In this document: positions 1 to 61,468 of the stretch, one piece after another
Numbering within the stretch: position 1 is the stretch's first letter
How the letters are laid out: every line of letters begins with the position of its first letter
From: an uncultured Bacilli bacterium
GTDB lineage: Bacteria; Bacillota_I; Bacilli_A; RF39; UBA660
Assembly: GCA_944358355.1 (NCBI GenBank)
Contig: CALVQY010000001.1
Location: forward strand, 1 to 61,468
Length of the DNA stretch: 61,468 nucleotides
Reading direction: 5' to 3'
Made by a program: the position numbers and the translations under genes
Notes under the pieces: model-generated
What the model saw: the letters and a program-made list of their open reading frames with translations, nothing else
Database searches by the model: none
What the model was told of the DNA's origin: nothing

Positions 1-347
1 CTACCTAAACGATTCTTTGGTAACATTCCTTTAACAGCCTTTTCAACCATTTCTTCAGGATACTTCTCGATCATTTCTTTAGCAGTTCTAGTTCTTAATC
101 CACCTGGATACTGAGAATGACTATAATACTTCTTATCTTCTAACTTATTACCAGTAAGTAATACTTTAGAAGCATTAATAATAATTACATAGTCACCACA
201 ATCAATATGAGGTGTATAAGTAGCTTTATGCTTTCCACGTAAAATATGAGCAGCCTTACTAGCTACACGACCTAAAGGTTTTCCTTCAGCATCAATAACG
301 TACCATTTACGTTCTACTGTTTCTTTCTTTTGCATATAACTTTTCAT
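1..347 (-). CDS. rplM: 50S ribosomal protein L13, N-terminal part (C-terminus runs off the left window edge)
   Basis: Not in the ORF track because it is truncated. Reverse-strand translation from ATG at 347-345 reads [75 protein letters not shown]..., a canonical L13 N-terminus. AGGAG RBS at 355-359. Confidence 0.9.
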
Positions 348-506
348 AATTTTTCTCCTTTACTAAACTACTCAAACATTCCCAGTGTTTAAGTCTTAGT
401 GGGGATATAAAATGTACCGATTAAAATTATAGCAGTGTTTACTACTAAAGTCAATCATTTTATTTCAAAATATTTGTTGATATAATAAGAAAAATAGGAG
501 TGTAAT

Positions 507-1826
507 ATGATAAAAGTACTTAAAGAAAATAAAAAAGTAATTTTTCTATTCATATTTTTCTATATATTAATATTTTGTTTTAATTTCTTTAGACCTATAG
601 ACTTAGATTTAATGTGGAATTACGGCTTCATCCAAAATGTTAGTAAAGGTTTAATAATGTATAAAGACTTTAACATGGTAATTACCCCATTATATCCAGC
701 TTTAACTGGATTATTTATGAAAATACTAGGTAATAATATGATTGTTTTTTATCTTATAAATTCACTCTACGCTTTACTAATACTAATTATAGTATATAAA
801 CTAGATAAAAAAATCATTTTTCCATTCTTCATTTATTTTTTATTTGATACTACCCCAGGATATAATACATTAACAATTTTATTTGTATTTTTACTAATAT
901 ATTTAGAAAAAAACAAGAAAAGTGATTATTTAATAGGACTTATTATAAGTCTTGCTTTCTTAACAAAATCAAGTATTGGTATTTTTCTAGCACTACCTAC
1001 TCTATATTATATAAGGAAGCCCAAAAAGATAATAAAAAGAATAATTCCTATCATAATAACAAATATAATAGTAATAGGATACTTCTATTTTAATAACGCT
1101 CTATTTGATTATATTAACTACGCTTTTCTAGGACTATTAGATTTTAGAAGTGGTAATGGAAACTTTAATATCATAACAATAATTGATTTATTAATAGTAG
1201 TCTATATTATTAGAGAATATCTTAAAACCAAAAATTTTGAATTACTTTATATCCTTGCTTTTATGATAATGGCTTATCCTTTATTTAATATAAGTCATAG
1301 TCTAACAGCAATTATTCCTTTAGTTTACTATCTATTAAAAAAACACTCTAAAATAACAAATTTATTTTTAAAAGTTGCACCTATCTTTATCCTAATACCA
1401 ATAGTTTCTCTAATTATAAATTATGCTATCTGCAAGCCAAGATATGATGACGGACTATTTAAATATCGTTATTTACAAGATGAATATATGTCTGACATTG
1501 ATGCTTTAAAAGATTATTTTCATGATGAATATGATAATGTTTACTTTTTCTTAATGGAATCTTATTTATATAAACTTTCTTTAGATATTCCAATCAATGA
1601 ATATGATTTAACTCTAAAAGGTAATATGGGCTATGACGGTGAAAATAAAATGATAGAAAAAATAAAGAGAATTAAAAAAGGAAGCATTATTATTGTGGCA
1701 AATGAATTTCAAGAAACAACTAATGAAATGCTAAAAACTCAAGCCAGCAAAAAAATATATGATTTTATAACAGAAAACTATAGTTCTATAGGACAATTTC
1801 ATAAATTCAAAGTATATATAAAATGA
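507..1826 (+). CDS. polytopic integral membrane protein, possibly a GT-C type (ArnT/PMT-like) glycosyltransferase
   Basis: 439-aa ORF with many hydrophobic segments through the first ~300 aa and a soluble C-terminal tail. GGAG RBS just upstream. The family assignment rests on architecture only. Confidence 0.5.
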   Translation: MIKVLKENKKVIFLFIFFYILIFCFNFFRPIDLDLMWNYGFIQNVSKGLIMYKDFNMVITPLYPALTGLFMKILGNNMIVFYLINSLYALLILIIVYKLDKKIIFPFFIYFLFDTTPGYNTLTILFVFLLIYLEKNKKSDYLIGLIISLAFLTKSSIGIFLALPTLYYIRKPKKIIKRIIPIIITNIIVIGYFYFNNALFDYINYAFLGLLDFRSGNGNFNIITIIDLLIVVYIIREYLKTKNFELLYILAFMIMAYPLFNISHSLTAIIPLVYYLLKKHSKITNLFLKVAPIFILIPIVSLIINYAICKPRYDDGLFKYRYLQDEYMSDIDALKDYFHDEYDNVYFFLMESYLYKLSLDIPINEYDLTLKGNMGYDGENKMIEKIKRIKKGSIIIVANEFQETTNEMLKTQASKKIYDFITENYSSIGQFHKFKVYIK

Positions 1827-1912
1827 TTACAGAATAATAGACAAAACATTAAAAATATAGTATAATTTATATCGGTTAGTTCTTTGGGGTTAAATAAAAG
1901 AAAGGAGAAATA

Positions 1913-3598
1913 ATGAATAAAAAGTCAGAAGAAACAAAAATAATTGTTTTAGGTGGCTTAGGAGAAGTAGGAAAAAACATGTATTGTGTAATGCATGAAG
2001 ATGAAATTATTGTTATAGACGCGGGAGTATCTTTTGCAGAAGGAGAACTATTAGGTATAGATTATGTCCTTCCAGATTACTCATTTTTACAAGAAAACGA
2101 AGATAAAATTAAAGCACTGCTTATTACTCATGGCCATGAAGACCATATTGGAGCAATTCCTTTTTTACTAAGAAGTGTAAAAATTCCTGCTATCTATGCC
2201 CCTAATCAAGCTAAAGAATTAATTAAATTAAAATTAGAAGATAGAAATATTAGATATGATAATTTATTTGTTTATGACGAAAATACAAAATTAAAATTTA
2301 AACATATGGAAGTAGAGTTCATTAGAACAACTCACTCTATCCCAGACTCACATGGTATAGCTATTACAACACCTAATGGAAGAATTGTTACAACAGGAGA
2401 CTTTAAATTTGATTTGACTCCTATTGGACCAATGGCTGACCTTTATAAAATGGCTAAACTAGGTAATGATGGTGTTGACTTATTAATAAGCGATAGTACC
2501 AATGCTTTAAATGAAGGAATGTCTATTAGTGAATCGCGAGTTGATGATGCTATTATAGATATCTTTGATAAATACAAATATAATCGTATTATAATTGCCA
2601 CTTTTGCTTCTAATATTTATAGATTAAAACATATCTTTGAATCATGTTATCAACATGGAAGAAAAATATGTGTCTTTGGACGCAGTATGGAAAATAATAT
2701 TGATATTTCTATTAAAGGTGGATATATCGATCATAAAGAACTATTAATAACACCAGAAGTTGCTAATACCCTAAAACCTGGAGAAGTAACAATCCTTTGT
2801 ACTGGTTCTCAAGGAGAACCTTTAGCAGCCTTATCGAGAATCGCTGATGGAACTCATAAACAAATTAAATTAAGACCAGATGATATTGTAATATTCTCAT
2901 CAAGCGCTATTCCTGGTAATGCACTAAGTATTCATAAAACAATTAATAAGTTATATTTAAAAGGTGTTAAAGTCTTTACTAATATGACAATGAATAACTT
3001 ACACACCTCAGGTCATGCTAATCAGGAAGAGTTAAAATTAATGATTAGATTATTAAAACCTAAATACTTAATGCCATTCCATGGAGATTATAGAATGTTA
3101 AAACAGCATGCTAATCTTGGAATAGATTGTGGCATTCCTAAAGAAAATACTTTCATATTGAAAAATGGTGATAGTCTAATTTTAAAGGATCATAAAATTA
3201 CTAAAGGAGAAAGTTATCCAAATAGTGATATTTATGTAGATGGTAATAGAATTGGCGAAGTAGGAAGTGCTGTTATAAGAGATAGAAAAATAATGGCTAG
3301 TGATGGTATATTAGTTGTAATTGCCAATATTGACTCTAAAGAAAGAGTATTATTAACAAAGCCAAATATTACAACAAGAGGATTTATCTTAGTAAATGAA
3401 AATGAAGAACTAATTAAAAAGATTGAGAAAGAAGCAACTAAAGTTATTACAGAGAAATTAAATGATAAAAAAGCATCATTTACTGATATAAAAAATCAAC
3501 TTAGTCTAGATTTAATACCATTTATCTTAAATCTAACTGGCAGAAGACCTCTTATTTTACCAATAATTTTAGATATAAAAAATAGAGCTCAAAAATAA
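1913..3598 (+). CDS. rnj: ribonuclease J (metallo-beta-lactamase / beta-CASP RNase)
   Basis: 561 aa. N-terminus IIVLGGLGEVGKNMY, HGHEDHIGA zinc motif, and the length and C-terminal domain typical of RNase J. AGGAGA RBS. Confidence 0.92.
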   Translation: MNKKSEETKIIVLGGLGEVGKNMYCVMHEDEIIVIDAGVSFAEGELLGIDYVLPDYSFLQENEDKIKALLITHGHEDHIGAIPFLLRSVKIPAIYAPNQAKELIKLKLEDRNIRYDNLFVYDENTKLKFKHMEVEFIRTTHSIPDSHGIAITTPNGRIVTTGDFKFDLTPIGPMADLYKMAKLGNDGVDLLISDSTNALNEGMSISESRVDDAIIDIFDKYKYNRIIIATFASNIYRLKHIFESCYQHGRKICVFGRSMENNIDISIKGGYIDHKELLITPEVANTLKPGEVTILCTGSQGEPLAALSRIADGTHKQIKLRPDDIVIFSSSAIPGNALSIHKTINKLYLKGVKVFTNMTMNNLHTSGHANQEELKLMIRLLKPKYLMPFHGDYRMLKQHANLGIDCGIPKENTFILKNGDSLILKDHKITKGESYPNSDIYVDGNRIGEVGSAVIRDRKIMASDGILVVIANIDSKERVLLTKPNITTRGFILVNENEELIKKIEKEATKVITEKLNDKKASFTDIKNQLSLDLIPFILNLTGRRPLILPIILDIKNRAQK

Positions 3599-3616
3599 TG
3601 AGTTCTATTTTATTTT
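3582..3616. terminator. bidirectional intrinsic terminator between convergent rnj and rny
   Basis: ATAGAGCTCA (3582-3591) pairs with TGAGTTCTAT (3599-3608), with one G-U pair and a 7-nt loop. It has an A-run before and a T-run after. Confidence 0.6.
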
Positions 3617-5163
3617 GCTTCTTCAATCGCTCTTGTTTCTCTAACAACAGTAATTTTTATTGTTCCAGGATAATTTAAAGTAGATTCAATTTTCTCTTTA
3701 ATATCACGAGCTACCCGATGTGCTTCTAAATCATCAATCTGATCAGGTTCAACTATGACTCTAAGCTCTCTTCCTGCTTGCATAGCATATGCTTTAGAAA
3801 CACCATTTATATCATTAGCAACTTCTTCTAATTGCGTTAATCTCTTAACATAATTTTCTAAAGAGTCATTTCTTGCTCCTGGACGTGATGCAGAAAGTGC
3901 ATCAGCAACAGCAACTAATGAAGAAATAACTGAAGTCGATTCTTCATCACCATGATGAGAAGCAATAGCATTGATAACAACTTCGTTTTCTCCATATTTT
4001 TTAGCAAGTTCAACCCCTATACTTACATGACTTCCTTCAATTTCATGATCAACTGCTTTACCAATATCATGTAAAAGTCCCGCTCTTTTAGCAAGAGAAA
4101 CATCTTCACCAATCTCTCCTGCTAATAATCCAGTAAGATTAGCTACTTCTAATGAATGTTGCAAAGCATTTTGCCCATAACTAGTTCTAAAGTGAAGTCT
4201 TCCAATTATTTCTATTAACTCTGGAGCCATCTTTGTAATACCAAGTTCAAACAAAGCATTATTTCCATATTCTATAATCTTCTCTTTAGTCTCTTTACAT
4301 ACTTTATCATAAACTTCTTCTATTCTCGTAGGATGAACTCTTCCATCTTTTATTAAAGTCTCTAAAGTCAATCTTGCCATTTCTCTTCTTAAAGGATCAA
4401 AACTAGATAAAACAACCGCTTCCGGAGTATCATCAATAATAAGATCAACTCCTGTAATCGCTTCTATTGTTCTAATATTTCTACCTTCTCTTCCTATTAA
4501 TCTACCCTTCATATCATCATTAGGTAAACTAACAACTGTAACAGTCTGATCACTTGCAATATCAGCAGAATATTTCTGCATCGCTGTAACAATCAATTCC
4601 TGTGCCTTAGAAACAGCAGTCAATTTCGCTTCATTTTCTTGTTCACTAATATAAACAGCTATTTCTCTACTCATTGACTCTTTTACATTTTTCATAATCA
4701 AATCATGAGCTTTTTCTTTACTATATCCTGAAATATCTTCAAGTAAAGCAATTTGTTCTTTTTTTATTTCCTCCACTTTCGCTTCTTTTTCTTGAATTTC
4801 TTTTTGTCTTTGAATCATCTTTTCTTCTCTATCATCTAAAGTAGCTTCCCTTTTTTGACACAATTCATCTCTTTTATCTAAACTACTTTCTCTTTGCAAT
4901 AGTTTATTTTCATTTTCTTTAAGTTCCGCTTTCTTTTCTTTGATATTTTTTTCAACTTCCATCTTCAACTGATAATTCTTCTCTTTCGCTTCCATAACAG
5001 CATCTCTTTTAATCTTATCAGCATTACGATTCGCTTCTTCTAACATTTTATCTATCTTTTTAGATGTTGTCCCTTCTCTTAAATAGGCAACTAAAAAAGT
5101 TAATCCAAAACCAATAATTAATCCAAAAAATATAAGTAAAATGGAGAATAAAATTTGTTCCAT
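3610..5163 (-). CDS. rny: ribonuclease Y (N-terminal TM anchor, coiled coil, KH and HD domains)
   Basis: 517 aa. KH signature [36 protein letters not shown] region LLHDIGKA, and an N-terminal hydrophobic helix. Confidence 0.95.
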
Positions 5164-5335
5164 ATTATACCTCCATTAGATATATACTTTAAATAAAAAT
5201 CTAAACTATAATCTATTTATATTGTAAGTTTTAATTCTTCACTTGTCAAGGAAAGATAAAATAAGGGTAATACAAGTATCTTATTTATATTTATCTTTTT
5301 ATTTACAATTGTTCTTATGGGAGACAGTGATATCA

Positions 5336-5572
5336 ATGATTAAAGTAAATATTGAAGAATTATTAAAACAAAATAAGAGAAGTAAATACTGGCTATGTCA
5401 AAGAATGAATATAACTTCAAGAAATTTAAATCGTATTATTAGAGGAGAAACAACTTCTATTTCTTTTAAATATATAGAAGAAATATGTATCTTACTAAAC
5501 TGCACACCTGGTGATTTATTTACAATAACAACTAATGAAAAAGAAAAATTGCACTTTAAAAGGAGCCTATGA
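5336..5572 (+). CDS. small XRE-family helix-turn-helix transcriptional regulator
   Basis: The ORF track starts at 5243, but the ATG at 5336 is preceded by GGGAGA. The protein [38 protein letters not shown]... is a typical Cro/C1 HTH. Confidence 0.7.
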
Positions 5573-5580
5573 CTCCTTTT
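5558..5580. terminator. bidirectional hairpin at the convergent ends of the XRE gene and recA
   Basis: AAAAGGAG (5558-5565) pairs with CTCCTTTT (5573-5580), flanked by A and T runs. Confidence 0.5.
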
Positions 5581-6583
5581 TATTAAGATTAATTCCATAA
5601 AAGTCTCTAACTTTCTCTTCTATTTCATCTCTTAATTCACATTTTTCTTTAAGTAAAAGCTTAACATTTTCTTTTCCTTGACCTAATTTCTCGCCATTAT
5701 AAGAGTACCAGGCTCCAGTTTTTTCAACTACTCCTGCTTCTACACCTAAATCAATAAGTTCTCCTTCTTTAGAAATACCTTCACCATACATTATATCGAC
5801 TACAGCACTTTTAAAAGGAGGTGCTACTTTATTTTTAACAACTTTAACCGTCGTCTTATTACCAATTACTTTATCACCAATCTTTAATTGTTCATTACGT
5901 CTAATATCAAGTCTAATTGTTGAATAAAATTTTAAAGCTCTACCACCTGGAGTAGTCTCAGGATTACCAAACATAACCCCTACTTTTTCTCTTAACTGGT
6001 TAATAAAAATAGCAATTGTATTTGTTTTATTAATAGTACCAGATAATTTTCGCAAAGCCTGAGACATAAGTCTAGCTTGTAATCCTACATGAGAATCTCC
6101 CATCTCTCCATCTATTTCTGCTTGTGGAACTAAAGCTGCTACAGAGTCTATTACCACTATACTAATCGCACCACTCCTAACTAAGGCCTCACAAATTTCT
6201 AAAGCTTGTTCTCCCGTATCAGGTTGTGAAAGAATTAAATCATTAGTATTAACTCCTAACCTCTTAGCATAAATAGGATCAAGAGCATGTTCTGCATCAA
6301 TAAAAGCAGCTCTTCCCCCTGTTTTTTGGACTTCAGCAATCGCCTGCAATGCAAATGTTGTTTTACCACTAGACTCTGGTCCATATATTTCTATTATCCT
6401 GCCTTTAGGATATCCGCCAATACCAAGAGCAATATCTAGACTTAAACATCCACTAGAAATAACATCCATTTTCATATGAGGATTATCTCCAAGTCTCATA
6501 ACTGCCCCTTTACCAAATTGTTTTTCTATATCAGCTAAAACACTTTCTAAATTTTTATCTTTACTTACTGTTGATTTACTCAT
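5567..6583 (-). CDS. recA: recombinase RecA
   Basis: 338 aa. Walker [10 protein letters not shown] and the conserved RecA core ([31 protein letters not shown]). Confidence 0.98.
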
Positions 6584-6651
6584 AACTTCCTCCTAAAAAT
6601 TAATTACAAGACTATTTTATAAGGTTAAAATTAAAAAGTCAAGTACTTTTT

Positions 6652-6665
6652 CGAACAAAAGTTTG
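6652..6665 (-). promoter_or_regulatory. LexA (Cheo/SOS) box upstream of the recA promoter
   Basis: CGAACAAAAGTTTG matches the Firmicutes consensus CGAAC-N4-GTTCG in 12 of 14 positions. On the recA strand it lies just upstream of TTGACT (6642-6637), a 17-nt spacer and a TATAAA-type -10. Confidence 0.65.
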
Positions 6666-6731
6666 CGAATTTTCGTAATTCGCATATTTTTTGCCTCAAA
6701 AATTAAAAATTGAGTAAAAAAAAGAAGAAAT

Positions 6732-7334
6732 TTAATTTTCTTCCTTAGGTCCTAAAATCAATTTCTTATTAAGATTGAAATATTCTACCATAGAAATTAC
6801 TGACATAATAGTAGCAAAATAGATTAAGAAATCAGATACTCTTATATTCCAAATTTCAAATGGTAAATTATAGAAAAATGTTAAAACTAAACCAGTCATC
6901 ATAGAAGCTGTTTTAATCTTTCCAGATTTAATTGCAGCAACAACTTTTCCTTTACTAGAAGCTTGCATTTTAATAGCATCGACAATTGTATCTCTAAAGA
7001 TAATAATAACTGGAACAACCACAGGTATAAAACCTTTATAAGCTAAAATAATTAAAGCTGTATTAACTAAAGCTTTATCTGCAATAGCATCTAACATTTT
7101 TCCTAAATCCGTTACTTGATTATTCTTTCTAGCTAGATAACCATCTAAGAAATCAGTTAAACTAGCAACTAAAAATATAACTCCAGCTATTATATATTCA
7201 AGTTTCATATTAATACCAGCAACTTGAATAACTGGAAATTCTACTCCAATAGAGTAAAATGGAAATATAAGAATTATTATCATTATAATAGTAAAAATAA
7301 TTCTCATAAATGTTAACTTATTAGGCGTATTCAT
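6732..7334 (-). CDS. pgsA: CDP-diacylglycerol--glycerol-3-phosphate 3-phosphatidyltransferase
   Basis: 200 aa. CDP-alcohol phosphatidyltransferase motif DFLDGYLARKNNQVTDLGKMLDAIADK. Conserved rodZ-pgsA-recA-rny neighbourhood. Confidence 0.9.
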   Translation of the reverse strand: MNTPNKLTFMRIIFTIIMIIILIFPFYSIGVEFPVIQVAGINMKLEYIIAGVIFLVASLTDFLDGYLARKNNQVTDLGKMLDAIADKALVNTALIILAYKGFIPVVVPVIIIFRDTIVDAIKMQASSKGKVVAAIKSGKIKTASMMTGLVLTFFYNLPFEIWNIRVSDFLIYFATIMSVISMVEYFNLNKKLILGPKEEN

Positions 7335-7815
7335 AAACCTCTATTCCTTTCAACTCACTACTCATAACGGGATCCCTATTTATAGTTTTAATAACAATTA
7401 TAGAAATGATAATTGCTAACACAAAAATAATAAATGCTAATACAAAAGGTAATTTTTTAATCTTACGTTTATATTCTTTAGTATAAGGTGATTTAACTTT
7501 TTTAGTCTTGGCTTCTTCTAAAGAAGCTTCTTTCTTCTTCTGAGCTTCCATTATATCATCAAGAGATATTTTAGAAGTATGTTCAAATAAAAAATCATTA
7601 AACTCATCTTGTACCTTCATAGGATCAAGTCCCAAATATTTAGCATACTCTTTAATCAGTTCTTTTAAATAATAAACATCTTTAAAAGCTCTAATATTAG
7701 CACTCTCAATATTTTCAAGAAGCAAAACATCAACTTTCAAATCAGATGCAACTTCAAGAAGACTAACACCATTACTACGTCTAACGTCTTGAAGATATTC
7801 TCCTAATTCTTTCAT
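7321..7815 (-). CDS. rodZ: RodZ-like membrane-anchored HTH protein
   Basis: 164 aa. N-terminal HTH (LGEYLQDVRRSNGVSLLEVASDLKV), a basic linker and one TM helix. It sits immediately upstream of pgsA, as ymfM/rodZ does in Bacillus. Confidence 0.65.
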   Translation of the reverse strand: MKELGEYLQDVRRSNGVSLLEVASDLKVDVLLLENIESANIRAFKDVYYLKELIKEYAKYLGLDPMKVQDEFNDFLFEHTSKISLDDIMEAQKKKEASLEEAKTKKVKSPYTKEYKRKIKKLPFVLAFIIFVLAIIISIIVIKTINRDPVMSSELKGIEVYEYA

Positions 7816-7837
7816 TTTTCACCTCTAACAAATAATT

Positions 7838-8178
7838 AATACTTAATAAGCCATGTTCTGTACCTATCTCTAGGTGACAAGTATCTATCTACTATTTCTA
7901 GTCCTTAGAAAGATTCATTTCTCTTATCTAAAGCTCCCCTACCATAATTTGGGTTTCTCACTCGTGGGGTTTACCGCGTTTCACTTTTTAGTTTCCTAAA
8001 AAATCGTCACTGTGGCACTGTTTAGAACACCATAGATTACTCCTTAGGTATTCTTATTGCCGTTAGTGTCTAAGACACTACCTTAAGTTATTTTTTCCTT
8101 AAGCACGAACACTACATTCAAATCTCAGAATGTGTGAGCATGGACTTTCCTCTAGAATAAAAATTCCAGCACTTGTCT
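7838..8178 (-). ncRNA. rnpB: RNase P RNA, bacterial type B
   Basis: The reverse strand contains the universal motifs GAGGAAAGTCCATGCTC, AGTGCCACAGTGACGA, ACGCGGTAAACCCC, GAGAAACCCAAAT..GGTAGGGGA and ACAGAACATGGCTTA, in the same order as B. subtilis rnpB. The ends are approximate to about 15 nt. Confidence 0.9.
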
Positions 8179-8184
8179 AAAGCA

Positions 8185-8526
8185 TTAATCATTATTATCA
8201 TTTCTACCATAGACATCTTTTTCAAGTTGACTCAATCTTCTTAAGATATCAAGGTTATTAAATTCTGCTGTATCAGTACTGCTCTTCTTAGCAATCTCTG
8301 CATTCATTCTAGCATTTCTAAGATCTTGTTTCAAAGTCATAATCTCCCTTAATAACTCAGCTTTCTCTTTTTCTAAACTATCAATTATAGAAAAAAACTG
8401 CTCATAATCACTAATAATTACATCAAGAAACTGATCAACTTCTTTAAGTCTATAACCTCGTGTATCAATTTTAAAGTCTTTCTCTAAAATTTCTTGAGGT
8501 GTGAGCGTAATTTTATTCTGATACAT
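8185..8526 (-). CDS. gpsB: cell-cycle protein GpsB (DivIVA-domain)
   Basis: MYQNKITLTPQEILEKDFKIDTRGYRLKEVDQFLDVIISDYEQF aligns with the GpsB/DivIVA N-terminal domain. It lies next to rnpB, as in Bacillus. The start was chosen at the internal ATG (8526); the track ORF begins at 8538. Confidence 0.85.
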   Translation of the reverse strand: MYQNKITLTPQEILEKDFKIDTRGYRLKEVDQFLDVIISDYEQFFSIIDSLEKEKAELLREIMTLKQDLRNARMNAEIAKKSSTDTAEFNNLDILRRLSQLEKDVYGRNDNND

Positions 8527-8790
8527 ATAAATCACCAATCCCTTTACACTCTTATTTTAGAAAAGATATCTTATTTTGTCAATCTTTTCATGATATCTTC
8601 TTTCCTACTTAAGCGTAAAGCTAATAAGTTATTACTCCTAATATTAGCTAAAAGAAAAATTACATCTCTATTATTCATAAATATCACCATTACTATTCTA
8701 ATACAAATAAATATAAGTATCCACTAATTCGACAAAAGAAAAAATACTTTGACAAATATTCTAGAAGAAGTATAATAATATCAATTTGGA

Positions 8791-9444
8791 GTGATGAAAA
8801 TGGAAATTTCTAATGAATTTATTTTATATCTACTTATGAATGATTCTCTAAAAAGTTTTTTAAAAGCTAATGGATATATTTTAATATTGTCAAAAAATAG
8901 TATTGAAATAGAAAATTTAAAAAAGAAAAAGATTGAAAAGGCAACAATATTAGATGATGATAAAGAAAGAATTCGTATTAAAGGAGAAACTATAGCTGTT
9001 AGTTTTAATAAAGATAGCAATAATGATTATTACCTAGATCATTTATTAATAGGTGATGTTAAAAAGAATGAATTTGACTTTTCTTATCGAAATAATTTAG
9101 ATAGGATTATTGTTAAAATGATCGCTAACAATCAAAAACATATTTTCTTAATAAAGGATAATTATCTAGGAATTAAAAAAATATCTATGCCTAATACTAA
9201 TAATAAAAAATCAGATAATATTGGAATAAATTATATAGTAGAAGACTTTACTCTAACAGAAAATGATAATTCTAAAAGTGAAAATTATTTAAAAAAATGT
9301 CAAAATGAATTTGTGATTTTAGAATATAACTATCCAACAATTACAAGTTATATAAATGGTAATATGCCATTTATAAGTAGTTGTATAGATACATGTAATG
9401 ATAAGCCAACAAAAATATATGAACTTAAAAGAAAAAGAAATTAG
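8791..9444 (+). CDS. hypothetical protein
   Basis: 217-aa ORF behind a good promoter (TTGACA 8749-8754, TATAAT 8771-8776) and a GGAGTG RBS. The likely true start is the ATG at 8800. No recognisable motif. Confidence 0.55.
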   Translation: MMKMEISNEFILYLLMNDSLKSFLKANGYILILSKNSIEIENLKKKKIEKATILDDDKERIRIKGETIAVSFNKDSNNDYYLDHLLIGDVKKNEFDFSYRNNLDRIIVKMIANNQKHIFLIKDNYLGIKKISMPNTNNKKSDNIGINYIVEDFTLTENDNSKSENYLKKCQNEFVILEYNYPTITSYINGNMPFISSCIDTCNDKPTKIYELKRKRN

Positions 9445-9497
9445 ATAATTATAGCCAATTTAACATAAATATAGTATAATTATAATAGGTGATGTAA

Positions 9498-10064
9498 ATG
9501 AATTACCCTACGGGGATAAAAAAAGAACATAGACAAATTATAAATTATAGTCATAGAGGAATGACTTTAGAAGATGATATTAATCATAGTAATAATTACT
9601 ATAGAGAAAAAGATATCGCTTATATCTATAAAAAGCCTACTCCTATCAAAGTCACTAAAGTTGACTTTAGAAAAGATAGAACCTCAACGATTAAAGAAGC
9701 TTTTTATCAAGAACCATCAACTACTGACTATAATGGAATATATAAAGGAAAATATATTGATTTTGAAGCCAAAGAAACAAAACAAAAAACTTCTTTTCCC
9801 CTTGCAAATATTCATCCTCACCAATTAAAACATTTAGAAAATATAACAAGACATGGGGGAATTGGATTTATAATTGTACGTTTTTCAAATCTTAATGAAA
9901 CGTATTTATTAAAAGAAGAGGACCTTTTTTCGTTTACTGAAAAACAAAAAAGAAAATCAATACCGCTTAAGTATTTTAAAGATAAAGGGTATTTAATAAA
10001 AGAAAACTACAATCCTAGATTGGATTACTTAAAAATTGTTGATAATTTTTTGGAGGTAAAATAA
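9498..10064 (+). CDS. recU: Holliday junction resolvase RecU
   Basis: 188 aa. NRGMTLEDDIN, KKPTPIK, STTDYNGIYKGKYIDFEAKETK.KTSFPL are near-identical to conserved blocks of B. subtilis RecU. It lies directly upstream of ponA. Confidence 0.95.
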   Translation: MNYPTGIKKEHRQIINYSHRGMTLEDDINHSNNYYREKDIAYIYKKPTPIKVTKVDFRKDRTSTIKEAFYQEPSTTDYNGIYKGKYIDFEAKETKQKTSFPLANIHPHQLKHLENITRHGGIGFIIVRFSNLNETYLLKEEDLFSFTEKQKRKSIPLKYFKDKGYLIKENYNPRLDYLKIVDNFLEVK

Positions 10065-10065
10065 T

Positions 10066-12900
10066 ATGGCGAAAACAAAAACAAAAAGGAAATTAAAAAA
10101 GAATAATTTATTTATAATATTTTCTCTTATGTTTATTATTCTAATGATAGTAAGTTATTTTATTTTAGGATTATTAGTAACAGCTTTTATGGGCATAGGC
10201 ATACTAATAATTCTTGGAATAGCGAAACTTATAGATAAAACTAGAAATAAACCTAAGCAGAAAAAAATAGTAAATACAATTTTAATAATTGTTCTTTCTC
10301 TTGGAATATTAGGAATGCTTGCTGGTATTGTCTTTATGATTTATATTGCAATATCTGCAAATCCTAAATTCGTTGTTGAAAACTTAGATAGTAGTGAACC
10401 AAGTGTTGTATATGATATTAATAATGAAGAATATGCTAAACTAGGTAGTGAGATGCGTGACAAAGTTACTTATGATGAACTTCCTGAAGTTTTAGTTGAT
10501 GCAATAGTCGCTACAGAAGATTCAAGATTTTTCCAACATAATGGATTTGATGCACCAAGATTCTTCAAAGCATCTTTAGGTCAACTTGCTGGTAACTCTG
10601 ATGCTGGTGGTGCTTCTACCCTTTCCATGCAAGTTATTAAAAATAGTTTAACTTCAAGTGTTGATACTGGTATTAAGGGAATAATAAGAAAATTCCAAGA
10701 TATCTATTTATCAATCTTTAAACTAGAAAAAAATTATACTAAAGAACAAATCATAGAATTCTATGTAAATAATCACAATCTTGGTGATAACATATATGGT
10801 GTAAGTCAAGCCGCTAAAGCCTACTTTAATAAAGAGGTCGGTGACTTAAACTTAGCAGAAGCAAGTCTAATCGCTGGTATGTTCCAAGCACCAAACGCTT
10901 ACAAACCAACTGATGAAGATAATATTGAAGCTGCTACTAAAAGACGAAATACAGTTCTTTACCTAATGGAACGTCATGGATATATCACTGAAGAAGAAAG
11001 AGAAATGGCAAGTTCTATTAGTATTGAAAGCCTAGTTAATTATAATGAAAGTGCTGCTGCATCAAGTAATAGTGAATATCAAGGATATATTGATACAGTT
11101 GTTGCAGAAGTTCAAGAAAAATATAATATAAATCCTTATACAGTTTCTGTAAAAATATATACAAACTTAGATAGAACAAAACAAAATGGTCTAAATAGAG
11201 TTATGAATGGTGAAAGTTATAACTGGATTAATGATGTTATTCAAAGTGGTGTTGCCGTATTAGATAGTGATTCTGGTAAAATACTAGCCATTGGAGCAGG
11301 AAGAAATAAAAAAGGAGTCAACACCTTTAACTATGCAACCGATATGGTAAGACAGCCAGGTTCAACTGCTAAACCACTATTTGACTATGGTCCTTTAATT
11401 GAATATAACAATGCCTCTACTTTTGGATATAATGATGGTAATGATAACTACAGAATGTTTGTTGATGAACCTTATTCTTATACTAATGGCAAAGAAATAA
11501 ATAACTGGGATGGTAAATTCATGGGTAATATGACAACTAGAAGAGCATTATCATTATCAAGAAATATTCCAGCTTTAAAAGCTTTCCAACAAGTAGATAA
11601 TTCAAAAATAATAGAATTTGTAGAAAAATTAGGAATTGAACCTGAAGTAGAAAATGGTAAAATTCATGAAGCTCATGCTTTAGGAGCCTTTGATGGAGTA
11701 AATCCATTACAAATGGCCGCTGCTTATTCAGCATTTTCAAATGGAGGATATTACAATGAACCATATTCTGTAAACCGAGTAGTTATAAATTCTACTGGTG
11801 AAGAATATGAACATGAAAACGAAAAAACTAAAGTTATGGAAGACTCTACCGCTTATATGATTACAAGTATGCTTGATGATACTAGTATCACTGGTGGAGG
11901 TGCCATGGATAAAGTTGCTATGAAAACTGGTACTACTAACTTCCCAGAAGAAATAAGAGAAAGATATGGTATGGCTGATGATGCTATTAGAGATTCATGG
12001 GTTGTAGGATATACTACCAAAACAACAATCGCTATGTGGTATGGATATAAAGAAACTAATGAAGAAACTGTCGCTCAAGGTTACTATTGTCATAACACCG
12101 CTGGTACAGTTCAAAGAGATAGATTATTTACAGCAATTGCAAATGAAGTATTTGAATCTAATAAAGAAGACTTTACAATGCCTGATAGTGTTGTAAGAGT
12201 ACCTTTAGTAGCAGGTAGTTCTACTGCAAGAATAGCAGGAACAGGATATACTGGTAGTACTATATATGAATATTTCAAAAAAGATCATGAACCAAAAGGA
12301 AGTCAAGAAACAAGTAATTTAGCAACACCTACAGGATTAACTGCCACATATTCAAATGGTAATGTAAAACTATCATGGAATGATGTTAATCCAGGTAATG
12401 TAGATTCATCATATGGTGACTTTGGATATAATGTTTACTTTAATAATACTCTACTTGGCTTTACAACAAATACTAGTTATACAGTTAACAATCCAAGTAA
12501 TCCTTATGGTACATATAAAGTAGTCGCGACATTCCAAAAATATGACGGATTAAATAGTGACGCTGCTACATATGAATTAAAGAAACAAAGCAGTAATTTA
12601 AGAATAACAGCAAGTACTATAAACGTAGAAACATTTAATATTAGTGATATAACAAACTATGTAACTGTCTTAGATGATTCTACCAATGTCACGAGTGAGA
12701 CAAGTAACTGGACATTAGTAAGCATTTCTCCAAATATTGGAACTTCTATCTCAACTATTTCAACTGCTGGAACTTACACATTAAAATATAGATTCACATA
12801 TGATGGAGAAACAAAGGAAACAGGAAGTATAACTGTTAATGTCACTGGTACTACTCCACCAAATCCAGGAGATGGAACTACAACCACTCCTCAAACATAA
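10066..12900 (+). CDS. ponA: class A penicillin-binding protein 1A (transglycosylase/transpeptidase) with a C-terminal Ig/FN3-like extension
   Basis: 944 aa. GT51 motif EDSRFFQHNGFD; transpeptidase motifs STAKP, SLSRN and KTGTT; N-terminal TM segments. Confidence 0.93.
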   Translation: MAKTKTKRKLKKNNLFIIFSLMFIILMIVSYFILGLLVTAFMGIGILIILGIAKLIDKTRNKPKQKKIVNTILIIVLSLGILGMLAGIVFMIYIAISANPKFVVENLDSSEPSVVYDINNEEYAKLGSEMRDKVTYDELPEVLVDAIVATEDSRFFQHNGFDAPRFFKASLGQLAGNSDAGGASTLSMQVIKNSLTSSVDTGIKGIIRKFQDIYLSIFKLEKNYTKEQIIEFYVNNHNLGDNIYGVSQAAKAYFNKEVGDLNLAEASLIAGMFQAPNAYKPTDEDNIEAATKRRNTVLYLMERHGYITEEEREMASSISIESLVNYNESAAASSNSEYQGYIDTVVAEVQEKYNINPYTVSVKIYTNLDRTKQNGLNRVMNGESYNWINDVIQSGVAVLDSDSGKILAIGAGRNKKGVNTFNYATDMVRQPGSTAKPLFDYGPLIEYNNASTFGYNDGNDNYRMFVDEPYSYTNGKEINNWDGKFMGNMTTRRALSLSRNIPALKAFQQVDNSKIIEFVEKLGIEPEVENGKIHEAHALGAFDGVNPLQMAAAYSAFSNGGYYNEPYSVNRVVINSTGEEYEHENEKTKVMEDSTAYMITSMLDDTSITGGGAMDKVAMKTGTTNFPEEIRERYGMADDAIRDSWVVGYTTKTTIAMWYGYKETNEETVAQGYYCHNTAGTVQRDRLFTAIANEVFESNKEDFTMPDSVVRVPLVAGSSTARIAGTGYTGSTIYEYFKKDHEPKGSQETSNLATPTGLTATYSNGNVKLSWNDVNPGNVDSSYGDFGYNVYFNNTLLGFTTNTSYTVNNPSNPYGTYKVVATFQKYDGLNSDAATYELKKQSSNLRITASTINVETFNISDITNYVTVLDDSTNVTSETSNWTLVSISPNIGTSISTISTAGTYTLKYRFTYDGETKETGSITVNVTGTTPPNPGDGTTTTPQT

Positions 12901-12901
12901 A

Positions 12902-12926
12902 AAGAAGCTAAACTAGCTTCTTTTTT
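12902..12926. terminator. bidirectional intrinsic terminator (ponA / nth)
   Basis: AAGAAGCTA (12902-12910) pairs with TAGCTTCTT (12914-12922), followed by TTTT. This is a perfect 9-bp stem. Confidence 0.75.
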
Positions 12927-13572
12927 CATATCCACATACATCTTTTAATTTACAATCCTTACAATTAGGAGATACAGCTTTACAATAATATCTACCAAAA
13001 AGTACTAATTGTAAATGTATTCTTGACCACTCTTCTCGGTCAAAAGCTCTTTTTAATTTTTCTTCTATCTCTCTTACACTATCTTTATCTTTAACAAGAC
13101 CTAGTCGTTTAGAAACTCTTTCTACATGAGTATCAACAGCAAGAGCAGGGATTTTATAAAACTCACTGAAAAATACATTAACAGTCTTTCTACCTACTCC
13201 TGGAAACTCCTCTAATTTTTTTCTATTAATAGGAACAACACTATTATATTTAGATACTAATATATTAGCAATTTCTTTAATATAAAGAGCCTTTTTTCTA
13301 AATGAACCTATAGGTCTCAAAATATTTTCCAAATCATTTATATCAGCTTTACTTAACTTTTCCAAATTATTATACTTACCAAATAATATAGGAGTCACAC
13401 TATTAACTCTCTTATCAGTAGTTTGAGCACTAAGAACAATAGCAATTAATAGTTGATAGTCATTATTATAATTAAGTTCACATACAGGATTTTCAAATAA
13501 TTCATTTAAATAATCCCTAATAACATTAACTCTTTCACTCTTCTTCATCTTCATCAAACCAATCATAATCAA
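12913..13572 (-). CDS. nth: endonuclease III (DNA glycosylase/AP lyase)
   Basis: HhH-GPD motif LEEFPGVGRKTVNVF, AVDTHVERVSKRLG, and the C-terminal 4Fe-4S cluster C-x6-C-x2-C-x5-C. The true start is probably one of the internal Met codons (about 13548-13554). Confidence 0.92.
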   Translation of the reverse strand: MIMIGLMKMKKSERVNVIRDYLNELFENPVCELNYNNDYQLLIAIVLSAQTTDKRVNSVTPILFGKYNNLEKLSKADINDLENILRPIGSFRKKALYIKEIANILVSKYNSVVPINRKKLEEFPGVGRKTVNVFFSEFYKIPALAVDTHVERVSKRLGLVKDKDSVREIEEKLKRAFDREEWSRIHLQLVLFGRYYCKAVSPNCKDCKLKDVCGYEKRS

Positions 13573-14197
13573 ATAATTCTACAGGTTCTTTAATTTCTTT
13601 CTTCTTATTATTTAAGAAATGTCTAACCTCTTCCCCTGTCTTTAACCCTTTCTTATCCCATTCATATAAAATTTTATCAATATATCTAATACTTGAAACG
13701 CCATTTAACATTGCTTCTTTTACTGCTTCTATAATAATATCACTACTAAAATTACTAGACCAAGCTTTAATAAATTCTATTTCACTAGGACTTAAAGTTC
13801 TGCCAAATTCCTTCTCTATTGCTGAAAAAACATTACTATCAACTTGCTTTTCTAAACTATTATTATCCTCCAATATAACAGCAGCAAGTCTTTCATAAAA
13901 TAAACTTAAATCAACCTTTTCTTCAACAATTCCTTTATCATTTTTCACTGTACTTATCAATAAAAGTTTTTTATCACTTAAAGAAGAAATAAGTTCTAGG
14001 ACTTTAATTGTATCATAACCAAGTTCTAAAGCAATTTGTGAAGGATCAAAAAGAAATAAATTACCTTTCCCTCTCAAATACATAAGAAAAATAAATTCTT
14101 CTAAGCTTATATTTAGCGCTTTATATCTTCTATAGAAGTCTAAAGGTACAACTATATTCCCATCCATTAGTAAATTAATTAGATGCTTCTCTCTCAT
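13535..14197 (-). CDS. dnaD: DnaD-domain replication initiation / membrane attachment protein
   Basis: 220 aa. C-terminal DnaD/DnaB_2 repeat (EKEFGRTLSPSEIEFIKAW...IRYIDKILYEW). dnaD-nth adjacency as in Bacillus. Confidence 0.8.
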   Translation of the reverse strand: MREKHLINLLMDGNIVVPLDFYRRYKALNISLEEFIFLMYLRGKGNLFLFDPSQIALELGYDTIKVLELISSLSDKKLLLISTVKNDKGIVEEKVDLSLFYERLAAVILEDNNSLEKQVDSNVFSAIEKEFGRTLSPSEIEFIKAWSSNFSSDIIIEAVKEAMLNGVSSIRYIDKILYEWDKKGLKTGEEVRHFLNNKKKEIKEPVELFDYDWFDEDEEE

Positions 14198-15314
14198 TAA
14201 GTTCCTCCTTTTTTACTACTAAATTAGTATATATCCTTTTAACTGCAAAAAGCAACTTATTTCTTTCATTATCAACACTACCATTAAGAACTTCCTTTTC
14301 TAACACTTTCCAAATATCACTTAAAATAGGATCTTCTTTTATATTTAAGGAATTCATAATATCATAAGAATCTATTAATATATCACTTCTTTTATGAATA
14401 TTCATAGATTTATATACTTTCATTACTTTTCTTTTATTTATACCTAAAATCTCAGCTGCTACACTACATACATATAACCCGTAATAATAAAGCTTATCTT
14501 TACTGAGTGGACTATCATTCATAACAATTCTTATTTCTTTCATAAGTTGTAATTCATTTCTTGTAAAAGGATATATATCATCAACATTTAATACTGTCCA
14601 AACACCAATAACTTGACTGCAATTCTTAACTTTATCTAAGTTTTTAAGTTGTAATACATCCTCAAAATTTAAAAACTTTAGTAGATTAAGTCCTATATCA
14701 ATATTAACACTACTAAATATCTTATCAAGCTCTTCTTTTTTTCTATGAATTGACAAATTTTTAAGTAAATATTTATTTTCTTTAATCGCTTCAACTACTG
14801 CTGAAGAAAGTTCAAATTTTAAAGTAGTAGCAAACCTAACAGCTCTTAATATCCTAAGAGCATCAGTCGCAAAGGACTCCATAGGATCAATTATTGTTTG
14901 AATAATTCTTTTATTTATATCCTTTTTAAAGTCTAATAAATCAATGATATTTCCCTTTTTATCCATACATATTGCATTAATTGTAAAATCTCTTCTTTTC
15001 AAATCTGTAATTAAGTCATTAACATAAGTAATCTCTAAAGGGTGTCTATTATCCAAATAATAGTTTTCTTTCCTATAAGTAGTAATTTCAAATTTTATAT
15101 TATTATAATATATAGTAACAGAACCATACAACTCATTATCAACATTTGCATTAGGAAATATTTTAATTAAATCCTTAGGTTTAGCATTAGTAGTAATATC
15201 AACATCATTAGATTTAATTCCCATTATATAGTCACGAACAAATCCTCCTACAATGTATGCTTCATAAGAATTATCTTCAATTATATTTAAAACTTTTAAA
15301 GCCGTATCTAACAT
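14175..15314 (-). CDS. cca: CCA-adding tRNA nucleotidyltransferase
   Basis: 379 aa. Pol-beta NTase head motif GGFVRDYIMGIKSNDVDITT and RRDFTINA. Confidence 0.88.
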   Translation of the reverse strand: MLDTALKVLNIIEDNSYEAYIVGGFVRDYIMGIKSNDVDITTNAKPKDLIKIFPNANVDNELYGSVTIYYNNIKFEITTYRKENYYLDNRHPLEITYVNDLITDLKRRDFTINAICMDKKGNIIDLLDFKKDINKRIIQTIIDPMESFATDALRILRAVRFATTLKFELSSAVVEAIKENKYLLKNLSIHRKKEELDKIFSSVNIDIGLNLLKFLNFEDVLQLKNLDKVKNCSQVIGVWTVLNVDDIYPFTRNELQLMKEIRIVMNDSPLSKDKLYYYGLYVCSVAAEILGINKRKVMKVYKSMNIHKRSDILIDSYDIMNSLNIKEDPILSDIWKVLEKEVLNGSVDNERNKLLFAVKRIYTNLVVKKEELNEREASN

Positions 15315-15397
15315 TACTTTATCACAACCTTTTCCATATACATTTTATCATCTATTAAGATATTTTTAAAGTAATCACTATTACTTGTTCTGTTAAT

Positions 15398-15652
15398 CTA
15401 ATGTATATACTCTTTCCATAATAACAAAATCCATAATATTAAAAACAAAATATTAACAACATAAAATTTAATTTTTAAGGTTTTATGTCTAAAGAAAAAC
15501 ATTGCAAATAATGCCCCTAAAGTTCCTCCAAATATACTAAACAAAAACAGAATTTTTTCACTAATTCTATAATAATGTTCAAAAGCAAGAAATTTATCTA
15601 CTCCATAAATAATAAAAGTTAAAATATTAATAACAATTAGATATATTATCAT
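15398..15652 (-). CDS. DUF1294-family small membrane protein
   Basis: 84 aa, three hydrophobic helices. YGVDKFLA...RISEK..L..S.FGG..GA...M..FRHKT is the pattern I associate with DUF1294. Confidence 0.6.
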   Translation of the reverse strand: MIIYLIVINILTFIIYGVDKFLAFEHYYRISEKILFLFSIFGGTLGALFAMFFFRHKTLKIKFYVVNILFLILWILLLWKEYIH

Positions 15653-15654
15653 AA

Positions 15655-15676
15655 AGAAAAAAAGCCATATAGGCTT
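15655..15676 (-). terminator. intrinsic terminator after hup
   Basis: AAGCC / GGCTT stem (15662-15666 and 15672-15676) followed on the minus strand by a 7-nt U run. Confidence 0.55.
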
Positions 15677-15679
15677 ATT

Positions 15680-15952
15680 TTAGTTTACTGCATCTTTAAG
15701 AGCAGATCCTGCTTTAAATGAAACAGCATTTCTTGCTGCAATACTAACAGTCTCACCAGTTCTAGGATTACGTCCTTCACGAGCAGCTCTTTCTGAAACA
15801 CTAAATGTACCAAATCCAACTAATGTAATTTTATCTCCATTAGCTAAGGCTTCAGTAATAGTTTCACAGAAAGCATCAATAGCACGAGTTGCATCAGCTT
15901 TAGTTAAACCAGCTTTTTCTGCAACAGCTTCAACTAATTCTACTTTTTTCAT
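15680..15952 (-). CDS. hup: DNA-binding protein HU
   Basis: 90 aa. MKKVELVEAVAEKAGLTKADATRAIDAF...GFGTFSVSERAAREGRNPRTGE is canonical HU. Confidence 0.97.
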   Translation of the reverse strand: MKKVELVEAVAEKAGLTKADATRAIDAFCETITEALANGDKITLVGFGTFSVSERAAREGRNPRTGETVSIAARNAVSFKAGSALKDAVN

Positions 15953-16049
15953 TTATAATACCTCCTATTAATTTAAGCATATATCTTGCTTACATAATAA
16001 GAATAGCATGAAAGCCTTTCTAAATCAATGATTTTTACTGATTTTTACA

Positions 16050-17681
16050 TCAATTATTTGGTATTTGTAGTACTTGACCAATAGAAAGTAAATTAGATGT
16101 TAAATTATTTAAAGTTTTAATAGCATCAACTGTAGTTCCAAATTTATTAGCAATACTCCATAAACTATCACCTGAGGCTACTGTATAGGTAGTATAAGTA
16201 GGATTAGTTGGAAAATTAGAGCCTGCTGTAGGAATAATTAGTACTTGTCCAATTGAAAGTAAATTAGATGTCAAACTATTTGCAGATTTTAAATTATTAA
16301 CAGTAACACCAAAACGATTTGCTATACTCCATAAACTATCACCTGAGGCTACTGTATAAGTAGTAGGAACTGTTACGTTATCTTCACTATCTTCTAAATC
16401 ATCTCCAGCACTGATTCCAGGTATAATTAATGATTGGCCTATACTTAAAGTATCACTAACTAAATCATTAGCATCTTTTATCTCTTGTACAGTAACTCCA
16501 AAACGTCTTGCTATACTCCAAAGACTATCTCCTCTTCCTACTGTATAATAAAATACTGCCCCATTTTCTTCACCATTATCTTCTTCATTAGTTCCTGGAA
16601 TAAGTAAAACTTGTCCTACACTTAAAGTATCACTAGTTAATTTATTAAGATCTCTTATTTGTTGAACCGTTACTCCAAATCTATTACCAATACTCCATAA
16701 GCTATCTCCCTTTACTACTGTATAAGGAAAAGATGGCCCTGTAATATTATCATTACCTTCATTACCATTACTTACACCCGGAATTATTAATACTTGTCCT
16801 ATACTCAAGGTATCACTAGTTAAATTGTTAGCTTGCCTTAAATCATTAACACTTATTCCATAACGACTTGCTATACTCCATAAACTATCACCTCTTTGCA
16901 CAGTATAAGTAACATTACCACTTGGAGGAACATTTCCATTATTACTTGGTATCCTTAAAACCTGTCCAACACTTAAGGTATCACTAGTTAAATTGTTAGC
17001 ATCTCTTAAAGCTTGTACAGTTACTCCATATCTTCTAGCAATACTATAAAGACTATCACCTTTTACTACTGTATAGAAATTATTACTACTACCTTCAGGT
17101 GGAATATAAGTAACACCAGCGTACTCTGCAATCGCTCTAACTACTGCTTCTACATAATTTAATAAATCATTTTGTAATTTAACTCTATCATTAGCATTAT
17201 CAATAAAACCATATTCAACTAATAATGATTGCATAGGAGAAGTTTCTCTAATAATATAATAATAATCTTTAGAAGGATCTTCAGGAAGTCTTCTCTGATA
17301 ATACTTACGCATAATTTGTCCTTCACTACCTATCTCTTCTAAGATAGACTGTGCTAAAGTAGAATTATTACGTAAAGCATAAATAACTTCTGCTCCTTCT
17401 CCGCCACCTGCATTTATATGATTAGAAATAAGTATAGCATTACTACTACCTCCAAAAGCTTCATTAGCACGTCTAAGACGATCTTCTCTACTTAAATTCT
17501 CATCATAATCTCTAGTTAAAACAGCAGGTATCCCTAATTCTCGTAATCTATCATACATATATAGCGATGCTTCTAATGTAAAGTCTTTCTCTTGTAAACC
17601 ATTAGAAACAGCACCAGGATCAGCACCCCCGTGTGAAGGAAGCAGAAAGTCCCAAATATTAAATATTATTCTAAAATTCAA
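16050..17681 (-). CDS. N-acetylmuramoyl-L-alanine amidase (Amidase_3) with six C-terminal LysM repeats; this is the 3' segment of a gene split by the element to its right
   Basis: The catalytic domain starts abruptly at ..PSHGGADPGAVSNGLQEKDF. The first ~16 codons of the track ORF (MNFRIIFNIWDFLLPS) are element-derived and overlap the recombinase stop. There are six repeats of YTV..GDSLWSIA.RFGVTV..L...N.L.S..L.IGQ.L.IP. The genuine N-terminus lies at 32834-32793. Confidence 0.9.
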   Translation of the reverse strand: MNFRIIFNIWDFLLPSHGGADPGAVSNGLQEKDFTLEASLYMYDRLRELGIPAVLTRDYDENLSREDRLRRANEAFGGSSNAILISNHINAGGGEGAEVIYALRNNSTLAQSILEEIGSEGQIMRKYYQRRLPEDPSKDYYYIIRETSPMQSLLVEYGFIDNANDRVKLQNDLLNYVEAVVRAIAEYAGVTYIPPEGSSNNFYTVVKGDSLYSIARRYGVTVQALRDANNLTSDTLSVGQVLRIPSNNGNVPPSGNVTYTVQRGDSLWSIASRYGISVNDLRQANNLTSDTLSIGQVLIIPGVSNGNEGNDNITGPSFPYTVVKGDSLWSIGNRFGVTVQQIRDLNKLTSDTLSVGQVLLIPGTNEEDNGEENGAVFYYTVGRGDSLWSIARRFGVTVQEIKDANDLVSDTLSIGQSLIIPGISAGDDLEDSEDNVTVPTTYTVASGDSLWSIANRFGVTVNNLKSANSLTSNLLSIGQVLIIPTAGSNFPTNPTYTTYTVASGDSLWSIANKFGTTVDAIKTLNNLTSNLLSIGQVLQIPNN

Positions 17682-19266
17682 AGTTCCATTCTATTTCAAT
17701 ATCTCTTGATTTAGTTTCTTTATCATAAACTCCTATATAAACCTTATCAATAAATTCATCTACTATTACTTTATTTAACTTACTTATATGTTTATATTTC
17801 TTTAAAATATCTTTTGCTTGTTTCTTATTATCAAGTCTCTGCTTTAAAGATTCTATTTCTTCATCTATTATAGAAACTCTTCTATTCATCTCTTCTATTT
17901 CTTTAGTATAATCACTTGATAACATCTTAAACATATCTTCAGTTATTACAAAATTAGCTTTATCTTCATAAAGTTTTCTATAATACGTTTTCTCTTCTTC
18001 TATTTTCCTATTAAGTAAAACCTTTTCTTGTTCTAGTATCTGAATTTCTTCATCATTTGTATTTTTAGATTCTCTGATGTTATATTCATTTTCTAGCTTT
18101 TCTTTATCATAATAGTTATCTAGTAAATCATTAATAGCATTTAATAAAACTTCTTCTAACTCATCTAACCTTATCGCTTTATTATTACAACAATTATGAA
18201 ATCTTCTAACACCCTTACATTGTAAATATGCTCTTTTACCATCCTTTACATTATAAACATTTCTCATAAATACCTTTTTACAGTTAAGACAATACACTTT
18301 TTTACTTAAGAAATGTATTTCACCTGATTTAATAGGGCATTCATGACTAGCAAGTCTTTTCTGTACCTTTTCCCAAGTATCTTTAGAAATAATAGACTCA
18401 TGAGCATTTTCTATTCTACACCAATCTTTTTTAGGTACAGTTTTAAACTTATGAACTTTATATCCTAAAGATGTTTTTTTACCCTGTACTAAATTACCAA
18501 TATATACTTCATTCCTAAGAATTTTTGCAATTGTATCATTAGTCCAACGCACACTATCATAATCGCAAGTTCCAGATACATACTTACTTCCATTTTGCTT
18601 TTTATATAAAGCTGGTGTTAAGACGTTAGCATTATTTAAATATTCGCTTATCTTATAATACCCATAACCATTCTCATACATTTTAAAAATATCTTTCACA
18701 ACTTTACTAGCGACAGGATCAATAACTAACTTATGTTTATCTTCACTACTTCTCATATAACCATAAGGTGCAAAACTACCCATAAATAAGCCATCTTCTC
18801 TTTTATTCTTTAATGATTTCTTAATATTTTGTGATAAGTCATCTAAATACCATTCATTTATTAGCCCATTAATTTGTCTTGATTTCTTATTAGATTCAAT
18901 ATTAGTATCAGCATTATCCACAATACTAACAAATCTAACATTCCATAGGGTGAACTTATTATGTAAGTATTTTTCTATTATCTCCATGTCTCTTGAAAAC
19001 CTAGATTGTGTTTTACATAAAACTAAATTAATTCTACCACTTTCACAATCTTTAATTAATCGTTCAAATTCAGGTCTATAAGTACCTGCCCCAGAGAAAT
19101 CATCATCAGAATAAATATCTACAACATCCCAGCCTTGCTTAAGAGCATATTTAATACACATACTCCTTTGATTTACAATACTATCACTATCATCATTCTT
19201 ATTAGCTTTAAACCTATCTTCATCAGATAATCTACAATATACACCTACCTTTTCTATCATAGCCAT
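17671..19266 (-). CDS. large serine recombinase (resolvase domain + recombinase domain + zinc ribbon + coiled coil)
   Basis: 531 aa. N-terminal catalytic block VGVYCRLSDEDR, NQR and the resolvase core. Cys-rich ribbon C-x2-C...C...C (CLNCKKVF..LQCKG..HNCCN). Long C-terminal coiled coil, as in the SpoIVCA and phage integrase class. Confidence 0.9.
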   Translation of the reverse strand: MAMIEKVGVYCRLSDEDRFKANKNDDSDSIVNQRSMCIKYALKQGWDVVDIYSDDDFSGAGTYRPEFERLIKDCESGRINLVLCKTQSRFSRDMEIIEKYLHNKFTLWNVRFVSIVDNADTNIESNKKSRQINGLINEWYLDDLSQNIKKSLKNKREDGLFMGSFAPYGYMRSSEDKHKLVIDPVASKVVKDIFKMYENGYGYYKISEYLNNANVLTPALYKKQNGSKYVSGTCDYDSVRWTNDTIAKILRNEVYIGNLVQGKKTSLGYKVHKFKTVPKKDWCRIENAHESIISKDTWEKVQKRLASHECPIKSGEIHFLSKKVYCLNCKKVFMRNVYNVKDGKRAYLQCKGVRRFHNCCNNKAIRLDELEEVLLNAINDLLDNYYDKEKLENEYNIRESKNTNDEEIQILEQEKVLLNRKIEEEKTYYRKLYEDKANFVITEDMFKMLSSDYTKEIEEMNRRVSIIDEEIESLKQRLDNKKQAKDILKKYKHISKLNKVIVDEFIDKVYIGVYDKETKSRDIEIEWNFEF

Positions 19267-19329
19267 TCCTCCAATTTCTTTAAAGAATGACTACAAACAC
19301 TTTTAAATACAAACACATTATAACTCATT

Positions 19330-19473
19330 TTAAACTCTATTTAAACTAGAAGTATTATTGTTTTCTAAAATAAGTATAATATTTAACCATTTTTTATTAA
19401 ATATATCTTTCAATTCTTCATTCGTTTTAGTATCACATTTAAACCTATATTTTACATTATATTTTACCTCCAT
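19330..19473 (-). CDS. possible 47-aa ORF upstream of the recombinase gene (below the ORF-track cutoff); candidate directionality factor or unknown
   Basis: ATG at 19473 preceded by AAGGGGG at optimal spacing. Reads MEVKYNVKYRFKCDTKTNEELKDIFNKKWLNIILILENNNTSSLNRV. No homology evidence. Confidence 0.3.
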   Translation of the reverse strand: MEVKYNVKYRFKCDTKTNEELKDIFNKKWLNIILILENNNTSSLNRV

Positions 19474-19535
19474 TTATCTAACCCCCTTTTATTATTAATT
19501 ATAAAATATGCCTCCTCATTAAATCATCTCTCTTT

Positions 19536-20021
19536 CTATAAATCTTTTAATAGTTCATTCATTTCTTCTATTTCTTCTTTAGTTGCACTAAGACTATTAC
19601 ACATTTCTTTCTGTTCTAACCAAACAGGAATAATTTCTTTATTTTTATATTTATTATTATTTTTCTTATAATTATTATTTATTTTATGATAGCAATTACT
19701 TTCTATGGATTTATCGCAAGTTTCTGCTACTCTATTAGAAGTTTTTGTTGGTATCTTTTCCTTATTTAGATATATTTTTCTTCTTCCATTATCAGTTCTA
19801 ACAAATATATACTCTTCTAATTTCAATTTAGATAAAGCAAGAGTTACTGTTCTAACTGATATATTTAGGTTATCTGCAAAATACTTATTACTAGCAAAAC
19901 AATAGTTATTTTTTAAGGTAAGTGACACGATAAGCCCCATAAGTAATTTTTCTGTACTTGATAAGTTCTTATCACTTAATACTATTCTTGGAGTTATGCT
20001 AAAAGTACAATCTAATTGCAT
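19536..20021 (-). CDS. winged-helix / HTH-domain protein typical of mobile-element replication or regulation modules
   Basis: 161 aa. LSSTEKLLMGLIVSL...CFASNKYFADNLNISVRTVTLALSKLKLEEYI matches the pattern of HTH_36-like plasmid and phage proteins. Confidence 0.5.
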   Translation of the reverse strand: MQLDCTFSITPRIVLSDKNLSSTEKLLMGLIVSLTLKNNYCFASNKYFADNLNISVRTVTLALSKLKLEEYIFVRTDNGRRKIYLNKEKIPTKTSNRVAETCDKSIESNCYHKINNNYKKNNNKYKNKEIIPVWLEQKEMCNSLSATKEEIEEMNELLKDL

Positions 20022-20146
20022 AGTTTCCCTTTCTTAATATAGGGACTTTCTTTAACCATTATTATTTATTCTATATCTCTTATAGAAAAGGTACTAACAT
20101 AAGCCTCTAATCTTACTGTACCTCTTAACTAACGTCTTTAGACCCT

Positions 20147-20404
20147 TTAGTTAAGTTTTACGGTGTACATACCGTTATCATACTCTTGATATACTAGATA
20201 TTTTCCCTGTTCTAGTTTTTCAAGATTTTTTCTCAAACCCTTATTAGTAATTCTAACAGTCTGTTGTATCTCGCCTACATTTATATCTGTAAAGTATCTA
20301 TTATACCCTTTAGAATAAATATAAGTATAAATGTACTTAGCTTCTTTTGGAATAGATTTATCTTTCCAAATCGCTTGTACTACTCTAAACTGACTCTTAA
20401 TCAT
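20147..20404 (-). CDS. small winged-helix DNA-binding protein
   Basis: 85 aa. AKYIYTYIYSKG...VGEIQQTVRITNKGLRKNLEKLEQGKYL resembles the N-terminal domain of the preceding gene product. Confidence 0.45.
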   Translation of the reverse strand: MIKSQFRVVQAIWKDKSIPKEAKYIYTYIYSKGYNRYFTDINVGEIQQTVRITNKGLRKNLEKLEQGKYLVYQEYDNGMYTVKLN

Positions 20405-20559
20405 TCATATGTTTCCTCCTTTCTTTGATGAGTTTTACATCAATTCGCTAATACTATAACATTAAGTATTGAGTTTGTCAACACTATAATTACTATTTTG
20501 TTGATTTTTACATCATAATATGTTATAATTTCTTTATCAAGAAAAAGAGGTGTAATTTA

Positions 20560-21153
20560 ATGACGAAGAAAAACACTACTGAACTAGGTAAATATATAAG
20601 TGAGGCTAGAGAAAAAGTTGGTATTTCTCAAAGAGAACTTGCTCGTAGATCTAATATGGACTGTGCAGAAGTATCACGTATTGAATCTGGGAAAAGAAAG
20701 AAACCTAATATTTTATATTTAAAAGGAATCTCTGAAACATTAGGATTAAGTTTAGTAAAATTAATGAAATTAGCTGGCTATAATGATGTAGAAATAAATT
20801 GGGGAAAAGATTTTAGTGATAGACGTTCTACTGCTGACTATCAAGCCCAAATAAAGTCTTATGAAAAGTTTTATTTTGATGTTTTAGATGATATAGAACA
20901 AAGACGTAAAAACGACTTTGCTTGTAAAGGAATAATAACTGATTTAATAGGCAAAATAGAAAATAAAGGACTTTCTAATGATGAAATATTAGAAAGCCTA
21001 AATGAAATATTAACAACAATAAAACCTAACTTAGAAAAATTTGATAAAGCAAAATATCCTAAATTTGATAGAGGTGTATTTCCTAAAATGGAAATTAATA
21101 CCAATACTAAATTAAATACACTTGTAGGAAAATTTACAGATAAAGAAAAATAA
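20560..21153 (+). CDS. XRE-family transcriptional regulator with a ~120-aa C-terminal extension (candidate element repressor)
   Basis: 197 aa. HTH LGKYISEAREKVGISQRELARRSNMDCAEVSRIESGKRK. It is divergent from the two winged-helix genes across a promoter-rich 155-bp spacer. Confidence 0.8.
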   Translation: MTKKNTTELGKYISEAREKVGISQRELARRSNMDCAEVSRIESGKRKKPNILYLKGISETLGLSLVKLMKLAGYNDVEINWGKDFSDRRSTADYQAQIKSYEKFYFDVLDDIEQRRKNDFACKGIITDLIGKIENKGLSNDEILESLNEILTTIKPNLEKFDKAKYPKFDRGVFPKMEINTNTKLNTLVGKFTDKEK

Positions 21154-21271
21154 CCTTTTTGCTTTTTAGCAATAAGGCTATTTTTATGCAACAATATTAT
21201 ATTGTACCTCTTTGTAATATGTTACTAATTGGGGTTTCAAAAGGAAACTACCTTTGCCCACATTCGTTATT
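21141..21271 (+). repeat. repeat family X, copy 1 (3' end of the XRE gene + terminator hairpin + ~85 bp); partner at 32905-33033
   Basis: About 130 bp at about 90% identity by eye. The terminator stem shows a compensatory pair change (TTGC..GCAA versus TTAC..GTAA). Confidence 0.8.
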
Positions 21272-21341
21272 GGCTCTGCCAATATCGTAGTGGGTTACTA
21301 AAATGGCATTTTAGTCCATTCTAACAAATCATATTTTATAA

Positions 21342-23534
21342 TTATTTTTTTATAATACTCTTATCTGCGTTTTTAATCATGCTAGTTGACAAAGGTTTTG
21401 TTAAAGGTTCAGTGTATAAAACATCCAAACTATGTAAAGCTCTAGTCATAGCTACATATAATAACTTCATATCATTTTGATTAGTTGAAGAATAGAACTG
21501 TTCTGATGCGTTAGTAATAATCACACCATCAAACTCTAAACCTTTTGACAACTCGCTTGTTAAAATACATATACCACCATTATATTCAGAATCATCACTT
21601 GTTATTAAAGTTGTATTAAAGTTTTCATTATCTAAATATAATTTTATTTTTGCACAATCTTCAACATTTCTACATATGATACCAACAGATTTATAATCTT
21701 TATCTGAATATTGATATAATAATTCAGATATTCTCGTATTTATATCTTGTGTTTCTTCCTTCATATACTCAACTTCAGTTCCTGTTCTTATAACAGGATT
21801 TGCTTCGCTCATATTTAAATATCTTAAAATCTGATTTGCTGATCTTGTTATTTCCATTGTTGTTCTATAGCTCTTACTTAGTTGTAATATTTCACAATTA
21901 GAGTTAAAAATCTGTTTTTGAACATCTTCCCAAGAATCTACACCACGGCTTGGATATATTGATTGTGCTAAATCCCCAAAAATAGAAAATGTAGCATCAC
22001 TAAAAATCATTTTTAAAATATAATAATGAAACATACCTAAATCTTGAGCTTCGTCAACAATAACGTGAGCATATTTTTTAAATACTTCTTGTTGATTTCC
22101 ATTATTTAAAATATCAATATACATCAAAGATGGCAAATCTTCAAAATAAAACTTTTTCGATTTAATAGAGTTTAAAGTCTGTTTCTTAAGCAATTCAATT
22201 TCATCATGGCTTAAATTTTCTATGCAACTAACATTAGATACAAATTTTTTATATAAATTTAAAGTTGTAATTTTCAAAGGTTTAAAATAGTTTTTAATAG
22301 TTTTAGAACATCCTGTTTTTAATTCTTTCTTTATTTCGTCCAATTTATTCATAATATTTCTTTTTTCTTCAGACCCATTTGGAAGAGTAGATAACTCATC
22401 TTTATATTTTGATCTTACTAATTCATAAAGTCGCTCATTATCTTCCTTTATTTTTTGTATTAAAATTCTTTGTATATTAGTAGCTGTCACAGAAAAGCCA
22501 TTAATATCTCTAAAGTATGACTTTATACTATCCTCTGAAATTATTTCCATGCCATCGATTTCAATACCAGAAGAGAGAGAATTATTAACATATGTAGATA
22601 TATATGTATCAATTGCATTTTTATAATCAATTGATGTTTTTGCTTTTAAAACCTTTATTTCATTTTGATTATTAATCTTTTTAGAATTAATAATACTTAT
22701 TTTATCATCAAAAAAATATGTTGAAAAATCATCAAAAGTAAATTGACTAATATTTTCAGTATCTAAATCAGGTAATAATGCTGAAATATAATTTAAAAAA
22801 TACTTATTTGGGCCTATAATAATGAAATTTTCAGCTGTATATTTATCTTCATTATATATAAGATATGCAGCTCTATGTAAAGCTACTGTAGTTTTACCAC
22901 TACCAGCAACTCCTTGTACAATAATATTATCATTAAGTGGACGTCTAATAATCGCATTTTGTTCAGCCTGAATTGATGCAACAATATTTTTTAATCTTGC
23001 ATCTGCATTAGTTGTCAAAAAAGGTACTAATAACTCATCATCAGTAACTAAATCTGTATCCCTTACGCTAACTAACTTACCATCTTTAATAAAGATTTGA
23101 CTTTTTAAATTTAATTTTCCTGTAATAATACCTTCAGGTGCTTGATATTGAACATTACCAATACTTTGATCATAATATAATGTACAAACTGGAGTACGCC
23201 AATCGGTAGTTAAAATATTATTGTTTTCATCTGTTATAGTTGTTTTCCCTATATATATTTTATTATTATTTTTCGAACCATCTCTTTGAAAATCAATTCT
23301 ACCAAAATAAGGATTTAATTCTAAATTTTTTAATTTAGATAATCTTTTAATAATCATATCCTGTAAATGTTTAACTAAATCTTCATCTCCCCATTTTACT
23401 TCAGCATACCTTCCTTTATATTTATTAGGTATCTCTTCAAATTCTTTATTTTGATAAACTTTTTCCTCTTCTATTCTTTTTTGAACTTTTAATAAATACT
23501 CTTTTTCAATGTTAAATCTTTCATTATCTTTCAT
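21342..23534 (-). CDS. helD: HelD-type UvrD-like (superfamily 1) helicase / RNA polymerase-associated ATPase
   Basis: 730 aa. N-terminal block YFGRIDF...YIGKTTI......TDWRTPVCTLYY is characteristic of HelD/helicase IV. Walker A GVAGSGKTTVALHRAAYL, DEAQD Walker B and a C-terminal UvrD_C block (LYVAMTRALHSL). Confidence 0.8.
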   Translation of the reverse strand: MKDNERFNIEKEYLLKVQKRIEEEKVYQNKEFEEIPNKYKGRYAEVKWGDEDLVKHLQDMIIKRLSKLKNLELNPYFGRIDFQRDGSKNNNKIYIGKTTITDENNNILTTDWRTPVCTLYYDQSIGNVQYQAPEGIITGKLNLKSQIFIKDGKLVSVRDTDLVTDDELLVPFLTTNADARLKNIVASIQAEQNAIIRRPLNDNIIVQGVAGSGKTTVALHRAAYLIYNEDKYTAENFIIIGPNKYFLNYISALLPDLDTENISQFTFDDFSTYFFDDKISIINSKKINNQNEIKVLKAKTSIDYKNAIDTYISTYVNNSLSSGIEIDGMEIISEDSIKSYFRDINGFSVTATNIQRILIQKIKEDNERLYELVRSKYKDELSTLPNGSEEKRNIMNKLDEIKKELKTGCSKTIKNYFKPLKITTLNLYKKFVSNVSCIENLSHDEIELLKKQTLNSIKSKKFYFEDLPSLMYIDILNNGNQQEVFKKYAHVIVDEAQDLGMFHYYILKMIFSDATFSIFGDLAQSIYPSRGVDSWEDVQKQIFNSNCEILQLSKSYRTTMEITRSANQILRYLNMSEANPVIRTGTEVEYMKEETQDINTRISELLYQYSDKDYKSVGIICRNVEDCAKIKLYLDNENFNTTLITSDDSEYNGGICILTSELSKGLEFDGVIITNASEQFYSSTNQNDMKLLYVAMTRALHSLDVLYTEPLTKPLSTSMIKNADKSIIKK

Positions 23535-23558
23535 TACATATTCCCCCTAAAAATCATA

Positions 23559-23981
23559 CTACAATTCTATAAATTCATTATTATAAGCTTTCATTATCAT
23601 ATCTTTTGCTAAAATATCAATATCATCTAAATCTTCAATTTTAACTTTTTTAATCTCATAAAAATTTTCTTCGCAACATCTTTTCAATTCCTCTCCTCCT
23701 AACATTGGTGTTCCTGTTACTATTTTACAACTAAAAAAATGTGCAATTGAGTCATTTCCTTCATCTACTCCTAAATACCCAATAATATCAACATCCACGG
23801 AAAACTCCTCTTTTAATTCACGTTTTACATTTTCTTCCAAAGTTTCACCTTGCTTTATCCCACCTCCAGGTATTACATAGTATTCTTTTATACTTCCATC
23901 CTCTTTAATTCTCCTTCTAAACATAGCATACACTTTATCACCATCTATTATAATACCACGCGCACTTACTCTTTTTTCCAT
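23559..23981 (-). CDS. NUDIX hydrolase
   Basis: 140 aa. Nudix box GGGIKQGETLEENVKRELKEEFSV (G-x5-E-x7-REUxEExGU). Confidence 0.9.
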   Translation of the reverse strand: MEKRVSARGIIIDGDKVYAMFRRRIKEDGSIKEYYVIPGGGIKQGETLEENVKRELKEEFSVDVDIIGYLGVDEGNDSIAHFFSCKIVTGTPMLGGEELKRCCEENFYEIKKVKIEDLDDIDILAKDMIMKAYNNEFIEL

Positions 23982-25636
23982 TGTTTATCCTCCTTTAATT
24001 CTTCACTGATTAATGCCAACACAGTTTCACCAAAAAACAAAATATTATGTTGGACTTCTATAGGGTTTTTAATAGCATAGATTATATCAAAATCTGCTAT
24101 TTTTGTCAAAGTGTTTATCTTTCCAATTTCTTTCAAATATTTTTTCAAATCATTAAGTACTCTTTCATATCCGAAAGAAAATATTCTCTTTGTATTTAAA
24201 AAACATTTTATTAATACAAGTAACTTTTTTAAATACTTTTTATCAATACTAACTTTATTGTTAATTATATCTATATGTAACCTTCTACATTCGTGTAATA
24301 CATTAGGCAAATTTTCTGTATCATTTTGTACAATATAGCTATAATCAATTTTATTTTTTATAATTTTTCCATATAAAGTTGGATTTACTTGATAGTTTTG
24401 TTTTTCATAAAGCATAACTTTTGTTTTACCATCTATCCACCCAGTATTAAATTCGTTTTTTGAATATACTGTTAACCCTATATGAATTTTAAATTTTTCC
24501 AATTTTTTAGTAAAAATAACAACTTCATTTACTACATATTTATTCAATATTATATATATATCTATATCTGAACAACCAACTACAATTTCATTTTTCCCAC
24601 CAGAGCCTCCTAAAATAATGCAACTAAGATTATCCTTGAATTGATTAATTGCTAATTGCACTGTAGCTTTAATAGTTATTTTATATTCTAATGGAAAATT
24701 TATATACTTATACTTTTTTAAGATACTATCAATTTTAATAGAGATATTATTAGATTTTTCTACTATAATTTTATCAATCAAACCCTTAAGAGAAAAATTT
24801 ATATTTTCTTTTACATAAGAATCTAAATGATTATATTTTATATTTAATCTTTTATAAAAATATTCTACTATTTTTATTTTGTCTTCTTGTAAAATATTAG
24901 ACTTTAAAAATAAATCTACTAAATTATAAGTGTGTAATATAAAATCATTCATTCGATTAATTTCAGATTGATAATCGTTCTTTGTTACAGCACTATTCTC
25001 TCTTTTTATATACTTATATAACTCTATATTATTTGAAGAAACTGTAGGAGAATTAAAAATTAAAATAGGCATCATCCCATAATCTTCATGTAATGTATTT
25101 TCCAAAAACGATAAATTTGTTTGACAGAAATTTTCTCTATTTATAACATATGACCAAGGTGTTGCAAAAATCCTATTAGATTCACAAAAATATAATAATG
25201 CTTTTAACCCATCTATATTATCAAAGTATGGTAAATCAAAACGACAATCATACTCTTTGTTTTCAACACATTGTACAGAGCATTTTAATAAATCAACAGG
25301 ATATTGTTTTAAATAATTATCAACTTTAACTATTGAATTAGGCACTAACTCATCATCAGAATCTAAAAAAATAAAATAATCACCATGACATTTAGATATA
25401 CCAATATTTCTAGCGACAGAAATACCCTGATGAGAAATTTTATAGTAATTAATTATTTTAGATAAATTATTTTGCCTAATAAATTGCAAAACAACTTCAC
25501 TAGACAAATCTTCAGAGCCATCATCAATAATAACTATTTCTATATCATTAGACTGTTTCAAAACAGATTTAATACTATTTAATATGGTATTTTCTGAATT
25601 ATACATAGGAATAACAATACTATATCTATATTTCAT
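23966..25636 (-). CDS. fusion protein: N-terminal family-2 glycosyltransferase + C-terminal Pol-beta-superfamily nucleotidyltransferase-like domain
   Basis: 556 aa. GT2: YSIVIPMYNSE...VIIDDGSEDLS...FLDSDDE. C-terminal half: ILGGSGGKNEIVVGCSDIDIYIIL fits the hG[GS]-x9-13-D-h-D-h minimal NTase signature and is followed by a helical region. Confidence 0.7.
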   Translation of the reverse strand: MKYRYSIVIPMYNSENTILNSIKSVLKQSNDIEIVIIDDGSEDLSSEVVLQFIRQNNLSKIINYYKISHQGISVARNIGISKCHGDYFIFLDSDDELVPNSIVKVDNYLKQYPVDLLKCSVQCVENKEYDCRFDLPYFDNIDGLKALLYFCESNRIFATPWSYVINRENFCQTNLSFLENTLHEDYGMMPILIFNSPTVSSNNIELYKYIKRENSAVTKNDYQSEINRMNDFILHTYNLVDLFLKSNILQEDKIKIVEYFYKRLNIKYNHLDSYVKENINFSLKGLIDKIIVEKSNNISIKIDSILKKYKYINFPLEYKITIKATVQLAINQFKDNLSCIILGGSGGKNEIVVGCSDIDIYIILNKYVVNEVVIFTKKLEKFKIHIGLTVYSKNEFNTGWIDGKTKVMLYEKQNYQVNPTLYGKIIKNKIDYSYIVQNDTENLPNVLHECRRLHIDIINNKVSIDKKYLKKLLVLIKCFLNTKRIFSFGYERVLNDLKKYLKEIGKINTLTKIADFDIIYAIKNPIEVQHNILFFGETVLALISEELKEDKQWKKE

Positions 25637-26261
25637 TTTTTAACACCTTCATTAACCTTTTTTCATTAATTACATCTTCATTATTTAATATTTTAACACT
25701 GTGTTTTATTTCATCTAAACTATTAGGATTAGGACCATGAATTTGATTGAAAAATATCATTTTATATGCTGAATCATCATAAAGAAAATTAGCAGGAAAT
25801 TTTTTTATATCAACCTTTAGTCCCGACAAATCAATATCATATAATGGTTTGTCAAAAGTTATATCATCTTCATTTAAAAATTTTAAATAGTATAAATCAG
25901 TATTACTTACATACTTTTTTCTTATATCCTTCTTTAATTGATATAATTTTTGTAATGATGTGGTTATATTATCATTATTTATATCATTTATATTAAAAAG
26001 AACAACAATTCCATTATTTTTAGGATAAATATGATAATAACCCATAATAGATGTGAGCAATTTTTTTCGAAGTTCTAAACAATTACCACTACTCATCATA
26101 ACATCATATTCATATATCATAGATGCTATTTTTGTCCAATTATCCATATAATATAATTTAATACTTTTAATATTTTCAATATTAATTACATTTTTAAAAT
26201 AATATCTAAGTGATACCTCATTGTTAAGAGCATCTGGTTTTATAATATTAATTACATTCAT
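25626..26261 (-). CDS. divergent nucleoside-diphosphate-kinase-like protein
   Basis: 211 aa. N-terminal IIKPDA and C-terminal NQIHGPNPNSLDEIKHSVKIL mirror the NDK motifs (M/I)IKPDG and N.IHGSDS...A..EI..WF, with a ~60-aa insertion between them. By-eye assignment only. Confidence 0.45.
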   Translation of the reverse strand: MNVINIIKPDALNNEVSLRYYFKNVINIENIKSIKLYYMDNWTKIASMIYEYDVMMSSGNCLELRKKLLTSIMGYYHIYPKNNGIVVLFNINDINNDNITTSLQKLYQLKKDIRKKYVSNTDLYYLKFLNEDDITFDKPLYDIDLSGLKVDIKKFPANFLYDDSAYKMIFFNQIHGPNPNSLDEIKHSVKILNNEDVINEKRLMKVLKNEI

Positions 26262-27325
26262 ACAACCTCCATATTAGATAGCATATTTTCAAAAATCAAT
26301 AAAACATTACTATCATTTTTGTTAAATAAATAATAAAAATATTCTACTAAATAAATTGAATAGAAATAATCATTATACTCCATTTCCTCTATATTAAATA
26401 CACATAATAATCTCATTATAATATAATATTTAACATCACTACTAATACATATTTTATTTTTTTTTAAAATATTAATATATCTAAGAACATACTCTTTTCT
26501 AATATTACTACTTTTATATATACAATTTATCTCGATGGAGTTCATATTATTAATTATTATAAAAGGCTCAAATAAAATATATTGTTGAAGTGCTTTTTCA
26601 TGCAAAAAATAAGATTTAGAATGATATTTAGGACAAAAATAATTATCATAAAATAATGTAGATATAAACATAATAGCAAACTCACCAATTATACTATTAT
26701 ATCCAGCAGTAACCAAATCAAAAAAGCATGGTTTTATAGAAATATTTAAAGTATTAGGATCTCCTTGACTAAAAAAACACATTTTCTCATTTTCCTTTTC
26801 AAAATATTCAACAACTTCATCTATAATCATATTAATGCTTTTACATCTTTTTCCATTAATAAATATAATTTTAGAAAAATCATTATCATCCTTATACCAT
26901 TTTTTTAGTCTATTCTTAATCCTACCTTTAAAAAATCTGTCATTTGCACTATAATCTAAAATTTTTGTATATTTTAAATTAATATCATAAACAGATAAAA
27001 TATCATTCATTTTATTAATAACATTTATATTTATACTCGCTTCTTTATCATTTTTGACTAATAAATCATTAAGCAAACCTTTATTTTTTTCTACAGTATC
27101 TTCGTATTCATATATGATTACATACTTATTATCTTTCAAAAAGTTATAATATATCATCTTTTTTATAGGTAATTTATTTATTGCAAGTTTATATCCATTC
27201 AATTCATCTTGATAATCTGATTTATTAAGTACTTTATAAAAGTATTTTTTATCATTATAAATAAAATTTCCATTTATTGAATTATTCTGTTTATTAACAA
27301 TAAATTTTAACTTATCCTTTTTCAT
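26258..27325 (-). CDS. APH/choline-kinase-like small-molecule phosphotransferase
   Basis: 355 aa. Putative beta3 Lys (YFYKV), hinge IIYEYED, catalytic-loop-like SQGDPNTLNI (compare HGDxxxxN) and metal-binding FFDLVTAG. By-eye assignment. Confidence 0.45.
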   Translation of the reverse strand: MKKDKLKFIVNKQNNSINGNFIYNDKKYFYKVLNKSDYQDELNGYKLAINKLPIKKMIYYNFLKDNKYVIIYEYEDTVEKNKGLLNDLLVKNDKEASININVINKMNDILSVYDINLKYTKILDYSANDRFFKGRIKNRLKKWYKDDNDFSKIIFINGKRCKSINMIIDEVVEYFEKENEKMCFFSQGDPNTLNISIKPCFFDLVTAGYNSIIGEFAIMFISTLFYDNYFCPKYHSKSYFLHEKALQQYILFEPFIIINNMNSIEINCIYKSSNIRKEYVLRYINILKKNKICISSDVKYYIIMRLLCVFNIEEMEYNDYFYSIYLVEYFYYLFNKNDSNVLLIFENMLSNMEVV

Positions 27326-27338
27326 ATTACACCTTACA

Positions 27339-28067
27339 CTAATTCATTAAACTACGACCACCATCTACAACAAAGATACTGCCAGTTGTATATCTAGAAA
27401 AAACCTCTAATATCGTTTTAATAAATACAGCTATTTCATCAGGAAGAAAAATCTTCTTGAGTGGAACTTTAGCTAGTGCCACTTCCTTTTCCTCCTTATT
27501 ATAATTCCAAGAAGCATTCATATCTGTTTCTACTGCACCAAATGAAATTGCATTAATAGTAATATTTCTAGGAGCAAACTCTAATGCCAATTCTTTAGTC
27601 AAAATTTCCAAGGCACTTTTTGAGGAATCATATGCATATTTATTTGTTCTAGGTACATTTGAATGTATTGAAAGTACATTTAATATAAATAAGTTTGACT
27701 GTACATATTTTGTAACCGCCGATATACAATTACAAGTTCCTATATAATTATTTTTCATTATATATAAATAATCTTTATCGTTATAATGTGAAAAATCAGA
27801 TATCATTTGTTTAGAAGCATTATTTACAAGAATATCTATATGTTGTCTTTCACTATATATTTCATAAACTACTTTATCTACTTCTGCATAACTCGATATA
27901 TCACATTTTTTAAAAAAAATATTTATAGAATCAAAATATTTTACATTTGAATCATCTGTATCTAATATATAAATATAATTATCAATCGATAGTAATTCAG
28001 CTACTGCCTTCCCAATACCATTTGCTCCACCAGTTATGATAATAATATTATTACGTAAGCGACTCAT
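27339..28067 (-). CDS. short-chain dehydrogenase/reductase (SDR)
   Basis: 242 aa. TGGANGIGKAVA cofactor motif, NNAS, and the catalytic YDSSK (YxxxK). Confidence 0.9.
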   Translation of the reverse strand: MSRLRNNIIIITGGANGIGKAVAELLSIDNYIYILDTDDSNVKYFDSINIFFKKCDISSYAEVDKVVYEIYSERQHIDILVNNASKQMISDFSHYNDKDYLYIMKNNYIGTCNCISAVTKYVQSNLFILNVLSIHSNVPRTNKYAYDSSKSALEILTKELALEFAPRNITINAISFGAVETDMNASWNYNKEEKEVALAKVPLKKIFLPDEIAVFIKTILEVFSRYTTGSIFVVDGGRSLMN

Positions 28068-28121
28068 TTATATCCACCTCTTTGCCAAAAAGGTTTGGTG
28101 ATATAACCAAACTTAAAAAAT

Positions 28122-28150
28122 ATAATAATAACATACTACATTTTTGTCAA
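28122..28150 (-). promoter_or_regulatory. sigma-A-type promoter of the SDR-to-helD operon
   Basis: The minus strand reads TTGACA (28150-28145), a 17-nt spacer, then TATTAT (28127-28122). The leader contains a small hairpin TTTGGT..ACCAAA followed by CCTTTTT before the RBS AGAGGTGGA. Confidence 0.6.
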
Positions 28151-28169
28151 CATTTTTTTTAACAATTAG

Positions 28170-28478
28170 TTACCTAATAAAATCATCTAATTTTTTATCT
28201 AAAATAATAGATAATTTAACTAGCTTTTCTAAAGGTATCATCTTAGTACTATCATTCTCACTTTCAAATCTCTTATAATGATTATGATTATAATCTAAAA
28301 GTGCTGAAATATTCTCAGTAGAATATGGATTAATAGATGTATTTAAGTTTTGTTTCTTAAACTCATTATATTTTTCTAAACGAAACTTCTTAATATTTCT
28401 ACAAATATTAACATACATTTCTTCTTTATTTACATTTTGTAATAAATCTTGTAACTCTTGAAAACTATGAATAGCCAT
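28170..28478 (-). CDS. small protein with a degenerate XRE-like HTH
   Basis: 102 aa. ICRNIKKFRLEKY...STENISALL resembles a Cro/C1 HTH. Weak. Confidence 0.4.
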   Translation of the reverse strand: MAIHSFQELQDLLQNVNKEEMYVNICRNIKKFRLEKYNEFKKQNLNTSINPYSTENISALLDYNHNHYKRFESENDSTKMIPLEKLVKLSIILDKKLDDFIR

Positions 28479-28587
28479 TTTACCACCCTCTCATTTAATT
28501 ATGACATTTTAGAGTTTTTAAAATAGCCACATATTCACGCAATTAATGTATTGAAAAGTAAATAATTAATGATATAATTAAAGTGGC

Positions 28588-28615
28588 ACAAAAAAAGAAT
28601 ATATAGCATATTCTT
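28588..28615 (-). terminator. intrinsic terminator of the 28614-28886 XRE gene
   Basis: AAGAATAT (28595-28602) pairs with ATATTCTT (28608-28615), a perfect 8-bp stem. The minus strand continues with a U run. Confidence 0.65.
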
Positions 28616-28886
28616 ATCGTCTTGGAATACGATGATTAACAACTGGAGTTCTTTCTACAAATAATTGTTCTAAAGATACTCCAAGAGTATCAGCAATATG
28701 TCCAATATAATCTATTCTCGTATTACGTTTAGCATTTTCTATATTAGAAACATAAGTAGGAGTAGTCCCAAGTTCATCTGCAAAATCTTCTTGAGACCAA
28801 TTCTTTTTAAGTCTAAAATAAACTATATTATTCGCTAATATTTTACGAGCTTGATTTTCATAATGTTTACTCTTAATAACCATCAC
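28614..28886 (-). CDS. XRE-family HTH transcriptional regulator
   Basis: 90 aa. ILANNIVYFRLKKNWSQEDFADELGTTPTYVSNIENAKRNTRIDYIGHIADTLGVSLEQLF. Confidence 0.85.
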   Translation of the reverse strand: MMVIKSKHYENQARKILANNIVYFRLKKNWSQEDFADELGTTPTYVSNIENAKRNTRIDYIGHIADTLGVSLEQLFVERTPVVNHRIPRR

Positions 28887-28898
28887 ATCTTTTCTTTT

Positions 28899-28960
28899 TA
28901 ACTTACTAACATTGTAATAAGTTTATATTCTTTAAACCATACTAACTATGTAGTAAGTTA
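28899..28960. promoter_or_regulatory. 10-bp perfect inverted repeat (candidate operator pair) in the divergent promoter region
   Basis: TAACTTACTA (28899-28908) and TAGTAAGTTA (28951-28960). The right arm overlaps TATAAT (28959-28964) of the plus-strand gene. Confidence 0.5.
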
Positions 28961-28993
28961 TAATTACATATTAATAAAAAAGAAAAGAGATAA

Positions 28994-29569
28994 ATGACGA
29001 ATAGTGCCAAGAAAGTAGGAAAAGAAAGGAAAGATATGCCAAAAATTAATGAGTTAAATAACTATATATCAACTATTACAAATAACTTTAATAATACCAT
29101 CTTAAAAATTAAAGATATTGAATATCATTATTACTTAGATAAATTACTTACTACTGAATTTAATAATTTAAAAGAAAAAGATAAAGAGTTAATTTTGGAA
29201 GAACTAATTAACTACTATCTAACAGAAATTAAAAATCTTAAATCTCAAATTTCTTTAAAAGAAATATCAAAACAGGTTAATGATATAATTGACTTTTTCA
29301 ATTTTCATAAAGACGATTTAAAAGATAACATAGACTATTGCTCTATTATTGAAGAAGCAGAAGATATCGCAAGTGATCTATATTCAAAGGTAACTAATGT
29401 TAATGATAGGAATATAGAATTGCCTATAAAAATTACATTTTTAAAATCCTACTGCATCAGTAGTAATATAAAAGATAATGATATTATAAGAGTACTTACA
29501 TGGATAGTTCTAAAACTATCTGTTATATACCACTGTTTGCCCAAACAGGCAATTAATTGTAGTAGATAA
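28994..29569 (+). CDS. hypothetical protein
   Basis: 191-aa ORF, helical and low-complexity, with no motif recognised. Confidence 0.45.
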   Translation: MTNSAKKVGKERKDMPKINELNNYISTITNNFNNTILKIKDIEYHYYLDKLLTTEFNNLKEKDKELILEELINYYLTEIKNLKSQISLKEISKQVNDIIDFFNFHKDDLKDNIDYCSIIEEAEDIASDLYSKVTNVNDRNIELPIKITFLKSYCISSNIKDNDIIRVLTWIVLKLSVIYHCLPKQAINCSR

Positions 29570-29594
29570 AATTAATATACATCCTACTTTCTTT

Positions 29595-29630
29595 AACTAG
29601 CATCTATAAAAGTATGCTAGTTTTATTATA
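29595..29630. terminator. bidirectional terminator between the 28994-29569 gene and mob
   Basis: AACTAGCAT (29595-29603) pairs with ATGCTAGTT (29614-29622), followed by TTTATT. Confidence 0.7.
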
Positions 29631-30897
29631 AACTTAATTCATCATCGTTAGATATATCATAGCCGTCATTATAATTTATACCTACATAATCAAATAGTTC
29701 ATCTTCTTTACTAGTATTATTAGCAATATCATAAACATCATCTTGATTAAAGTCATTATTGTCATAATAGTCCTTAATTTCGCCTGTAACAACATCTTTT
29801 GTAATTTCATTACCAATTTGTAATAACTTTCTAAAAAATGTCTTTATCGCCTTTAAAATAGCATTAATATAATCTCTTAACTTATTATTCTCTATTATAA
29901 GGTTACTATTTCTAGTTTTAAGATACTTTATTTCTCTTTGATATTTTTTGTTTTCTTTATCTAAAGAATTATAACTATTTACATAACTATTAATAACATT
30001 AAATACTTGCTCTATTTTAGGCTGTAACTCTTTAACCTTTTTAGTTTCCATAATAACCATATTCATAGTATCAAAAGTATCTTTTTCAACAACAATATGT
30101 TTCTTATCAAAAGGAATAGTTTTAGAAGTTTTCATTTGTTCTTCTAACTTATTCATAGCCTTATCTAATCTTTCATTTCTAGTATTTAAGTTCTGTTCCA
30201 ATTTTCTATTAATATTCTTATAGTCTTTAATCTTAATGTGCTTTCTATCACTACCTTTAATACCACGTTCTAAATCATAACCTTTATCTATTAATCTTTT
30301 ATGATATTTATCTTGTAATTCTGATAAATGAATATTATCTTTAATATATTGTTTCTTAGATATAGTATATCTTTCTGTTTTAGTTCTATTATCAAACTTT
30401 CTAACTAAAGGAACAACTACACAATGAATATGAGGTGTTTTCTCGTCCAGATGAATTACACTATGTAAAACTTGTTCTTTTTTATAACCCAAATCTTCAT
30501 AAACAAATTCCATACAAGTATTAGCCCACTCTTTTATATCATCTATTGTCATATTATCAAAAAATTCAGATGTAGCAGTAAATAATAATTCATCTGCAAC
30601 TACATTTCTTGACTTATCTAACATCTGTTTAAAAGTTTTCTTTCTATCTTCACGTTCTGTTTTCATTCTCTCATCATGTTCTTTTTTATATTCTTTAGTT
30701 AAATTATAAAAACCCTTAACATATTTATCTGTCAAGGATACTAATTCAATATTATTCTTACTTAAATTTTTATTTATATCAGGATTGGAATTATAAGCTT
30801 TCTTCTCCCTTTTATTATGAGAACCTATTTGTGCTAAATCATTTAATGTAAAAATAGGCTCACTTCTAAATATTGCATAATTTAAATTTATAAATAT
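29626..30897 (-). CDS. mob: MobV-family (Mob_Pre) relaxase; the conserved N-terminus lies upstream of the first canonical start
   Basis: HxDE..PHxH motif IHLDEKTPHIHCVVVPL. The in-frame extension 30736-30897 encodes ..NYAIFRSEPIFTLNDLAQIGSHNKREKKAYNSNPDINKNLSKNNIEL, matching the MobV motif I/II region (MSYxVxR...HNxR...N.DI). No ATG, GTG or TTG occurs between the TAG at 30898-30900 and the TTG at 30735. Confidence 0.8.
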   Translation of the reverse strand: MFINLNYAIFRSEPIFTLNDLAQIGSHNKREKKAYNSNPDINKNLSKNNIELVSLTDKYVKGFYNLTKEYKKEHDERMKTEREDRKKTFKQMLDKSRNVVADELLFTATSEFFDNMTIDDIKEWANTCMEFVYEDLGYKKEQVLHSVIHLDEKTPHIHCVVVPLVRKFDNRTKTERYTISKKQYIKDNIHLSELQDKYHKRLIDKGYDLERGIKGSDRKHIKIKDYKNINRKLEQNLNTRNERLDKAMNKLEEQMKTSKTIPFDKKHIVVEKDTFDTMNMVIMETKKVKELQPKIEQVFNVINSYVNSYNSLDKENKKYQREIKYLKTRNSNLIIENNKLRDYINAILKAIKTFFRKLLQIGNEITKDVVTGEIKDYYDNNDFNQDDVYDIANNTSKEDELFDYVGINYNDGYDISNDDELSL

Positions 30898-30929
30898 CTA
30901 CCTCCTCTTAATAATACAATTAATAAATA

Positions 30930-32675
30930 TTATTTATTATTAACCAACGGTTCATACTGCTGTAATGAATTAATTCTATATTCTACTAATTTATTAATTT
31001 TTAAACTATTAACATATAAATTAAATTCAACTTTATATTCTTCGTTCATTCTTTTATAAAATAATTCCCATATTTCTAAAAACCATGACCACGTATTTTC
31101 ATCAATCTCATTAGATAAATCAGGAACTAAATAATTATTATTTCTACAAATCTTAATAAATTCTTCTTGTACTATTTCTTTATCATTATCAATAAAACGA
31201 GAATCCAACCATTCTAATAAACTACAATCATATTCTAAGTTCTTAAAAGTTTTCTCAATATTTAATAATTTATCACTTAAGTATTTTGTTTTAATCTTGT
31301 CATTATATTCAATTGCTAAATCACTTAAAATTTTAGATTCTTTAAACTTAAAACCAAATAACTTTATTTTATTCTCATAAATACTTTTATTTACATCATA
31401 ATAATTCTTAAACATAATATCGAAAAAAACAGAAGCTACTTCATCTAAATTTAGATTTAATTCTAATGCACTATTCCATATAAGTATTTCATAAAAATCA
31501 TTAATAAATATATCTAATGTAATAAACTTATACTTACCATTTTTCATATGTTTATAAAGATTATTAATTTTGAAAGTTATTTTATCAATAGATAAATAAA
31601 ATTTATCTTTTTCATTAGGTTTCTTCTCTTCCAAGTAACTATCAATAGTTTTATTTAGTTTATTTTTTAAATCTGCACTATATTCACATTTGTATATATC
31701 TAATATATAATTTAAAATACAGGTGTCATCATTATTACTAAATACAGAATTAAAATAATGATTCATAATTCTAGAATTAATTTCTTCATCAATTACATAT
31801 TTAAAAGAATCATTATCATCTCTTTTCTCATCTGGCTTATAAACTTCTTCAGTACATTCAATAGCAACGGACATACAATTCTTCAGAACTAACAAATTAA
31901 CTTTCTTATTTTCTTTTATTTCAACATAATTATTAATTACTTCCTTAAATAAATTAATTCCTTTTATTATTGTACGTAAATTTCTAATATCATGTTTTTT
32001 TATATAATCATTAATAAAAGGAGTTACTTCTATTTCTTCGATATAACTACATATTTCACTAGTTACTAAATTTCTTATAGATTCATCAGAAAATTTTTGT
32101 ATTTTATATTCCTTTTCTATAATTTTTTCTTTAAACCTATTCCATTTTTTTCTATCACTATCAATCATATTATTTTCATCACCAATAATAACTATCTTCA
32201 CTTTATTAAATTGTGAAAATTCCTCAATCATCCCCATAATATCTTCAATTAAAATATTATTACTTTTTCGTTCTAAATCATCTATTACAATAATTAATGA
32301 TTTAGACTCTAATAAAGTACTATATTCAGATATCAAACCTTTTCTAGACAACTCAGGAGAATTTATGGTAAAGCCACAAATTGAAAAAGAAGCTTTAACA
32401 TTTTTAACAAATTTATGTAATATTATTTTCTTTTTATTCAATGAACTTAACTTTTTAAACAACTCTCTTGCTACACTATTTTCAATAGAATCAAAACTAG
32501 TTTTTCCAAATAAAGTTATATATATAAAATTTTCATTATGTTCTTTTATATATTTATTTACATAATAACTCTTACCTATACCCCAAGGACCATTAATAAA
32601 TATTTTCTTATAAGTATTATCATTATCTAATTGATTTAAAATTTCTAAAATAGCACTTGATTCCAACATAATCAC
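30930..32675 (-). CDS. KAP-family P-loop NTPase
   Basis: 581 aa. Walker A INGPWGIGKSYY and Walker B IVIDDLERK are typical KAP signatures, followed by a long helical C-terminal region. Confidence 0.75.
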   Translation of the reverse strand: MIMLESSAILEILNQLDNDNTYKKIFINGPWGIGKSYYVNKYIKEHNENFIYITLFGKTSFDSIENSVARELFKKLSSLNKKKIILHKFVKNVKASFSICGFTINSPELSRKGLISEYSTLLESKSLIIVIDDLERKSNNILIEDIMGMIEEFSQFNKVKIVIIGDENNMIDSDRKKWNRFKEKIIEKEYKIQKFSDESIRNLVTSEICSYIEEIEVTPFINDYIKKHDIRNLRTIIKGINLFKEVINNYVEIKENKKVNLLVLKNCMSVAIECTEEVYKPDEKRDDNDSFKYVIDEEINSRIMNHYFNSVFSNNDDTCILNYILDIYKCEYSADLKNKLNKTIDSYLEEKKPNEKDKFYLSIDKITFKINNLYKHMKNGKYKFITLDIFINDFYEILIWNSALELNLNLDEVASVFFDIMFKNYYDVNKSIYENKIKLFGFKFKESKILSDLAIEYNDKIKTKYLSDKLLNIEKTFKNLEYDCSLLEWLDSRFIDNDKEIVQEEFIKICRNNNYLVPDLSNEIDENTWSWFLEIWELFYKRMNEEYKVEFNLYVNSLKINKLVEYRINSLQQYEPLVNNK

Positions 32676-32695
32676 CTCATTAATATTATACTACT

Positions 32696-32865
32696 AAAAA
32701 AGACACTTTTCTTACTAAAGTATCTCTTTTCCTTGTATTTATTAGCATTCATAGTCATTTCCCTATTTTTGGGATACTCCTATTCCTCCATGACCAGCAT
32801 CAACCACAACACCTGTCACTATTCGCTCATTCATAATATTCACCTCTACATTAAAATATGTAAAA
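32696..32865 (+). repeat. repeat family Y, copy 1: element right end + att core + amidase 5' end, RBS and promoter; partner at 36046-36204
   Basis: About 90% identical to 36046-36204, except that copy 2 lacks the 9 nt TCCATGACC (32787-32795). Confidence 0.85.
32763..32834 (-). pseudogene. 5' fragment of the split amidase gene (MNERIVTGVVVDAGHGG) fused to 6 element-encoded codons and a stop
   Basis: AGAGGTGA RBS, ATG at 32834, then MNERIVTGVVVDAGHGG|IGVSQK*. VVDAGHGG is the missing first half of the Amidase_3 motif (D.GHGG.DPGA) whose second half starts the 16050-17681 ORF. Confidence 0.85.
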
Positions 32866-32904
32866 GGCCCTTTTTTGCTACTGTTTATAAACACTAAATT
32901 TAAT

Positions 32905-33033
32905 AAAGAAAAATAACCTTTTTACTTTTTAGTAATAAGGCTATTTTATACAACAATATTATATTCTAACTCTTTGTAATTTGTTACTAATTGTGGTTTC
33001 AAAAGGAAACTCCCTTTGTCCATATTCGTTATT
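32905..33033 (+). repeat. repeat family X, copy 2
   Basis: See 21141-21271. Confidence 0.8.
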
Positions 33034-33081
33034 ACATATACTCGAATTTACTAACTTATCTAAAAGTTAATTTTTATAATG

Positions 33082-33444
33082 CTATTTTAATCCAGCTTGT
33101 GACATTGTTGACAACTTTCCACCTTGGAACATTAAAACTACATTCGCTCCGACTCTTCCATTACCATTACATCCATAAGAAACTGTAACATATTGATCGC
33201 CAATACCTAAATCAGTAGTCCCAGTATTTGTGCATTGTCCACCAATAATATCCCATACTTGTTGTTCTGTCATTCCTGATGATAATTGATTATATTCATC
33301 TAAAGTTACAACAACATCTTTACTATCAGGATAAACATATTCAATATCTTCAACTTCATTAGATAAATCTTCTAGTTCTTCAGTACAGCCTGTTAACATT
33401 AATGGAACTAACATTAATGTTAGACTAAAAAATATTTTTTTCAT
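33082..33444 (-). CDS. small secreted lipoprotein (DUF3862/BLIP-like fold suspected)
   Basis: 120 aa. Signal peptide with lipobox LTGC. The mature part is rich in G/T/D. Confidence 0.6.
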   Translation of the reverse strand: MKKIFFSLTLMLVPLMLTGCTEELEDLSNEVEDIEYVYPDSKDVVVTLDEYNQLSSGMTEQQVWDIIGGQCTNTGTTDLGIGDQYVTVSYGCNGNGRVGANVVLMFQGGKLSTMSQAGLK

Positions 33445-33458
33445 AACCTCTCCTTTAA

Positions 33459-33917
33459 TTAAACTAATATATTTCCATTTGCATCAGCTTTTTTACATAA
33501 ACCAATAATAAAATCAATAAGTGCAATAAAACTTGGAATAAAAGTCCAACAGAATAATATAAATAGAATGCCTGTTCCTATTTTACCAGCATAAAACTTA
33601 TGAACACCTATTCCACCCAAAAAGAATGCTAATAAACAGTACACAACTTTATTTACTGCTTTTGTATTATTTGCAATATATGTAGGTTGTGGAGCATTTT
33701 GATTATTACTTACATTTATGTTAATTCCTGAATTAGAATTATTATCTCTTTTTTCTTCTTTTTTTGTAACAATCAAATTATTTTCAGTTTCATAAATTTC
33801 TACTTCATCGCCAACATCTGGAGTAAAATTGATATCTGTTATTCTTACTTCTTTAATACCACCAGTATCAGTTCCAATAGAAACAATATCACCGTTTATT
33901 TTAATGATTTTAGCCAT
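33459..33917 (-). CDS. TM2-domain membrane protein with an N-terminal soluble beta-rich domain
   Basis: C-terminal KVVYCLLAFFLGGIGVHKFYAGKIGTGILFILF is the TM2 signature. The start was chosen at the ATG at 33917 behind AAAGGAG; the track ORF starts at 33941. Confidence 0.7.
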   Translation of the reverse strand: MAKIIKINGDIVSIGTDTGGIKEVRITDINFTPDVGDEVEIYETENNLIVTKKEEKRDNNSNSGININVSNNQNAPQPTYIANNTKAVNKVVYCLLAFFLGGIGVHKFYAGKIGTGILFILFCWTFIPSFIALIDFIIGLCKKADANGNILV

Positions 33918-34047
33918 ACAAGCAACTCCTTTCTTCATCATTATAACACATCTTTCAAAAAAATACCATTTTAAATTATATTTGTATAATTAATAATACT
34001 AGTATTCATAATAATATTAGTTAAAATATTATTAAGGAGGTCAATGT

Positions 34048-34374
34048 ATGAATAATATTAAAGAGTTAAGAAAACAAAAAAATATTTTACAGACTAAATT
34101 AGCTTTAGATCTTAATTTAACTCAAGAAGCAATTAGTTCATACGAAACAGAAAGAGTAACACCAAGTGCAGATGTTCTTATAAAACTTGCTGATTACTTT
34201 AACACTAATATTGACTACTTACTTTGTCGTACTAAATATAATTTACCAATATCAGATATAAAACCAAATAATATAAATGAAGAACAATATAATTTATTAA
34301 TTAAAATTAATAAATTATCAAAAATTGATATTGCCAAAGTTGAAGGATATATTGATTCTTTAAATTCCAAATAA
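34048..34374 (+). CDS. XRE-family HTH transcriptional regulator
   Basis: 108 aa. IKELRKQKNILQTKLALDLNLTQEAISSYETERVTPSADVLIKLADYFNTNIDYLL. Confidence 0.85.
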   Translation: MNNIKELRKQKNILQTKLALDLNLTQEAISSYETERVTPSADVLIKLADYFNTNIDYLLCRTKYNLPISDIKPNNINEEQYNLLIKINKLSKIDIAKVEGYIDSLNSK

Positions 34375-34436
34375 ATTAAAAAAAGTGCGAATGTTATCCA
34401 TTTCACTTTTATATATTTTTTTATAAATACATTATG

Positions 34437-34886
34437 CTAAATTTCAATACTTTTAAAATCACACATAAATTCTAGTATAGAATTCATTACTATATGCTTT
34501 ATCATATCTTTTGCCATTATATCAAAATTATCTAAATCAAAAACATTAACTTTTCTAATTTCATAATAATAATTAACAAAACATCTTTCTAATTCTTCTC
34601 CCCCAAGAATAGGAATACCATTAATTAATTTACATTAAAAAAAATGAGCAATAGAATCATGATTTTCATCAAAACCTAAATAACCTATAATATCAACATT
34701 TATTGATAGTTATTCCTTTAATTCTCATCTTAATGTTTCTTCTAAAGTTTCCCCTTTTTCTATTCCTCCACCAGGTATTACATAATACTCTTTAAAAGTT
34801 CTATCACCATTAACTCTTCTTCTAAAAATAGTATATACTTCATCACTATCAATAATAATTCCTCTAACACTAATTCTTTTACTCAT
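34437..34886 (-). pseudogene. NUDIX hydrolase pseudogene (paralog of 23559-23981) with three in-frame stops
   Basis: The 450-nt frame reads MSKRISVRGIIIDSDEVYTIFRRRVNGDRTFKEYYVIPGGGIEKGETLEETLR*ELKE*LSINVDIIGYLGFDENHDSIAHFF*CKLINGIPILGGEELERC.... It is colinear with the intact copy. Stops TGA, TAA, TAA; no frameshift. Confidence 0.85.
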
Positions 34887-34903
34887 TTTTCACGTCTCCT
34901 ATA

Positions 34904-36046
34904 TTAGATATTATTCCATTTATATTTCGTATATCTTCCACCTGATATTTTACTTACTTTACCTTCTTTCAATAATCTACTTAATATTCTCTCAATAGTT
35001 ATTTCACTTAAATCTGGACATTTCTCTATTAGAAATGCTTTATCTATAGGAATAATATTCTCCTTAAAAATATTAATAATTCTCTCATATGATGTAACTT
35101 TTTTATTTCCTACAATATTAATTCTAGAATCAAATTCTTCATAAGCATTTAATATTATACCTAAATAGCACTCTACAAAATAAGAATAATCATTTTTATT
35201 ATCATGCCAATTTATTGAACTTTTTTCTAATGTATCATAATAAGTATATTTTGTATTTTCAATTATTTTTTCTATACTTATATATTTACCTACTAAATAA
35301 TCAGCTTTATATAGCAATAACAATGTTAATAATCTACTCATCCTTCCATTTCCATCATTAAATGGATGAATTGATACAAAATCTAATATAAATATTGGAA
35401 TTAATACTAATAAATCACAAGTCTCACTTACTACTAATTCATTATAACTTTTACACAATTCTTCAACTGCTATAGGTGTCTCAACAGGAGACAATGGTGT
35501 AAATCTTATTTTTCTTTCACCATTTTCATTTATTTCTTCAATATAATTTTGTGAATTTTTAAATTTACCACCATAACTATATCCAGAATATTTATATAAA
35601 TCTCTATGCAATTGTAAAATTGTATTTGGATTTATATCTATAAAATTATAGTTTTCATGTATTAAAGACAACACATCTCTATAACCTGCAATTTCCTCTT
35701 CATTTCTATTTTTAGGTTCAGTTTTTCGATTTACTATCTCTTTTAACCTTTTATCAGTAGTATAAATACCCTCAATTTTATTTGATGATGACGTACTTTG
35801 AATCTTGGCAATTTCTAGTAAAGTATCTAAAGTATCTTTTCTAGTTTCTAACAAAAAAGATTGTTTACCTTTATACTCATGAATTTTACTCATTAAGTTA
35901 ATAATATTACTATTAGATATAACAGTATTATATTCATTTAATAAATTAAATTTTCTCAAATTGCATCTTTCCCCTTTCATTTGCATCATTATAGCATAAA
36001 ATGATGCAATTATCAATGTGTTTGATGCAAATAAATTTACATGCAA
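34904..36046 (-). CDS. Fic-family protein (AMPylase/phosphocholine-transferase fold) with a C-terminal winged helix
   Basis: Fic motif HPFNDGNGRMSRLL. The track ORF start (36046) runs into repeat Y. A TTG at about 35959 or an ATG at about 35983-35989 behind AAGGGGAA is more likely. Confidence 0.85.
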   Translation of the reverse strand: MHVNLFASNTLIIASFYAIMMQMKGERCNLRKFNLLNEYNTVISNSNIINLMSKIHEYKGKQSFLLETRKDTLDTLLEIAKIQSTSSSNKIEGIYTTDKRLKEIVNRKTEPKNRNEEEIAGYRDVLSLIHENYNFIDINPNTILQLHRDLYKYSGYSYGGKFKNSQNYIEEINENGERKIRFTPLSPVETPIAVEELCKSYNELVVSETCDLLVLIPIFILDFVSIHPFNDGNGRMSRLLTLLLLYKADYLVGKYISIEKIIENTKYTYYDTLEKSSINWHDNKNDYSYFVECYLGIILNAYEEFDSRINIVGNKKVTSYERIINIFKENIIPIDKAFLIEKCPDLSEITIERILSRLLKEGKVSKISGGRYTKYKWNNI

Positions 36047-36204
36047 AAAGACACTTTTCTTACTAAAGCATCTCTTTTACTTGTATTTATCAGCATTCAT
36101 AGTCATTTCCCTATTTTTGGTATACTCCTATTCCAACATCTACAACAACACCTGTTACTATTCGCTCACTCATAATATTCACCTCTACATTAAAATATGT
36201 AAAA
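36046..36204 (+). repeat. repeat family Y, copy 2 (degenerate junction: MSERIVTGVVVDVGIGVYQK*)
   Basis: Same RBS, promoter and 5' codons as copy 1, but G-H-G of the amidase motif and the att core are deleted and the dyad arm is mutated (TTTGGTA). Confidence 0.85.
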
Positions 36205-36294
36205 ATCAAATCTATTTTATAATTAAATAAACTTATATATTTAATCTCTAACACTAACTATTTTTATATAACTATACCTCATAATTATATAATT

Positions 36295-37167
36295 CTAGTC
36301 ATCAAGATTAGATGTAACATATATAGTAGGATACTTAACTCCAAAGCTTCTATGAGAAACTAATTCCTTTTTAATTTTTTCTTCTAATCTCGTAACTTGT
36401 CTAAGTGTAAGATTAGCATCCATCTCTATCATTAATTGTATCTTATAATATTTACCATAGCGAATTAAATAAAATTTAACTTTCTCTACTCCTTTTATAT
36501 TTAACAAAAATTCTTCTATTTTCTTATAAAGTTCTAAATTATCTTCAACTTTACCTATTAAATTCATAGAATTATCTTTTAAAATATTAAAAGCTGTTTT
36601 AAATACAACAAATCCCATTACAAGTGCAACTACTATATCAACATATCTAAATATAACAATATCATCTGAAAATTGTAATAAAATAGTCGCCATAATAACT
36701 CCTATAGAAGAATATAAATCCATCTTTGATTCTTGATAAGATGTAATTAGTAACTGACTATTTATCTTTTTTCCAACTGAATAAAGAAAAAACAAAGTTA
36801 TTATCTTAAGTATTAAAGCTGCAAATAAAACAAATAGTACTAAAAGTGATGGAATATGCCATTTACTAATAAAACCATTAACTACTATGAAAATAGATAA
36901 TAGTAATAATATAACTCCTATTACTAAATTTATAATATACTCCATCTTACCAAAACCAAAAGGATGACTTTTAGTAGGACGTTTTTTAGATACTTTTATT
37001 CCAACAAAAGAAACAATATCAGTAATAAAATCACTTAATGTTTGCATTCCATCTGATATTAAAGATGCAAAATTAAAATAAAGTCCACCACCTATTTTTA
37101 AAATAGATATAAAGAAATTTATAATCATACTAAATACAAATACCTTAAATTCTCTTTTCATGCACAA
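36295..37167 (-). CDS. cation diffusion facilitator (CDF) family metal efflux transporter
   Basis: 290 aa. Six TM segments, SLISDGMQTLSDFITD in TM2, and a C-terminal cytoplasmic domain. Confidence 0.75.
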   Translation of the reverse strand: MCMKREFKVFVFSMIINFFISILKIGGGLYFNFASLISDGMQTLSDFITDIVSFVGIKVSKKRPTKSHPFGFGKMEYIINLVIGVILLLLSIFIVVNGFISKWHIPSLLVLFVLFAALILKIITLFFLYSVGKKINSQLLITSYQESKMDLYSSIGVIMATILLQFSDDIVIFRYVDIVVALVMGFVVFKTAFNILKDNSMNLIGKVEDNLELYKKIEEFLLNIKGVEKVKFYLIRYGKYYKIQLMIEMDANLTLRQVTRLEEKIKKELVSHRSFGVKYPTIYVTSNLDD

Positions 37168-37195
37168 CCCTCTATACTTTCATATATATTAAAAA

Positions 37196-37933
37196 TTAAA
37201 ACTGAGTATTATAACGGACTCCTTTATCTTTTGTTTTTTTAGACATCTCATATAATGTAAGACACCTAAAGAAATCTGTACTCTTCTTATAATCATGTTC
37301 TTTAAGAAATTTTCTAAACTCTTTATTCTTATAACTAAGATTACAATGAATACCAGTACCAAAAGATATACCATCTACTGTAATAACTCTATTATACATA
37401 TAAATAGGATTATTATCATCTATTTTAGAAAATGCACTCATAGAAATATCTATAACTTTAAACTTTTTATGAGTAAATACATCTTCATAAGTAACATAAG
37501 CATTATCAAAATCTATATCAGTTACTTTAAATAATCCTACATAAGACTCATTCATTGCCTTTAATAATTTAACTTTATCAGCATTTCTAAATTTATTCTT
37601 TTCTAAATATATCTCTGTAACTGAAGGTACTTCTTTTAAATTTTTATATACAAAAAGTTCAATTATTATAGAAACATCATCAGGATTATCAGAAGAAAGA
37701 TCAAAACCCTTTAGATTTTCAAAACTACTAACTTCTCTATCCTTATTTAATTCACTTATATATTTACCAAAATCATATTTACCATCAAAAATATATGAAG
37801 CCATACTCTCTAAAATATCAGCATGAACCTTTCTATAATGATTATATTTCTTAATATGAGGTTTATTATCTAACATAAGTCTTCTCATATTAAACATCAT
37901 ATTTTCTAAATCTCCACCAAATAACTCATTCAT
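37196..37933 (-). CDS. hypothetical protein (last gene of a four-gene cassette)
   Basis: 245-aa ORF separated by 2 nt from the upstream gene. No known motif recognised. Confidence 0.5.
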   Translation of the reverse strand: MNELFGGDLENMMFNMRRLMLDNKPHIKKYNHYRKVHADILESMASYIFDGKYDFGKYISELNKDREVSSFENLKGFDLSSDNPDDVSIIIELFVYKNLKEVPSVTEIYLEKNKFRNADKVKLLKAMNESYVGLFKVTDIDFDNAYVTYEDVFTHKKFKVIDISMSAFSKIDDNNPIYMYNRVITVDGISFGTGIHCNLSYKNKEFRKFLKEHDYKKSTDFFRCLTLYEMSKKTKDKGVRYNTQF

Positions 37934-37935
37934 AA

Positions 37936-38436
37936 CTATCCCTCTTTCCTAACATTTTCAATTTCTATTGGCTTATAATTAATAACCTCTACTGATACAC
38001 ATCTATGCCTACTAGAATCAAAAGAACTATCAAGTTTAACATTATGAATATGTCCATGTATATTAATATAACCATTAGGTATCCCTCTATCTTCTAAAGG
38101 TCTATGAGATAATATAATTTTATATTCATCTAACCTAGTCTTAGTAGGAACAACTTCTAAACCAATATTATTATAAAAATTTATTGATTTACCATCATGA
38201 TTACCTCTTACTAAATATATCTTTCCATTAAGTTTACTAAGAAAATCGCTTATGTTATCACCTAACAAAAAATCTCCTAAATGATAAACAATATCATCTT
38301 TATCTACAATACTATTCCAATTATTAATAATAGCATTATTCATCTCTTCTATATCTTTAAATGGCCTATTACAATATTTTATAATATTACTATGATTAAA
38401 GTGTGTATCTGCAATTAAATATATCTTATTCATCAC
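37936..38436 (-). CDS. calcineurin-like metallophosphoesterase
   Basis: 166 aa. Motifs ADTHFNH, LGDF, RGNHD, SHRP and HGHIH appear in canonical order. Confidence 0.88.
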   Translation of the reverse strand: MMNKIYLIADTHFNHSNIIKYCNRPFKDIEEMNNAIINNWNSIVDKDDIVYHLGDFLLGDNISDFLSKLNGKIYLVRGNHDGKSINFYNNIGLEVVPTKTRLDEYKIILSHRPLEDRGIPNGYINIHGHIHNVKLDSSFDSSRHRCVSVEVINYKPIEIENVRKEG

Positions 38437-39466
38437 TTACCTCATTAAAAATACTAAATAATCTATTATCAATAGTACTATTAACATCATCTAAATCAAA
38501 TTCATCTATATTATAATCATTATCATCATCATTAAAAATTCTATCTAAATAATATTCTCCTCCACAATCTTCTACTATACCATACCCTTTACCAGATAAA
38601 ACATAACATCTTTTAGAGCCATAATCTTCAATAACTTTACTAACTCTTACATTAAATACCCAGTTATCACCATAATCATAAATAACTTTAAATCTTTGTC
38701 CTTCTTTTAATTCTAAATAATTTATATATTTACTCATCTCTTCATCTTTTAAATATTCCTTCCCTCTTTTTAATCCATAACAATGTTCTAAATCTCCACT
38801 CATTGATAATATAATTGCCTCACATAAAGTAGAAATACTAATATCACTATCAATAGATATTTTTCTTTTTATTTCTTTTTCAAATCCTAATAATGATACA
38901 TTTAATAGATAATGTTTAGGCTTAACTAATTCTTTTTTATAAGTTAAATAATTATCAATATTATAGTTTACCTTATCAATATCAAAATCTAATATATTAT
39001 ATTTTATATCTGAATAAGCATTAGAATTACTCTTTCTTGCAGATACTAAATCTTCAAGATAAAATGAATGATACCCTTCTAATAAACCATATCCCTTACC
39101 ATTTATAACTTCAAAATCTTTATTAAAAATATCATCAGTAGTACTTTCTACTTTAATATAAATATCATAATCACATCTAAAATCATAGTTTAATAAAAGT
39201 TCATCGCCTTCTTCTAAGTATAAATCTTTAACAGTTAAATCTTCATCCATCATTTCTTCAAAATCGGGATCAAAAACACAACATCCAGGTCCTAAATATG
39301 CAAATTCATCATTAACAATCAATTGATATAGATGTTTACATTCCCCATTCATAGATAAAATCATATATTCACAAAAAGTTTGTAAATTCAAATTATCATT
39401 TACATTAATCTCCCTTGTAATATCTTTTTTAAACCCATCTAAATATACACTAAAACTTATTCCCAT
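38426..39466 (-). CDS. protein with two tandem MM3350 / plasmid pRiA4b ORF-3-like domains
   Basis: 346 aa. The second repeat ends in the family hallmark YDYGDNWVFNVRV and the first in YDFRCDYDIYIKV. Both start with the L.V.L.G....I.R.I.V pattern. Confidence 0.65.
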   Translation of the reverse strand: MGISFSVYLDGFKKDITREINVNDNLNLQTFCEYMILSMNGECKHLYQLIVNDEFAYLGPGCCVFDPDFEEMMDEDLTVKDLYLEEGDELLLNYDFRCDYDIYIKVESTTDDIFNKDFEVINGKGYGLLEGYHSFYLEDLVSARKSNSNAYSDIKYNILDFDIDKVNYNIDNYLTYKKELVKPKHYLLNVSLLGFEKEIKRKISIDSDISISTLCEAIILSMSGDLEHCYGLKRGKEYLKDEEMSKYINYLELKEGQRFKVIYDYGDNWVFNVRVSKVIEDYGSKRCYVLSGKGYGIVEDCGGEYYLDRIFNDDDNDYNIDEFDLDDVNSTIDNRLFSIFNEVSDE

Positions 39467-39467
39467 C

Positions 39468-41072
39468 TCAATACTCCCTATAATCTACTAACATTTCTTC
39501 TAAATACTCTTTTAAATCTTTATCTGTTTCCTTATCGATAAATTCTTCTAATTTTTCACATGCTAAGTCATAATCTTTTTCTTCATATAACTCTATAAGC
39601 ATCTGATAAACATCAAACTTAACACTATAATCACAAGTTTTAAATTTTTCCTTAAAATACTCTATTCCTTCATTTATCTTTCTTTTAGCATTAAATAAGA
39701 AATCTTTAACATTTAAGAAAAGTGTTTCGTTAAAATCATTCAAATCAAAACTATCATAAAAGAAATCAACCAAATCTTCTAATAATACTAAATATTCTTT
39801 CTCTTTTGGTGTATGTTTATTAATCATTTCCATAAGTAATTTACTATATCTTTCAAAGAATTGATATAAACTGTAATGAATAGATACTTTTTCATCATAA
39901 TCATTTATAGTTTTAAACGAATTATTTTTAACAACTACTTTTATCTTATCAAAAGCTTCTTTCAAATAGTCAATATTAATTCTATTTTCTTTTAAATAAT
40001 CTCTATTAATAAACATAGGTATTGCTTTATGTTTTAACACATTATATAAAAGTTTATCTATCTCTATATATTCCTCTTTATAAAAATCATATAAATCATA
40101 CTCATCACTGCTAGTTTTCTTTTTAGGATACTCATCTAAACTCTTAGTAATATAAGACTGATAAGGTAAAAAATTACTTTCCTTATTAATACAGCATTTT
40201 TTATATTTTTTACCACTACCACATGGACAAGGATCATTTCTGCCTACTTTAAAAGGCTCTTTCATAATATTAGCTTCACTCTCTTCTTCTATAAAAGATT
40301 CAAGCATTTTTGAAACTTTATCTTCATCAAAAACATCTTCTCTATTATCAAAACATGCCCACCAACTCATCGACTTAATTGTATCATCAATAGGTTCAAT
40401 TCTAACTAATTTATGTTCATAATTAAATATATAATCTACAAAGCTATCATAATTACCTATCATCATAGTATTAATAACTCCATAATAATACATTTTCTTA
40501 ACTTCATTCATTAAAGAAAACAAATGAAGGCTTGCAATAACTTCCATAATATCAGTATAAATATCATCCATATCATCTTCATCATCTATATAATCATAAA
40601 TATCAAGAAGTTTTAATAAATATTTTTCTACTACATCTTTTGTTGTTAATCCATTATCACAAAAATAGACATATGTCTTTAAAAAATAACCTCTTATATT
40701 TTCATCTATATTTCTATTTTCAATAACTTTATTTATAGAATCAAAATCTCCATCAAATACACTAACTATAATAGAAGATAAACTATCATAAGCCCAGTCA
40801 CCTAACAAATTATAAAAATCATATTCTTCTTTACTAAATATATCTATTATTACTTTAAATAATCTCTTATCTTTAAATTCTGCTAGCAAAAAGACAGCAT
40901 ATACAACACTAAAAGGACATTCAGTTTCTTTATTTTTATCCATATTAGAAGCAAAAACCTCTAAATGACTCAATAAAGTATCACTAACTTCATCTTTATT
41001 CTTTTTAGCATATTCTACCGCTTCCCTAGCAAATATACTATCATTTCTATTAAATTCTTTAATAATATCCAT
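39468..41072 (-). CDS. SEC-C motif protein (DUF1186-like N-terminal region)
   Basis: 534 aa. The internal metal-binding SEC-C motif [18 protein letters not shown] is followed by a long acidic helical C-terminal half. Confidence 0.7.
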
Positions 41073-41087
41073 ACAAAAATCCTCCTT

Positions 41088-41122
41088 ACTAAAAATAAGA
41101 TAACATATTAACGTTATCTTAT
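41088..41122 (-). terminator. intrinsic terminator after the aminopeptidase gene
   Basis: ATAAGATAAC (41095-41104) pairs with GTTATCTTAT (41113-41122). The minus strand continues with UUUUU. Confidence 0.65.
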
Positions 41123-41142
41123 CAATTAAATAAATATAAGTT

Positions 41143-42522
41143 TTATGCTTTCATTAAAAATGCTAAATAACCTCTATAAGCTTCATAAATATCTACTTTA
41201 CTGGTAACTTCATAAGGAGCATGCATATTTAAAACACCAACTCCTGCATCTATAACTCTTACATCATAATTAGCAAGAATATAAGCAATAGTACCACCAC
41301 CACCGGCATCTACTTTACCTAACTCTGATATCTGATAACTAACATTATCACTATCTAAGATATTTCTAAGTTCTGCAATAAACTCAGCATCAGCATCATT
41401 ACTACCACTCTTACCACGAGCACCTGTATATTTACAGAAAACTAAACCACGAGCTAAATATGATGAATTACGTTTATCCATAACACTAGCATAAAGTGGA
41501 TCATATGCTGCATTAACATCACTACTTAACATCTTAGAATTAGAAAGAACTCTTCTAACACTAACAAAACTATCTTCACCTAATAAATGACAAATCTCTG
41601 CTATAGTATTTTCATAGAAACGAGATCCCATACCAGTAGAACCAACACTACCTATTTCTTCTTTATCAACTAAAATACAACATAAAGTCTTATCAGTAAC
41701 CTCTGCATCTAAAAAAGCCATAAGTGAAGAATAAGCACAACTTCTATCATCTTGACCATAAGATAAAATCATACTCTTATCAAGTCCCATATCACGAGCA
41801 CAACCTGCAGGAACAACTTCTATCTCACTAGATAAGAAATCATCTTCAGAAATATCATATTTCTCTTTTAATAAAGAAAGTACATTAGCTTTAACCCCTT
41901 CTTTATCCTCACCCTTTAAAGGCATATTACCAATCAAAACATCTAAAGCTTCACCTTCTATTAGTTTAGAAGCATCCTTCTTCATCTGTTCACTTGCTAA
42001 ATGAGGAAGTAAATCAGTTATACAAAATACAGGATCTTCATCACTTTCTCCAATATTAACATCTATCTTAGTTCCATCTTTCTTAACAATAACACCATGC
42101 ATTGCTAGAGGAATAGTAGTCCATTGATACTTCTTAATACCACCATAATAATGCGTATCAAAATAAGCAAAATCTGTATCTTCATATAAAGGATTAGCTT
42201 TTAAATCAAGTCTAGGAGAATCAATATGTGCTCCTAATATATTCATACCATTAGTAATAGAATCATTACCAATTATAAATAATATAACTGCTTTCCCTCT
42301 ATTATCAGCATATATCTTATCCCCTGGTTTTAATGGTCTCTCTTCCTTAATATAATCCACAATATTGTGGAAACCTTTCTCTTCTGCACGTCTAATAATC
42401 TCTTTATTACATTCTCTTTCTGTCTTTGAAACAGTTAAAAACTTCTTATAATCTTCACCCATCTCAAACACTTTAGAAACTTCTACTGCATCATACTTCT
42501 TCCAAATATTCTCTTTCAACAT
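41143..42522 (-). CDS. M18-family aminopeptidase
   Basis: 459 aa. [12 protein letters not shown], a His/Asp/Glu metal-ligand pattern and the C-terminal MHAPYE are typical of M18 (aspartyl aminopeptidase-like). Confidence 0.85.
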
Positions 42523-42569
42523 AAATCATCCTTTCATATTTTAGTATAACACAAAACAAACAATTATAT

Positions 42570-44111
42570 TTATAAATGATAATATTTCATATCTTCATTA
42601 TATTCTTTTTCTACCACCTTAGCAAAAGATGTACCCATACTAATAGGATAAGTAGAAAGTAACCCATCATAGACAATTACCCCATCATATGGAAATAAAG
42701 AAGTAGTAACAATACAAGGTATATCATGATAAGGAATAACTTCATCTATATTAGAATTTAATCCTTTAATCATATAAACACGATCACTAGAAAGAAGTGC
42801 CGTATAGTCTTCTTCATATTTAGCAATAGTAAACATTCCTCTAATACCTTGTTTAAATTTACTTACTTTCTCTAAATCTTCACTATCAAAATTATGAGGA
42901 TTATCTTTCAAATAAGCATCTATAATCTTTTCTTTATCTTCAAATAGATACTCTATAATTGGCATTAATTGATTAGGATCTAAAGATTCTTGCTTATATA
43001 TTTTCTTAAGACTAGTATCAATATGATATTTATTATTAACATACTCTAACAATGAAAAATATAAGTTGTAAAAGCCTTTGGCAATATCATCACCTAAACA
43101 AGCATTTCTTTGTTTAACATAACCTCTATATTTTTTCTCTTCATATTCTTCTTTCTCTTTAAGTTTTTCTCTATATTCTTTAGGAGTCATCCCATTTAAA
43201 GCCCCTGAAGGTATCTCATCCATCGCTTGATCCATTAATTTAAAGAAATCACTTAAATCAACACCTTTTAAAGAAGGAATATCAATAATAGCATTTTTTA
43301 AATACTCTCTATCATTATCTAACAATGCACAAATTCTAATATGATATAAAACACTCTCATATGATACTGGTAATTCTTTTAATTTTTTAATAAACTTAAC
43401 AATAGTTTTATTTGTAGTATCAATATCATTGTAAAAGTAAGCTTTATACATATCCATATCAAAATGAGGAGTTGTAGTATCATTATAATGCATTCTAGCT
43501 TCATCAATGTCATCTAAATAAGGAGAATAATCTTTATAATAAAATTCTATAAAATTCTTTTCTAAGCTTTCTATATATTTAAAAGTAAAACCTACATAAT
43601 AATTGAATAATTTATTATAAAAAACATGCTTATCAACTTCATTACCATTATACTCAAAAATCTGAGATGCTAAATTTATTAATGGTTCTGCTAAACAATT
43701 ACCATTAACTTTAATATAACCAATTAAAAATTCATTTAAAGCATCTTTTTCTTTAGCTTCTTTCATATTAACTTTAGATAAAGCTTCTAATATGTTTTCT
43801 TTAAATTCATCTGGTAAATATAATTTTTCAAAATCTGATACAATAAGCATCTTATCAAATAATGCAAAAAGTTCATAATTATATTTATCATCACGATAAT
43901 CAAAGTCTTCACCTTTCGCTACTTTCTTTAAGAATTTAATTTCTCTTACTGTACATAAATCTATTATATTATTATAATCACTATAAAACTCAGTAATAAC
44001 TTCAAACATTTTCTTTTTAGTAACTTTATCATAAGCTTTATAATCATCTATAATCCTACTATACAAATCATATACAAATTCCTTCTTATAACCTACATCC
44101 AATACTTTCAT
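42570..44111 (-). CDS. hypothetical protein
   Basis: 513-aa ORF, acidic and Tyr-rich, with no recognised motif. Confidence 0.5.
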   Translation of the reverse strand: MKVLDVGYKKEFVYDLYSRIIDDYKAYDKVTKKKMFEVITEFYSDYNNIIDLCTVREIKFLKKVAKGEDFDYRDDKYNYELFALFDKMLIVSDFEKLYLPDEFKENILEALSKVNMKEAKEKDALNEFLIGYIKVNGNCLAEPLINLASQIFEYNGNEVDKHVFYNKLFNYYVGFTFKYIESLEKNFIEFYYKDYSPYLDDIDEARMHYNDTTTPHFDMDMYKAYFYNDIDTTNKTIVKFIKKLKELPVSYESVLYHIRICALLDNDREYLKNAIIDIPSLKGVDLSDFFKLMDQAMDEIPSGALNGMTPKEYREKLKEKEEYEEKKYRGYVKQRNACLGDDIAKGFYNLYFSLLEYVNNKYHIDTSLKKIYKQESLDPNQLMPIIEYLFEDKEKIIDAYLKDNPHNFDSEDLEKVSKFKQGIRGMFTIAKYEEDYTALLSSDRVYMIKGLNSNIDEVIPYHDIPCIVTTSLFPYDGVIVYDGLLSTYPISMGTSFAKVVEKEYNEDMKYYHL

Positions 44112-44145
44112 AACATATCACCTCTTTTTTGCCCATATTATATCA

Positions 44146-45357
44146 CTATTTATACAAAATATCTATATCAACATAACCATTGATACCATCAATAACACCA
44201 TCTTGACATAACTGCCACATCATATAATCTTTATCATAATCAGTTTTATCTGTATAATGAGCAAGCCATACTTTATTAGTATTATATTTCCAAATAGCAT
44301 TTAAATAATTCTTACTACCATAGAGCATTGTATCATAGCCTGCATCATTTAAAGTAGAAAAATAAGACTCTGCTACTTCATTTAAACCATATAAACTAAG
44401 ATCCATACTATTAAATGATGAAAAACTCTCAAAATCAAAAGCTATAGGTAAAGTAATATCATAATCTTTAATCTGTTTAATAACCCACTCTGCTTGCTTC
44501 TTAGCTTCTTTCTTACTATCAGCATAGGAATAAAAGTAAATACCTACTTTTAACTCATTCTCTAAAGCTTTTCTAATATTTCTTTTAAAATAAGGATCAA
44601 GAACATACTCTCCACCTACACCATTTTGTGAACCTACACGAATAATAACAAATTCAGCTCCTGCTTCCTTTACTTTAGAAAAATCTATCGCTCCTTGCCA
44701 CTTAGAAACATCAATACCAACTAAAGTATCACCAGTTTTATGTTCCTCTAATATAGCATTAAAATCAGTATAAGTAACTTCACTACTACTTCCACCACTG
44801 GTTATACTCCTAGGTTCATAAACATTTAAATTAAAGTCAACACTCTCTTTATTACCACTACTATCTTCTGCTTCATAAACTAAAGAATAATTCCCCACTA
44901 TATTTAAATCATAATCACCTGTTATTTTACAACTAGGATTACTATCATAATTATCAGCACAGAGTATTTCATCTTCTAAATTTACATCATCACCAACTCT
45001 AACACTATAACTATTAGATAACCATATTAAAGGCTCTTCTAAATCTTTAACTTCAACTTCAAAAACACCTTTTCTTTTTCTATTATCACTATTTAAATAA
45101 ATAAACTCTACTTCTACTTTACCTAACTCAGTAGTTTTAATTTTATTATTATCTACTACTTTACCATCTATATCTTTAATAAAATCTTTTACTTTAACAT
45201 TACTATATACATTAACAGTCAAATCATCTTTTAAAGTAAAGCCACTATTATCAACAACTATTCTCACATTAAAATAAATTATTAAAGAAATAATTAAGAT
45301 AGCAACGATAACAATAGAAGATATTATAATTATTTTCTTTTTCACAGGAAGCATCAC
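44146..45357 (-). CDS. membrane-anchored GH25 lysozyme (muramidase) with an Ig-like spacer domain
   Basis: 403 aa. N-terminal TM helix. C-terminal GIDVSKWQGAIDFSKVKEAGAEFVIIRVG is the GH25 signature. Confidence 0.85.
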   Translation of the reverse strand: MMLPVKKKIIIISSIVIVAILIISLIIYFNVRIVVDNSGFTLKDDLTVNVYSNVKVKDFIKDIDGKVVDNNKIKTTELGKVEVEFIYLNSDNRKRKGVFEVEVKDLEEPLIWLSNSYSVRVGDDVNLEDEILCADNYDSNPSCKITGDYDLNIVGNYSLVYEAEDSSGNKESVDFNLNVYEPRSITSGGSSSEVTYTDFNAILEEHKTGDTLVGIDVSKWQGAIDFSKVKEAGAEFVIIRVGSQNGVGGEYVLDPYFKRNIRKALENELKVGIYFYSYADSKKEAKKQAEWVIKQIKDYDITLPIAFDFESFSSFNSMDLSLYGLNEVAESYFSTLNDAGYDTMLYGSKNYLNAIWKYNTNKVWLAHYTDKTDYDKDYMMWQLCQDGVIDGINGYVDIDILYK

Positions 45358-45363
45358 CTCATA

Positions 45364-45858
45364 CTATTTATCTTTAGAAAAAATCTTTTCTTTACTATTT
45401 ACCTTTTTAACTGTCTCTTCCAATAAATCATCTAAATTATTAAATGGTTTTTCATTATAATCAAGTTCATATAACCAGTCTAAATATTTAATCTTAACTG
45501 CATCATCTGGTCTCCCGTAAATAACTTTATTTGAATGTAACCAATACCCAAACTCTACATTAGTAGTAAATGCAGGCATATCAGGTAAACTTCTAGGTAT
45601 CCAAAACACTATAATAGAAGCCTTAGTTAATCCTTCTCTTTCCCACATCGCTTGATCTACATAATCTTCTTTAGGTTTCCAAGATGAATACTCTGGAACA
45701 TAAACAACTCCATCAAAGCCTAATTCTTCTAATTTTTTACAGGCATCAACTCTCCAAGATTTAGCACTTTCTCCTCTTGGTGTAGGACCTGCTAAAAATA
45801 TAGACTTATCACTATCTACAATTTTCTCATCAGAATAATTAATTCTCACAAACATCAC
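45364..45858 (-). CDS. nucleoside 2-deoxyribosyltransferase-like protein (Nuc_deoxyri_tr2-type fold)
   Basis: 164 aa. IFLAGPTPRG....WR...C..L...GF.GVVYVPE ... W.IPRSL.....FTTNVEFGYW matches the family pattern as I recall it. Confidence 0.55.
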   Translation of the reverse strand: MMFVRINYSDEKIVDSDKSIFLAGPTPRGESAKSWRVDACKKLEELGFDGVVYVPEYSSWKPKEDYVDQAMWEREGLTKASIIVFWIPRSLPDMPAFTTNVEFGYWLHSNKVIYGRPDDAVKIKYLDWLYELDYNEKPFNNLDDLLEETVKKVNSKEKIFSKDK

Positions 45859-45862
45859 CTCA

Positions 45863-46762
45863 TTAACTTTTTCTCACCTTTATTATATCATCTTTTTCTA
45901 ACTCTCCAATAAGTAAAGATGAATTTACATTATGTTTCATAGTATTAATAATAACTTCACTCTCACTATAATTAGCATAACAATACTTACAAAAATGCTT
46001 ACAAGAATTATAATACCCTATATCAACCATTTCTACACAATTACATAGTCCACCTTTTCTAACCTTACTCTTTTTAAACTTATCTTTACCAGTTAATCTT
46101 TTAGCAAGTTCTACTCCTAAACAATCTCCTTTAATAAAACCATACTCTACAAGATTTTCTTTTTCAAAACAAGTTTGTACTGTCATGTTATATTTAATTG
46201 CAATAGAACTAAAAGATGTTCCTATTGTTTTATAATCTTCAAAGTCAAAAGGTTTAACTCTAAGTACTCCCATGTTCTTCCTTACATTTTTATAATCATC
46301 TATAAAAGATACTATAATATGTTTAACATACCCATTAAGTAAACTACAAAGTCTATCAAATGCTTTAATATGATAATCTAAATTATACTTATCACTTAAA
46401 AATATAGGATCATATCTAACATAAATATTATCAGAACCAATAATCTTAGATATTTCTATAACACTTTCAATTATCTTATCTTTATCTAATACATTAGGTT
46501 CAATATCTCTTTTATAAGGAGTAATCGTAACATTAAATAGTATAGGCTTATTTATCTCTTTTAAGTAAGGAACAATAGGTATAGGATTCTTAGTACAAAA
46601 ATAAATTAAATCTACATCATTAAAATATATTCTACTAACCTGCTTCTTATAAAAAGGATTTCTAACATCAACATATCCTTCTTTTAATCTATTCATAAAC
46701 CAAGGAGTATAAAATGCTACTATATCACATCTACCACTTACAAAAAGAATCATAAATATCAC
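45863..46762 (-). CDS. DUF1848-family protein (Cys-rich C-terminus)
   Basis: 299 aa. N-terminal SGRCDIVAFYTPWFMNRL and the C-terminal CNC...C..C.YCYA cluster. The probable start is the ATG at 46753. Confidence 0.6.
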   Translation of the reverse strand: MIFMILFVSGRCDIVAFYTPWFMNRLKEGYVDVRNPFYKKQVSRIYFNDVDLIYFCTKNPIPIVPYLKEINKPILFNVTITPYKRDIEPNVLDKDKIIESVIEISKIIGSDNIYVRYDPIFLSDKYNLDYHIKAFDRLCSLLNGYVKHIIVSFIDDYKNVRKNMGVLRVKPFDFEDYKTIGTSFSSIAIKYNMTVQTCFEKENLVEYGFIKGDCLGVELAKRLTGKDKFKKSKVRKGGLCNCVEMVDIGYYNSCKHFCKYCYANYSESEVIINTMKHNVNSSLLIGELEKDDIIKVRKS

Positions 46763-46912
46763 TACCTTAACACATCTAATATTACGAAAATTCGTAACTA
46801 ATTTATTACTTTTTATCTTGCTATACAGAAATTAATTTGATACTATATCTATAAGGAACATTTCAATATGAGTGTCGTCTCCTTCCAACTTATGAAAGGA
46901 GGCTTGATAAAA

Positions 46913-47005
46913 GTGAAAATCAAAACTTTTATATTAAGACTTTTAAAGTCTCTTGCTTTTATTATTTTAAGCCTTGCCATATTGGTAATAGCCATTAAAA
47001 TATAA
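46913..47005 (+). CDS. candidate 30-aa hydrophobic peptide (type I toxin-like)
   Basis: Below the ORF-track cutoff. AAAGGAGG (46895-46902), a 10-nt spacer, then GTG. Reads MKIKTFILRLLKSLAFIILSLAILVIAIKI. An upstream CTCCTTCC (46880-46887) can pair with the RBS. Promoter TTGCTA (46819-46824), 17 nt, TACTAT (46842-46847). Confidence 0.4.
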   Translation: MKIKTFILRLLKSLAFIILSLAILVIAIKI

Positions 47006-47115
47006 AAACGACACTCAACAAATAATGTTTGAGTGTCAAAACCAATCTTTGGAGGCGACATTCACTCGACAAATTGAATTGTTCCTCTTTTTATATTGTA
47101 TGAAAATTTCTCTTA
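47001..47115 (-). ncRNA. candidate ~115-nt convergent/antisense small RNA ending in a strong terminator
   Basis: The minus strand reads TTGCAT (47151-47146), 17 nt, TATGAT (47128-47123). The terminator stem GACACTCAA/TTGAGTGTC (47010-47018 and 47029-47037) is followed by a U run that overlaps the stop codon of the small ORF. It contains GCCTCC, complementary to the small ORF's RBS. Confidence 0.35.
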
Positions 47116-47157
47116 CATATACATCATATCATAATTATTACATTTATGCAATCTATC

Positions 47158-47349
47158 TTACAATTTTTTACTTAACACTTTAGAACTAGGTATAAATTTA
47201 CCAGCTTCATAACTAGGAACAATACTATTATTTTTTATTTCTTGTAAATCTTTATGAATCTACTTAGCTGCTTGTCTATTTCTTTCTTCAATATTTTCAA
47301 AAGTATGTCCTTTTTTATAATTTATTACTGGTTTTTCTAAAGTTATCAT
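47158..47349 (-). pseudogene. small ORF interrupted by an in-frame TAG (29 aa + 33 aa)
   Basis: Its ATG overlaps the upstream stop (TAATG). Reads MITLEKPVINYKKGHTFENIEERNRQAAK*IHKDLQEIKNNSIVPSYEAGKFIPSSKVLSKKL. Confidence 0.3.
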
Positions 47350-47606
47350 TATTTACTCACTTTTTCTAATCTATATGATTTTACTTGTTCTTTTCTCTCA
47401 TCATCTAAACAAAAAACTTCCACGAAACCATCTTCAGGATGTTTTTCTACAAACTCACTGGCATCAAAATTATCTTTAACTGCAAGCTTTAATCCTTGCA
47501 AATATAAAGCAGGATAATTATAACAAGCAGTCGATAACTTACTAAATCTATCGAATATTGATTCATCTTTATTAATTTTTTCTCTTATATTTAAATTTCT
47601 AACCAT
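47349..47606 (-). CDS. hypothetical small protein
   Basis: 85-89 aa. ATG at 47606 behind GAGGTG. No recognised motif. Confidence 0.45.
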   Translation of the reverse strand: MVRNLNIREKINKDESIFDRFSKLSTACYNYPALYLQGLKLAVKDNFDASEFVEKHPEDGFVEVFCLDDERKEQVKSYRLEKVSK

Positions 47607-47695
47607 AATACACCTCAATTTATCACTTCATGGCCATAGTATAACAAAAATTTATTATAAAAGCAAAAGAAAAATGCACTGTCTAAAAGTGCACT

Positions 47696-49645
47696 TTAAA
47701 ACTCTACATATCTATTAGTATTATAAATAGTTCCATCTACTTCTACATAAATAGAGTATTTTCCACTAAGACCATCTTCATTTATATATTTAGTAACACT
47801 AATACCTTCTTTAGTTTCTTCTTCTGTAAATATATCAACGCATAAAGCAGTATAAGGTTTCTTACTTATAGAAACATTATAAATATTTTTAGTCCCATTC
47901 TTATAAAGAATAACATTAACATCAGTACCTCTTTTAAACTTACCAATAAATACTAATCTATCAACTTCTTTAGTAATACTTATATTATGTTCTTCTTCTA
48001 TATCTTTAAAATCTTTGCTATTTAAGATAAAACCTAACTCACTACTAGTAACTTCAGTCTCTCCTAAACTACCAACAGACTCCGCCTTATCTAAAGTAAA
48101 GTTTTCATTTTCAGGATATAAGCTCATCTTTTCTACTCGATAATTATTTGAAGGTAAAACTATTTCAAAGATAATCTCCCTATCTTTATATTCAACAGTA
48201 TCACTAACTAAACGGTCAGCCCCACTAATTCCAGCCGGTTGATTAGAGTTCTTTCCATCTACATAAACTATACCACCAGAATGAATTATATAATGGTCAC
48301 TATCTAAATAATCAACATCAGATATATACGGAGAATAAAACTCACTACCACGTTCTTTACCATATTCAAATACTTGCTCAATAGTCATTTCTTCTGTATC
48401 TATCTTATACATAACGCCACGAGAATAACTATCTTCTGCAGAAATATATTCATCTTCATTTTTAGATTTATTATTACCATTATCAAAGATAAATACATAA
48501 CCTTCTGGAGTAATCATCGCTGCGTGTTGGCTCCATTGCCACTCAAAATCATCACCTACTGGTGTAAAGAAATACTTCTGATATTCTTCACTCCAGTTAG
48601 TAGGGTCTCCTATTATCCAGTTTAAATCACCACTAACATAATCTATATTAATAACAGCATCTTGATGTCTACCAGATAAAGTTATTGAATTAGACTCTTC
48701 ATCATACCAAACAGAATTATTATGAAACCAGTCATATTGTGTCCAGTTTTCACTCTTACCATCTTCCATATTTAAGATATCTTTCAAATCAAAACTCTTA
48801 ACAACTTCTCCAGTCTCTCTATCAAGTTCAACAATATAGTCTTCTACAGTACCATCACCACTAGTAAAATCATCACTTGCTACTAACAAATTACCATTAG
48901 GCATTTCATAATAATCATGATGATAACCTCCTGGCAGACTATATTCTTTATATATCTTACCTAACATATCCATCTCATATAATCCAGTCATATAATAAGG
49001 ACTATTAACTAATCTTTCTGTACTTAACATCATATGTCCATTATCAAGTCTATTAACCTCCCAAATAGAATTAATAGTTAAATACCATCTAACATCACCA
49101 TTTACATCATATGCACATGTATAACCACCACTAGATGGCGTAAAGAAATATAAATCATTACTTAACTCATCTTTATCTGCATCAACAGAAGTAGGTAAAA
49201 TAAAATCATCTGGTAAAGCCTCAGTAGTAATTGTAAATTCTTTTTTTTCATCACCATATTCTACAACTACAGTATTATCTCTATCAGGATAAAGACCATA
49301 TATAGGTAAATAATGTTCAGTTCCTTCATCAAAAGTATATTCATAAGTACTAAGTTTATCTTCACCTTCAATAGTAACTTTAGGACTAACGGATGTCTCG
49401 GTCTTAAAGATAATCAATGCTGTTAAAGGTGAAATCTCATAAGGATTAACAATTACATCAGCATTATCAATATCTTTCAACTCTGTAGGAAAATCCTCCT
49501 CTAACTTACTTTCCTCCTCTATTAAACTACTAACAACTTTCACTTCTTTGCTATTAGTACTTAAATTATTAAAAACAAGTAAACAACCAACAACAAGTAT
49601 TAAAATAATAACTACAACTATTATAACAATTTTCTTTTTCTTCAT
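47696..49645 (-). CDS. arylsulfotransferase (ASST)-family protein with an N-terminal membrane anchor
   Basis: The blocks YDWFHNNSVWYDEESNSITLSGRHQDAVINID and W.WSQHAAMITPEG match ASST beta-propeller motifs. Start chosen at the ATG at 49645 behind GGAGGAG. Confidence 0.7.
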   Translation of the reverse strand: MKKKKIVIIVVVIILILVVGCLLVFNNLSTNSKEVKVVSSLIEEESKLEEDFPTELKDIDNADVIVNPYEISPLTALIIFKTETSVSPKVTIEGEDKLSTYEYTFDEGTEHYLPIYGLYPDRDNTVVVEYGDEKKEFTITTEALPDDFILPTSVDADKDELSNDLYFFTPSSGGYTCAYDVNGDVRWYLTINSIWEVNRLDNGHMMLSTERLVNSPYYMTGLYEMDMLGKIYKEYSLPGGYHHDYYEMPNGNLLVASDDFTSGDGTVEDYIVELDRETGEVVKSFDLKDILNMEDGKSENWTQYDWFHNNSVWYDEESNSITLSGRHQDAVINIDYVSGDLNWIIGDPTNWSEEYQKYFFTPVGDDFEWQWSQHAAMITPEGYVFIFDNGNNKSKNEDEYISAEDSYSRGVMYKIDTEEMTIEQVFEYGKERGSEFYSPYISDVDYLDSDHYIIHSGGIVYVDGKNSNQPAGISGADRLVSDTVEYKDREIIFEIVLPSNNYRVEKMSLYPENENFTLDKAESVGSLGETEVTSSELGFILNSKDFKDIEEEHNISITKEVDRLVFIGKFKRGTDVNVILYKNGTKNIYNVSISKKPYTALCVDIFTEEETKEGISVTKYINEDGLSGKYSIYVEVDGTIYNTNRYVEF

Positions 49646-49718
49646 AGTATCTCCTCCATTCACTTTTATTTTACTTTATAAAACTATAGTAAGTAAATAA
49701 AACATCAGTTGAAAAAAC

Positions 49719-50429
49719 TCAACTATTAGTTGAGTCAAAACAATCATCATCAAAACTTAAAGGAACTTCATAAGTAATAGTCTTATCATCAAGACTAGTA
49801 GCATTTATCTCTAATACTAACTGATTATTTTTAAATATTTTACAACTACTAGCATAATCATCCACTGTAAAATCAATACTATTAAGTAAACCAGAAAGAG
49901 TATCTACATCACTATTATCACTTTCACAACTACTAATCTTTGTCTTAGCATCACCATTAACATCATAAAGATTACAACTTAAACTTTTATATTCAGTATC
50001 ATCATCACTATTATTATAGTTAATACTAGATATATAAATAGAAGACTTATCAGGAGAAAAAGCTAAAACACCACTGACATCAAAATCATTAGAATCAGTC
50101 TCTAACACTTTAAACTCATAAGTTTCTTTATGTACGACAAAAAACACAAAAATACCAACCACACAAATACCTAAAACTGTTATAGGAATAAATATTTTCT
50201 TGTTTAATTTTTTCTTGTTCTTGACACTTCCCTCTAACAGTTCATCTATATTAACATTAAATAACTCACTAATAGTTTTAAGAATAGCAATATCAGGAAT
50301 ACTCTTACCATTCTCCCATTTACTAACCGCTTGATAAGTAACACCTAACTTTCTTGCAAGTTCATCTTGTGTTAAGTTATTATCTTTTCTAAGTTTCTTT
50401 ATAAATTTACCAATTTTCTCTTGATCCAT
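49719..50429 (-). CDS. membrane-anchored XRE-family HTH regulator with an extracytoplasmic C-terminal domain
   Basis: HTH IGKFIKKLRKDNNLTQDELARKLGVTYQAVSKWENGKSIPD, one TM helix and a ~130-aa C-terminal domain. Confidence 0.8.
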   Translation of the reverse strand: MDQEKIGKFIKKLRKDNNLTQDELARKLGVTYQAVSKWENGKSIPDIAILKTISELFNVNIDELLEGSVKNKKKLNKKIFIPITVLGICVVGIFVFFVVHKETYEFKVLETDSNDFDVSGVLAFSPDKSSIYISSINYNNSDDDTEYKSLSCNLYDVNGDAKTKISSCESDNSDVDTLSGLLNSIDFTVDDYASSCKIFKNNQLVLEINATSLDDKTITYEVPLSFDDDCFDSTNS

Positions 50430-50443
50430 TAGCATCACCTTCT

Positions 50444-51058
50444 CTAAAAGACTTTTTCAATATTAACTAGTTTTTTATCATCAAACTCTAATTTAAAAGT
50501 AATACAATTAAATACATTATCCTCTAAAATAACTTTATCTTTAAATGTTATATATTTATCTACTAAATTAACATTACACCATTGCTTTAATAACCAAAGA
50601 ATTGCACTACCATGCGAAACAATAACAACTCTTTTATCTTTATATTCATCTATTACATCCATTAAAGCCTTATATACTCTTTCTCTTACTTCTTTTTGAC
50701 TCTCTCCATCTCCCACTTTATAATTCTCATCATCATTTTGTCTTAAACCAAAGTCAGTTGGTAATTCATCCCAAGAATTAATACCAAACTTTCTTTCTCC
50801 AAAAGATGAATTAACTATTAAGTTTAATTTATTGATATTTGATATGTATTTAGCAGTTGACATCGCTCTAACATAATTACTAGAAATAACAACATCTATA
50901 TTTTGAAGTTCACTTTCTTTACTTATATTAAATGCTAATTCTTCTCCTTCAATAGATAAAGGCATCTTCTCATTTTGTAACTGTAAACTTTCATCATTAT
51001 AATCATTATTTATATCTTTTAATGCTATAGAATGTCTCATTAAATAAATAGTTGTCAT
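50444..51058 (-). CDS. histidine phosphatase (phosphoglycerate-mutase-like) family protein
   Basis: 204 aa. The RHS catalytic motif (IYLMRHS) and SHGSAI. Confidence 0.8.
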   Translation of the reverse strand: MTTIYLMRHSIALKDINNDYNDESLQLQNEKMPLSIEGEELAFNISKESELQNIDVVISSNYVRAMSTAKYISNINKLNLIVNSSFGERKFGINSWDELPTDFGLRQNDDENYKVGDGESQKEVRERVYKALMDVIDEYKDKRVVIVSHGSAILWLLKQWCNVNLVDKYITFKDKVILEDNVFNCITFKLEFDDKKLVNIEKVF

Positions 51059-51117
51059 ATAATCTGATTAACCTCCTATAAATTTATAATATTATTATAA
51101 CACATATATAATTTTTA

Positions 51118-51151
51118 TGAAAAAAAGACCGTTGATAAAGCCAACCGTCTT
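51118..51151 (-). terminator. intrinsic terminator after xth
   Basis: AAGACCGTTG (51125-51134) pairs with CAACCGTCTT (51142-51151) with one mismatch. It is followed by a U run on the minus strand. Confidence 0.65.
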
Positions 51152-51903
51152 TACTTAACTTCTAATTCTATAGGACAGTGATCACTTCCAAACACTTCAC
51201 TGTCTATTTTCATATCTTTTACATTATCTATAAATCTATTTGACACTAGAAAATAGTCAATTCTCCAGCCAATGTTCTTCTCTCTTGCTCGCCCCATATA
51301 ACTCCACCAAGTATAAGAATCTGTTTTATCTTTATATAGATAACGATAAACATCAGTAAAGCCGCCATCTAATAGTCTTGTAAATGCATCCCGTTCTTCT
51401 ATAGTAAAACCTGCATTACCAACATTACCTTTAGGATTAGCAAGATCTATTTCTTTATGAGCGACATTAAAGTCTCCACAAACAATAACAGGCTTCTTCT
51501 TATCAAGACTCTGTAAATATTTAAGAAAGTCTTCTTCCCAAGTCATTCTATAGGAAAGTCTTGACAAGTCTCTCTTGACATTAGGAACATATACACAGAC
51601 TAAGAAGAAGTCATCATATTCAAGTGTTATAACTCTACCTTCATGGTCATGTATGTCAACATCTATTCCATATGCCACATCAATAGGTTTAACTCTAGAA
51701 TAAACTGCTACTCCAGAATAACCTTTCTTATCAGCAGTATTTAAATAAAAGTTATACTCATCTGGTCTAAAGGGAATCTCACTTTCAACAGCTTTCACTT
51801 CTTGTAGACAATAAATATCAGCATTACTTTCTTTAAAGAAGTCTTCAAAACCTTTCTTTAAACAAGCTCTAAAACCTGCCACATTAAAAGATACTATCTT
51901 CAT
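51151..51903 (-). CDS. xth: exodeoxyribonuclease III
   Basis: 250 aa. MKIVSFNVAGFRA..., LQEVK, GDFNVAH, WRIDY, SDHCP are canonical ExoIII/APE motifs. Confidence 0.95.
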   Translation of the reverse strand: MKIVSFNVAGFRACLKKGFEDFFKESNADIYCLQEVKAVESEIPFRPDEYNFYLNTADKKGYSGVAVYSRVKPIDVAYGIDVDIHDHEGRVITLEYDDFFLVCVYVPNVKRDLSRLSYRMTWEEDFLKYLQSLDKKKPVIVCGDFNVAHKEIDLANPKGNVGNAGFTIEERDAFTRLLDGGFTDVYRYLYKDKTDSYTWWSYMGRAREKNIGWRIDYFLVSNRFIDNVKDMKIDSEVFGSDHCPIELEVK

Positions 51904-51910
51904 AACCCAC

Positions 51911-52918
51911 CTACTTACTATTCATTGCTTGTAAAGCAGTTATCGCAACAACTCCTACTATATCATTAGCATTACAACCACGTGATAAATCATTAACAGG
52001 TTTAGCAAGGCCTTGAGTAACAGGTCCATATGCTTTCGCATGAGCAAGTCGCTCTGTAATCTTATAACCAATGTTTCCTGCATCTAAATCTGGAAATATC
52101 AAGACATTAGCTTTACCTGCTACTTTACTATTAGGAGCTTTACTCTTAGCAACCTCAGGAACAACAGCAGCATCAAATTGTAACTCTCCATCTAAATTAA
52201 TATCAGGATACTCTTTCTTAGCCATCTCAACTGCCTTTACTACTTTATCAACATCAGCACATTTAGAAGAACCAAAAGTAGAATGAGAAAGGAAAGCTAC
52301 ATTAGGTTCTTCTTCTACTAATAATCTAAATGTATTAGCGCTCTCTTTTCCAATCTCAACTAACTCTTCACTACTAGGATTTTGTATCATTCCACAATCA
52401 GAATAAACAAATACTCCATTAGAACCATAATCACAATTAGGAACAACCATTAAAAAGAAAGCAGAAGCAACTTTTGTATCTTTACTAGTCTTAATTATCT
52501 GTAAAGCAGGTCTTAAAGTATCAGCACTACTGTGACATGCACCAGAAACGACACCATCAGCATATCCAACTTTAACCAACATATTAGCAAAATAAACATA
52601 ATCATTTAAAATAGTATCTTTAGCTTGCTCTAAACTAATACCTTTATGCTTTCTAAGTTCATAATAATCATTAATTAACTTTTCACTATCACTAAAAGTC
52701 AAAGGATCAATAATAGTAACCCCATTAATATCAATATTATTATCTTTAGCAAGACTTCCTATCTCACTTTCTTTACCTATTAAAATGATATCAACGAAAG
52801 CTTCTTTTTTTATGGTAGAAGCAGCTTCTAACACTCTAACATCATTAGATTCAGGTAAAACTATTTTCTTAAAATCATCTTTAACTCTTATTTTTATTCT
52901 ATCAATAAATTCCATCAA
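51911..52918 (-). CDS. pta: phosphate acetyltransferase
   Basis: 335 aa. PTA_PTB family blocks (VLPES.D.RVLEA, ADGVVSGA.HS.ADTLRPALQII, LSRG). Confidence 0.93.
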   Translation of the reverse strand: MMEFIDRIKIRVKDDFKKIVLPESNDVRVLEAASTIKKEAFVDIILIGKESEIGSLAKDNNIDINGVTIIDPLTFSDSEKLINDYYELRKHKGISLEQAKDTILNDYVYFANMLVKVGYADGVVSGACHSSADTLRPALQIIKTSKDTKVASAFFLMVVPNCDYGSNGVFVYSDCGMIQNPSSEELVEIGKESANTFRLLVEEEPNVAFLSHSTFGSSKCADVDKVVKAVEMAKKEYPDINLDGELQFDAAVVPEVAKSKAPNSKVAGKANVLIFPDLDAGNIGYKITERLAHAKAYGPVTQGLAKPVNDLSRGCNANDIVGVVAITALQAMNSK

Positions 52919-52983
52919 ATCATCTCCATTAACATTTTATCAAAGCAAAAGATTTAAGTCTATAACAAATATAATTTATTACA

Positions 52984-53055
52984 AAAGAAAAATAGGGAGC
53001 CCTCCGTTTTCCCATAGGCCCCTTGCAAAAATGATTTAACATTTTTTCTCGCATA
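52984..53055 (-). repeat. ~70-nt module A: conserved 35-nt box + GC hairpin + U run (tandem with 53098-53166)
   Basis: The minus strand reads TATGCGAGAAAAAATGTTAAATCATTTTTGCAAGGGGCC..GGCTCCCTATTTTT. Confidence 0.6.
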
Positions 53056-53097
53056 ACAATACAAAATCAATAACTTAAACTATCTTTTATGTATTAT

Positions 53098-53166
53098 AAG
53101 AAAAATAGGGCTCCATCGAAAGACAGTGCCCTTGCAAAAATGATTTAACATTTTTTTCTTGCATAT
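53098..53166 (-). repeat. ~70-nt module B, which also serves as the terminator of the YfhO-like gene
   Basis: The minus strand reads TATGCAAGAAAAAAATGTTAAATCATTTTTGCAAGGGC..GCCCTATTTTT. Confidence 0.6.
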
Positions 53167-53190
53167 CTAATATATCATATATGAACAGAA

Positions 53191-55698
53191 TTAATCAACA
53201 TTTTTTCTAGTTTTCTTTTGACATATTACACTTCCTACAAACAAAACTAAACCAACAAAAGATATAACTAATCCTTCTTTAAATAAAGGAGAGACATAAA
53301 CAATTCTAATATTGTGATTACCTTTACTAATATCAAAACCAATAAAACTCTTATTAACAACTTCATAATCAGTTTTAACATCATCTACATATATTTCAAA
53401 CCCTTTATCATAAGGAATAGATAGTTTAAAGTAACCATCATCTTTCACATTAATATTACCTTCTATAACATCACCTTTAGTCTTATCTCTATCAATAACA
53501 AAAGGAGATATTTCATCATTAATAGATACTAAATCATTATAATCATATAAAGCCATATCAAAGTCAGTTAATCTAAACTTACCCTCACTAAAAGTAATTT
53601 CTAAAGTATCTCCACTCAAAGAATATTCAAAATTATAATTATTATTATGATACTTCCATCTTCTACAACTAAGTTTATTACTAACTCCATTAATAGTAAT
53701 ATAAGAATCATCTTCACTACACTTATTATCATAAAGCATCTTAAATCTTAAAAGTAAAATATCACTATCACTAACATTATTTAATTTAACAACTAACTTA
53801 TTATTTTTAGAAGCTTTAATAAAATATTTACCATTATCCTCTTCTATACTTAAATTCTTACTTTCTAAAACATTATAATTTGGAACATAGTCTTTTACTT
53901 TCTTAACATAACTATCACTATAATCGTCATCTACAATAGCATAATTCAAATAAGCATCTAACTTCTCAAAATAAGACAAACTATTATACTCATCCAAGCT
54001 CATTATCTTACTAGTACTATATCCAACAGGTAGGACATCTTTATTTCTATAAATACCATCAGAAACTCTCTCATAACCTAACATATTATTACTACTATTA
54101 AGTAAATACTTATTACCCATATAAAAGTTATAGAAAATATTATTATTACCTGTAAGCATTCCATAACTCCTATAAATAAACTCATTATTAATTAAATTAT
54201 TATAGAAATCTTTATAATAAGAATTAGATAAAGAAGAATAAATACTACCAGTATAGTAATCTACATCATAAATATAATTAGATTTATCTAACTTAACTTT
54301 TTGATCACTCATTCTATAAAAACTATTATCATTGTCTAATACCTGTTTTACTTTAGAACTAGTCTCTTCATAATCTAAAGTATCATAAAACTCTTTAGTT
54401 ACAAAGATATCAGAAAAGTTAGTAGGAATAACAATAATTAATGAAAGAATAGAAAGATAAACATATAGAACATATTTTTTTTCTAGCTTAAAACTTATTA
54501 ATATAAAGATAATTAAAATAACCATATCAACAACAAACAATAAACATAAATATTGTTCTTTACAAACGAAAACAAGAAGATTAATAATAGCAATTATTAA
54601 AGAGATAATAATACTAATCTTTAACTTACTTTTATTACTAAAAACATTCTTAAGGAAATAACCAATTAAAAGAACAGCAAGAGGAAGTAATGGTATAAAA
54701 GCCTTACCATTCAAGTACATTCCCCCATTAAATACATAATCAAAAATAGGAAAAACTAATAAAATACTAAAGATTATACTAATTACTTTAACTTCTTTTT
54801 TCTTAGTAACAATTCCATATATTAAAGCTATTATAAAGATAGCACTGCTTCCTAAAGAATAAGATGAATATAAAGTATTAGAAATATCAAAGTTAGGAAT
54901 AAGTAATCCTAGTAATGAAATATCCTTATTGGTGGCAGTTCTACCACTAAGTAAAGCTGATGCCGTTGGAAGTAATAGAAAACAACTCAAAAGAACTGGT
55001 ATTAACATTATAAAGATAAACTTAAAGCCTTCTTTAAAGAAATCTTTTACTGTATTATCTTCTATATATCTATAAATACCATAAAGCAAAACACAAACTA
55101 ATCCTACAACACTAAAGTAATAACTAGTTAAAATCATTAAGAAGATAGATATAACTAATAAAGATATTTTCTTCTTATCAAAATACTTATCAACACCTAT
55201 TAAAGCCATAAGTAAAAACGGCATATAATCTACAAACATAATATGGCGATGCAAATGAAAAATAAAACAACCTGCAGTTAAAAATAATAAAGTACTAACA
55301 AAACTAACTTTTGAATCAAATCTTCTTCTTAAAAAATAATACATTAAAATAATACTTATTATTAAACATACAATCATACTAAACTCAATATAAGTCATCA
55401 TAGATACAAAAGGTAATAAATAAGAAATTAAAATAATAGGATTAAAAAGTCCATAATAAGAAATATTATAAATATTTTGTCCCCCTCCAAGATTAAAAGC
55501 AAAGTTAGGAAAAAAGTCTCCTGTATCATAGAATAGTTTTCTTAAATAATCAGGAAACATAATGTGTTGACTAAGCCAGTCTTTTTTAGAGCCAAAAAAA
55601 TTAGTAAAGTTAACAAGTATTAAGACAATAACTAAACTAATAATAATTAAAGTTAAAACACTAATAATGTCATTTTTATATTTACTTAATTTCTTCAT
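53191..55698 (-). CDS. YfhO-family polytopic membrane protein (GT-C type glycosyltransferase candidate)
   Basis: 835 aa. About 14 TM segments in the first 440 aa, a large extracytoplasmic domain and a C-terminal TM helix. This is the YfhO architecture. Confidence 0.7.
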   Translation of the reverse strand: MKKLSKYKNDIISVLTLIIISLVIVLILVNFTNFFGSKKDWLSQHIMFPDYLRKLFYDTGDFFPNFAFNLGGGQNIYNISYYGLFNPIILISYLLPFVSMMTYIEFSMIVCLIISIILMYYFLRRRFDSKVSFVSTLLFLTAGCFIFHLHRHIMFVDYMPFLLMALIGVDKYFDKKKISLLVISIFLMILTSYYFSVVGLVCVLLYGIYRYIEDNTVKDFFKEGFKFIFIMLIPVLLSCFLLLPTASALLSGRTATNKDISLLGLLIPNFDISNTLYSSYSLGSSAIFIIALIYGIVTKKKEVKVISIIFSILLVFPIFDYVFNGGMYLNGKAFIPLLPLAVLLIGYFLKNVFSNKSKLKISIIISLIIAIINLLVFVCKEQYLCLLFVVDMVILIIFILISFKLEKKYVLYVYLSILSLIIVIPTNFSDIFVTKEFYDTLDYEETSSKVKQVLDNDNSFYRMSDQKVKLDKSNYIYDVDYYTGSIYSSLSNSYYKDFYNNLINNEFIYRSYGMLTGNNNIFYNFYMGNKYLLNSSNNMLGYERVSDGIYRNKDVLPVGYSTSKIMSLDEYNSLSYFEKLDAYLNYAIVDDDYSDSYVKKVKDYVPNYNVLESKNLSIEEDNGKYFIKASKNNKLVVKLNNVSDSDILLLRFKMLYDNKCSEDDSYITINGVSNKLSCRRWKYHNNNYNFEYSLSGDTLEITFSEGKFRLTDFDMALYDYNDLVSINDEISPFVIDRDKTKGDVIEGNINVKDDGYFKLSIPYDKGFEIYVDDVKTDYEVVNKSFIGFDISKGNHNIRIVYVSPLFKEGLVISFVGLVLFVGSVICQKKTRKNVD

Positions 55699-55707
55699 AA
55701 GTCCCCC

Positions 55708-56811
55708 CTAACTAATTGTAATACTACTATTAACAGGTACTACTTGTATCATCGTATTACCATCACTAACAACTAACTCATTACCACTATAATAATAATG
55801 AGTCTTACCACTTCTTGAATCTTTACTCCAAGTAATAGGAACAGCATATCCATTAGTAATGTAATATCCTTCCCCACTACCTACAGTATCTAAATCTTGT
55901 CTTCCATAACTATCAAGTGTACTATTATTAACTTTCATAATAATTATATTTTTATAATGATACCCTTCCCCGCTATCTCTATCAGTATGCGGACTATTAT
56001 TCATATAACGTAAATAATATCTATTAGTAGAATCATAAGTATAACTTCTAACCTCGCTATAAGAATATGTCATACTAACATTATTGGCAGTTAACAAGTC
56101 ACTTGTAGTATCAAAATTAACATCATCAGGAGTATAATTCAAAAGACTATAATTATCACTAGTAGTACTATAACCTTTACTTCCTGCAACATTATATAAA
56201 TCTTCTATACTAGTAAAAACATTATGAGGTGCGGCAATATTATAATTACGATAATAACCATTATCATAAAGTCCATTAATATTATTAACACCTAAAGCTC
56301 TAATATCATTTTGTGCAAAAGTACTCCATCCATAGTGAGCATAAATAGCATCACTCTCAAGTGCATAATCTAAAAAATAATGCCTACTACTCCTAACAGG
56401 ACCAATAACACTAGTATTAACATCTTTAAAAATAGCCATTATACGAGTTAATCCTCCTTCTACAATTATCTCATAAGTTAAATAAGCATCTTGTAATCCT
56501 ACGTGAGCATTATTACCAACATTATTATCAATCATAACGGCAATAGGACGTTTATTACTATTAGCATCATAAACAGTTAAATCCTTTTTAGGGACAGTGC
56601 TAGCATCATCTATTTTCACATTTTCTTTTTTATTAGATTTATTATCATTGATAGACAATAAAAAATAGAAAAGCCCTATTAACATTAAAAGTAATGCTAC
56701 ACTAATAACACTAATCATAATTATTTTCTTTTTATTATGATTAGGTTTAATTCTAACCTCTCCTAAAGATTTTGGCTTTCTCACGACTACCACCCAACTA
56801 AATTTTAGCAC
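55708..56811 (-). CDS. DUF3048-family (YerB-like) exported protein, paralog 1
   Basis: KRPIAVMIDNN...GLQDAYLTYEIIVEGGLTRIMAIFKD...GPVRSSRHYFLDYA. The true start is probably the internal GTG at about 56784. Confidence 0.8.
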   Translation of the reverse strand: MLKFSWVVVVRKPKSLGEVRIKPNHNKKKIIMISVISVALLLMLIGLFYFLLSINDNKSNKKENVKIDDASTVPKKDLTVYDANSNKRPIAVMIDNNVGNNAHVGLQDAYLTYEIIVEGGLTRIMAIFKDVNTSVIGPVRSSRHYFLDYALESDAIYAHYGWSTFAQNDIRALGVNNINGLYDNGYYRNYNIAAPHNVFTSIEDLYNVAGSKGYSTTSDNYSLLNYTPDDVNFDTTSDLLTANNVSMTYSYSEVRSYTYDSTNRYYLRYMNNSPHTDRDSGEGYHYKNIIIMKVNNSTLDSYGRQDLDTVGSGEGYYITNGYAVPITWSKDSRSGKTHYYYSGNELVVSDGNTMIQVVPVNSSITIS

Positions 56812-56890
56812 AGTTTAAATAATAATTAAACTTTAAAGGAAAAGTTTCCAAAACTTGACAAAAAAAGACTAGACTTTATAACTATCTAAT

Positions 56891-57766
56891 CTATAATTCT
56901 TTAACCCATTCAACAATCAAATCAGCAGTTTCCTTCTCTTTTCCTATATAAGTATGACCTGTATCTTTAATAATAGCAGATTTAAAACTAGGACAAGAAA
57001 TAGCTTTTTCTTTTATTAATTGTAAATCCTCATCTACACTTCTAATAATAATATCATCTAAAGAACTTTCAAAAGCCAACAAAGGAACAACAATAGTTGA
57101 AAGTTGTGTAAATAAATTAGGATTTCTATAAATAGGAAGATTATCTACTGCTCCATTTTCTTTACTTATACTTAAGAATGTTTTAGCACTAATTTCATAC
57201 TCATCCCACAAAACATAACTAAGTATATGATTCTCATCATTATTTTCAACATATTTTCTTGCCTCTTCAAGCATTTCCTTATAATGAGGTTCATACTTTT
57301 TCATTCTACATAATCCACACATATCAGGAGGAGATGCAAGAATAACACCAATAATATTTTTATTAATCTTCTTGGACATATAATATATAACTTTATTAGC
57401 ACCTAAACTATGACCTAATAAAACAAGTTTTTTGTAACCTAGTTTTAAAGCTACCTCTACAAACAAATCAATATCATACAAACACTCTTCAAAAATTTCA
57501 TAAGTTGTTCCTATTCTTTTCACTTCATCATTTTTACATATAACATCATTTATATAAGAATGTCCTCTAGTATGTCCAAAAATAAAACCAATATCATTCT
57601 TACAAAGAGTATCACCCCATACTTGAGCAAATTTATTTATTAATATATTACCAGACATCCCATGAACACAAATAACACAAGTATTTTTACTTTTACTTTC
57701 ATAATGAATAATAGGTAAATTTAATCCATCAGCAGTATATTCATTTATAATCTCCATCAAATTCAT
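56891..57766 (-). CDS. alpha/beta hydrolase
   Basis: 291 aa. Nucleophile elbow GHSLG, VHGMSGN near the N-terminus, and a C-terminal His (GHTY). Confidence 0.75.
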   Translation of the reverse strand: MNLMEIINEYTADGLNLPIIHYESKSKNTCVICVHGMSGNILINKFAQVWGDTLCKNDIGFIFGHTRGHSYINDVICKNDEVKRIGTTYEIFEECLYDIDLFVEVALKLGYKKLVLLGHSLGANKVIYYMSKKINKNIIGVILASPPDMCGLCRMKKYEPHYKEMLEEARKYVENNDENHILSYVLWDEYEISAKTFLSISKENGAVDNLPIYRNPNLFTQLSTIVVPLLAFESSLDDIIIRSVDEDLQLIKEKAISCPSFKSAIIKDTGHTYIGKEKETADLIVEWVKEL

Positions 57767-57803
57767 ACCTTTCTAATGTTTATAATATTTATCAAAAATA
57801 TTA

Positions 57804-58025
57804 CTACCTTACAAGTTTCTTAACATAAGGACTTTCCACAGATTTATATCCTTTAAATGTTTCTGTACTAGCAATATCTTCTCTTCTATTTTGTAAAGCA
57901 ATAAGTTCATTTGCATTATTAAATTCAAACGCATCAACTTTATCAATGCTTTTTACAACTTTACTTGACCTTACAACACTAGTACCAGGCAAAGCTTTTT
58001 CTTTCATTTTATCTGCCATTCCCAT
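57804..58025 (-). CDS. hypothetical small protein
   Basis: 73-aa ORF with GGAGG upstream. No motif. Confidence 0.4.
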   Translation of the reverse strand: MGMADKMKEKALPGTSVVRSSKVVKSIDKVDAFEFNNANELIALQNRREDIASTETFKGYKSVESPYVKKLVR

Positions 58026-58042
58026 AATTTAAAACCTCCATA

Positions 58043-59095
58043 TTAATTAATAACTACATCTCTACTACTAGGCATTACTTGAATAAAAGTATTACCATCA
58101 CTCACCTTTATTTCATCACCATTACTATAAGAATAATAAGTCTTACCACTTCTAGAAGCTTTCTCCCAAGTAATAGGCATCATATAACCATTAGTAATAT
58201 AATAACCTTCCCCACTTCCTACTGTATCTAAATCTTGTCTACCATAATCATCAAGAGTACTATTATCTACTTTCATAATAATTATATTTTTATAATGATA
58301 TTGTTCTTTACTATCTCTATCAGTATGAGGAATACCATTCATATAACGAAGATAATAGCCATTATCACTATCATAAGTATAACTTCTAACTTCACTATTA
58401 GAATAAGGAATCTCAATACTAGTTAAAGTTATACCTTCTAAACTACAATTATCATCTTCACAGTTTAATGAATTATCAGTTTTCTCTAAATCTACCTTTT
58501 TACTAACATAATTTAAATTCTCATAATTACTAGATGTAGTATCATAACCAAGTTCTTCTGCCATCAAATATAAATTATCAATACTAGTAAAAACATTATG
58601 AGGAACAGCAATATTATTATCACGATAAAAGGCATCATCATAAAGTCCATTAATATTATCAACAGAAAGAGCCTCAATATCATTCTCTGCATAAGTACTC
58701 CATCCATAATGAGCATATATTGCATCATTCTCAAGAGCATAATCTAAAAAATAATGTCTACTACTTCTAACAGGTCCAATTACACTAGTATCAACATCTT
58801 TATATACAGCCATTATTCTAGTTAATCCACCTTCAACAATAATCTCATAAGTTAAATAAGCATCTTGTAATCCTACTTGTTCATCATTTTCTACATTATT
58901 ATCGATCATAACAGCAATAGGACGTTTATTACTATTAACATCATAAACCTTTAACTCTTCCTTTTTTTCTACTAAAGGCACATCATTACCAAGATAAATA
59001 AAATAATAGTAAGCTCCTCCTGCTAAAGCCAATAGTAAAATAATAAATATAGTAATTACAACTCTTCTTTTTCTTTTCTTTTTCACGAATTTCAC
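58043..59095 (-). CDS. DUF3048-family (YerB-like) exported protein, paralog 2
   Basis: 350 aa, N-terminal TM/signal anchor. Long blocks are identical to paralog 1 (KRPIAVMIDNNV, GLQDAYLTYEIIVEGGLTRIMA, GPVRSSRHYFLDYALE, LDTVGSGEGYYITNGY). Confidence 0.85.
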   Translation of the reverse strand: MKFVKKKRKRRVVITIFIILLLALAGGAYYYFIYLGNDVPLVEKKEELKVYDVNSNKRPIAVMIDNNVENDEQVGLQDAYLTYEIIVEGGLTRIMAVYKDVDTSVIGPVRSSRHYFLDYALENDAIYAHYGWSTYAENDIEALSVDNINGLYDDAFYRDNNIAVPHNVFTSIDNLYLMAEELGYDTTSSNYENLNYVSKKVDLEKTDNSLNCEDDNCSLEGITLTSIEIPYSNSEVRSYTYDSDNGYYLRYMNGIPHTDRDSKEQYHYKNIIIMKVDNSTLDDYGRQDLDTVGSGEGYYITNGYMMPITWEKASRSGKTYYSYSNGDEIKVSDGNTFIQVMPSSRDVVIN

Positions 59096-59177
59096 CTCTA
59101 CTTTAATTTTATCACAGTTTTATACTACTTAGTAGAACAATTTATAATAAAAAACATAAAGTATATTAGGTGATTAT

Positions 59178-59609
59178 ATGTCTCAATTAGTTCAATATAC
59201 AAGTAAAGAATTAGATTTACTAGCAAGATTAATGCGAGCAGAAGCAGTTGGTGAAGGAGAATATGGTATGCTTATGGTAGGTAATGTTGGTGTAAATAGA
59301 GTCCTTGCTAACTGTTATACATTTAGAAATATAAATACAATTACCAAAATGGTATTTCAAAATCCAGGAGGTTTCGCTGGTATAAACAGTCCCCAATTCA
59401 CTTCAGGTTCCACTATCAAAGAAAGAGAACTAGCAGAAAGAACCCTAAAAGGTGAATACTACTATCCTGCAACTAATGCATTATGGTTCTATGCACCAGG
59501 AAGAAATAGCAATTGTATTAGTACCTGGTATGATCAAGCCCTAGCAGGAAGATTTAAAAATCATTGTTTCTATGCCCCTGATCCAAATGTATGCCCTCCA
59601 CTGCATTAA
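59178..59609 (+). CDS. cwlJ: CwlJ/SleB-type cell wall hydrolase (spore cortex-lytic family)
   Basis: 143 aa. LLARLMRAEAVGEGEYGMLMVGNVGVNRV and FYAP blocks of the Hydrolase_2 family. The size matches CwlJ. Confidence 0.8.
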   Translation: MSQLVQYTSKELDLLARLMRAEAVGEGEYGMLMVGNVGVNRVLANCYTFRNINTITKMVFQNPGGFAGINSPQFTSGSTIKERELAERTLKGEYYYPATNALWFYAPGRNSNCISTWYDQALAGRFKNHCFYAPDPNVCPPLH

Positions 59610-59679
59610 CACAATTAAAAATATATTGTCAAATCATAATAAACTATGCTATAATAAATGTGTTCTTAACAGAACCTAT

Positions 59680-59719
59680 AGGGGCGTGGTATAATGGTAG
59701 CATAGGAGTCTCCAAAACC
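59680..59719 (+). pseudogene. 5' half of a tRNA-Trp gene (acceptor 5' arm, D arm, anticodon loop CUCCAAA) with no 3' half
   Basis: AGGGGCGTGGTATAATGGTAGCATAGGAGTCTCCAAAACC aligns position by position with the first 40 nt of the intact tRNA-Trp at 59922. Similarity then ends, and no matching 3' acceptor strand (CGCCCCT) follows. Confidence 0.7.
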
Positions 59720-59921
59720 GAAACTGTTGAAAACGTTTTGAAATGTTTTGAACCCTTATAAACATTAGATAAAATCCACTATACTATTAGTTAAAAAATA
59801 AAATTCTGTGCCACTTTTTGTGCCAGTTATATATTTATTAGAATTACCAAATTTATTTATCAACAAAATGATTAATTTATGATATAATTATTTGTGTCAG
59901 TAAGTGGCACAAATTTGATTT

Positions 59922-59995
59922 AGGGAATTAGTTTAATGGTAAAACTATGGTCTCCAAAACCATCGATAAGTGTTCGATTCACTTATTCCCTGCCA
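59922..59995 (+). tRNA. trnW: tRNA-Trp (anticodon CCA), CCA-encoded
   Basis: AGGGAAT-TA-GTTT-AATGGTA-AAAC-T-ATGGT-CTCCAAA-ACCAT-CGAT-AAGTG-TTCGATT-CACTT-ATTCCCT-G-CCA folds as a canonical 74-nt cloverleaf. Confidence 0.93.
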
Positions 59996-60006
59996 TGAGA
60001 GAATAC

Positions 60007-60047
60007 CGATTTTTCCCTTATTTTATAAGGTTAAAATCGTTTTTTTA
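60007..60047 (+). terminator. intrinsic terminator after tRNA-Trp
   Basis: Nested stems CGATTTT/AAAATCG and CCTTAT/ATAAGG, followed by TTTTTTT. Confidence 0.75.
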
Positions 60048-60161
60048 TTTTGTTTTTTATAAGAATTAATTTTATATGAATAAGTTGATAGTTTAGTTTG
60101 ATTCTGTATGGTATAATTATTTAAATAGAACGATAAATAGTAATTTGTAGAGGAGATATTT

Positions 60162-60413
60162 ATGGAAGATAAACAAGTATTATTTAATAATATAGATAAA
60201 GTTCACACTACCGAAATGGGTATTGATAGAATTAAGAAAAATCTTAAATTAGATACTGATGATGTTGTTGAGTATTGTAAGAATAAAGTTTTAGATAAAA
60301 ATTGTAACATCTATAAACAGGGTAAAAATTGGTATTGTGAAATTGATAATATAAAAATAACAATCAATTCATATAGTTATACAATTATAACAGCACACAA
60401 ATTAAAGAGGTAA
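60162..60413 (+). CDS. DUF3781-family small protein
   Basis: 83 aa. VHTTEMGIDRIKKNL ... GKNWYC ... ITINSYSYTIITAHK matches the pattern I associate with DUF3781. Confidence 0.6.
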   Translation: MEDKQVLFNNIDKVHTTEMGIDRIKKNLKLDTDDVVEYCKNKVLDKNCNIYKQGKNWYCEIDNIKITINSYSYTIITAHKLKR

Positions 60414-60418
60414 AATAG

Positions 60419-60883
60419 ATGGATTATCAAATAATAGAATTAGAAGAATTTAATGTAATAGGAATAAGGTATGAATTATCAAAATCATTAAGTAATAATG
60501 TAAAATTAGCACAAAACCATTGGAAAATATTTAATAGTAAATTAAGAAATAATAAGTTATATTTAGGAAGTAATTGGTGTAAATATGCTTTTATTGAAAA
60601 AATAGAAAATAAGATATTTTATTATATATCTATTCCTAAAAAAGATTTTGTACCAAATGATTTTACAGAAAAGATAATTTTGAAAAGTAAATATTTAAGG
60701 GTAGAACATATTGGTAATATGAATAAACTAAAAGATACTATCAATTATGTTTATAAAGAAATAATACCTAAAAATAATATTTTAGTAGAAAATAGGCAAT
60801 TTGTTTATTTTGAAAAATATGATTATAAATTTCATTGGAATAGAGAAGATTCTGTTATTGAGATCTATATTCCGATTAAATAA
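60419..60883 (+). CDS. GyrI-like / AraC effector-binding-domain small-molecule binding protein
   Basis: 154 aa. The family pattern runs from ..IELEEFNVIGIRYE.. to ..IEIYIPIK. Confidence 0.55.
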   Translation: MDYQIIELEEFNVIGIRYELSKSLSNNVKLAQNHWKIFNSKLRNNKLYLGSNWCKYAFIEKIENKIFYYISIPKKDFVPNDFTEKIILKSKYLRVEHIGNMNKLKDTINYVYKEIIPKNNILVENRQFVYFEKYDYKFHWNREDSVIEIYIPIK

Positions 60884-60913
60884 CAAATTACAATATGGAA
60901 GTGAGATGAGTTA

Positions 60914-61390
60914 ATGAATATTCACTTTGGATTTTCATATATAGGTTTAATATTTTTACTAATGTTGATGTTACCAAATATTATATGGAGTAAAAATAAG
61001 CCTAAAGGCTATGATAAATATGTAAAAAATGAAAATAAAGTATTACTACTATTGGAGTGGCTTGGAGAAATGCTAGTAACCTGTCTGTCATTGATATTTA
61101 GTGATTTTAATATAAATAAAATATCAAACTGGTCTAGTATATTGTTAATTGCCTTTATTATAATGATTTTATACGAAATATATTGGATAAGATATTTTAA
61201 AAGTAATAAAACAATGAAAGATATGTATAGTAGCTTGTTAGGAATACCAGTTGCAGGAGCTACTTTGCCAGTAGTTGCATTTCTGTTACTAGGTATATAT
61301 GGTAGAAATATATTTCTTATTATATCAACAATAGTATTAGGAATAGGACATATAGGAATACACTTAAATCATAAAAAAGAATTAGAATAA
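60914..61390 (+). CDS. hypothetical integral membrane protein
   Basis: 158 aa, about five hydrophobic helices. Confidence 0.5.
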   Translation: MNIHFGFSYIGLIFLLMLMLPNIIWSKNKPKGYDKYVKNENKVLLLLEWLGEMLVTCLSLIFSDFNINKISNWSSILLIAFIIMILYEIYWIRYFKSNKTMKDMYSSLLGIPVAGATLPVVAFLLLGIYGRNIFLIISTIVLGIGHIGIHLNHKKELE

Positions 61391-61434
61391 GAAATTACAA
61401 TTTTATAGTTATTGATTTATAGTAATTTACCGAA

Positions 61435-61462
61435 AAGATTGTCAGTAATGACAGTCTTTTTT
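61435..61462 (+). terminator. intrinsic terminator
   Basis: AAGATTGTCA pairs with TGACAGTCTT (one G-U pair), loop GTAA, then TTTT. Confidence 0.7.
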
Positions 61463-61468
61463 GTACGA

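Follow-up and report, generated by a model that had tools for sequence, protein, structure and literature searches.

A minus-strand gene for an Amidase_3 protein with six LysM repeats lies in two pieces in the window, the 61,468-nucleotide stretch of DNA from an uncultured Bacilli bacterium that was analysed here. The locus raises the question of whether the 15,159-bp insert between the pieces, designated E1, is a mobile element that leaves by its own control or a developmental switch that is cut out during sporulation.

A split amidase gene and its empty allele

The insert interrupts the amidase gene in codon 15, the His codon of GHGG. The 3' part (16050–17633, minus strand) extends from codon 15 to the stop codon in an unbroken reading frame and encodes the rest of the Amidase_3 domain and the six LysM repeats. 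The minus-strand open reading frame that holds it (16050–17681) runs into the domain at ..PSHGGADPGAV, in the middle of the motif, as a preliminary description of this DNA had pointed out. The 5' fragment (32763–32834, minus strand), described there as an orphan amidase start, consists of the ATG at 32834, MNERIVTGVVVDAG and two bases of His15, followed by element DNA; translation from this ATG gives MNERIVTGVVVDAGHGG, next IGVSQK and a stop codon, and residues 1–17 match the intact orthologs exactly. Joined conceptually, the pieces encode 541 aa, with Amidase_3 at residues 9–183 and the six LysM repeats, and a signal peptide is absent. The proposal that the flanks rejoin in frame, with homologs expected to align across the joint, was borne out: the database record P0121 is identical to the joined sequence at every residue, intact orthologs align across the joint, a syntenic unsplit locus exists (L001), and the start MNER.VTGVVVDAGHGGADPGAV is shared by 67 of the 120 best database homologs. 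The structural core of the preliminary description is correct: the gene is split, the insert is a serine-recombinase element, and the rejoining is perfect.

The empty site was found in a near-isogenic contig (L173), from which the insert is precisely missing and which shows 99.3–99.5% identity on both flanks over 21.6 kb. Since this near-isogenic allele is available, the crossover could be placed at the dinucleotide CA, where alone the two flank alignments overlap: the left one stops at the attL dinucleotide (32791–32792, minus strand), which coincides with the centre of the dyad in the reconstructed attP, and the right one begins at the attR dinucleotide (17632–17633, minus strand). E1 therefore occupies 17634–32790 on the minus strand, its length of 15,159 bp being given with one CA counted. 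Dyad matches centred on CA amount to 20/35 in the reconstructed attP versus 13/35 in attB. Both junctions carry CAyGGrGG on the minus strand (CCyCCrTG on the plus strand), as had been reported, but the common core is CA inside a shared TCA (32792–32791 and 17633–17632) and not the 8-bp similarity. Occupied and empty alleles are present within the same species cluster, and the attP junction of an excised circle was not found in the viral contigs or the fetched loci. Judged from the paired alleles, the insertion of E1 is exactly reversible, with no scar left.

Two other explanations of the split, that the element gives the occupied gene a functional replacement N-terminus or that the structure is an assembly artefact, are very improbable. 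In many assemblies gene callers annotate a 543-aa ORF whose start lies in element DNA (MNFRIIFNIWDFLLPSHGG...), and the His of HGG is kept in it; this in-frame extension, however, relies on a weak TTG start within the recombinase gene and is not conserved, the frame being closed a few codons before the junction in L008, L009, L011, L014, L015 and L019. As for an artefact, independent assemblies of at least five samples arrived at this occupied structure, and it recurs in other species as well.

Anatomy and mobility of the element

At its right end E1 encodes a large serine recombinase of 531 aa (17671–19266, minus strand) with Resolvase, Recombinase, Zn_ribbon_recom and DUF4368 domains and the catalytic YCRLS motif; its stop codon lies 38 nt short of the junction, in agreement with the preliminary description, and its closest annotated relative is TndX, with about 32% identity. 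Directly upstream is a conserved 47-aa ORF (19330–19473, minus strand) with a strong ribosome-binding site, which had no Pfam or PHROG match. Its homologs (45–49 aa) were found in elements with recombinases 53–72% identical, and it is a candidate directionality factor. Next comes a replication-initiator- or DnaD-like HTH_36 protein (19536–20021, minus strand), recognised by the Pfam domain and by replication-initiator PHROG matches, and then a switch region (20147–21153) in which orf85 (20147–20404, minus strand) is divergent from an XRE regulator (20560–21153, plus strand). Two sigma-A-type promoters stand face-to-face in the switch region, TTGACA-17-TATAGT (20481–20453, minus strand) and TTGATT-17-TATAAT (20501–20529, plus strand).

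A cargo block (21342–28067, minus strand) encodes a HelD-like helicase, a NUDIX protein, a GT2 glycosyltransferase, two unknown ORFs and an SDR protein, and is replaceable, since the related element of L005 carries different genes there. Between this block and the relaxase lie a 102-aa ORF (28170–28478, minus strand), a 90-aa XRE regulator (28614–28886, minus strand; HTH_3, 53.7 bits) and a 191-aa ORF (28994–29569, plus strand); the 102-aa and 191-aa ORFs had no match in Pfam, PADLOC or PHROGs, and NCBIfam was likewise negative for the 191-aa ORF. The Mob_Pre (MOBV) relaxase (29626–30735, minus strand; 89.9 bits) also adjoins attL in L009, L011 and L034. Further cargo, a KAP-family P-loop NTPase (30930–32675, minus strand), matched the PADLOC candidate defence family PDC-S49 with 100 bits.

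By its gene content E1 is an integrative mobilizable element (IME) and not a prophage. It has its own integrase, a relaxase without mating-pore or coupling proteins, a short att core with an empty attB, and a record of horizontal mobility; no T4SS family was matched in the remaining 15 E1 ORFs with Pfam, NCBIfam and PHROGs. A prophage or defective prophage was rejected, since Pfam and PHROG searches of the element ORFs gave no phage structural, packaging or lysis genes, and only regulators and the replication-initiator-like protein. In Candidatus Onthousia excrementipullorum CHK184 (L004) the element genes show 97–100% DNA identity to the window while the flanking CCA-enzyme, DnaD and Nth genes show just 72–79%, and E1 has therefore spread recently between species. 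Of the two alternatives that the preliminary description offered, the IME is favoured by the relaxase, the replication-initiator-like gene, the XRE/sigma-A switch and this near-identity in a different species. With the relaxase near its other end, E1 is predicted to be mobilisable by a helper conjugative element.

E1 shares with Tn4451/Tn4453 (TnpX, MobV relaxase TnpZ), and with the site-specific streptococcal IMEs found in rumA and similar genes, the pairing of large serine recombinase and Mob_Pre/MOBV relaxase as well as the lack of conjugation pore genes. Serine-recombinase IMEs of Firmicutes insert into and disrupt dispensable genes (PMC5704250), and E1 is like them in its 2-bp crossover, its disruption of the gene that it enters, its variable cargo and the evidence of its horizontal spread. 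Unlike Tn4451 it is strictly site-specific, and it differs from TndX in that the recombinases are only about 32% identical. It differs from the Firmicutes IMEs in its target, which is new, the GHGG codons of an Amidase_3 gene, and in the addition of the conserved 47-aa ORF and the replication-initiator-like gene.

The targeting is conserved. Recombinase relatives with 48–72% identity adjoin Amidase_3 genes interrupted in the same HGG codons, both orientations being represented, and these elements have in common the backbone Mob_Pre...XRE-orf85-HTH_36-small ORF-recombinase. The same amidase gene has a second insertion site, used by other, unrelated recombinases. About 36% of the close amidase orthologs are interrupted at one of the two sites, and the interrupted alleles seen all have intact reading frames, none being decayed. 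Intact frames fit recent insertion and fit a gene that is used after excision equally well; the proportion interrupted is a high load for a merely lost gene and is predicted by the intervening-element model. The amidase site of L008 holds a minimal 2.6-kb derivative in which a NUDIX gene accompanies just the small ORF and the recombinase. An ABC-transporter ATPase gene is another target split by recombinase relatives, and there the operon often has a sigma-A-type promoter.

The amidase promoter and a possible link to sporulation

The putative amidase promoter (32852–32878, minus strand) was compared with the sigma-K consensus, AC at -35 and CATATAAT at -10 (PMC3789822). Its -10 element CATATTTTA (32860–32852) ends 17 nt ahead of the ATG and fits the sigma-K type, as had been noticed; the -35 position (32878–32877) has GC, not AC. 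Of 10 distinct amidase-family upstream regions, 7 show the arrangement AC-N16/17-CATAnnnTA with its end 15–19 nt from the ATG; among 1231 background ORFs 4 do. The C, A and trailing A of CATAnnnTA are kept in 8 of these 10 otherwise unalignable regions, as against 2.4% of the background ORFs. Conservation of the motif upstream of diverged orthologs lends comparative support to the earlier suggestion of a late mother-cell amidase. The gene that had been called CwlJ-type (59178–59609 within the feature 59137–59609, plus strand, 143 aa) is a CwlJ/SleB-type Hydrolase_2 gene by Pfam, but its score is far under the SleB equivalog cut-off. It is the window's only gene with a full AC-N16-CATAAAGTA before its start, although six such motifs occur in the whole window.

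To judge from its promoter and the absence of a signal peptide, the protein itself most probably serves late in the mother cell as a peptidoglycan amidase, and would act in mother-cell lysis or in association with the spore; a spore-associated cortex amidase is as possible as a role in lysis. The split amidase is like CwlC and CwlH of Bacillus subtilis in having an N-terminal Amidase_3 domain, no signal peptide, C-terminal peptidoglycan-binding repeats and a sigma-K-type promoter, and differs from them in that the repeats are LysM and not SPOR. CwlC and CwlH are sigma-K/GerE-dependent and have a role in mother-cell lysis (PMC517825). The best named family match of the amidase was CwlD, with 81 bits against a cut-off of 221 bits, and its best solved relative was the amidase domain of Cwp6.

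The motif could also be explained without sporulation, if CATAnnnTA served another sigma factor or were an odd sigma-A promoter, and if the IME had simply inactivated a redundant vegetative autolysin of a non-sporulating host. We regard this plain knock-out as improbable. The sigma-K motif does include the sigma-A -10 core TAnnnT, and its AC overlaps the AC of TTGACA, but sigma-A does not need the conserved C, A and trailing A, and TTGACA at the proper spacing was not consistent among the amidase upstream regions. The window's own amidase copy, with GC at -35, agrees with the knock-out; the only other occurrence of the motif at a gene start in the window, before a hydrolase of the spore-cortex-lytic type, argues against it, and a cytoplasmic amidase without an export signal suits release through mother-cell lysis. 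As to the host, tblastn with seven B. subtilis proteins detected no spo genes in 2.1 Mb of fetched loci, a weak result because these loci are a non-random sample, and SpoMAG scores RFN20 genomes at 0%, that is, predicted non-sporulating (PMC12536801). On the other hand, retention of sporulation genes is predicted for the peptidoglycan-positive families of the RFN20, RF39 and ML615J-28 radiation (PMC10868615), and the CwlJ-type gene with the same promoter motif also speaks for a spore-forming host.

Control of excision and an older insertion

At the sequence level, the upstream regions of recombinase, 47-aa ORF and operon showed neither a conserved CATAnnnTA nor a conserved sigma-E-type -10. 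A single CATATTTTA near the small ORF is missing even from a 97%-identical relative, and a TATAAT -10 upstream of the recombinase is conserved throughout the clade. The missing sporulation promoter is a weak negative, as control might use an unrecognised factor or site.

On balance we favour the explanation that E1 is a site-specific IME residing in an amidase gene of the late-mother-cell type, and that its excision is governed by its own switch rather than by sporulation. In its host, an Onthousia-like, uncultured low-GC Bacilli gut bacterium, the TndX/TnpX-like recombinase would exchange strands at CA in the His codon of the D-A-G-H-G-G motif. Integration parts the promoter, the ribosome-binding site and the first 14 codons from the remainder of the amidase gene, and we infer that no active enzyme is made while E1 is resident; precise excision would restore the gene with no scar. 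The backbone comprises the relaxase and the XRE regulator, the latter divergent from an operon of orf85, the replication-initiator-like gene, the 47-aa ORF and the recombinase, with variable cargo in between. The repressor switch of this backbone would trigger excision, and the amidase would be expressed in the mother cell. An amidase dispensable in growth would be a cheap landing site, which would explain the pile-up of several recombinase lineages.

The other alternative of the preliminary description, a developmental intervening element of the skin, SP-beta or gin type, appears possible, though we lean against it. E1 would then be both a switch and a mobile element, kept in growing cells and the forespore and cut out in the terminal mother cell, where the amidase would be rebuilt for sigma-K-dependent expression. 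The conserved sigma-K-type promoter of a target without a signal peptide, the same promoter motif before the CwlJ-type gene and the exact rejoining all agree with it, as do the convergence of a whole recombinase clade and of unrelated second-site recombinases on one gene, the common and undecayed interrupted alleles, the persistence of the 2.6-kb derivative and the predicted sporulation genes of the related families. Moreover, for serine-recombinase elements in mother-cell genes the tested cases known, including the non-phage gin, all excise sporulation-specifically (PMC5595907, PMC4191935, PMC5025042), and SP-beta is one element that is both mobile and developmental (PMC4191935). The recombination module, however, has no conserved sporulation-type promoter, is wired as an XRE-controlled sigma-A switch, and has relatives that split the ABC-ATPase gene; TnpX-type recombinases are able to excise without a directionality factor (PMC5704250), and sporulation of the host is a prediction with which one tool disagrees.

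Like skin (sigK), SP-beta (spsM), vfbin and gin (Bacillus cereus gerE), E1 splits the coding region of an apparently mother-cell gene and leaves an in-frame gene on precise excision, and like gin it is not a prophage (PMC5595907, PMC4191935, PMC5025042). It differs from this class in that mother-cell-specific excision, which defines the class, is hypothetical for it, in that no sporulation-type promoter was recognised on its recombinase or on a directionality factor, in that it bears a relaxase and demonstrably spreads between species, and in that it belongs to an uncultured reduced-genome Bacilli lineage in which sporulation is only predicted. An amidase is not among the targets of intervening elements reported in the literature searched. 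We can suggest only tentatively that relaxase-bearing mobilizable elements have become developmental switches, sitting in a sigma-K-dependent amidase gene and excised in the mother cell while still mobile between species. If so, E1 would be without precedent among intervening elements both in its lytic amidase target and in its IME type, up to two independent elements per amidase gene would both have to leave, and the locus would give indirect evidence for real sporulation in 'Tenericutes-like' gut bacteria.

Beyond the 5' fragment lies E2 (32883–36133, minus strand), the decayed remnant of an element, from which the recombinase is absent and which contains a Fic/SoFic gene, a NUDIX fragment, an XRE gene, a TM2 protein, a 120-aa ORF and an E1-like intergenic module. 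A fossil attL (36045–36204, minus strand) duplicates the amidase promoter and 13 codons, together with some 90 nt of the element left arm. The repeat of CATATTTTA at 36199–36191, noted in the preliminary description, is present, but it is not independent, being part of this 160-bp duplicate of amidase promoter, 5' fragment and left arm. The fossil is 90–93% identical to 32697–32865, with a 9-nt deletion that takes away the crossover, and it exists in the empty-site locus L173 too.

The split amidase gene and its empty allele

The 5' fragment of the amidase gene begins at the ATG at 32834 on the minus strand with MNERIVTGVVVDAGHGG, and then runs into a foreign frame, IGVSQK, followed by a stop. 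The long minus-strand ORF that ends at 16050 enters the Amidase_3 domain at ..SHGGADPGAV near 17633. The conceptual join of both parts is a 541-aa protein with an Amidase_3 domain at residues 9-183 and six LysM repeats, and exactly this product was found in the public collection (database protein P0121). The sequence was re-examined, and the gene split and its rejoining, as claimed in the preliminary description, were fully confirmed as a structural observation; every coordinate given there was correct, and the 531-aa large serine recombinase gene reported to end about 38 nt from the junction lies at 17671-19266 and ends at 38 nt.

The N-termini of the 120 best database homologs of the joined amidase were classified. 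Of the 120, 67 start with MNER.VTGVVVDAGHGGADPGAV and align across the joint. In 19 homologs, an element-derived pseudo-start, MNF[RN]IIFNIWDFLLPSHGG, marks occupation of site 1, the codons at which E1 is inserted, and 18 start at MRKYYQRRL. Six distant intact homologs start with MIV.D.GHGG, and ten have other N-terminally truncated or odd starts. The homolog P0071 has the odd N-terminus MECSFRLVLGIRRSSTWWVSSGLQEK, which resembles a frameshifted reading of the GHGGADPGAV region and may represent a decayed allele or a sequencing error.

A syntenic locus with an intact amidase gene (L001) has the same neighbours as the window, i.e., HU, CCA-type nucleotidyltransferase, DnaD, Nth, PBP1 and RecU. 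Locus L173, the contig of P0121, matches the window at 99.3-99.5% identity along flanks of 10.0 kb and 11.6 kb, and the insert is precisely absent from it. The window's own 90% protein cluster contains 3 intact alleles, 5 with site 1 occupied and 5 truncated at a second site. Occupied and empty alleles were found in different samples of one study. Samples with the occupied allele are ENA ERZ28614798, ERZ28615319, ERZ24773470 and ERZ24773478. A replacement N-terminus supplied by the element was rejected, because the in-frame extension is not kept in diverged elements; such a replacement, or an assembly artefact, is highly improbable.

E1, its attachment sites and its targets

When the window was compared with the empty L173, the two flank alignments shared only the CA of the amidase His codon, and attL departed from attB directly past this CA. 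Around this CA, the reconstructed attP has dyad symmetry at 20 of 35 positions (13/35 in attB). Because the flank alignments overlap only there and the attP dyad centres there, the crossover is the CA dinucleotide at 32792-32791 and 17633-17632, in place of the 8-bp CAyGGrGG, and the insert is 15,159 bp in length. The broader CAyGGrGG similarity is a resemblance between attP and attB half-sites, not a core. The sequences are GATGCTGGTCATGGAGGAATAGGAG for attL, CTTCCTTCACACGGGGGTGCTGATCC for attR, GATGCTGGTCACGGGGGTGCTGATCC for attB and CTGCTTCCTTCACATGGAGGAATAGGAGTATCCC for attP. A search of IMG/VR and of the fetched loci gave no excised-circle junction of E1. Large serine recombinases serve as genome-engineering tools, and this new one comes with base-exact attB, attL, attR and inferred attP, together with a near-isogenic pair of occupied and empty loci.

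The recombinase has Resolvase, Recombinase, Zn_ribbon_recom and DUF4368 domains, and the nearest annotated recombinase is TndX (32% identity). From attL, E1 first encodes a KAP NTPase that matches the PADLOC candidate PDC-S49 and then the Mob_Pre relaxase, followed by small ORFs with an XRE gene and by the cargo (21342-28067; SDR, two ORFs matching no family, GT2, NUDIX and a HelD-like helicase). Last comes an operon of orf85, a replication-initiator-like HTH_36 protein, the 47-aa ORF and the recombinase, with an XRE regulator oriented divergently from it. The cargo GT2 glycosyltransferase has 556 aa, the HelD-like RNA-polymerase-recycling helicase scored 414 bits, slightly below the NCBIfam cut-off of 419, and the cargo block is 99-100% identical in another species. 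The backbone from Mob_Pre through XRE, orf85, HTH_36 and small ORF to the recombinase recurs in the related loci L007 (just the XRE-to-recombinase portion), L009 and L011 (small ORF detected by a separate search), at recombinase identities of only 59-69%. The 47-aa ORF, a conserved reading frame that matches no known family, may reasonably be proposed as a directionality factor. A prophage origin was rejected, as phage structural matches are absent. E1 is a new member of the serine-recombinase/MOBV IMEs, of the same kind as those described in PMC5704250, with a new and precisely defined target. A minimal derivative of 2.6 kb occupies the same amidase site at L008:2460-5092, with a GT2 fragment, a NUDIX gene, a small ORF and the recombinase, and without a relaxase.

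E1 is present in the same site and collinear with the window in Candidatus Onthousia excrementipullorum CHK184 (L004). The DNA identity between the two was 100% for SDR, orf355 and GT2, 99% for the HelD-like gene and 97% for the recombinase in the element, whereas it was 83-88% for the amidase, 76% for the CCA-type enzyme, 72% for DnaD and 79% for Nth in the host. This contrast requires a recent transfer between species.

Recombinases 48-72% identical to that of E1 adjoin Amidase_3 genes whose break falls on these same H-G-G codons in seven loci (L007, L008, L009, L011, L014, L015 and L019), and in L006 and L013 the element lies at the amidase site in reversed orientation. As a whole, the recombinase clade is specialised on DNA that encodes a catalytic motif conserved in a single amidase family. 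Other serine-recombinase elements (L083-L086) use a second amidase site, NAGG|GEGAE at about codon 90, equivalent to about 17404-17410 in the window, and both sites are occupied jointly in L005, L008 and L015. The loci of the second-site hot spot are L083-L086, L005, L008, L015 and L091-L094; some of the elements there carry group II intron reverse transcriptases and Fic genes. The wider recombinase family is not confined to one gene, because more distant members (42-48% identical) interrupt the ATPase gene of an NMT1-type ABC transporter, in one orientation or the other, at the LSGGxxQRV signature. Loci of this type include L018, L020, L022, L029, L034, L036-L038, L044, L056, L066 and L069. 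Where the ATPase gene is first in its operon, most upstream regions show CATAAACTA-like motifs 14-21 nt from the ATG; in operons headed by the binding-protein gene, TGnTATAAT-type promoters take their place.

The amidase promoter and the control of excision

The amidase has no signal peptide, and its catalytic domain starts from residue 9. Upstream of the gene lies CATATTTTA, its end 17 nt from the ATG, and the -35 position has GC rather than AC. The CATAnnnTA motif is common, and was rejected as evidence by itself; because 86 copies were observed in the window versus 106 expected, it is informative only through position and conservation. Among 59 gene starts in the window, it is located 14-18 nt upstream of only the two amidase 5' copies and a CwlJ/SleB-type Hydrolase_2 gene (143 aa, 59137-59609), which has ACaatttataataaaaaaCATAAAGTA upstream, ending 14 nt from the ATG. 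The full AC-N16/17-CATAnnnTA occurs six times in the window, and of these copies only the one ahead of this CwlJ-type gene lies no more than 60 nt from an ORF start. Ten distinct, otherwise unalignable upstream regions of the amidase family have CATAnnnTA in 8/10 and the full motif in 7/10, at 15-19 nt, versus 2.4% and 0.3% of 1231 ORFs from the same low-GC loci (Fisher, 1.5e-11 and 4e-14; the amidase promoters are orthologous, and therefore these are not independent trials). What counts in the promoter data is that the conserved positions are exactly those required by sigma-K but not by sigma-A.

In B. subtilis, the mother-cell lysins CwlC and CwlH depend on sigma-K and GerE (PMC517825). The amidase studied here is probably a late mother-cell amidase, for mother-cell lysis or associated with the spore, and the earlier suggestion of a sigma-K-type target gene gains support from the motif conservation. 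The conserved promoter is also sequence-level evidence that Onthousia and relatives, a poorly known gut lineage often labelled Tenericutes, keep a mother-cell sigma regulon. The relatives' genomes are MAGs labelled Bacilli, Tenericutes or Onthousia. Peptidoglycan-positive RFN20 and RF39 families are predicted to retain spo0A and core sporulation genes (PMC10868615), and SpoMAG gives RFN20 genomes 0% (PMC12536801). A tblastn search over 2.1 Mb of fetched loci, with Spo0A, SpoIIID, SpoIVA, SigK, SpoVT, SpoVS and SpoIIAB queries, gave only receiver-domain matches, and a walk outward from both window ends met nothing but housekeeping genes and a mobile cassette of tet type; both were uninformative as tests of host sporulation. 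Plain knock-out of the amidase in a non-sporulating host is an unlikely reading.

Programmed excision in the mother cell, as for skin, is a plausible but less likely reading. Nothing in the recombination module indicates developmental excision, a TATAAT -10 upstream of the recombinase is conserved clade-wide, and the module has no conserved CATAnnnTA. A sporulation promoter for the 47-aa ORF was rejected, since CATATTTTA 28 nt upstream, the only CATAnnnTA near this ORF, is not conserved even in the 97%-identical L004. Between the XRE gene and orf85, two promoters that face each other are the top sigma-70-type matches of the region, whose total of such matches is not above that of shuffled sequence. 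We lean towards the reading that E1 is an IME for which a late mother-cell gene offers an inexpensive landing site, and that it is excised under its own switch. No amidase-interrupting sporulation element was found in the literature searched. If excision is linked to sporulation, the paradigm of skin, SP-beta and gin would come to include mobilizable elements and, as a target, a terminal lysis enzyme.

A fossil attL and the window edge

A fossil attL at 36204-36045 repeats the amidase promoter together with 13 codons and the left arm of the element, and has lost the crossover through a 9-nt deletion. This duplication explains the repeat of CATATTTTA in the preliminary description: the repeat is present, as part of the fossil copy. 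The fossil bounds E2 (32883-36133), a 3.3-kb recombinase-less remnant containing a Fic/SoFic gene, a NUDIX fragment, an XRE gene and a TM2 protein, which is also present in the empty-site strain (L173). Simple integration by attP x attB does not account for the duplicated amidase promoter and 5' end. The fossil attL adjoins a cation-efflux gene.

At its right end (60419-61468), the window enters a very widely distributed cassette, with genes for a GyrI-like protein, a 158-aa protein, a glyoxalase, PadR and an EF-G-like ribosomal-protection (tet-type) protein. The index of the collection lists the 158-aa protein in about 18,000 blocks, often beside conjugation genes.

Follow-up and report, generated by a model that had tools for sequence, protein, structure and literature searches.

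A six-gene operon on a mobile element of a chicken-gut bacterium is a variant of a widespread cassette with a probable role in making and transferring a nucleotide-activated small molecule

A cluster of Bacillus phage G places gp311, a kinase-fold protein, next to a HAD phosphatase and a glucose-1-phosphate thymidylyltransferase, with a DNA alpha-glucosyltransferase gene on each side (gp306 and gp313). In the bifidobacterial GNB/LNB pathway, an APH-like anomeric kinase (NahK) works alongside a HIT uridylyltransferase and an epimerase of the SDR type (bioRxiv 10.64898/2026.09.13.751320). Separately, HelD proteins act on stalled RNA polymerase (PMC8655204, PMC12802891) and their genes spread among gut bacteria by horizontal transfer (PMC8655204); the class I HelD of B. 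subtilis raises rifampicin resistance, and genes for GT-A glycosyltransferases rank among those most often found behind promoters that respond to rifampicin (PMC12802891). We analyzed a 61,468-nucleotide stretch of DNA (the window) from an uncultured chicken-gut bacterium, in which a six-gene minus-strand operon carried on a mobile element combines proteins similar in fold to several of these.

Fold assignments in the operon

A sequence-only reading had placed six minus-strand genes at 21342-28150 and assigned a fold to each from motifs. The positions and spacings (+13, -4, -11, -16 and +24 nt in order from SDR to HelD) match the ORF list exactly, and all six fold calls were upheld by profile or structure matches. 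A Shine-Dalgarno-like sequence lies 6-9 nt 5' of every start (6/6 genes), and a sequence-based scan found transmembrane-like segments in none of the six proteins, all of which are predicted to be soluble.

Table 1. Features of the operon and of its carrier element in the window.
Feature	Positions	Strand	Basis or status
amidase_3/6xLysM gene abutting the serine recombinase	16050-17681		
large serine recombinase of carrier	17671-19266	-	Resolvase + Recombinase + Zn_ribbon_recom
class I HelD-type RNA polymerase recycling ATPase, 730 aa	21342-23534	-	NCBIfam HelD_BACSU, 6wvk_H
MutT-type Nudix hydrolase, 140 aa	23559-23981	-	Pfam NUDIX
GT2/NTase fusion gene, 556 aa	23966-25636	-	Pfam, alignment
minimal Pol-beta NTase + helical domain, ~residues 300-556 of fusion	23966-24739	-	alignment, profiles
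internal promoter-like site TTGACA-17-(TG)TATAAT, extended TG, 12/12 matches	24081-24109	-	inside NTase coding region
GT2 (GT-A fold) domain, ~first 290 residues of fusion	24767-25636	-	Glycos_transf_2, PRK10073
divergent nucleoside-diphosphate-kinase-fold protein, 211 aa	25626-26261	-	AlphaFold + Foldseek
APH-fold (eukaryotic-like) small-molecule kinase, 355 aa	26258-27325	-	AlphaFold + Foldseek
SDR, classical short-chain dehydrogenase/reductase, 242 aa	27339-28067	-	Pfam adh_short
inverted repeat GTTTGGTTATATCACCAAAC then CTTTTT, shortly after -10 hexamer	28093-28112	-	sequence
sigma-A-type promoter-like site TTGACA-17-TATTAT before operon	28122-28150	-	candidate
two small genes 5' of operon (102-aa ORF; 90-aa XRE/HTH_3 regulator)	28170-28886	-	candidate regulators
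Mob_Pre (MobV) relaxase	29626-30735	-	Mob_Pre 2.5e-25
KAP-family NTPase	30930-32675	-	KAP_NTPase 5.6e-14

The SDR matches Pfam adh_short (3e-36), and in NCBIfam it reaches only generic FabG and glucose-1-dehydrogenase-like models, all under cutoff. The Nudix protein matches Pfam NUDIX (2.3e-12) and the PADLOC candidate PDC-S07 (3e-11); NCBIfam places it with MutT/NudI/NudG-type NTP hydrolases, not with known NDP-sugar hydrolases. In the fusion protein, the GT2 domain matches Pfam Glycos_transf_2 (1.5e-28, residues 6-136) and NCBIfam PRK10073 spans residues 4-264. The NTase domain scores 15.9 bits against NTP_transf_2 (cutoff 21, residues 339-395), and its homologue in the related locus L005 clears that cutoff at 30.4 bits. 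Its alignment contains a GS-x10-SDxD motif and further invariant residues, and its layout is kanamycin-nucleotidyltransferase-like, a Pol-beta head with a helical domain. Weak matches were obtained to ANT(4')-II (7.9e-5), to the minimal nucleotidyltransferase (MNT-type) structure 9xbd_E (0.0016) and to the CBASS cyclase family. The NTase family is closed, with 59 proteins that are either standalone (224-267 aa) or GT2 fusions (529-556 aa). HelD matches NCBIfam HelD_BACSU with an E value of 7e-124 (414 bits; the cutoff is 419) and the B. subtilis HelD structure 6wvk_H with 1.5e-87 over residues 61-711.

The 355-aa kinase has no Pfam, NCBIfam or PADLOC match, although more than 139 homologues were found, among which K31, E41, D189, N194 and D203 are invariant. 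Its AlphaFold model (pLDDT 85.5) has the APH fold in Foldseek comparisons, in agreement with the earlier kinase-like call, and matches APH(3'), APH(4) and the amicoumacin kinase AmiN (E values of 3.5e-7 and weaker) as well as ethanolamine kinase. The top structural match overall is phage G gp311 (E 1.5e-8, TM 0.58); an HHalign comparison of the two gave a probability of 0.1%, so this resemblance is structural only. The kinase is basic (pI 8.7), whereas APHs, which bind cationic aminoglycosides, are acidic.

The 211-aa protein likewise has no Pfam, NCBIfam or PADLOC family, and its own family is tiny, with 47 representatives among 1.84 billion proteins. Its AlphaFold model (pLDDT 96.6) supports the NDK-like call made from motifs: all of the top 50 Foldseek matches in the PDB are nucleoside diphosphate kinases, with TM scores up to 0.65. 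The protein shares the fold of canonical Ndk and keeps the KPD, Y, R and NxxH positions (K8, P9, Y50, K110, R114 and H175 are invariant in the family alignment, and D10 and N172 nearly so), but it carries ~55 inserted residues after the Arg and ahead of the NxxH motif and, unlike canonical Ndk, it escapes Pfam, and comparison of its family with NDK by HMM profile and HHalign gave no significant link.

Distribution, carriers and promoters

These six genes are a variant of a widespread cassette, so far undescribed. With HelD included, the window architecture is found again in three other lineages (~45-50% protein identity), and thus the set co-occurs outside this strain, in independent lineages; four lineages keep the order and overlaps of the genes. 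The view of the six genes as a unit holds to that extent, but only the kinase, the NTase, the Nudix protein and a nucleotide kinase (NDK-like or P-loop) form a core, found in ~45 loci and joined in essentially all loci of sufficient length. The nucleotide kinase stays in the core even in cassettes without GT2, and is drawn from three interchangeable folds: NDK-like, adenylate-kinase-like and thymidylate-kinase-like. The Nudix protein is the best conserved (63-74% identity across lineages), and the cassette as a whole diverges deeply, to ~30% identity, across many hosts.

SDR, GT2 and HelD are accessory. The SDR is present in most, not all, related cassettes; GT2 is missing from more than half, HelD and GT2 from many variants, and HelD and SDR from some close relatives such as L031-L033. 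HelD is present in four of the five GT2-bearing lineages, with orthologues placed likewise in the operons of L035 (50% identity), L037 (45%) and L043, and it has diverged about as far as its neighbors (45-50% against 35-69% identity). GT2-NTase fusions occur in at least five diverged lineages, and L037, L043 and L005 encode GT2 on its own. Other fusions join NTase to Nudix (L026) and a HAD phosphatase to the kinase (L037 and the 515-542-aa kinases of L043-L045). On a Lactococcus plasmid, a single 711-aa protein comprises Nudix, P-loop kinase and NTase, and a kinase homologue adjoins it. Accessory genes of other variants encode a classical SDR, a histidine phosphatase, a lactonase, a hexapeptide acyltransferase and a 377-aa protein whose HCxxC and HGHxE motifs are, as motifs only, GalT/Apa-type HIT-like.

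The cassette loci were found in gut Bacillota MAGs, from chickens, rabbits and humans, and on the one Lactococcus plasmid, a conjugative dairy plasmid on which the cassette is IS6-flanked. The cassette is often the main or only cargo of serine-recombinase elements, and in L001-L004 it is the sole cargo of one that splits a PBP gene; several loci lie in ordinary chromosomal contexts. In the window, a serine recombinase, a Mob_Pre relaxase and a KAP NTPase on the same element bear out the proposal that the operon is mobilizable-element cargo beside a KAP NTPase. The KAP protein matches the PADLOC candidate PDC-S49 (2.7e-29), the recombinase-then-amidase/LysM junction is the same in L032 and L033, and Abi_2 is another neighbor of the cassette. 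The cassette was not found in IMG/VR or in a phage collection. The sequence-only reading had recognized no described pathway in this gene combination, and we found none either: three operon protein families lack Pfam, NCBIfam and PADLOC models, the kinase and NDK-fold proteins are orphans, a PADLOC search returned no system match, and a literature search found no paper describing the cassette.

The single promoter proposed earlier is present in front of the operon, with the same hexamers in the relative L032 (at -92 from the first ATG, against -83 in the window). Because promoter-like matches in this AT-rich DNA occur overall about as often as chance predicts (91 observed, 76 +/- 9 expected), it is a candidate only. 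The inverted repeat that follows it may act as an operator or as a stem-loop at the 5' end. The claim of one promoter was incomplete, however, as a second, internal site precedes the Nudix and HelD genes. This site is near-consensus in four lineages (the window, L032, L035 and L037) despite NTase identities of just 47-63% in the latter three; it lies ~100-125 nt 5' of the Nudix start in the window and at -125 to -128 relative to that start codon in the others. Its -35 element is spelled with rare codons (TTG, TCG). Nudix and HelD may be transcribed from their own strong promoter, although the site overlaps a semi-conserved LTK...FDII peptide, and constraint on the protein may account for its conservation. 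No B. subtilis-type rifampicin-sensing dual promoter was found at the operon, and the window holds 9 motif matches against 17 expected. Upstream, the 102-aa ORF and the XRE-type gene (28614-28886; HTH_3, 2.2e-14) are candidate regulators; XRE-type genes also lie 5' of the cassette in L005 and L036.

Candidate functions

Together, these observations suggest that the cassette is probably a pathway for making a nucleotide-activated small molecule and transferring it. More specifically, we give a probability of roughly 35% to the operon being one form of a conserved pathway, complete in itself, whose product is a nucleotide-linked donor for the GT2 of the fusion. As judged from fold and gene context, on which every step rests, the APH-fold kinase would phosphorylate a small molecule, neutral or anionic, at a hydroxyl; this substrate is most likely a sugar or a compound like one, and the SDR would tailor it. 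The NTase domain would couple the phosphorylated compound to a nucleotide, and GT2 would use the product as donor for a cytoplasmic acceptor, releasing a nucleoside diphosphate. The NDK-fold protein, or in other variants a P-loop adenylate- or thymidylate-kinase-like protein, would keep the needed triphosphate charged, the Nudix enzyme would hydrolyze surplus nucleotide-linked product or triphosphate, and HelD would clear stalled RNA polymerase.

This activate-and-transfer scheme is supported by the co-occurrence of the core in ~45 loci, by the fusions (GT2-NTase, NTase-Nudix, Nudix/P-loop kinase/NTase and HAD-kinase) that link its steps, and by accessory genes typical of sugar-phosphate and nucleotide-sugar chemistry. 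Soluble proteins and a basic kinase, unlike the acidic aminoglycoside enzymes, also favor it, as do the phage G kinase/phosphatase/NTase/glycosyltransferase cluster, which follows the same logic, and the bifidobacterial GNB/LNB pathway as a known analogue. Several points count against it. We know of no precedent for a Pol-beta-fold NTase joining a phosphorylated compound to a nucleotide, since known sugar-1-phosphate nucleotidyltransferases have the RmlA/GalU fold and Pol-beta NTases normally nucleotidylate hydroxyls, not phosphates. Where GT2 is missing, transfer would need another agent, and the retention of the nucleotide kinase there means that recycling the nucleoside diphosphate released by GT2 cannot be its sole role. 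The likeness of the kinase to gp311 is structural only, the Nudix protein is not NDP-sugar-hydrolase-like, and HelD has no role in a pure glycan pathway. The recurrence of HelD with GT2 suggests that the acceptor or product bears on transcription. Of the explanations offered by the sequence-only reading, the chemistry of an NDP-linked donor used by GT2 is favored by the comparative data, but HelD is left unaccounted for, and sequence tools cannot separate that explanation from its two competitors, a nucleotide-derived anti-phage pathway and an antibiotic-inactivation island.

The first competitor, which we regard as possible but unlikely, is that the cassette makes a non-canonical, potentially toxic nucleotide directed against phages or competitors. 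An unusual nucleoside would be built up to the triphosphate by the kinase together with the nucleotide kinases, the SDR or GT2 would modify it, and Nudix and HelD would give self-protection by hydrolyzing the analogue and clearing the RNA polymerase it stalls. The interchange of nucleotide kinases of three folds is most easily explained by nucleotide phosphorylation; the MutT/NudI/NudG type and high conservation of the Nudix protein fit as well, as does the placing of Nudix-HelD behind a separate conserved promoter-like site, a layout that would resemble that of immunity genes. Abi_2 and KAP NTPase neighbors, the IS6-flanked copy on a conjugative plasmid, the weak NTase similarity to CBASS cyclases and the action of HelD on stalled polymerase (PMC8655204, PMC12802891) point the same way. 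However, no PADLOC system was matched, there is no recognizable sensor or effector, the NTase and GT2 are left unexplained, and both the loci in ordinary chromosomal contexts and the many variants without HelD or GT2 fit poorly; absence from IMG/VR and the phage collection is neutral for defense and lends no positive support.

More doubtful is a multi-enzyme antibiotic-inactivation island, in which kinase, NTase, GT2 and SDR would each act on hydroxyl or keto groups of a single drug, which would probably inhibit RNA polymerase, while HelD protects the target. The nearest neighbors of the kinase and NTase are resistance enzymes (APH(3'), APH(4), AmiN and ANT(4')-II), and two drug-modifying enzymes in one fusion are known. 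Some carrier elements combine TnpV with a large serine recombinase and resemble Tn4451-type resistance transposons. The chicken, rabbit and human gut hosts, the co-occurrence of HelD with GT2, and the rifampicin links of HelD and GT-A genes (PMC12802891) are also consistent with such an island. Nevertheless, no window protein reaches an NCBIfam resistance model, such an island gives no role to the always-present Nudix and nucleotide kinase (nor to the HIT-like protein and phosphatases), deep divergence in many hosts speaks for a long-standing function over recent selection by drugs, the operon lacks the rifampicin dual-promoter motif, and the kinase is basic. Finally, it is very improbable that the genes are unrelated adjoining cargo with HelD in particular an independent passenger: the absence of HelD and SDR from some close relatives and the horizontal movement of HelD (PMC8655204) would allow it, but it is already largely refuted by the divergence and co-occurrence comparisons, given the order and overlaps kept in four lineages, a HelD as diverged as its neighbors, several fusions joining core members and the L001-L004 elements with no other cargo.

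Comparison with known systems

The putative gp311-gp310-gp309 module of phage G resembles the cassette in that gp311 is the closest structural match of the kinase, and in that a HAD phosphatase, a sugar-1-phosphate nucleotidyltransferase and glycosyltransferases adjoin; some cassette kinases are HAD-fused. It differs in the insignificant sequence similarity of its kinase, in an RmlA-fold rather than Pol-beta NTase, in AGT-type (DNA alpha-glucosyltransferase family) rather than GT2 transferases, and in lacking the NDK-like protein, Nudix and HelD that the window has. The Leloir/GNB/LNB pathway (NahK, GalT2, GalE) shares an APH-like sugar kinase, a nucleotidyl-transferring enzyme and an SDR, and related cassettes carry a GalT/Apa-like HIT-motif protein, recognized by motifs only. 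However, the window SDR is classical and not of the extended GalE type, a Pol-beta NTase stands in place of the HIT enzyme, and the cassette is on mobile elements without a transporter or phosphorylase.

With APH(3') and APH(4) the window kinase shares the fold and catalytic motif, and with ANT(4') (kanamycin nucleotidyltransferase) the NTase shares a GS...DxD head and helical domain, along with the weak ANT(4')-II matches. Unlike these enzymes, the window proteins reach no resistance-family model, the kinase is basic where APHs are acidic, and kinase and NTase are strictly coupled with Nudix and nucleotide kinase. The window HelD resembles the class I HelD of B. subtilis, a rifampicin-protective RNA polymerase recycling factor, along its whole length from residue 61, and has, as read from its sequence, a short N-terminal helical segment with an acidic GDED patch. 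Its N-terminal arm is ~24 residues shorter and unaligned, and its operon is without the convergent dual promoter; whereas the B. subtilis protein is encoded by a stand-alone chromosomal gene, the gene for the window HelD closes a mobile enzyme operon.

Layout of the operon and its candidate promoters

The ORF list agrees exactly with the six minus-strand genes delineated in an earlier, sequence-only reading of this region, and with its values for the spacings between them (+13, -4, -11, -16 and +24 nt). All six genes have a Shine-Dalgarno-like sequence 6-9 nt 5' of the start codon, and no membrane-spanning segment was found in any of the six proteins. The operon had also been assigned a single promoter. 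The promoter-like site in question is present (TTGACA-17-TATTAT, 28150-28122, minus strand), but it is not the only one: a perfect match with a TG extension (TTGACA-17-TATAAT, 24109-24081, minus strand) lies within the NTase coding region. Promoter-like matches occur at chance frequency in DNA as AT-rich as this (about 25% G+C; 91 observed, 76 +/- 9 expected).

Coordinates of the operon genes and of the KAP-family NTPase gene in the window
Feature	Position	Strand	Length	Source or context
SDR	27339-28067	-	242 aa	ORF list
Kinase-like	26258-27325	-	355 aa	ORF list
NDK-like	25626-26261	-	211 aa	ORF list
GT2/NTase fusion	23966-25636	-	556 aa	ORF list
Nudix	23559-23981	-	140 aa	ORF list
HelD	21342-23534	-	730 aa	ORF list
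KAP-family NTPase	30930-32675			next to relaxase; PADLOC candidate PDC-S49, E 2.7e-29

A near-consensus extended -10 site is also found at -125 to -128 from the Nudix ATG in three related loci (L032, L035 and L037), and the protein encoded at this site is only 47-63% identical among the four lineages that keep it. Two rare codons, TTG and TCG, make up the -35 hexamer. Because a semi-conserved peptide (LTK...FDII) is encoded across the site, its conservation may be due in part to protein constraint. From sequence, this arrangement suggests that Nudix and HelD are transcribed separately from the upstream enzymes. If the candidate promoter is functional, expression of these two genes would be independent of those enzymes, as would be expected if the two formed a protective or regulatory pair.

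Immediately 3' of the -10 hexamer of the operon promoter is a perfect 7-bp inverted repeat with a T-run (GTTTGGT-N6-ACCAAAC, 28093-28112, minus strand), which could form a 5' stem-loop or serve as an operator for the upstream XRE regulator. Rfam searches of the operon and seven related loci revealed no riboswitch that would name a ligand.

Recurrence and carriers of the cassette

Related loci were gathered around homologs of the kinase and NTase, and their ORFs were labelled by BLAST. In approximately 45 loci, wherever the contig is long enough, the kinase is joined by the NTase, a Nudix protein and a nucleotide-kinase-like protein; the last has the NDK fold in some loci and in others is a P-loop protein of adenylate-kinase or thymidylate-kinase type. 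We refer to these four genes as the core and to the recurring gene set as the cassette. The sequence-only reading had named a lack of co-occurrence outside this strain as grounds for refutation; instead, the set recurs in related loci, which indicates that the operon is a real unit. A metagenome scan gave only 8 loci, mostly short.

The accessory genes are variable and include SDR, GT2, HelD, a histidine phosphatase, a HAD domain fused to the kinase and a second Nudix. Further variants carry a lactonase, a hexapeptide acyltransferase, or a 377-aa protein whose HCxxC and HGHxE motifs resemble those of GalT/Apa-type HIT enzymes; the profile of this HIT-like family had zero matches in the PDB. 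Core and accessory domains are also fused in several ways. The GT2-NTase fusion occurs in several diverged lineages. Locus L026 encodes a 395-aa protein (6092-7279) that consists of the cassette NTase and a C-terminal Nudix domain, as well as a 402-aa protein in which thymidylate-kinase-like and adenylate-kinase-like P-loop domains are fused. On p275D, a conjugative Lactococcus lactis plasmid (L047, NZ_CP016702.1, 6813-10471), a block between two IS6 copies encodes a 711-aa protein in which weak Nudix, P-loop kinase and NTase domains are combined, and after it a split kinase-family homolog and a hexapeptide acyltransferase. Here the core is present in compact, fused form on a dairy plasmid capable of conjugation.

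The architecture of the window, including HelD, recurs in L035/L036, L037 and L043; it is found without HelD in L031-L033, and without GT2 or HelD in L034, L044 and L045. HelD is present in four of the five GT2-bearing lineages and in none of the three that lack GT2. The window HelD is 50% identical to that of L035 and 45% identical to that of L037, and the corresponding values for the kinase are 48% and 35%; against the same two loci, identities are approximately 47% for GT2/NTase, 35-37% for the NDK-like protein and 63-69% for Nudix. By these values, HelD has diverged together with its operon neighbors. An early idea that HelD was an accidental passenger was dropped upon finding this co-occurrence and co-divergence.

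The proposal that the operon sits on a mobilizable element beside a KAP NTPase was borne out by identification of a serine recombinase, a Mob_Pre relaxase, XRE regulators and the KAP NTPase itself. Within 16050-19266, the serine recombinase gene shares its 3' end with the start of a gene (16050-17681) for an N-acetylmuramoyl-L-alanine amidase that has six LysM repeats. The first-stage reading of this stretch as two adjacent recombinases was rejected, since 16050-17681 encodes the amidase. A 63%-related element in L032 (6773-9769) and L033 has the same type of recombinase-amidase/LysM junction, suggesting that it and the window element have a shared integration target. The cargo in L032 and L033 is limited to Abi_2, a 218-aa protein without assignment and the four-gene core.

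Other loci have other carriers. In L001-L004 a PBP gene is split by the cassette and a recombinase. The apparent split in L001 (8592-18816) places PBP_dimer and Transpeptidase domains on one side and Transpeptidase and PASTA domains on the other, and, apart from the cassette, the insert of approximately 8.5 kb holds only a 78-aa gene and a serine recombinase. L005-type elements encode TnpV, a relaxase and ParB, and the L034, L036 and L037 loci look chromosomal. Megablast of the region against plasmids and tblastn of the kinase against a phage collection gave no match, and a pattern scan of IMG/VR found no cassette relatives.

Beyond the KAP gene, the window encodes a TM2-domain protein, an XRE regulator and a Fic/DOC-family protein (33459-36046, the last at 34904-36046), and these genes may belong to the same element. 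The flanks contain genes for a class A PBP, DnaD, a CCA-adding enzyme and an HhH-GPD glycosylase, together with a class B RNase P RNA (273 bits, 7842-8184) and a tRNA gene (59922-59992). With housekeeping genes, RNase P RNA and tRNA on its flanks, the mobile element is embedded in ordinary chromosome.

Predicted activities of the encoded proteins

Every operon protein belongs to or resembles a known superfamily, and the folds named from sequence inspection all appear correct, judging from profile searches and, for the kinase and NDK-like proteins, from AlphaFold models and Foldseek. Profile searches confirmed the SDR, GT2 and Nudix assignments. The GT2 domain scored 100 bits against Glycos_transf_2 (cutoff 23) and includes DDGS and DSDDE motifs. 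The Nudix protein scored 47.5 bits against NUDIX (cutoff 21) and has the box GX5EX7REUXEEXGU at residues 40-62, with the final Gly replaced by Ser. HelD, at 414.4 bits, is 5 bits short of the curated cutoff (419) of NCBIfam HelD_BACSU (NF041464), and it aligns with the solved B. subtilis HelD over residues 61-711 (E 1.5e-87); its first 60 residues, which look helical and contain a GDED patch, lie outside both alignments. In class I HelD, an N-terminal coiled-coil arm with an acidic tip reaches into the secondary channel of RNA polymerase. The NTase half of the 556-aa protein reached 15.9 bits against NTP_transf_2, below the Pfam cutoff of 21, and its homolog in L005 reached 30.4 bits, above it. 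This NTase family is a closed one of 59 proteins with an invariant GS-x10-SDxD motif (G54, S55, S66, D67 and D69) and a helical tail, some members of which weakly match ANT(4')-II and CBASS-cyclase models.

The AlphaFold model of the kinase (pLDDT 85.5) has a bilobal aminoglycoside-phosphotransferase (APH) fold, with 62 PDB structural matches at E <= 0.001, the top one being APH(3')-IIIa (3.5e-7). Its closest structural neighbor is gp311 of Bacillus phage G (E 1.5e-8, TM 0.58). Residues K31, E41, D189, N194 (QGDPNTLN) and D203 (FFDL) are invariant across 23 kinase homologs and provide the ATP-binding Lys/Glu, catalytic-loop Asp...Asn and metal-binding Asp of APH-type kinases. Neither the window kinase nor any of the 23 relatives matches Pfam APH or NCBIfam resistance models, and the kinase-family profile had zero matches in the PDB. 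The protein is best described as a predicted APH-fold small-molecule kinase, having the fold and catalytic residues of that class and escaping profile recognition.

In a Foldseek search of the PDB with the NDK-like protein (model pLDDT 96.6), NDKs take all of the top 50 places; the probability reaches 0.99 and the target TM 0.65, at weak E-values of 0.02-0.2. Across 38 family members there is no variation at K8, P9, Y50, R114 or H175, and conservation at D10 and N172 is 90% or higher; the NDK catalytic set is kept, with residue equivalence assigned by motif order, not by structural superposition. The family is tiny (47 representatives among 1.84 billion proteins). Its profile found no NDK in the PDB, only noise, and HHalign against five canonical NDKs gave a probability of 7% spanning the NxxH stretch only. 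This protein therefore appears to have an NDK fold and catalytic residues, as predicted from the model, that sequence profiles do not recognise. A role solely in recycling the NDP product of GT2 is weakened, since GT2-less variants retain the NDK-like protein.

Neither protein falls into a Pfam, NCBIfam or PADLOC family. By HHalign, the kinase family scored 0.1% against gp311 and 4% against the N-terminal half of a 500-aa protein, both insignificant. Given such scores, the links between kinase and gp311, NDK-like protein and NDKs, and the 500-aa protein and the kinase family are ones of structure or motif only.

Possible functions and comparison with known systems

The cassette is a real unit, both widespread and mobile; it is undescribed and connects HelD with an enzyme pathway. 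From its predicted activities we infer a nucleotide-dependent small-molecule modification pathway. The best explanation, to which we assign a probability of roughly one in three (0.35), is a self-contained pathway for activating a small molecule, X, and transferring it. The kinase would yield X-phosphate, the NTase would join this to a nucleotide, and the GT2 domain fused to the NTase would transfer X; the NDK-like protein would maintain NTP, Nudix would limit the pool and the SDR would tailor X. This explanation is preferred because most parts are used in ordinary roles. Support comes from the domain fusions among cassette members, the sugar-phosphate flavor of the accessory genes, the position of phage G gp311, with its gene cluster, as nearest structural neighbor of the kinase, and the kinase/HIT/SDR combination of the GNB/LNB pathway. 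Its weak points are the many cassette variants without GT2 and a gp311-kinase link that, judging from HHalign, is structural only; HelD is left unexplained. In addition, synthesis of nucleotide sugars is not known for Pol-beta NTases.

It is also conceivable, if rather doubtful, that the cassette makes a toxic or antiviral nucleotide. This would account for nucleotide kinases being interchangeable, for a Nudix of MutT type, for the separate candidate promoter ahead of Nudix-HelD and for the defense-like neighborhoods, but it leaves the NTase and GT2 unexplained and has no matching PADLOC system.

Inactivation of an RNA polymerase inhibitor, combined with protection of the target, seems unlikely. 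Resistance-enzyme folds and the GT2-HelD association are consistent with it, as is work on rifampicin, in which class I HelD is protective and GT-A enzymes often lie behind rifampicin-responsive promoters (PMC12802891). However, the core Nudix and nucleotide kinase would have no role, and NCBIfam resistance models are not reached. The B. subtilis rifampicin-alarm motif, a convergent dual promoter upstream of the gene (TTGN3-N17/18-[AT]6-N45-55-[AT]6-N18/19-N3CAA; PMC12802891), has 9 matches in the window, as compared to 17 +/- 4 in shuffled sequences, and none at the operon or internal promoter. Chance adjacency of the six genes is largely excluded by the co-divergence of HelD with its neighbors and by the recurring core.

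A more novel proposal, again conceivable if rather doubtful, is that the cassette represents a new class of mobile-element system, in which a non-canonical nucleotide or nucleotide-linked metabolite would act on transcription and the separately transcribed Nudix and HelD would form the immunity pair. Such a system, assembled from three protein families without a profile model, would be a new chemical means of defense or attack, or might just as well confer resistance to RNA polymerase inhibitors by a new route. Among gut Bacillota the cassette is common, with chickens, rabbits and humans as hosts, and it is also found on the dairy Lactococcus plasmid. As it is often the sole cargo of small recombinase elements, it must give a selectable benefit. 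Identifying its product would give three orphan protein families a function, reveal whether a glycosyltransferase can be supplied by a Pol-beta nucleotidyltransferase, and explain the repeated recruitment of HelD into an enzyme operon. It would also show whether a new resistance, surface-modification or anti-phage trait is spreading horizontally through food-animal and human microbiomes.

As a whole, the cassette matches no described pathway, resistance island or defense system, and a literature search found no description of it. In PADLOC-DB 2.0 the operon components match no single anti-phage system and give generic matches only: Nudix to the single-gene candidate PDC-S07, HelD to GajB-type UvrD models and, weakly, the NTase to PDC-S09, PDC-M05A and cyclases; the kinase, NDK-like, HIT-like and P-loop proteins have no match there. 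The RmlA/GalU-type activation of classical nucleotide-sugar pathways is not matched either: the operon lacks an NTP_transferase-fold sugar-1-phosphate nucleotidyltransferase, and its NTase is of the Pol-beta type. Two systems offer parallels. In the GNB/LNB pathway, an APH-like anomeric kinase works alongside a HIT uridylyltransferase and an SDR (bioRxiv 10.64898/2026.09.13.751320). In Bacillus phage G (L046, JN638751, 18188-25141), the unannotated gp311 is encoded beside a HAD phosphatase (gp310) and a glucose-1-phosphate thymidylyltransferase (gp309), and this cluster lies between the DNA alpha-glucosyltransferase homologs gp306 and gp313; the region looks like a module by which the phage would provide its own donor sugar for glucosylating DNA.

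Follow-up and report, generated by a model that had tools for sequence, protein, structure and literature searches.

A glycosyltransferase–nucleotidyltransferase fusion protein encoded in a mobile operon of an uncultured gut Bacilli bacterium

Operon and carrier element

The window analysed here is a stretch of 61,468 nucleotides from an uncultured Bacilli bacterium (assembly GCA_944358355.1, contig CALVQY010000001.1). It carries an operon of six genes (Table 1) that encode, in order, an SDR, an APH-like kinase, an unassigned 211-aa protein, a GT2 glycosyltransferase fused to a nucleotidyltransferase (GT2::NTase), a MutT-like NUDIX hydrolase and HelD; the fusion gene is thus the fourth. Successive genes are separated by +13, −4, −11, −16 and +24 nt, the NUDIX start overlapping the fusion gene by 16 nt. 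The gene order is kept across 13 loci with differing flanks, and the SDR gene is found at the same operon position in eight loci. Judged by its match to consensus, the TTGACA-17-TATTAT site is likely to be the operon promoter; no riboswitch or known RNA was detected upstream of the operon, either here or in three homologous loci. The operon is cargo of a mobilizable element with a serine recombinase and a MobV relaxase.

Table 1. Features of the operon, the fusion gene and the carrier element.
Feature	Position (nt)	Strand	Basis
Large serine recombinase of carrier element	17671..19266	minus	Pfam Resolvase, Recombinase, Zn_ribbon_recom
Operon gene 6, accessory HelD-type RNA-polymerase-recycling SF1 helicase, 730 aa	21342..23534	minus	NCBIfam HelD_BACSU
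Operon gene 5, small MutT-like NUDIX hydrolase, 140 aa	23559..23981	minus	Pfam NUDIX 2.3e-12
GT2::NTase fusion gene, 556 aa + stop	23966..25636	minus	ORF and translation
Fusion: helical C-lobe of NTase, residues 426-556	23969..24361	minus	All-helical in model; matches AAD(9)/AadA full-length
Fusion: Pol-beta NTase N-lobe, residues 312-425	24362..24703	minus	Model, conservation, Foldseek, hhalign vs AadA
Fusion: beta3 HIGLTVYS, residues 385-392	24461-24484	minus	NTase N-lobe; also E395, D402-G-K-T405
Fusion: SDID, residues 356-359	24560-24571	minus	NTase N-lobe motif
Fusion: GGS, residues 343-345	24602-24610	minus	NTase N-lobe motif
Fusion: helical extension and linker, residues 221-311	24704..24976	minus	AlphaFold model, Foldseek
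Fusion: GT-A/GT2 catalytic domain, residues 1-220	24977..25636	minus	PF00535 match, Foldseek
Operon gene 3, conserved 211-aa protein, NDK-like end motifs only	25626..26261	minus	Conservation
Operon gene 2, APH/protein-kinase-like small-molecule kinase, 355 aa	26258..27325	minus	hhalign vs APH family
Operon gene 1, classical SDR oxidoreductase, 242 aa	27339..28067	minus	Pfam adh_short 3e-36
Putative promoter TTGACA-17-TATTAT upstream of SDR gene	28122..28150	minus	Consensus scan, 11/12 matches
MobV relaxase of same element	29626..30735	minus	Pfam Mob_Pre 2.5e-25, NCBIfam MobV

Companion genes

The kinase gave no Pfam or PDB sequence match, nor did its 30-sequence profile against the PDB. Compared with genuine APH-family proteins by using hhalign, the same profile reached a probability of 82–88 % (E 1e-5 to 4e-7); its QGDPNTLNI pairs with the APH motif HGDxHxGNI and D203 with the Mg-binding Asp, and K31, E41, D189, N194 and D203 are invariant. 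The 211-aa protein, in which K8-P9-D10, R114, N172 and H175 are invariant, matched nothing in Pfam, the PDB or PHROGs. It was considered as an NDK from its motif likeness (IKPD...NxxH), a reading left unsupported because hhalign against real NDKs returned a probability of 0.4 %. The nearest PDB sequences of the NUDIX protein are MutT, MTH1, MutT2, NudI and CTP pyrophosphohydrolase, all weak (6e-5 to 1e-2).

The last gene scores 414 bits (cutoff 419) on the B. subtilis HelD model, and thus resembles the RNA-polymerase-recycling and rifamycin-protection helicases HelD/HelR; it is an extra, mobile-element-borne paralogue, since two more HelD-like genes occur in the genome, one of which (on contig C92) is 68 % identical to it. 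HelD lies downstream of NUDIX in loci L001/2, L005, L006 and L045 only and is missing from most cassettes. Literature searches found no description of HelD being co-transcribed with an NTase/NUDIX cassette.

Fusion gene

The fusion reading frame is uninterrupted on the minus strand; a plus-strand reading of the same coordinates was rejected on account of its many stops. The same fusion is carried at 99.8–100 % identity by a second, independent MAG contig, and ten further clusters (526–555 aa) have the same GT2::NTase architecture, so that an assembly artefact is not the explanation. The full-length AlphaFold model has a pLDDT of 87.4 and a pTM of 0.83. No transmembrane segment was found (highest Kyte–Doolittle 19-aa mean 1.44).

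The product of positions 23966–25636 is a genuine two-domain protein, a GT-A/GT2 glycosyltransferase joined to an ANT/AadA-like Pol-beta NTase. The initial annotation, which had proposed GT2 and Pol-beta NTase domains in a single polypeptide, is thus upheld by the Pfam match of the GT2 half, the conservation of the NTase half and the AlphaFold and Foldseek results. As both sets of motifs are intact, one polypeptide may both nucleotidylate and glycosylate. The initial annotation could put no name to the architecture, and none came to light: neither it nor the C-terminal module is described by a model in Pfam, NCBIfam, PHROG or PADLOC, and literature searches returned nothing on the GT2::NTase architecture or on the gene combination of the operon.

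Glycosyltransferase half

The GT-A/GT2 assignment of the N-terminal half was borne out. Residues 6–136 match Pfam Glycos_transf_2 (PF00535) with E 1.5e-28 (100.3 bits, cutoff 23.3), and the GT2 motifs DDGS (38–41), DSDD (92–95, the DxD) and HEDYG (183–187) are present, as is the GT-A Rossmann-like fold. At the spacing expected for the catalytic base (equivalent of TarS D178 and TarP D181) lies the conserved block H183-E184-D185-Y-G, a candidate for it. The best Foldseek matches are CgT (5hea), TarS (5tzi/5tze), RmlT (8bz7) and TarP (6h21), with E 3e-14 to 1e-12; the alignments with CgT, TarS and TarP reach past the GT-A core (306–355 columns) into a region modelled as helices 222–244, 250–269, 273–278, 281–293 and 297–308 with a pLDDT of about 90. 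As modelled, this half is a GT-A/GT2 glycosyltransferase of the inverting type that is soluble and carries a helical extension, similar to CgT, TarS, TarP and RmlT.

TarS, TarP and RmlT, which are wall-teichoic-acid (WTA) glycosyltransferases, and CgT, the GT2 domain from dGT1, an enzyme of Fap1 glycosylation, share with the fusion a soluble GT-A/GT2 domain with DxD, followed by a helical acceptor-binding extension, at an identity of 15–21 %. At the C-terminus they have assembly or binding domains, where the fusion has an NTase. Genes for the glycosylation of teichoic acid or of serine-rich repeats were not found near the fusion gene.

Fold of the nucleotidyltransferase half

By sequence, the C-terminal half gave nothing significant in Pfam, NCBIfam (resistance-gene models included), PADLOC, PHROGs or the PDB. 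Against the PDB the single sequence had no match at E<=10 and the profile had only local matches of E about 1; a comparison of folds was therefore required. The fusion protein scores 16.3 bits (E 0.013) against NTP_transf_2 (PF01909), below the gathering cutoff of 21; distant relatives (P0043, P0048, P0052, P0087, P0124 and P0058) exceed the gathering score with 22–26 bits.

The model gives residues 312–556, with a confident pLDDT of 89, the fold of a Pol-beta NTase of the ANT type with two lobes. The string ILGGSGGKNEIVVGCSDIDIYIIL corresponds to residues 341–364 of the protein; in the model, GS ends beta1 (337–343) and DxD opens beta2 (358–364) of an alpha-beta-beta-alpha-beta core, which is followed by the helical lobe. 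An hG[GS] loop and a [DE]h[DE]h motif thus stand on neighbouring strands, as is characteristic of the Pol-beta superfamily. The top Foldseek match in the PDB is 6sxj (E 4.8e-7, TM 0.55/0.54, 272 columns), followed by AadA, ANT(3'')(9), ANT(4') and LinB; ANT-type NTases, AAD(9) and AadA among them, match over the full length, so that NTase lobe and helical lobe share one chain of ~250 aa as in two-domain ANTs. A short hG[GS]..DhD motif could by itself be a chance match; the assignment is held to be real because the motif is conserved in 124 family representatives, because distant relatives score above the Pfam cutoff and because the AlphaFold model and Foldseek give the fold. The Pol-beta NTase that the initial annotation had placed at residues ~330–556 is therefore confirmed, and neither a non-NTase fold nor a disordered or non-catalytic setting of the motif was found.

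The helical tail, which it had likened to those of ANT/Lnu/MNT-type enzymes, is also borne out and resembles ANT and Lnu enzymes (AAD(9), AadA, ANT(4'), LinB), MNT-type structures matching the N-lobe only (82–154 columns, E 8e-3 or weaker). An MNT-HEPN toxin–antitoxin NTase was rejected because the module has its own helical lobe and the annotated neighbouring genes yielded no HEPN gene. A GlmU/RmlA-type sugar-1-phosphate nucleotidylyltransferase, which the initial annotation had already set aside, left no Pfam or NCBIfam signature and is absent from the best 50 fold matches. A lead towards OAS/CD-NTases, which had its sequence basis in the local matches (E about 1) of the GGSxGK..SDxD stretch, was dropped: CD-NTase folds ranked 33rd or lower (E 0.02 or weaker), and the third acid is missing in the module.

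The closest structural relatives, the aminoglycoside–spectinomycin adenylyltransferases AadA/ANT(3'')(9) and AAD(9)/ANT(9) (PDB 4cs6, 5g4a, 7uy4, 6sxj), have the same two-lobe build of Pol-beta N-lobe and helical C-lobe in ~250 aa. They align with the entire module (Foldseek E 5e-7 to 1e-4, TM 0.52–0.57), but at 11–14 % identity and with no significant HMMER match.

Active site

Among the 124 family representatives, which include stand-alone proteins, G344, S345, S356, D357 and D359 are 98–100 % conserved; G387, T389, D402, K404, R452, K470 and K477, taken together with GS and S-D-x-D, are 87–100 % conserved, and the C-lobe residues H448, R452, K470, K477 and Y490 75–98 %. The pattern of beta3 is [K/H]385-[I/V]-G387-x-T389-x-Y, with Gly at position 387 and K/H/R at position 385 in 117 of the 124 each; it is followed by the conserved acids E395 (E/D in 91 %) and D402 (89 %).

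The third acidic residue of the NTase triad, which the initial annotation had wished to see checked, was looked for and is absent, [K/H]-x-G standing in its place throughout the family. In a local hhalign alignment with AadA (probability 52 %; the global mode failed at 0.2 %), the GS and SDIDL/SDIDI motifs align, T389 pairs with T89 and G387 with E87, a mapping that combines this alignment with predicted secondary structure and not superposed coordinates. E87, the catalytic base of AadA, was identified from the E87Q entry 5lpa against the wild type. Where AadA has this carboxylate as general base for the drug hydroxyl, the module has Gly387, with a conserved Lys or His two positions ahead of it; E395 or D402 might provide a base from elsewhere. 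Because the canonical third carboxylate is thus replaced, the active site is not that of a typical ANT. The family retains the NTP/Mg site (G344-S345, D357, D359) together with the basic helical-lobe residues R452, K470 and K477. At the level of sequence, its active-site signature differs from that of every characterised ANT enzyme and is new.

The missing carboxylate, together with the score of the fusion protein below the Pfam threshold, would also fit a module that is catalytically inactive here and that provides the GT2 with an oligomerisation or ligand-binding domain; TarS and RmlT have non-catalytic C-terminal assembly domains. We hold this to be most improbable, as motif residues conserved in stand-alone proteins as well form a pattern typical of a selected active site, and a GT2 that the module could serve is lacking in most of the family.

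NTase family and its distribution

At 50 % identity, the undescribed NTase family falls into about 244 clusters. The GT2::NTase fusion is rare in it (11 clusters at 90 % identity) and represents a minority state in which GT2 is optional: most members are without GT2, which in relatives lacking the fusion is a separate adjoining gene (L008, L009, L012, L045) or absent, and which forms part of the fusion protein in L005, L006 and the window. Cassettes without GT2 make up about half of the total; NUDIX is near-constant. The module otherwise stands alone or, unlike AadA and AAD(9), is fused to P-loop kinases and/or NUDIX within multi-enzyme operons, in NTase-NUDIX, P-loop-kinase-NTase and kinase-kinase-NTase-NUDIX arrangements. 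These P-loop kinases are weakly TMPK/dNK-like, and a kinase family was not assigned on such signals. Multiple NUDIX genes and TMPK-like kinases occur in wider cassettes.

The operon was found in one of 399 sampled genomes of the phylum; pattern scans gave seven loci in the genome collection and five in metagenomes, and metagenomes from animal and human guts contain it repeatedly. A search of 72,556 plasmids did not find the module, nor did searches of phage genomes and viral contigs. In L012 the GT2+NTase pair stands beside murG-murB-ftsQ-ftsA, with a BceAB-like ABC transporter and a two-component system adjoining.

The murG–ftsA neighbourhood, the proximity of the GT2 fold to the WTA glycosyltransferases TarS, TarP and RmlT and to CgT, and PHROG matches to GtrB-like O-antigen conversion proteins could point to envelope glycopolymer decoration. 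The GT2 would glycosylate a teichoic-acid-type polymer, and SDR, kinase and NTase would make an NDP-alditol or NDP-sugar precursor, the element altering phage receptors or antigenicity as the prophage protein TarP does; the combination of SDR and NTase is reminiscent of TarIJ/Bcs1, which make CDP-ribitol. Against this, the cassette lacks a flippase, a polymerase, a membrane protein and a polyprenyl-phosphate enzyme, it can do without GT2 but hardly ever without NUDIX, the NTase does not have the sugar-phosphate nucleotidylyltransferase fold, and NUDIX, HelD and the kinase-NTase-NUDIX fusions would go unexplained. We consider decoration of the envelope very unlikely.

Proposed pathway

The operon seems to be built around the chemistry of small molecules that are phosphorylated and linked to nucleotides. 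In a tentative scheme, to which we give somewhat less than an even chance, a small molecule is processed by phospho- and nucleotidyl-transfer, the kinase acting first, then the NTase and then the GT2, with NUDIX as the hydrolase. The APH-like kinase (P-loop kinases in relatives) would phosphorylate a substrate X, and the NTase lobe would move NMP from an NTP onto the anionic phosphate to give an NDP-linked product. The GT2 lobe, as an optional add-on, would glycosylate the same scaffold or take the NDP-linked product as donor, the fusion holding the intermediate local. Turnover or clean-up would fall to NUDIX, by cleavage of the pyrophosphate bond or of a related NTP, the SDR would alter a hydroxyl or keto group, and HelD would be a lineage-specific accessory; it is without an obvious role in the kinase-NTase-GT2-NUDIX scheme.

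A phosphate acceptor is compatible with the lost carboxylate because it needs no general base, and the K/H-x-G pocket would accommodate it. Sequential action is supported by the adjoining of GT2 and NTase in some loci and their fusion in others (Rosetta-stone), by the NTase-kinase/NUDIX fusions, and by the gene order conserved in 13 loci, with genes that overlap or nearly abut. Since about half of the cassettes are without GT2, the core role of the NTase cannot be the supply of a GT2 donor. To our knowledge, all characterised enzymes of the fold (ANT(3'')(9), ANT(9), ANT(4'), Lnu) nucleotidylate antibiotic hydroxyls and not phosphates, and we know of no Pol-beta/ANT-type enzyme that makes NDP-sugars; both points count against the pathway, as do the dispensable GT2, the weak TMPK/dNK likeness of the P-loop kinases, the modest probability of the E87–G387 pairing and the chance of a base from E395 or D402.

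Kinase, then NTase, then transferase is the order in LicA/LicC/LicD and AmgK/MurU, in which, as in the operon, genes for an APH-family kinase, an NTase and a group transferase lie together, for phosphorylation, activation with NMP and transfer in turn. The LicC/MurU-type NTases have the GlmU/RmlA/LicC fold, whereas the operon NTase is ANT-type and fused to the transferase, and NUDIX, SDR and HelD are additional. The relatives of the module show the domain logic of NadM/NadR: NadR is a kinase-adenylyltransferase and NadM an adenylyltransferase-Nudix protein, the kinase making the phosphorylated acceptor, the NTase a pyrophosphate-linked dinucleotide that the Nudix domain cleaves, which gives precedents for the kinase/NTase/hydrolase sequence (PMC9503650). 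The NadM/NadR adenylyltransferase, however, belongs to the HIGH superfamily (Rossmann-like) and not to the Pol-beta/ANT fold, and nothing at the locus ties the cassette to NAD. A phage bifunctional sugar kinase/NTase supplies DNA glycosyltransferases (PMC13326640).

Resistance or conflict

Antibiotic or xenobiotic inactivation with target protection would assign each enzyme its own modification of a drug: the ANT-like lobe would O-nucleotidylate, the GT2 glycosylate and the APH-like kinase phosphorylate it, NUDIX would sanitise a toxic nucleotide form and HelD would clear stalled polymerase, as actinobacterial HelR clears drug-stalled RNA polymerase, the element spreading a resistance island among animal-gut bacteria. 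The closest folds are indeed those of resistance enzymes (AAD(9), AadA, ANT(4'), LinB), an APH-family kinase is in the operon, HelD is an extra paralogue beside two others, and the chicken-gut origin, the mobilizable element with its sporadic spread (1/399 genomes) and the transporter and two-component system next to the L012 pair agree with this. We nevertheless regard it as unlikely: the catalytic base of all characterised ANTs is replaced by Gly, the NTase-kinase/NUDIX fusions suggest successive steps on one metabolite and not alternative modifications, no NCBIfam resistance model was matched, none of the plasmids searched carries the module, and most cassettes lack HelD.

A rationale for HelD is also given by a nucleotide-centred conflict system (phage defence or counter-defence), in which a modified nucleotide poisonous to transcription or replication would be the product or the target of the kinases, SDR, NTase and GT2, with NUDIX keeping self-poisoning in check and HelD freeing the host polymerase; the logic resembles that of viperin with nucleotide kinases. 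The cassette is rare, patchy, modular and borne on a mobile element, its NUDIX is MutT-like (NTP-type), wider cassettes hold several NUDIX genes and TMPK-like kinases, and the KAP NTPase next to the operon and the NUDIX match the PADLOC candidates PDC-S49 (2.7e-29) and PDC-S07 (3e-11), respectively. Yet no operon component matches a validated defence system in PADLOC, the module did not turn up in phage genomes or viral contigs, and an effector such as a nuclease, pore or NADase is missing; this speculative reading is distinctly unlikely in our judgement.

A bolder form of the phosphate-acceptor pathway is doubtful and would be unlikely as a whole. The module would represent a new functional Pol-beta/ANT class that nucleotidylates phosphate by means of a Lys/His-x-Gly pocket and gives an NDP-linked or dinucleotide product; the operon would be an undescribed nucleotide-analogue conflict system, making or neutralising a transcription-poisoning nucleotide while HelD rescues polymerase.

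Significance

Both halves of the fusion protein, which comes from a mobile element in a gut bacterium, belong to well-known superfamilies; no curated model or paper describing the fusion and no described counterpart of the operon were found. If the NTase uses phosphorylated acceptors, the chemistry of the antibiotic-nucleotidyltransferase fold would be extended, and caution would be advised against calling such genes resistance determinants from the fold alone. In the operon, group transfer on small molecules is joined to a factor that rescues RNA polymerase. Because it couples these two, is mobile and recurs in gut metagenomes, the operon offers, for uncultured gut Bacilli, a tractable way into an unfamiliar function, be it one of a metabolite, of resistance or of defence.

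The fusion gene and its glycosyltransferase half

The fusion gene lies on the minus strand as a single, uninterrupted open frame of 556 codons, and the plus strand at the same place is closed by stops. The window has a G+C content of ~25 %, and the genome carrying it is 1.5 Mb in size and 93 % complete; a 99.8-100 % identical gene was found in a chicken-gut MAG, on a contig of "Candidatus Onthousia excrementipullorum" (Bacilli). Glycos_transf_2 was assigned by Pfam to residues 6-136 (E 1.5e-28), with no other Pfam domain above threshold in the protein. The GT2 motifs DDGS (38-41), DSDD (92-95) and HEDYG (183-187) are present, no transmembrane segment was detected, and the top fold matches of the full-length AlphaFold model (pLDDT 87.4, pTM 0.83) are the GT2 enzymes CgT, TarS, RmlT and TarP.

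Fold of the C-terminal module

The C-terminal half alone scored E 0.013 against Pfam NTP_transf_2, below threshold, and a PDB sequence search with it returned no relatives. Homologues were collected by a word-indexed search (16 clusters) and an exhaustive profile search (244 clusters at E<=1e-3); several distant members score above the NTP_transf_2 gathering cutoff. G344, S345, S356, D357 and D359, which lie within residues 341-364 (ILGGSGGKNEIVVGCSDIDIYIIL), are conserved at 98-100 % in 124 near-full-length representatives. The module alone (pLDDT 89.2) was predicted by AlphaFold as helix-beta1-[GS loop]-beta2(DxD)-helix-beta3-helix-beta4 with an all-helical lobe after it. Its best fold match is AAD(9) (6sxj; E 4.8e-7, TM 0.55, 272 columns), followed by AadA, ANT(3'')(9), ANT(4') and LinB; MNT antitoxins match the N-lobe only, CD-NTases and Tam41 marginally, and the viral matches are generic uncharacterised NTases. 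The C-terminal half was assigned as an NTase because homologue conservation, predicted structure and fold search agree. The structural reading of the initial annotation, a GT2 joined to a Pol-beta-type NTase, was thereby upheld; neither a non-NTase fold nor a motif in a non-catalytic or disordered region was found.

Active site

AadA sequences for comparison were obtained by PDB search; the catalytic base, within the string RAL-E-VTVV, was located from the E87Q entry 5lpa. The profile of the 124 sequences was aligned to AadA by local hhalign (E 1.5e-4, probability 52 %, 201 columns), anchored by GGS on YGS and SDIDI on SDIDL. In this alignment G387 falls opposite E87 and T389 opposite T89, consistent with the predicted strand 386-392. 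Gly at position 387 and a basic residue (Lys, His or Arg) at position 385 each occur in 117 of the 124 representatives, and the beta3 signature reads [K/H]-[I/V]-G-x-T-x-Y-[S/T]; the canonical third carboxylate of the triad, a point left for checking in the initial annotation, is therefore absent. Where AadA has its catalytic base E87, the family has Gly387, with Lys/His two positions before. Further near-universal residues are E395 (E/D in 91 %), D402, K404, T405, H448, R452, K470, K477 and Y490. This conservation pattern indicates a putative active site under selection, and an inactive NTase lobe, to which the missing base might point, is most improbable. The protein is a bifunctional GT2 and ANT-fold NTase in its predicted activities, with motifs intact except for the base. 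The pattern differs from that of hydroxyl-nucleotidylating ANT enzymes; an anionic acceptor, for example a phosphate ester, would fit a base position that offers a basic residue and a glycine cavity. Antibiotic inactivation coupled to HelR-like protection, a reading for which the AAD(9) and AadA matches would speak and the altered base position would not, is judged unlikely.

Distribution and architectures

The GT2::NTase fusion, whose spread had been left for an architecture search, was found in 11 clusters at 90 % identity, reduced to 3 representatives when clustered at 50 %; every one derives from gut-type metagenomes or from MAGs assigned to uncultured Bacilli or "Mollicutes". The family census comprises ~100 stand-alone modules, ~30 with a single or double P-loop kinase domain at the N terminus, ~10 with a C-terminal NUDIX domain and ~2 of the order kinase-kinase-NTase-NUDIX (for example P0087). 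These last mirror the domain logic of NadR/NadM, but on a different NTase fold. Large fusions, in P0087 (806 aa), P0124 (749 aa) and ~30 further representatives, follow the order TMPK/dNK-like P-loop kinase, second P-loop kinase, NTase module, NUDIX.

In a maximum-likelihood tree, the GT2-fused modules group in one supported subclade that also holds stand-alone and NUDIX-fused forms, so that fusion or fission must have happened at least twice. At four homologous loci (L008, L009, L012, L045), a separate GT2 gene (292-306 aa; 37-41 % identical to the window N-terminal half) lies directly upstream of the NTase gene, a classic Rosetta-stone relationship to the fused form. The two frames in L045 are ~90 nt apart. 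Of 399 genomes sampled from the phylum, only one, that of the window, has the module; no copy was found in 16 genomes of the same family, nor in 72,556 plasmids, 50,697 phage records or a viral contig collection.

Operon organisation

The fusion gene is the fourth of a packed minus-strand operon with junctions of +13, -4, -11, -16 and +24 nt.

Features of the window, with the basis of assignment
Feature	Position	Strand	Basis
SDR	27339-28067	minus	Pfam
355-aa putative APH-like kinase	26258-27325	minus	invariant residues, hhalign
211-aa protein	25626-26261	minus	conserved motifs
GT2::NTase	23966-25636	minus	Pfam and fold search
MutT-like NUDIX	23559-23981	minus	Pfam, weak PDB relatives
HelD-type helicase	21342-23534	minus	414 bits vs cutoff 419
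Promoter-like site upstream of SDR gene	28122-28150		
Terminator-like hairpin and T-run	28093-28112	minus	
Sigma-70-like promoter match	24081-24109	minus	12/12 consensus match
KAP-family P-loop NTPase	30930-32675	minus	PDC-S49 (PADLOC), 2.7e-29
RNase P RNA class B	7842-8184		
CCA-adding/poly(A)-polymerase-family enzyme	14175-15314		
Fic-domain protein	34904-36046		
tRNA	59922-59992		

The hairpin separates the promoter-like site from the SDR start codon (28067) and matches no Rfam family; either a 5' leader structure or a terminator for an upstream 102-aa gene would be conceivable. The match with extended -10 (TTGACA-17-TG-TATAAT), a consensus match in AT-rich DNA, lies within the fusion gene, in its 3' part and ~100 nt before the NUDIX start; from it NUDIX-HelD could be transcribed separately from the preceding genes.

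The 355-aa protein has no Pfam or PDB sequence matches. Its invariants K31, E41, G188-D189-x4-N194 and D203 match the kinase-fold catalytic set, and its profile aligned with APH-family proteins from related genomes (hhalign probability 82-88 %, E 1e-5 to 4e-7), catalytic loop and Mg-binding Asp included; it was accepted as a putative APH-like small-molecule kinase. The 211-aa protein carries NDK-like motifs at its ends; NDK identity is not supported by profile comparison with real NDKs (probability 0.4 %). Pfam NDK (PF00334) was not found in the 93 %-complete genome, and some same-family members have one. The closest solved relatives of the small NUDIX protein, all weak matches, are the NTP pyrophosphohydrolases MutT, MTH1, MutT2 and NudI.

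The gene order recurs at 13 loci with unrelated flanks, with a core of SDR, APH-like kinase, 211-aa protein, NTase and NUDIX; HelD is limited to the closest relatives. The GT2 is fused in two loci, separate in four and absent in six; decoration of an envelope glycopolymer, with which TarS- and TarP-like folds would accord better than this optional GT2, is very unlikely. In L012 (2818-14143) the GT2+NTase pair stands without SDR, kinase and NUDIX; a two-component system accompanied by a BceAB/MacB-type ABC transporter lies on one side and murG-murB-ftsQ-ftsA on the other. In wider cassettes centred on the 355-aa family, additional genes encode more NUDIX proteins, TMPK-like and AAA_18 kinases, a GT2, a lactonase, a histidine phosphatase, a HAD phosphatase and a CYTH protein. 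Such operons in L013/L014 (7001-15000) hold four NUDIX genes, a TMPK-like kinase, GT2, lactonase, histidine phosphatase, AAA_18 kinase and TehB-like methyltransferase, and adjoin XRE/TnpV mobile-element genes. In L045 (2647-4263) the APH-like kinase carries an N-terminal HAD-type phosphatase (538 aa). A 361-aa CYTH protein in L007 (4669-5754) reaches the NCBIfam cutoff for class IV adenylate cyclase (CyaB); its gene, preceded by a methyltransferase gene, lies directly upstream of SDR in a GT2-less cassette.

Mobile element

In the window the operon is carried as cargo by an element that encodes a large serine recombinase, XRE regulators and a MobV relaxase, beside a LysM-amidase gene. At domain level both HelD and the mobile element hold up, and the operon is mobile. 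The KAP-family NTPase of the same element matches a phage-defence candidate; a nucleotide-centred defence or counter-defence system, despite this neighbour, is distinctly unlikely. Besides the operon HelD, the genome carries two HelD-like genes: that on the 3.4-kb contig C92 (L025:206-2371) is 68 % identical to the operon HelD, and that on C9 (L027/L028) has a TAA stop within the matched region and is perhaps split or broken.

Proposed function

The NTase is associated with kinases and NUDIX by fusion and neighbourhood, the L012 pair having neither. A sequential scheme is tentatively favoured, at somewhat less than even chances. The kinase would phosphorylate a substrate X, from which the NTase would make an NDP-linked product; the GT2, where present, would glycosylate a scaffold or take the NTase product as donor, NUDIX would cleave the pyrophosphate, and the SDR would tailor a hydroxyl or keto group. 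LicA/LicC/LicD and AmgK/MurU are precedents for this logic. So are NadR and NadM (PMC9503650) and phage sugar kinase/NTase enzymes feeding glycosyltransferases (PMC13326640). Against the scheme, the GT2 is optional and HelD is left without explanation. It also counts against it that we know of no ANT-fold enzyme that acts on phosphates.

Three things are new here, as far as the searched models and literature reach: the GT2::NTase architecture has no prior description, nor has the NTase family, whose active-site signature is distinctive, and the conserved mobile operon has no counterpart that has been characterised.
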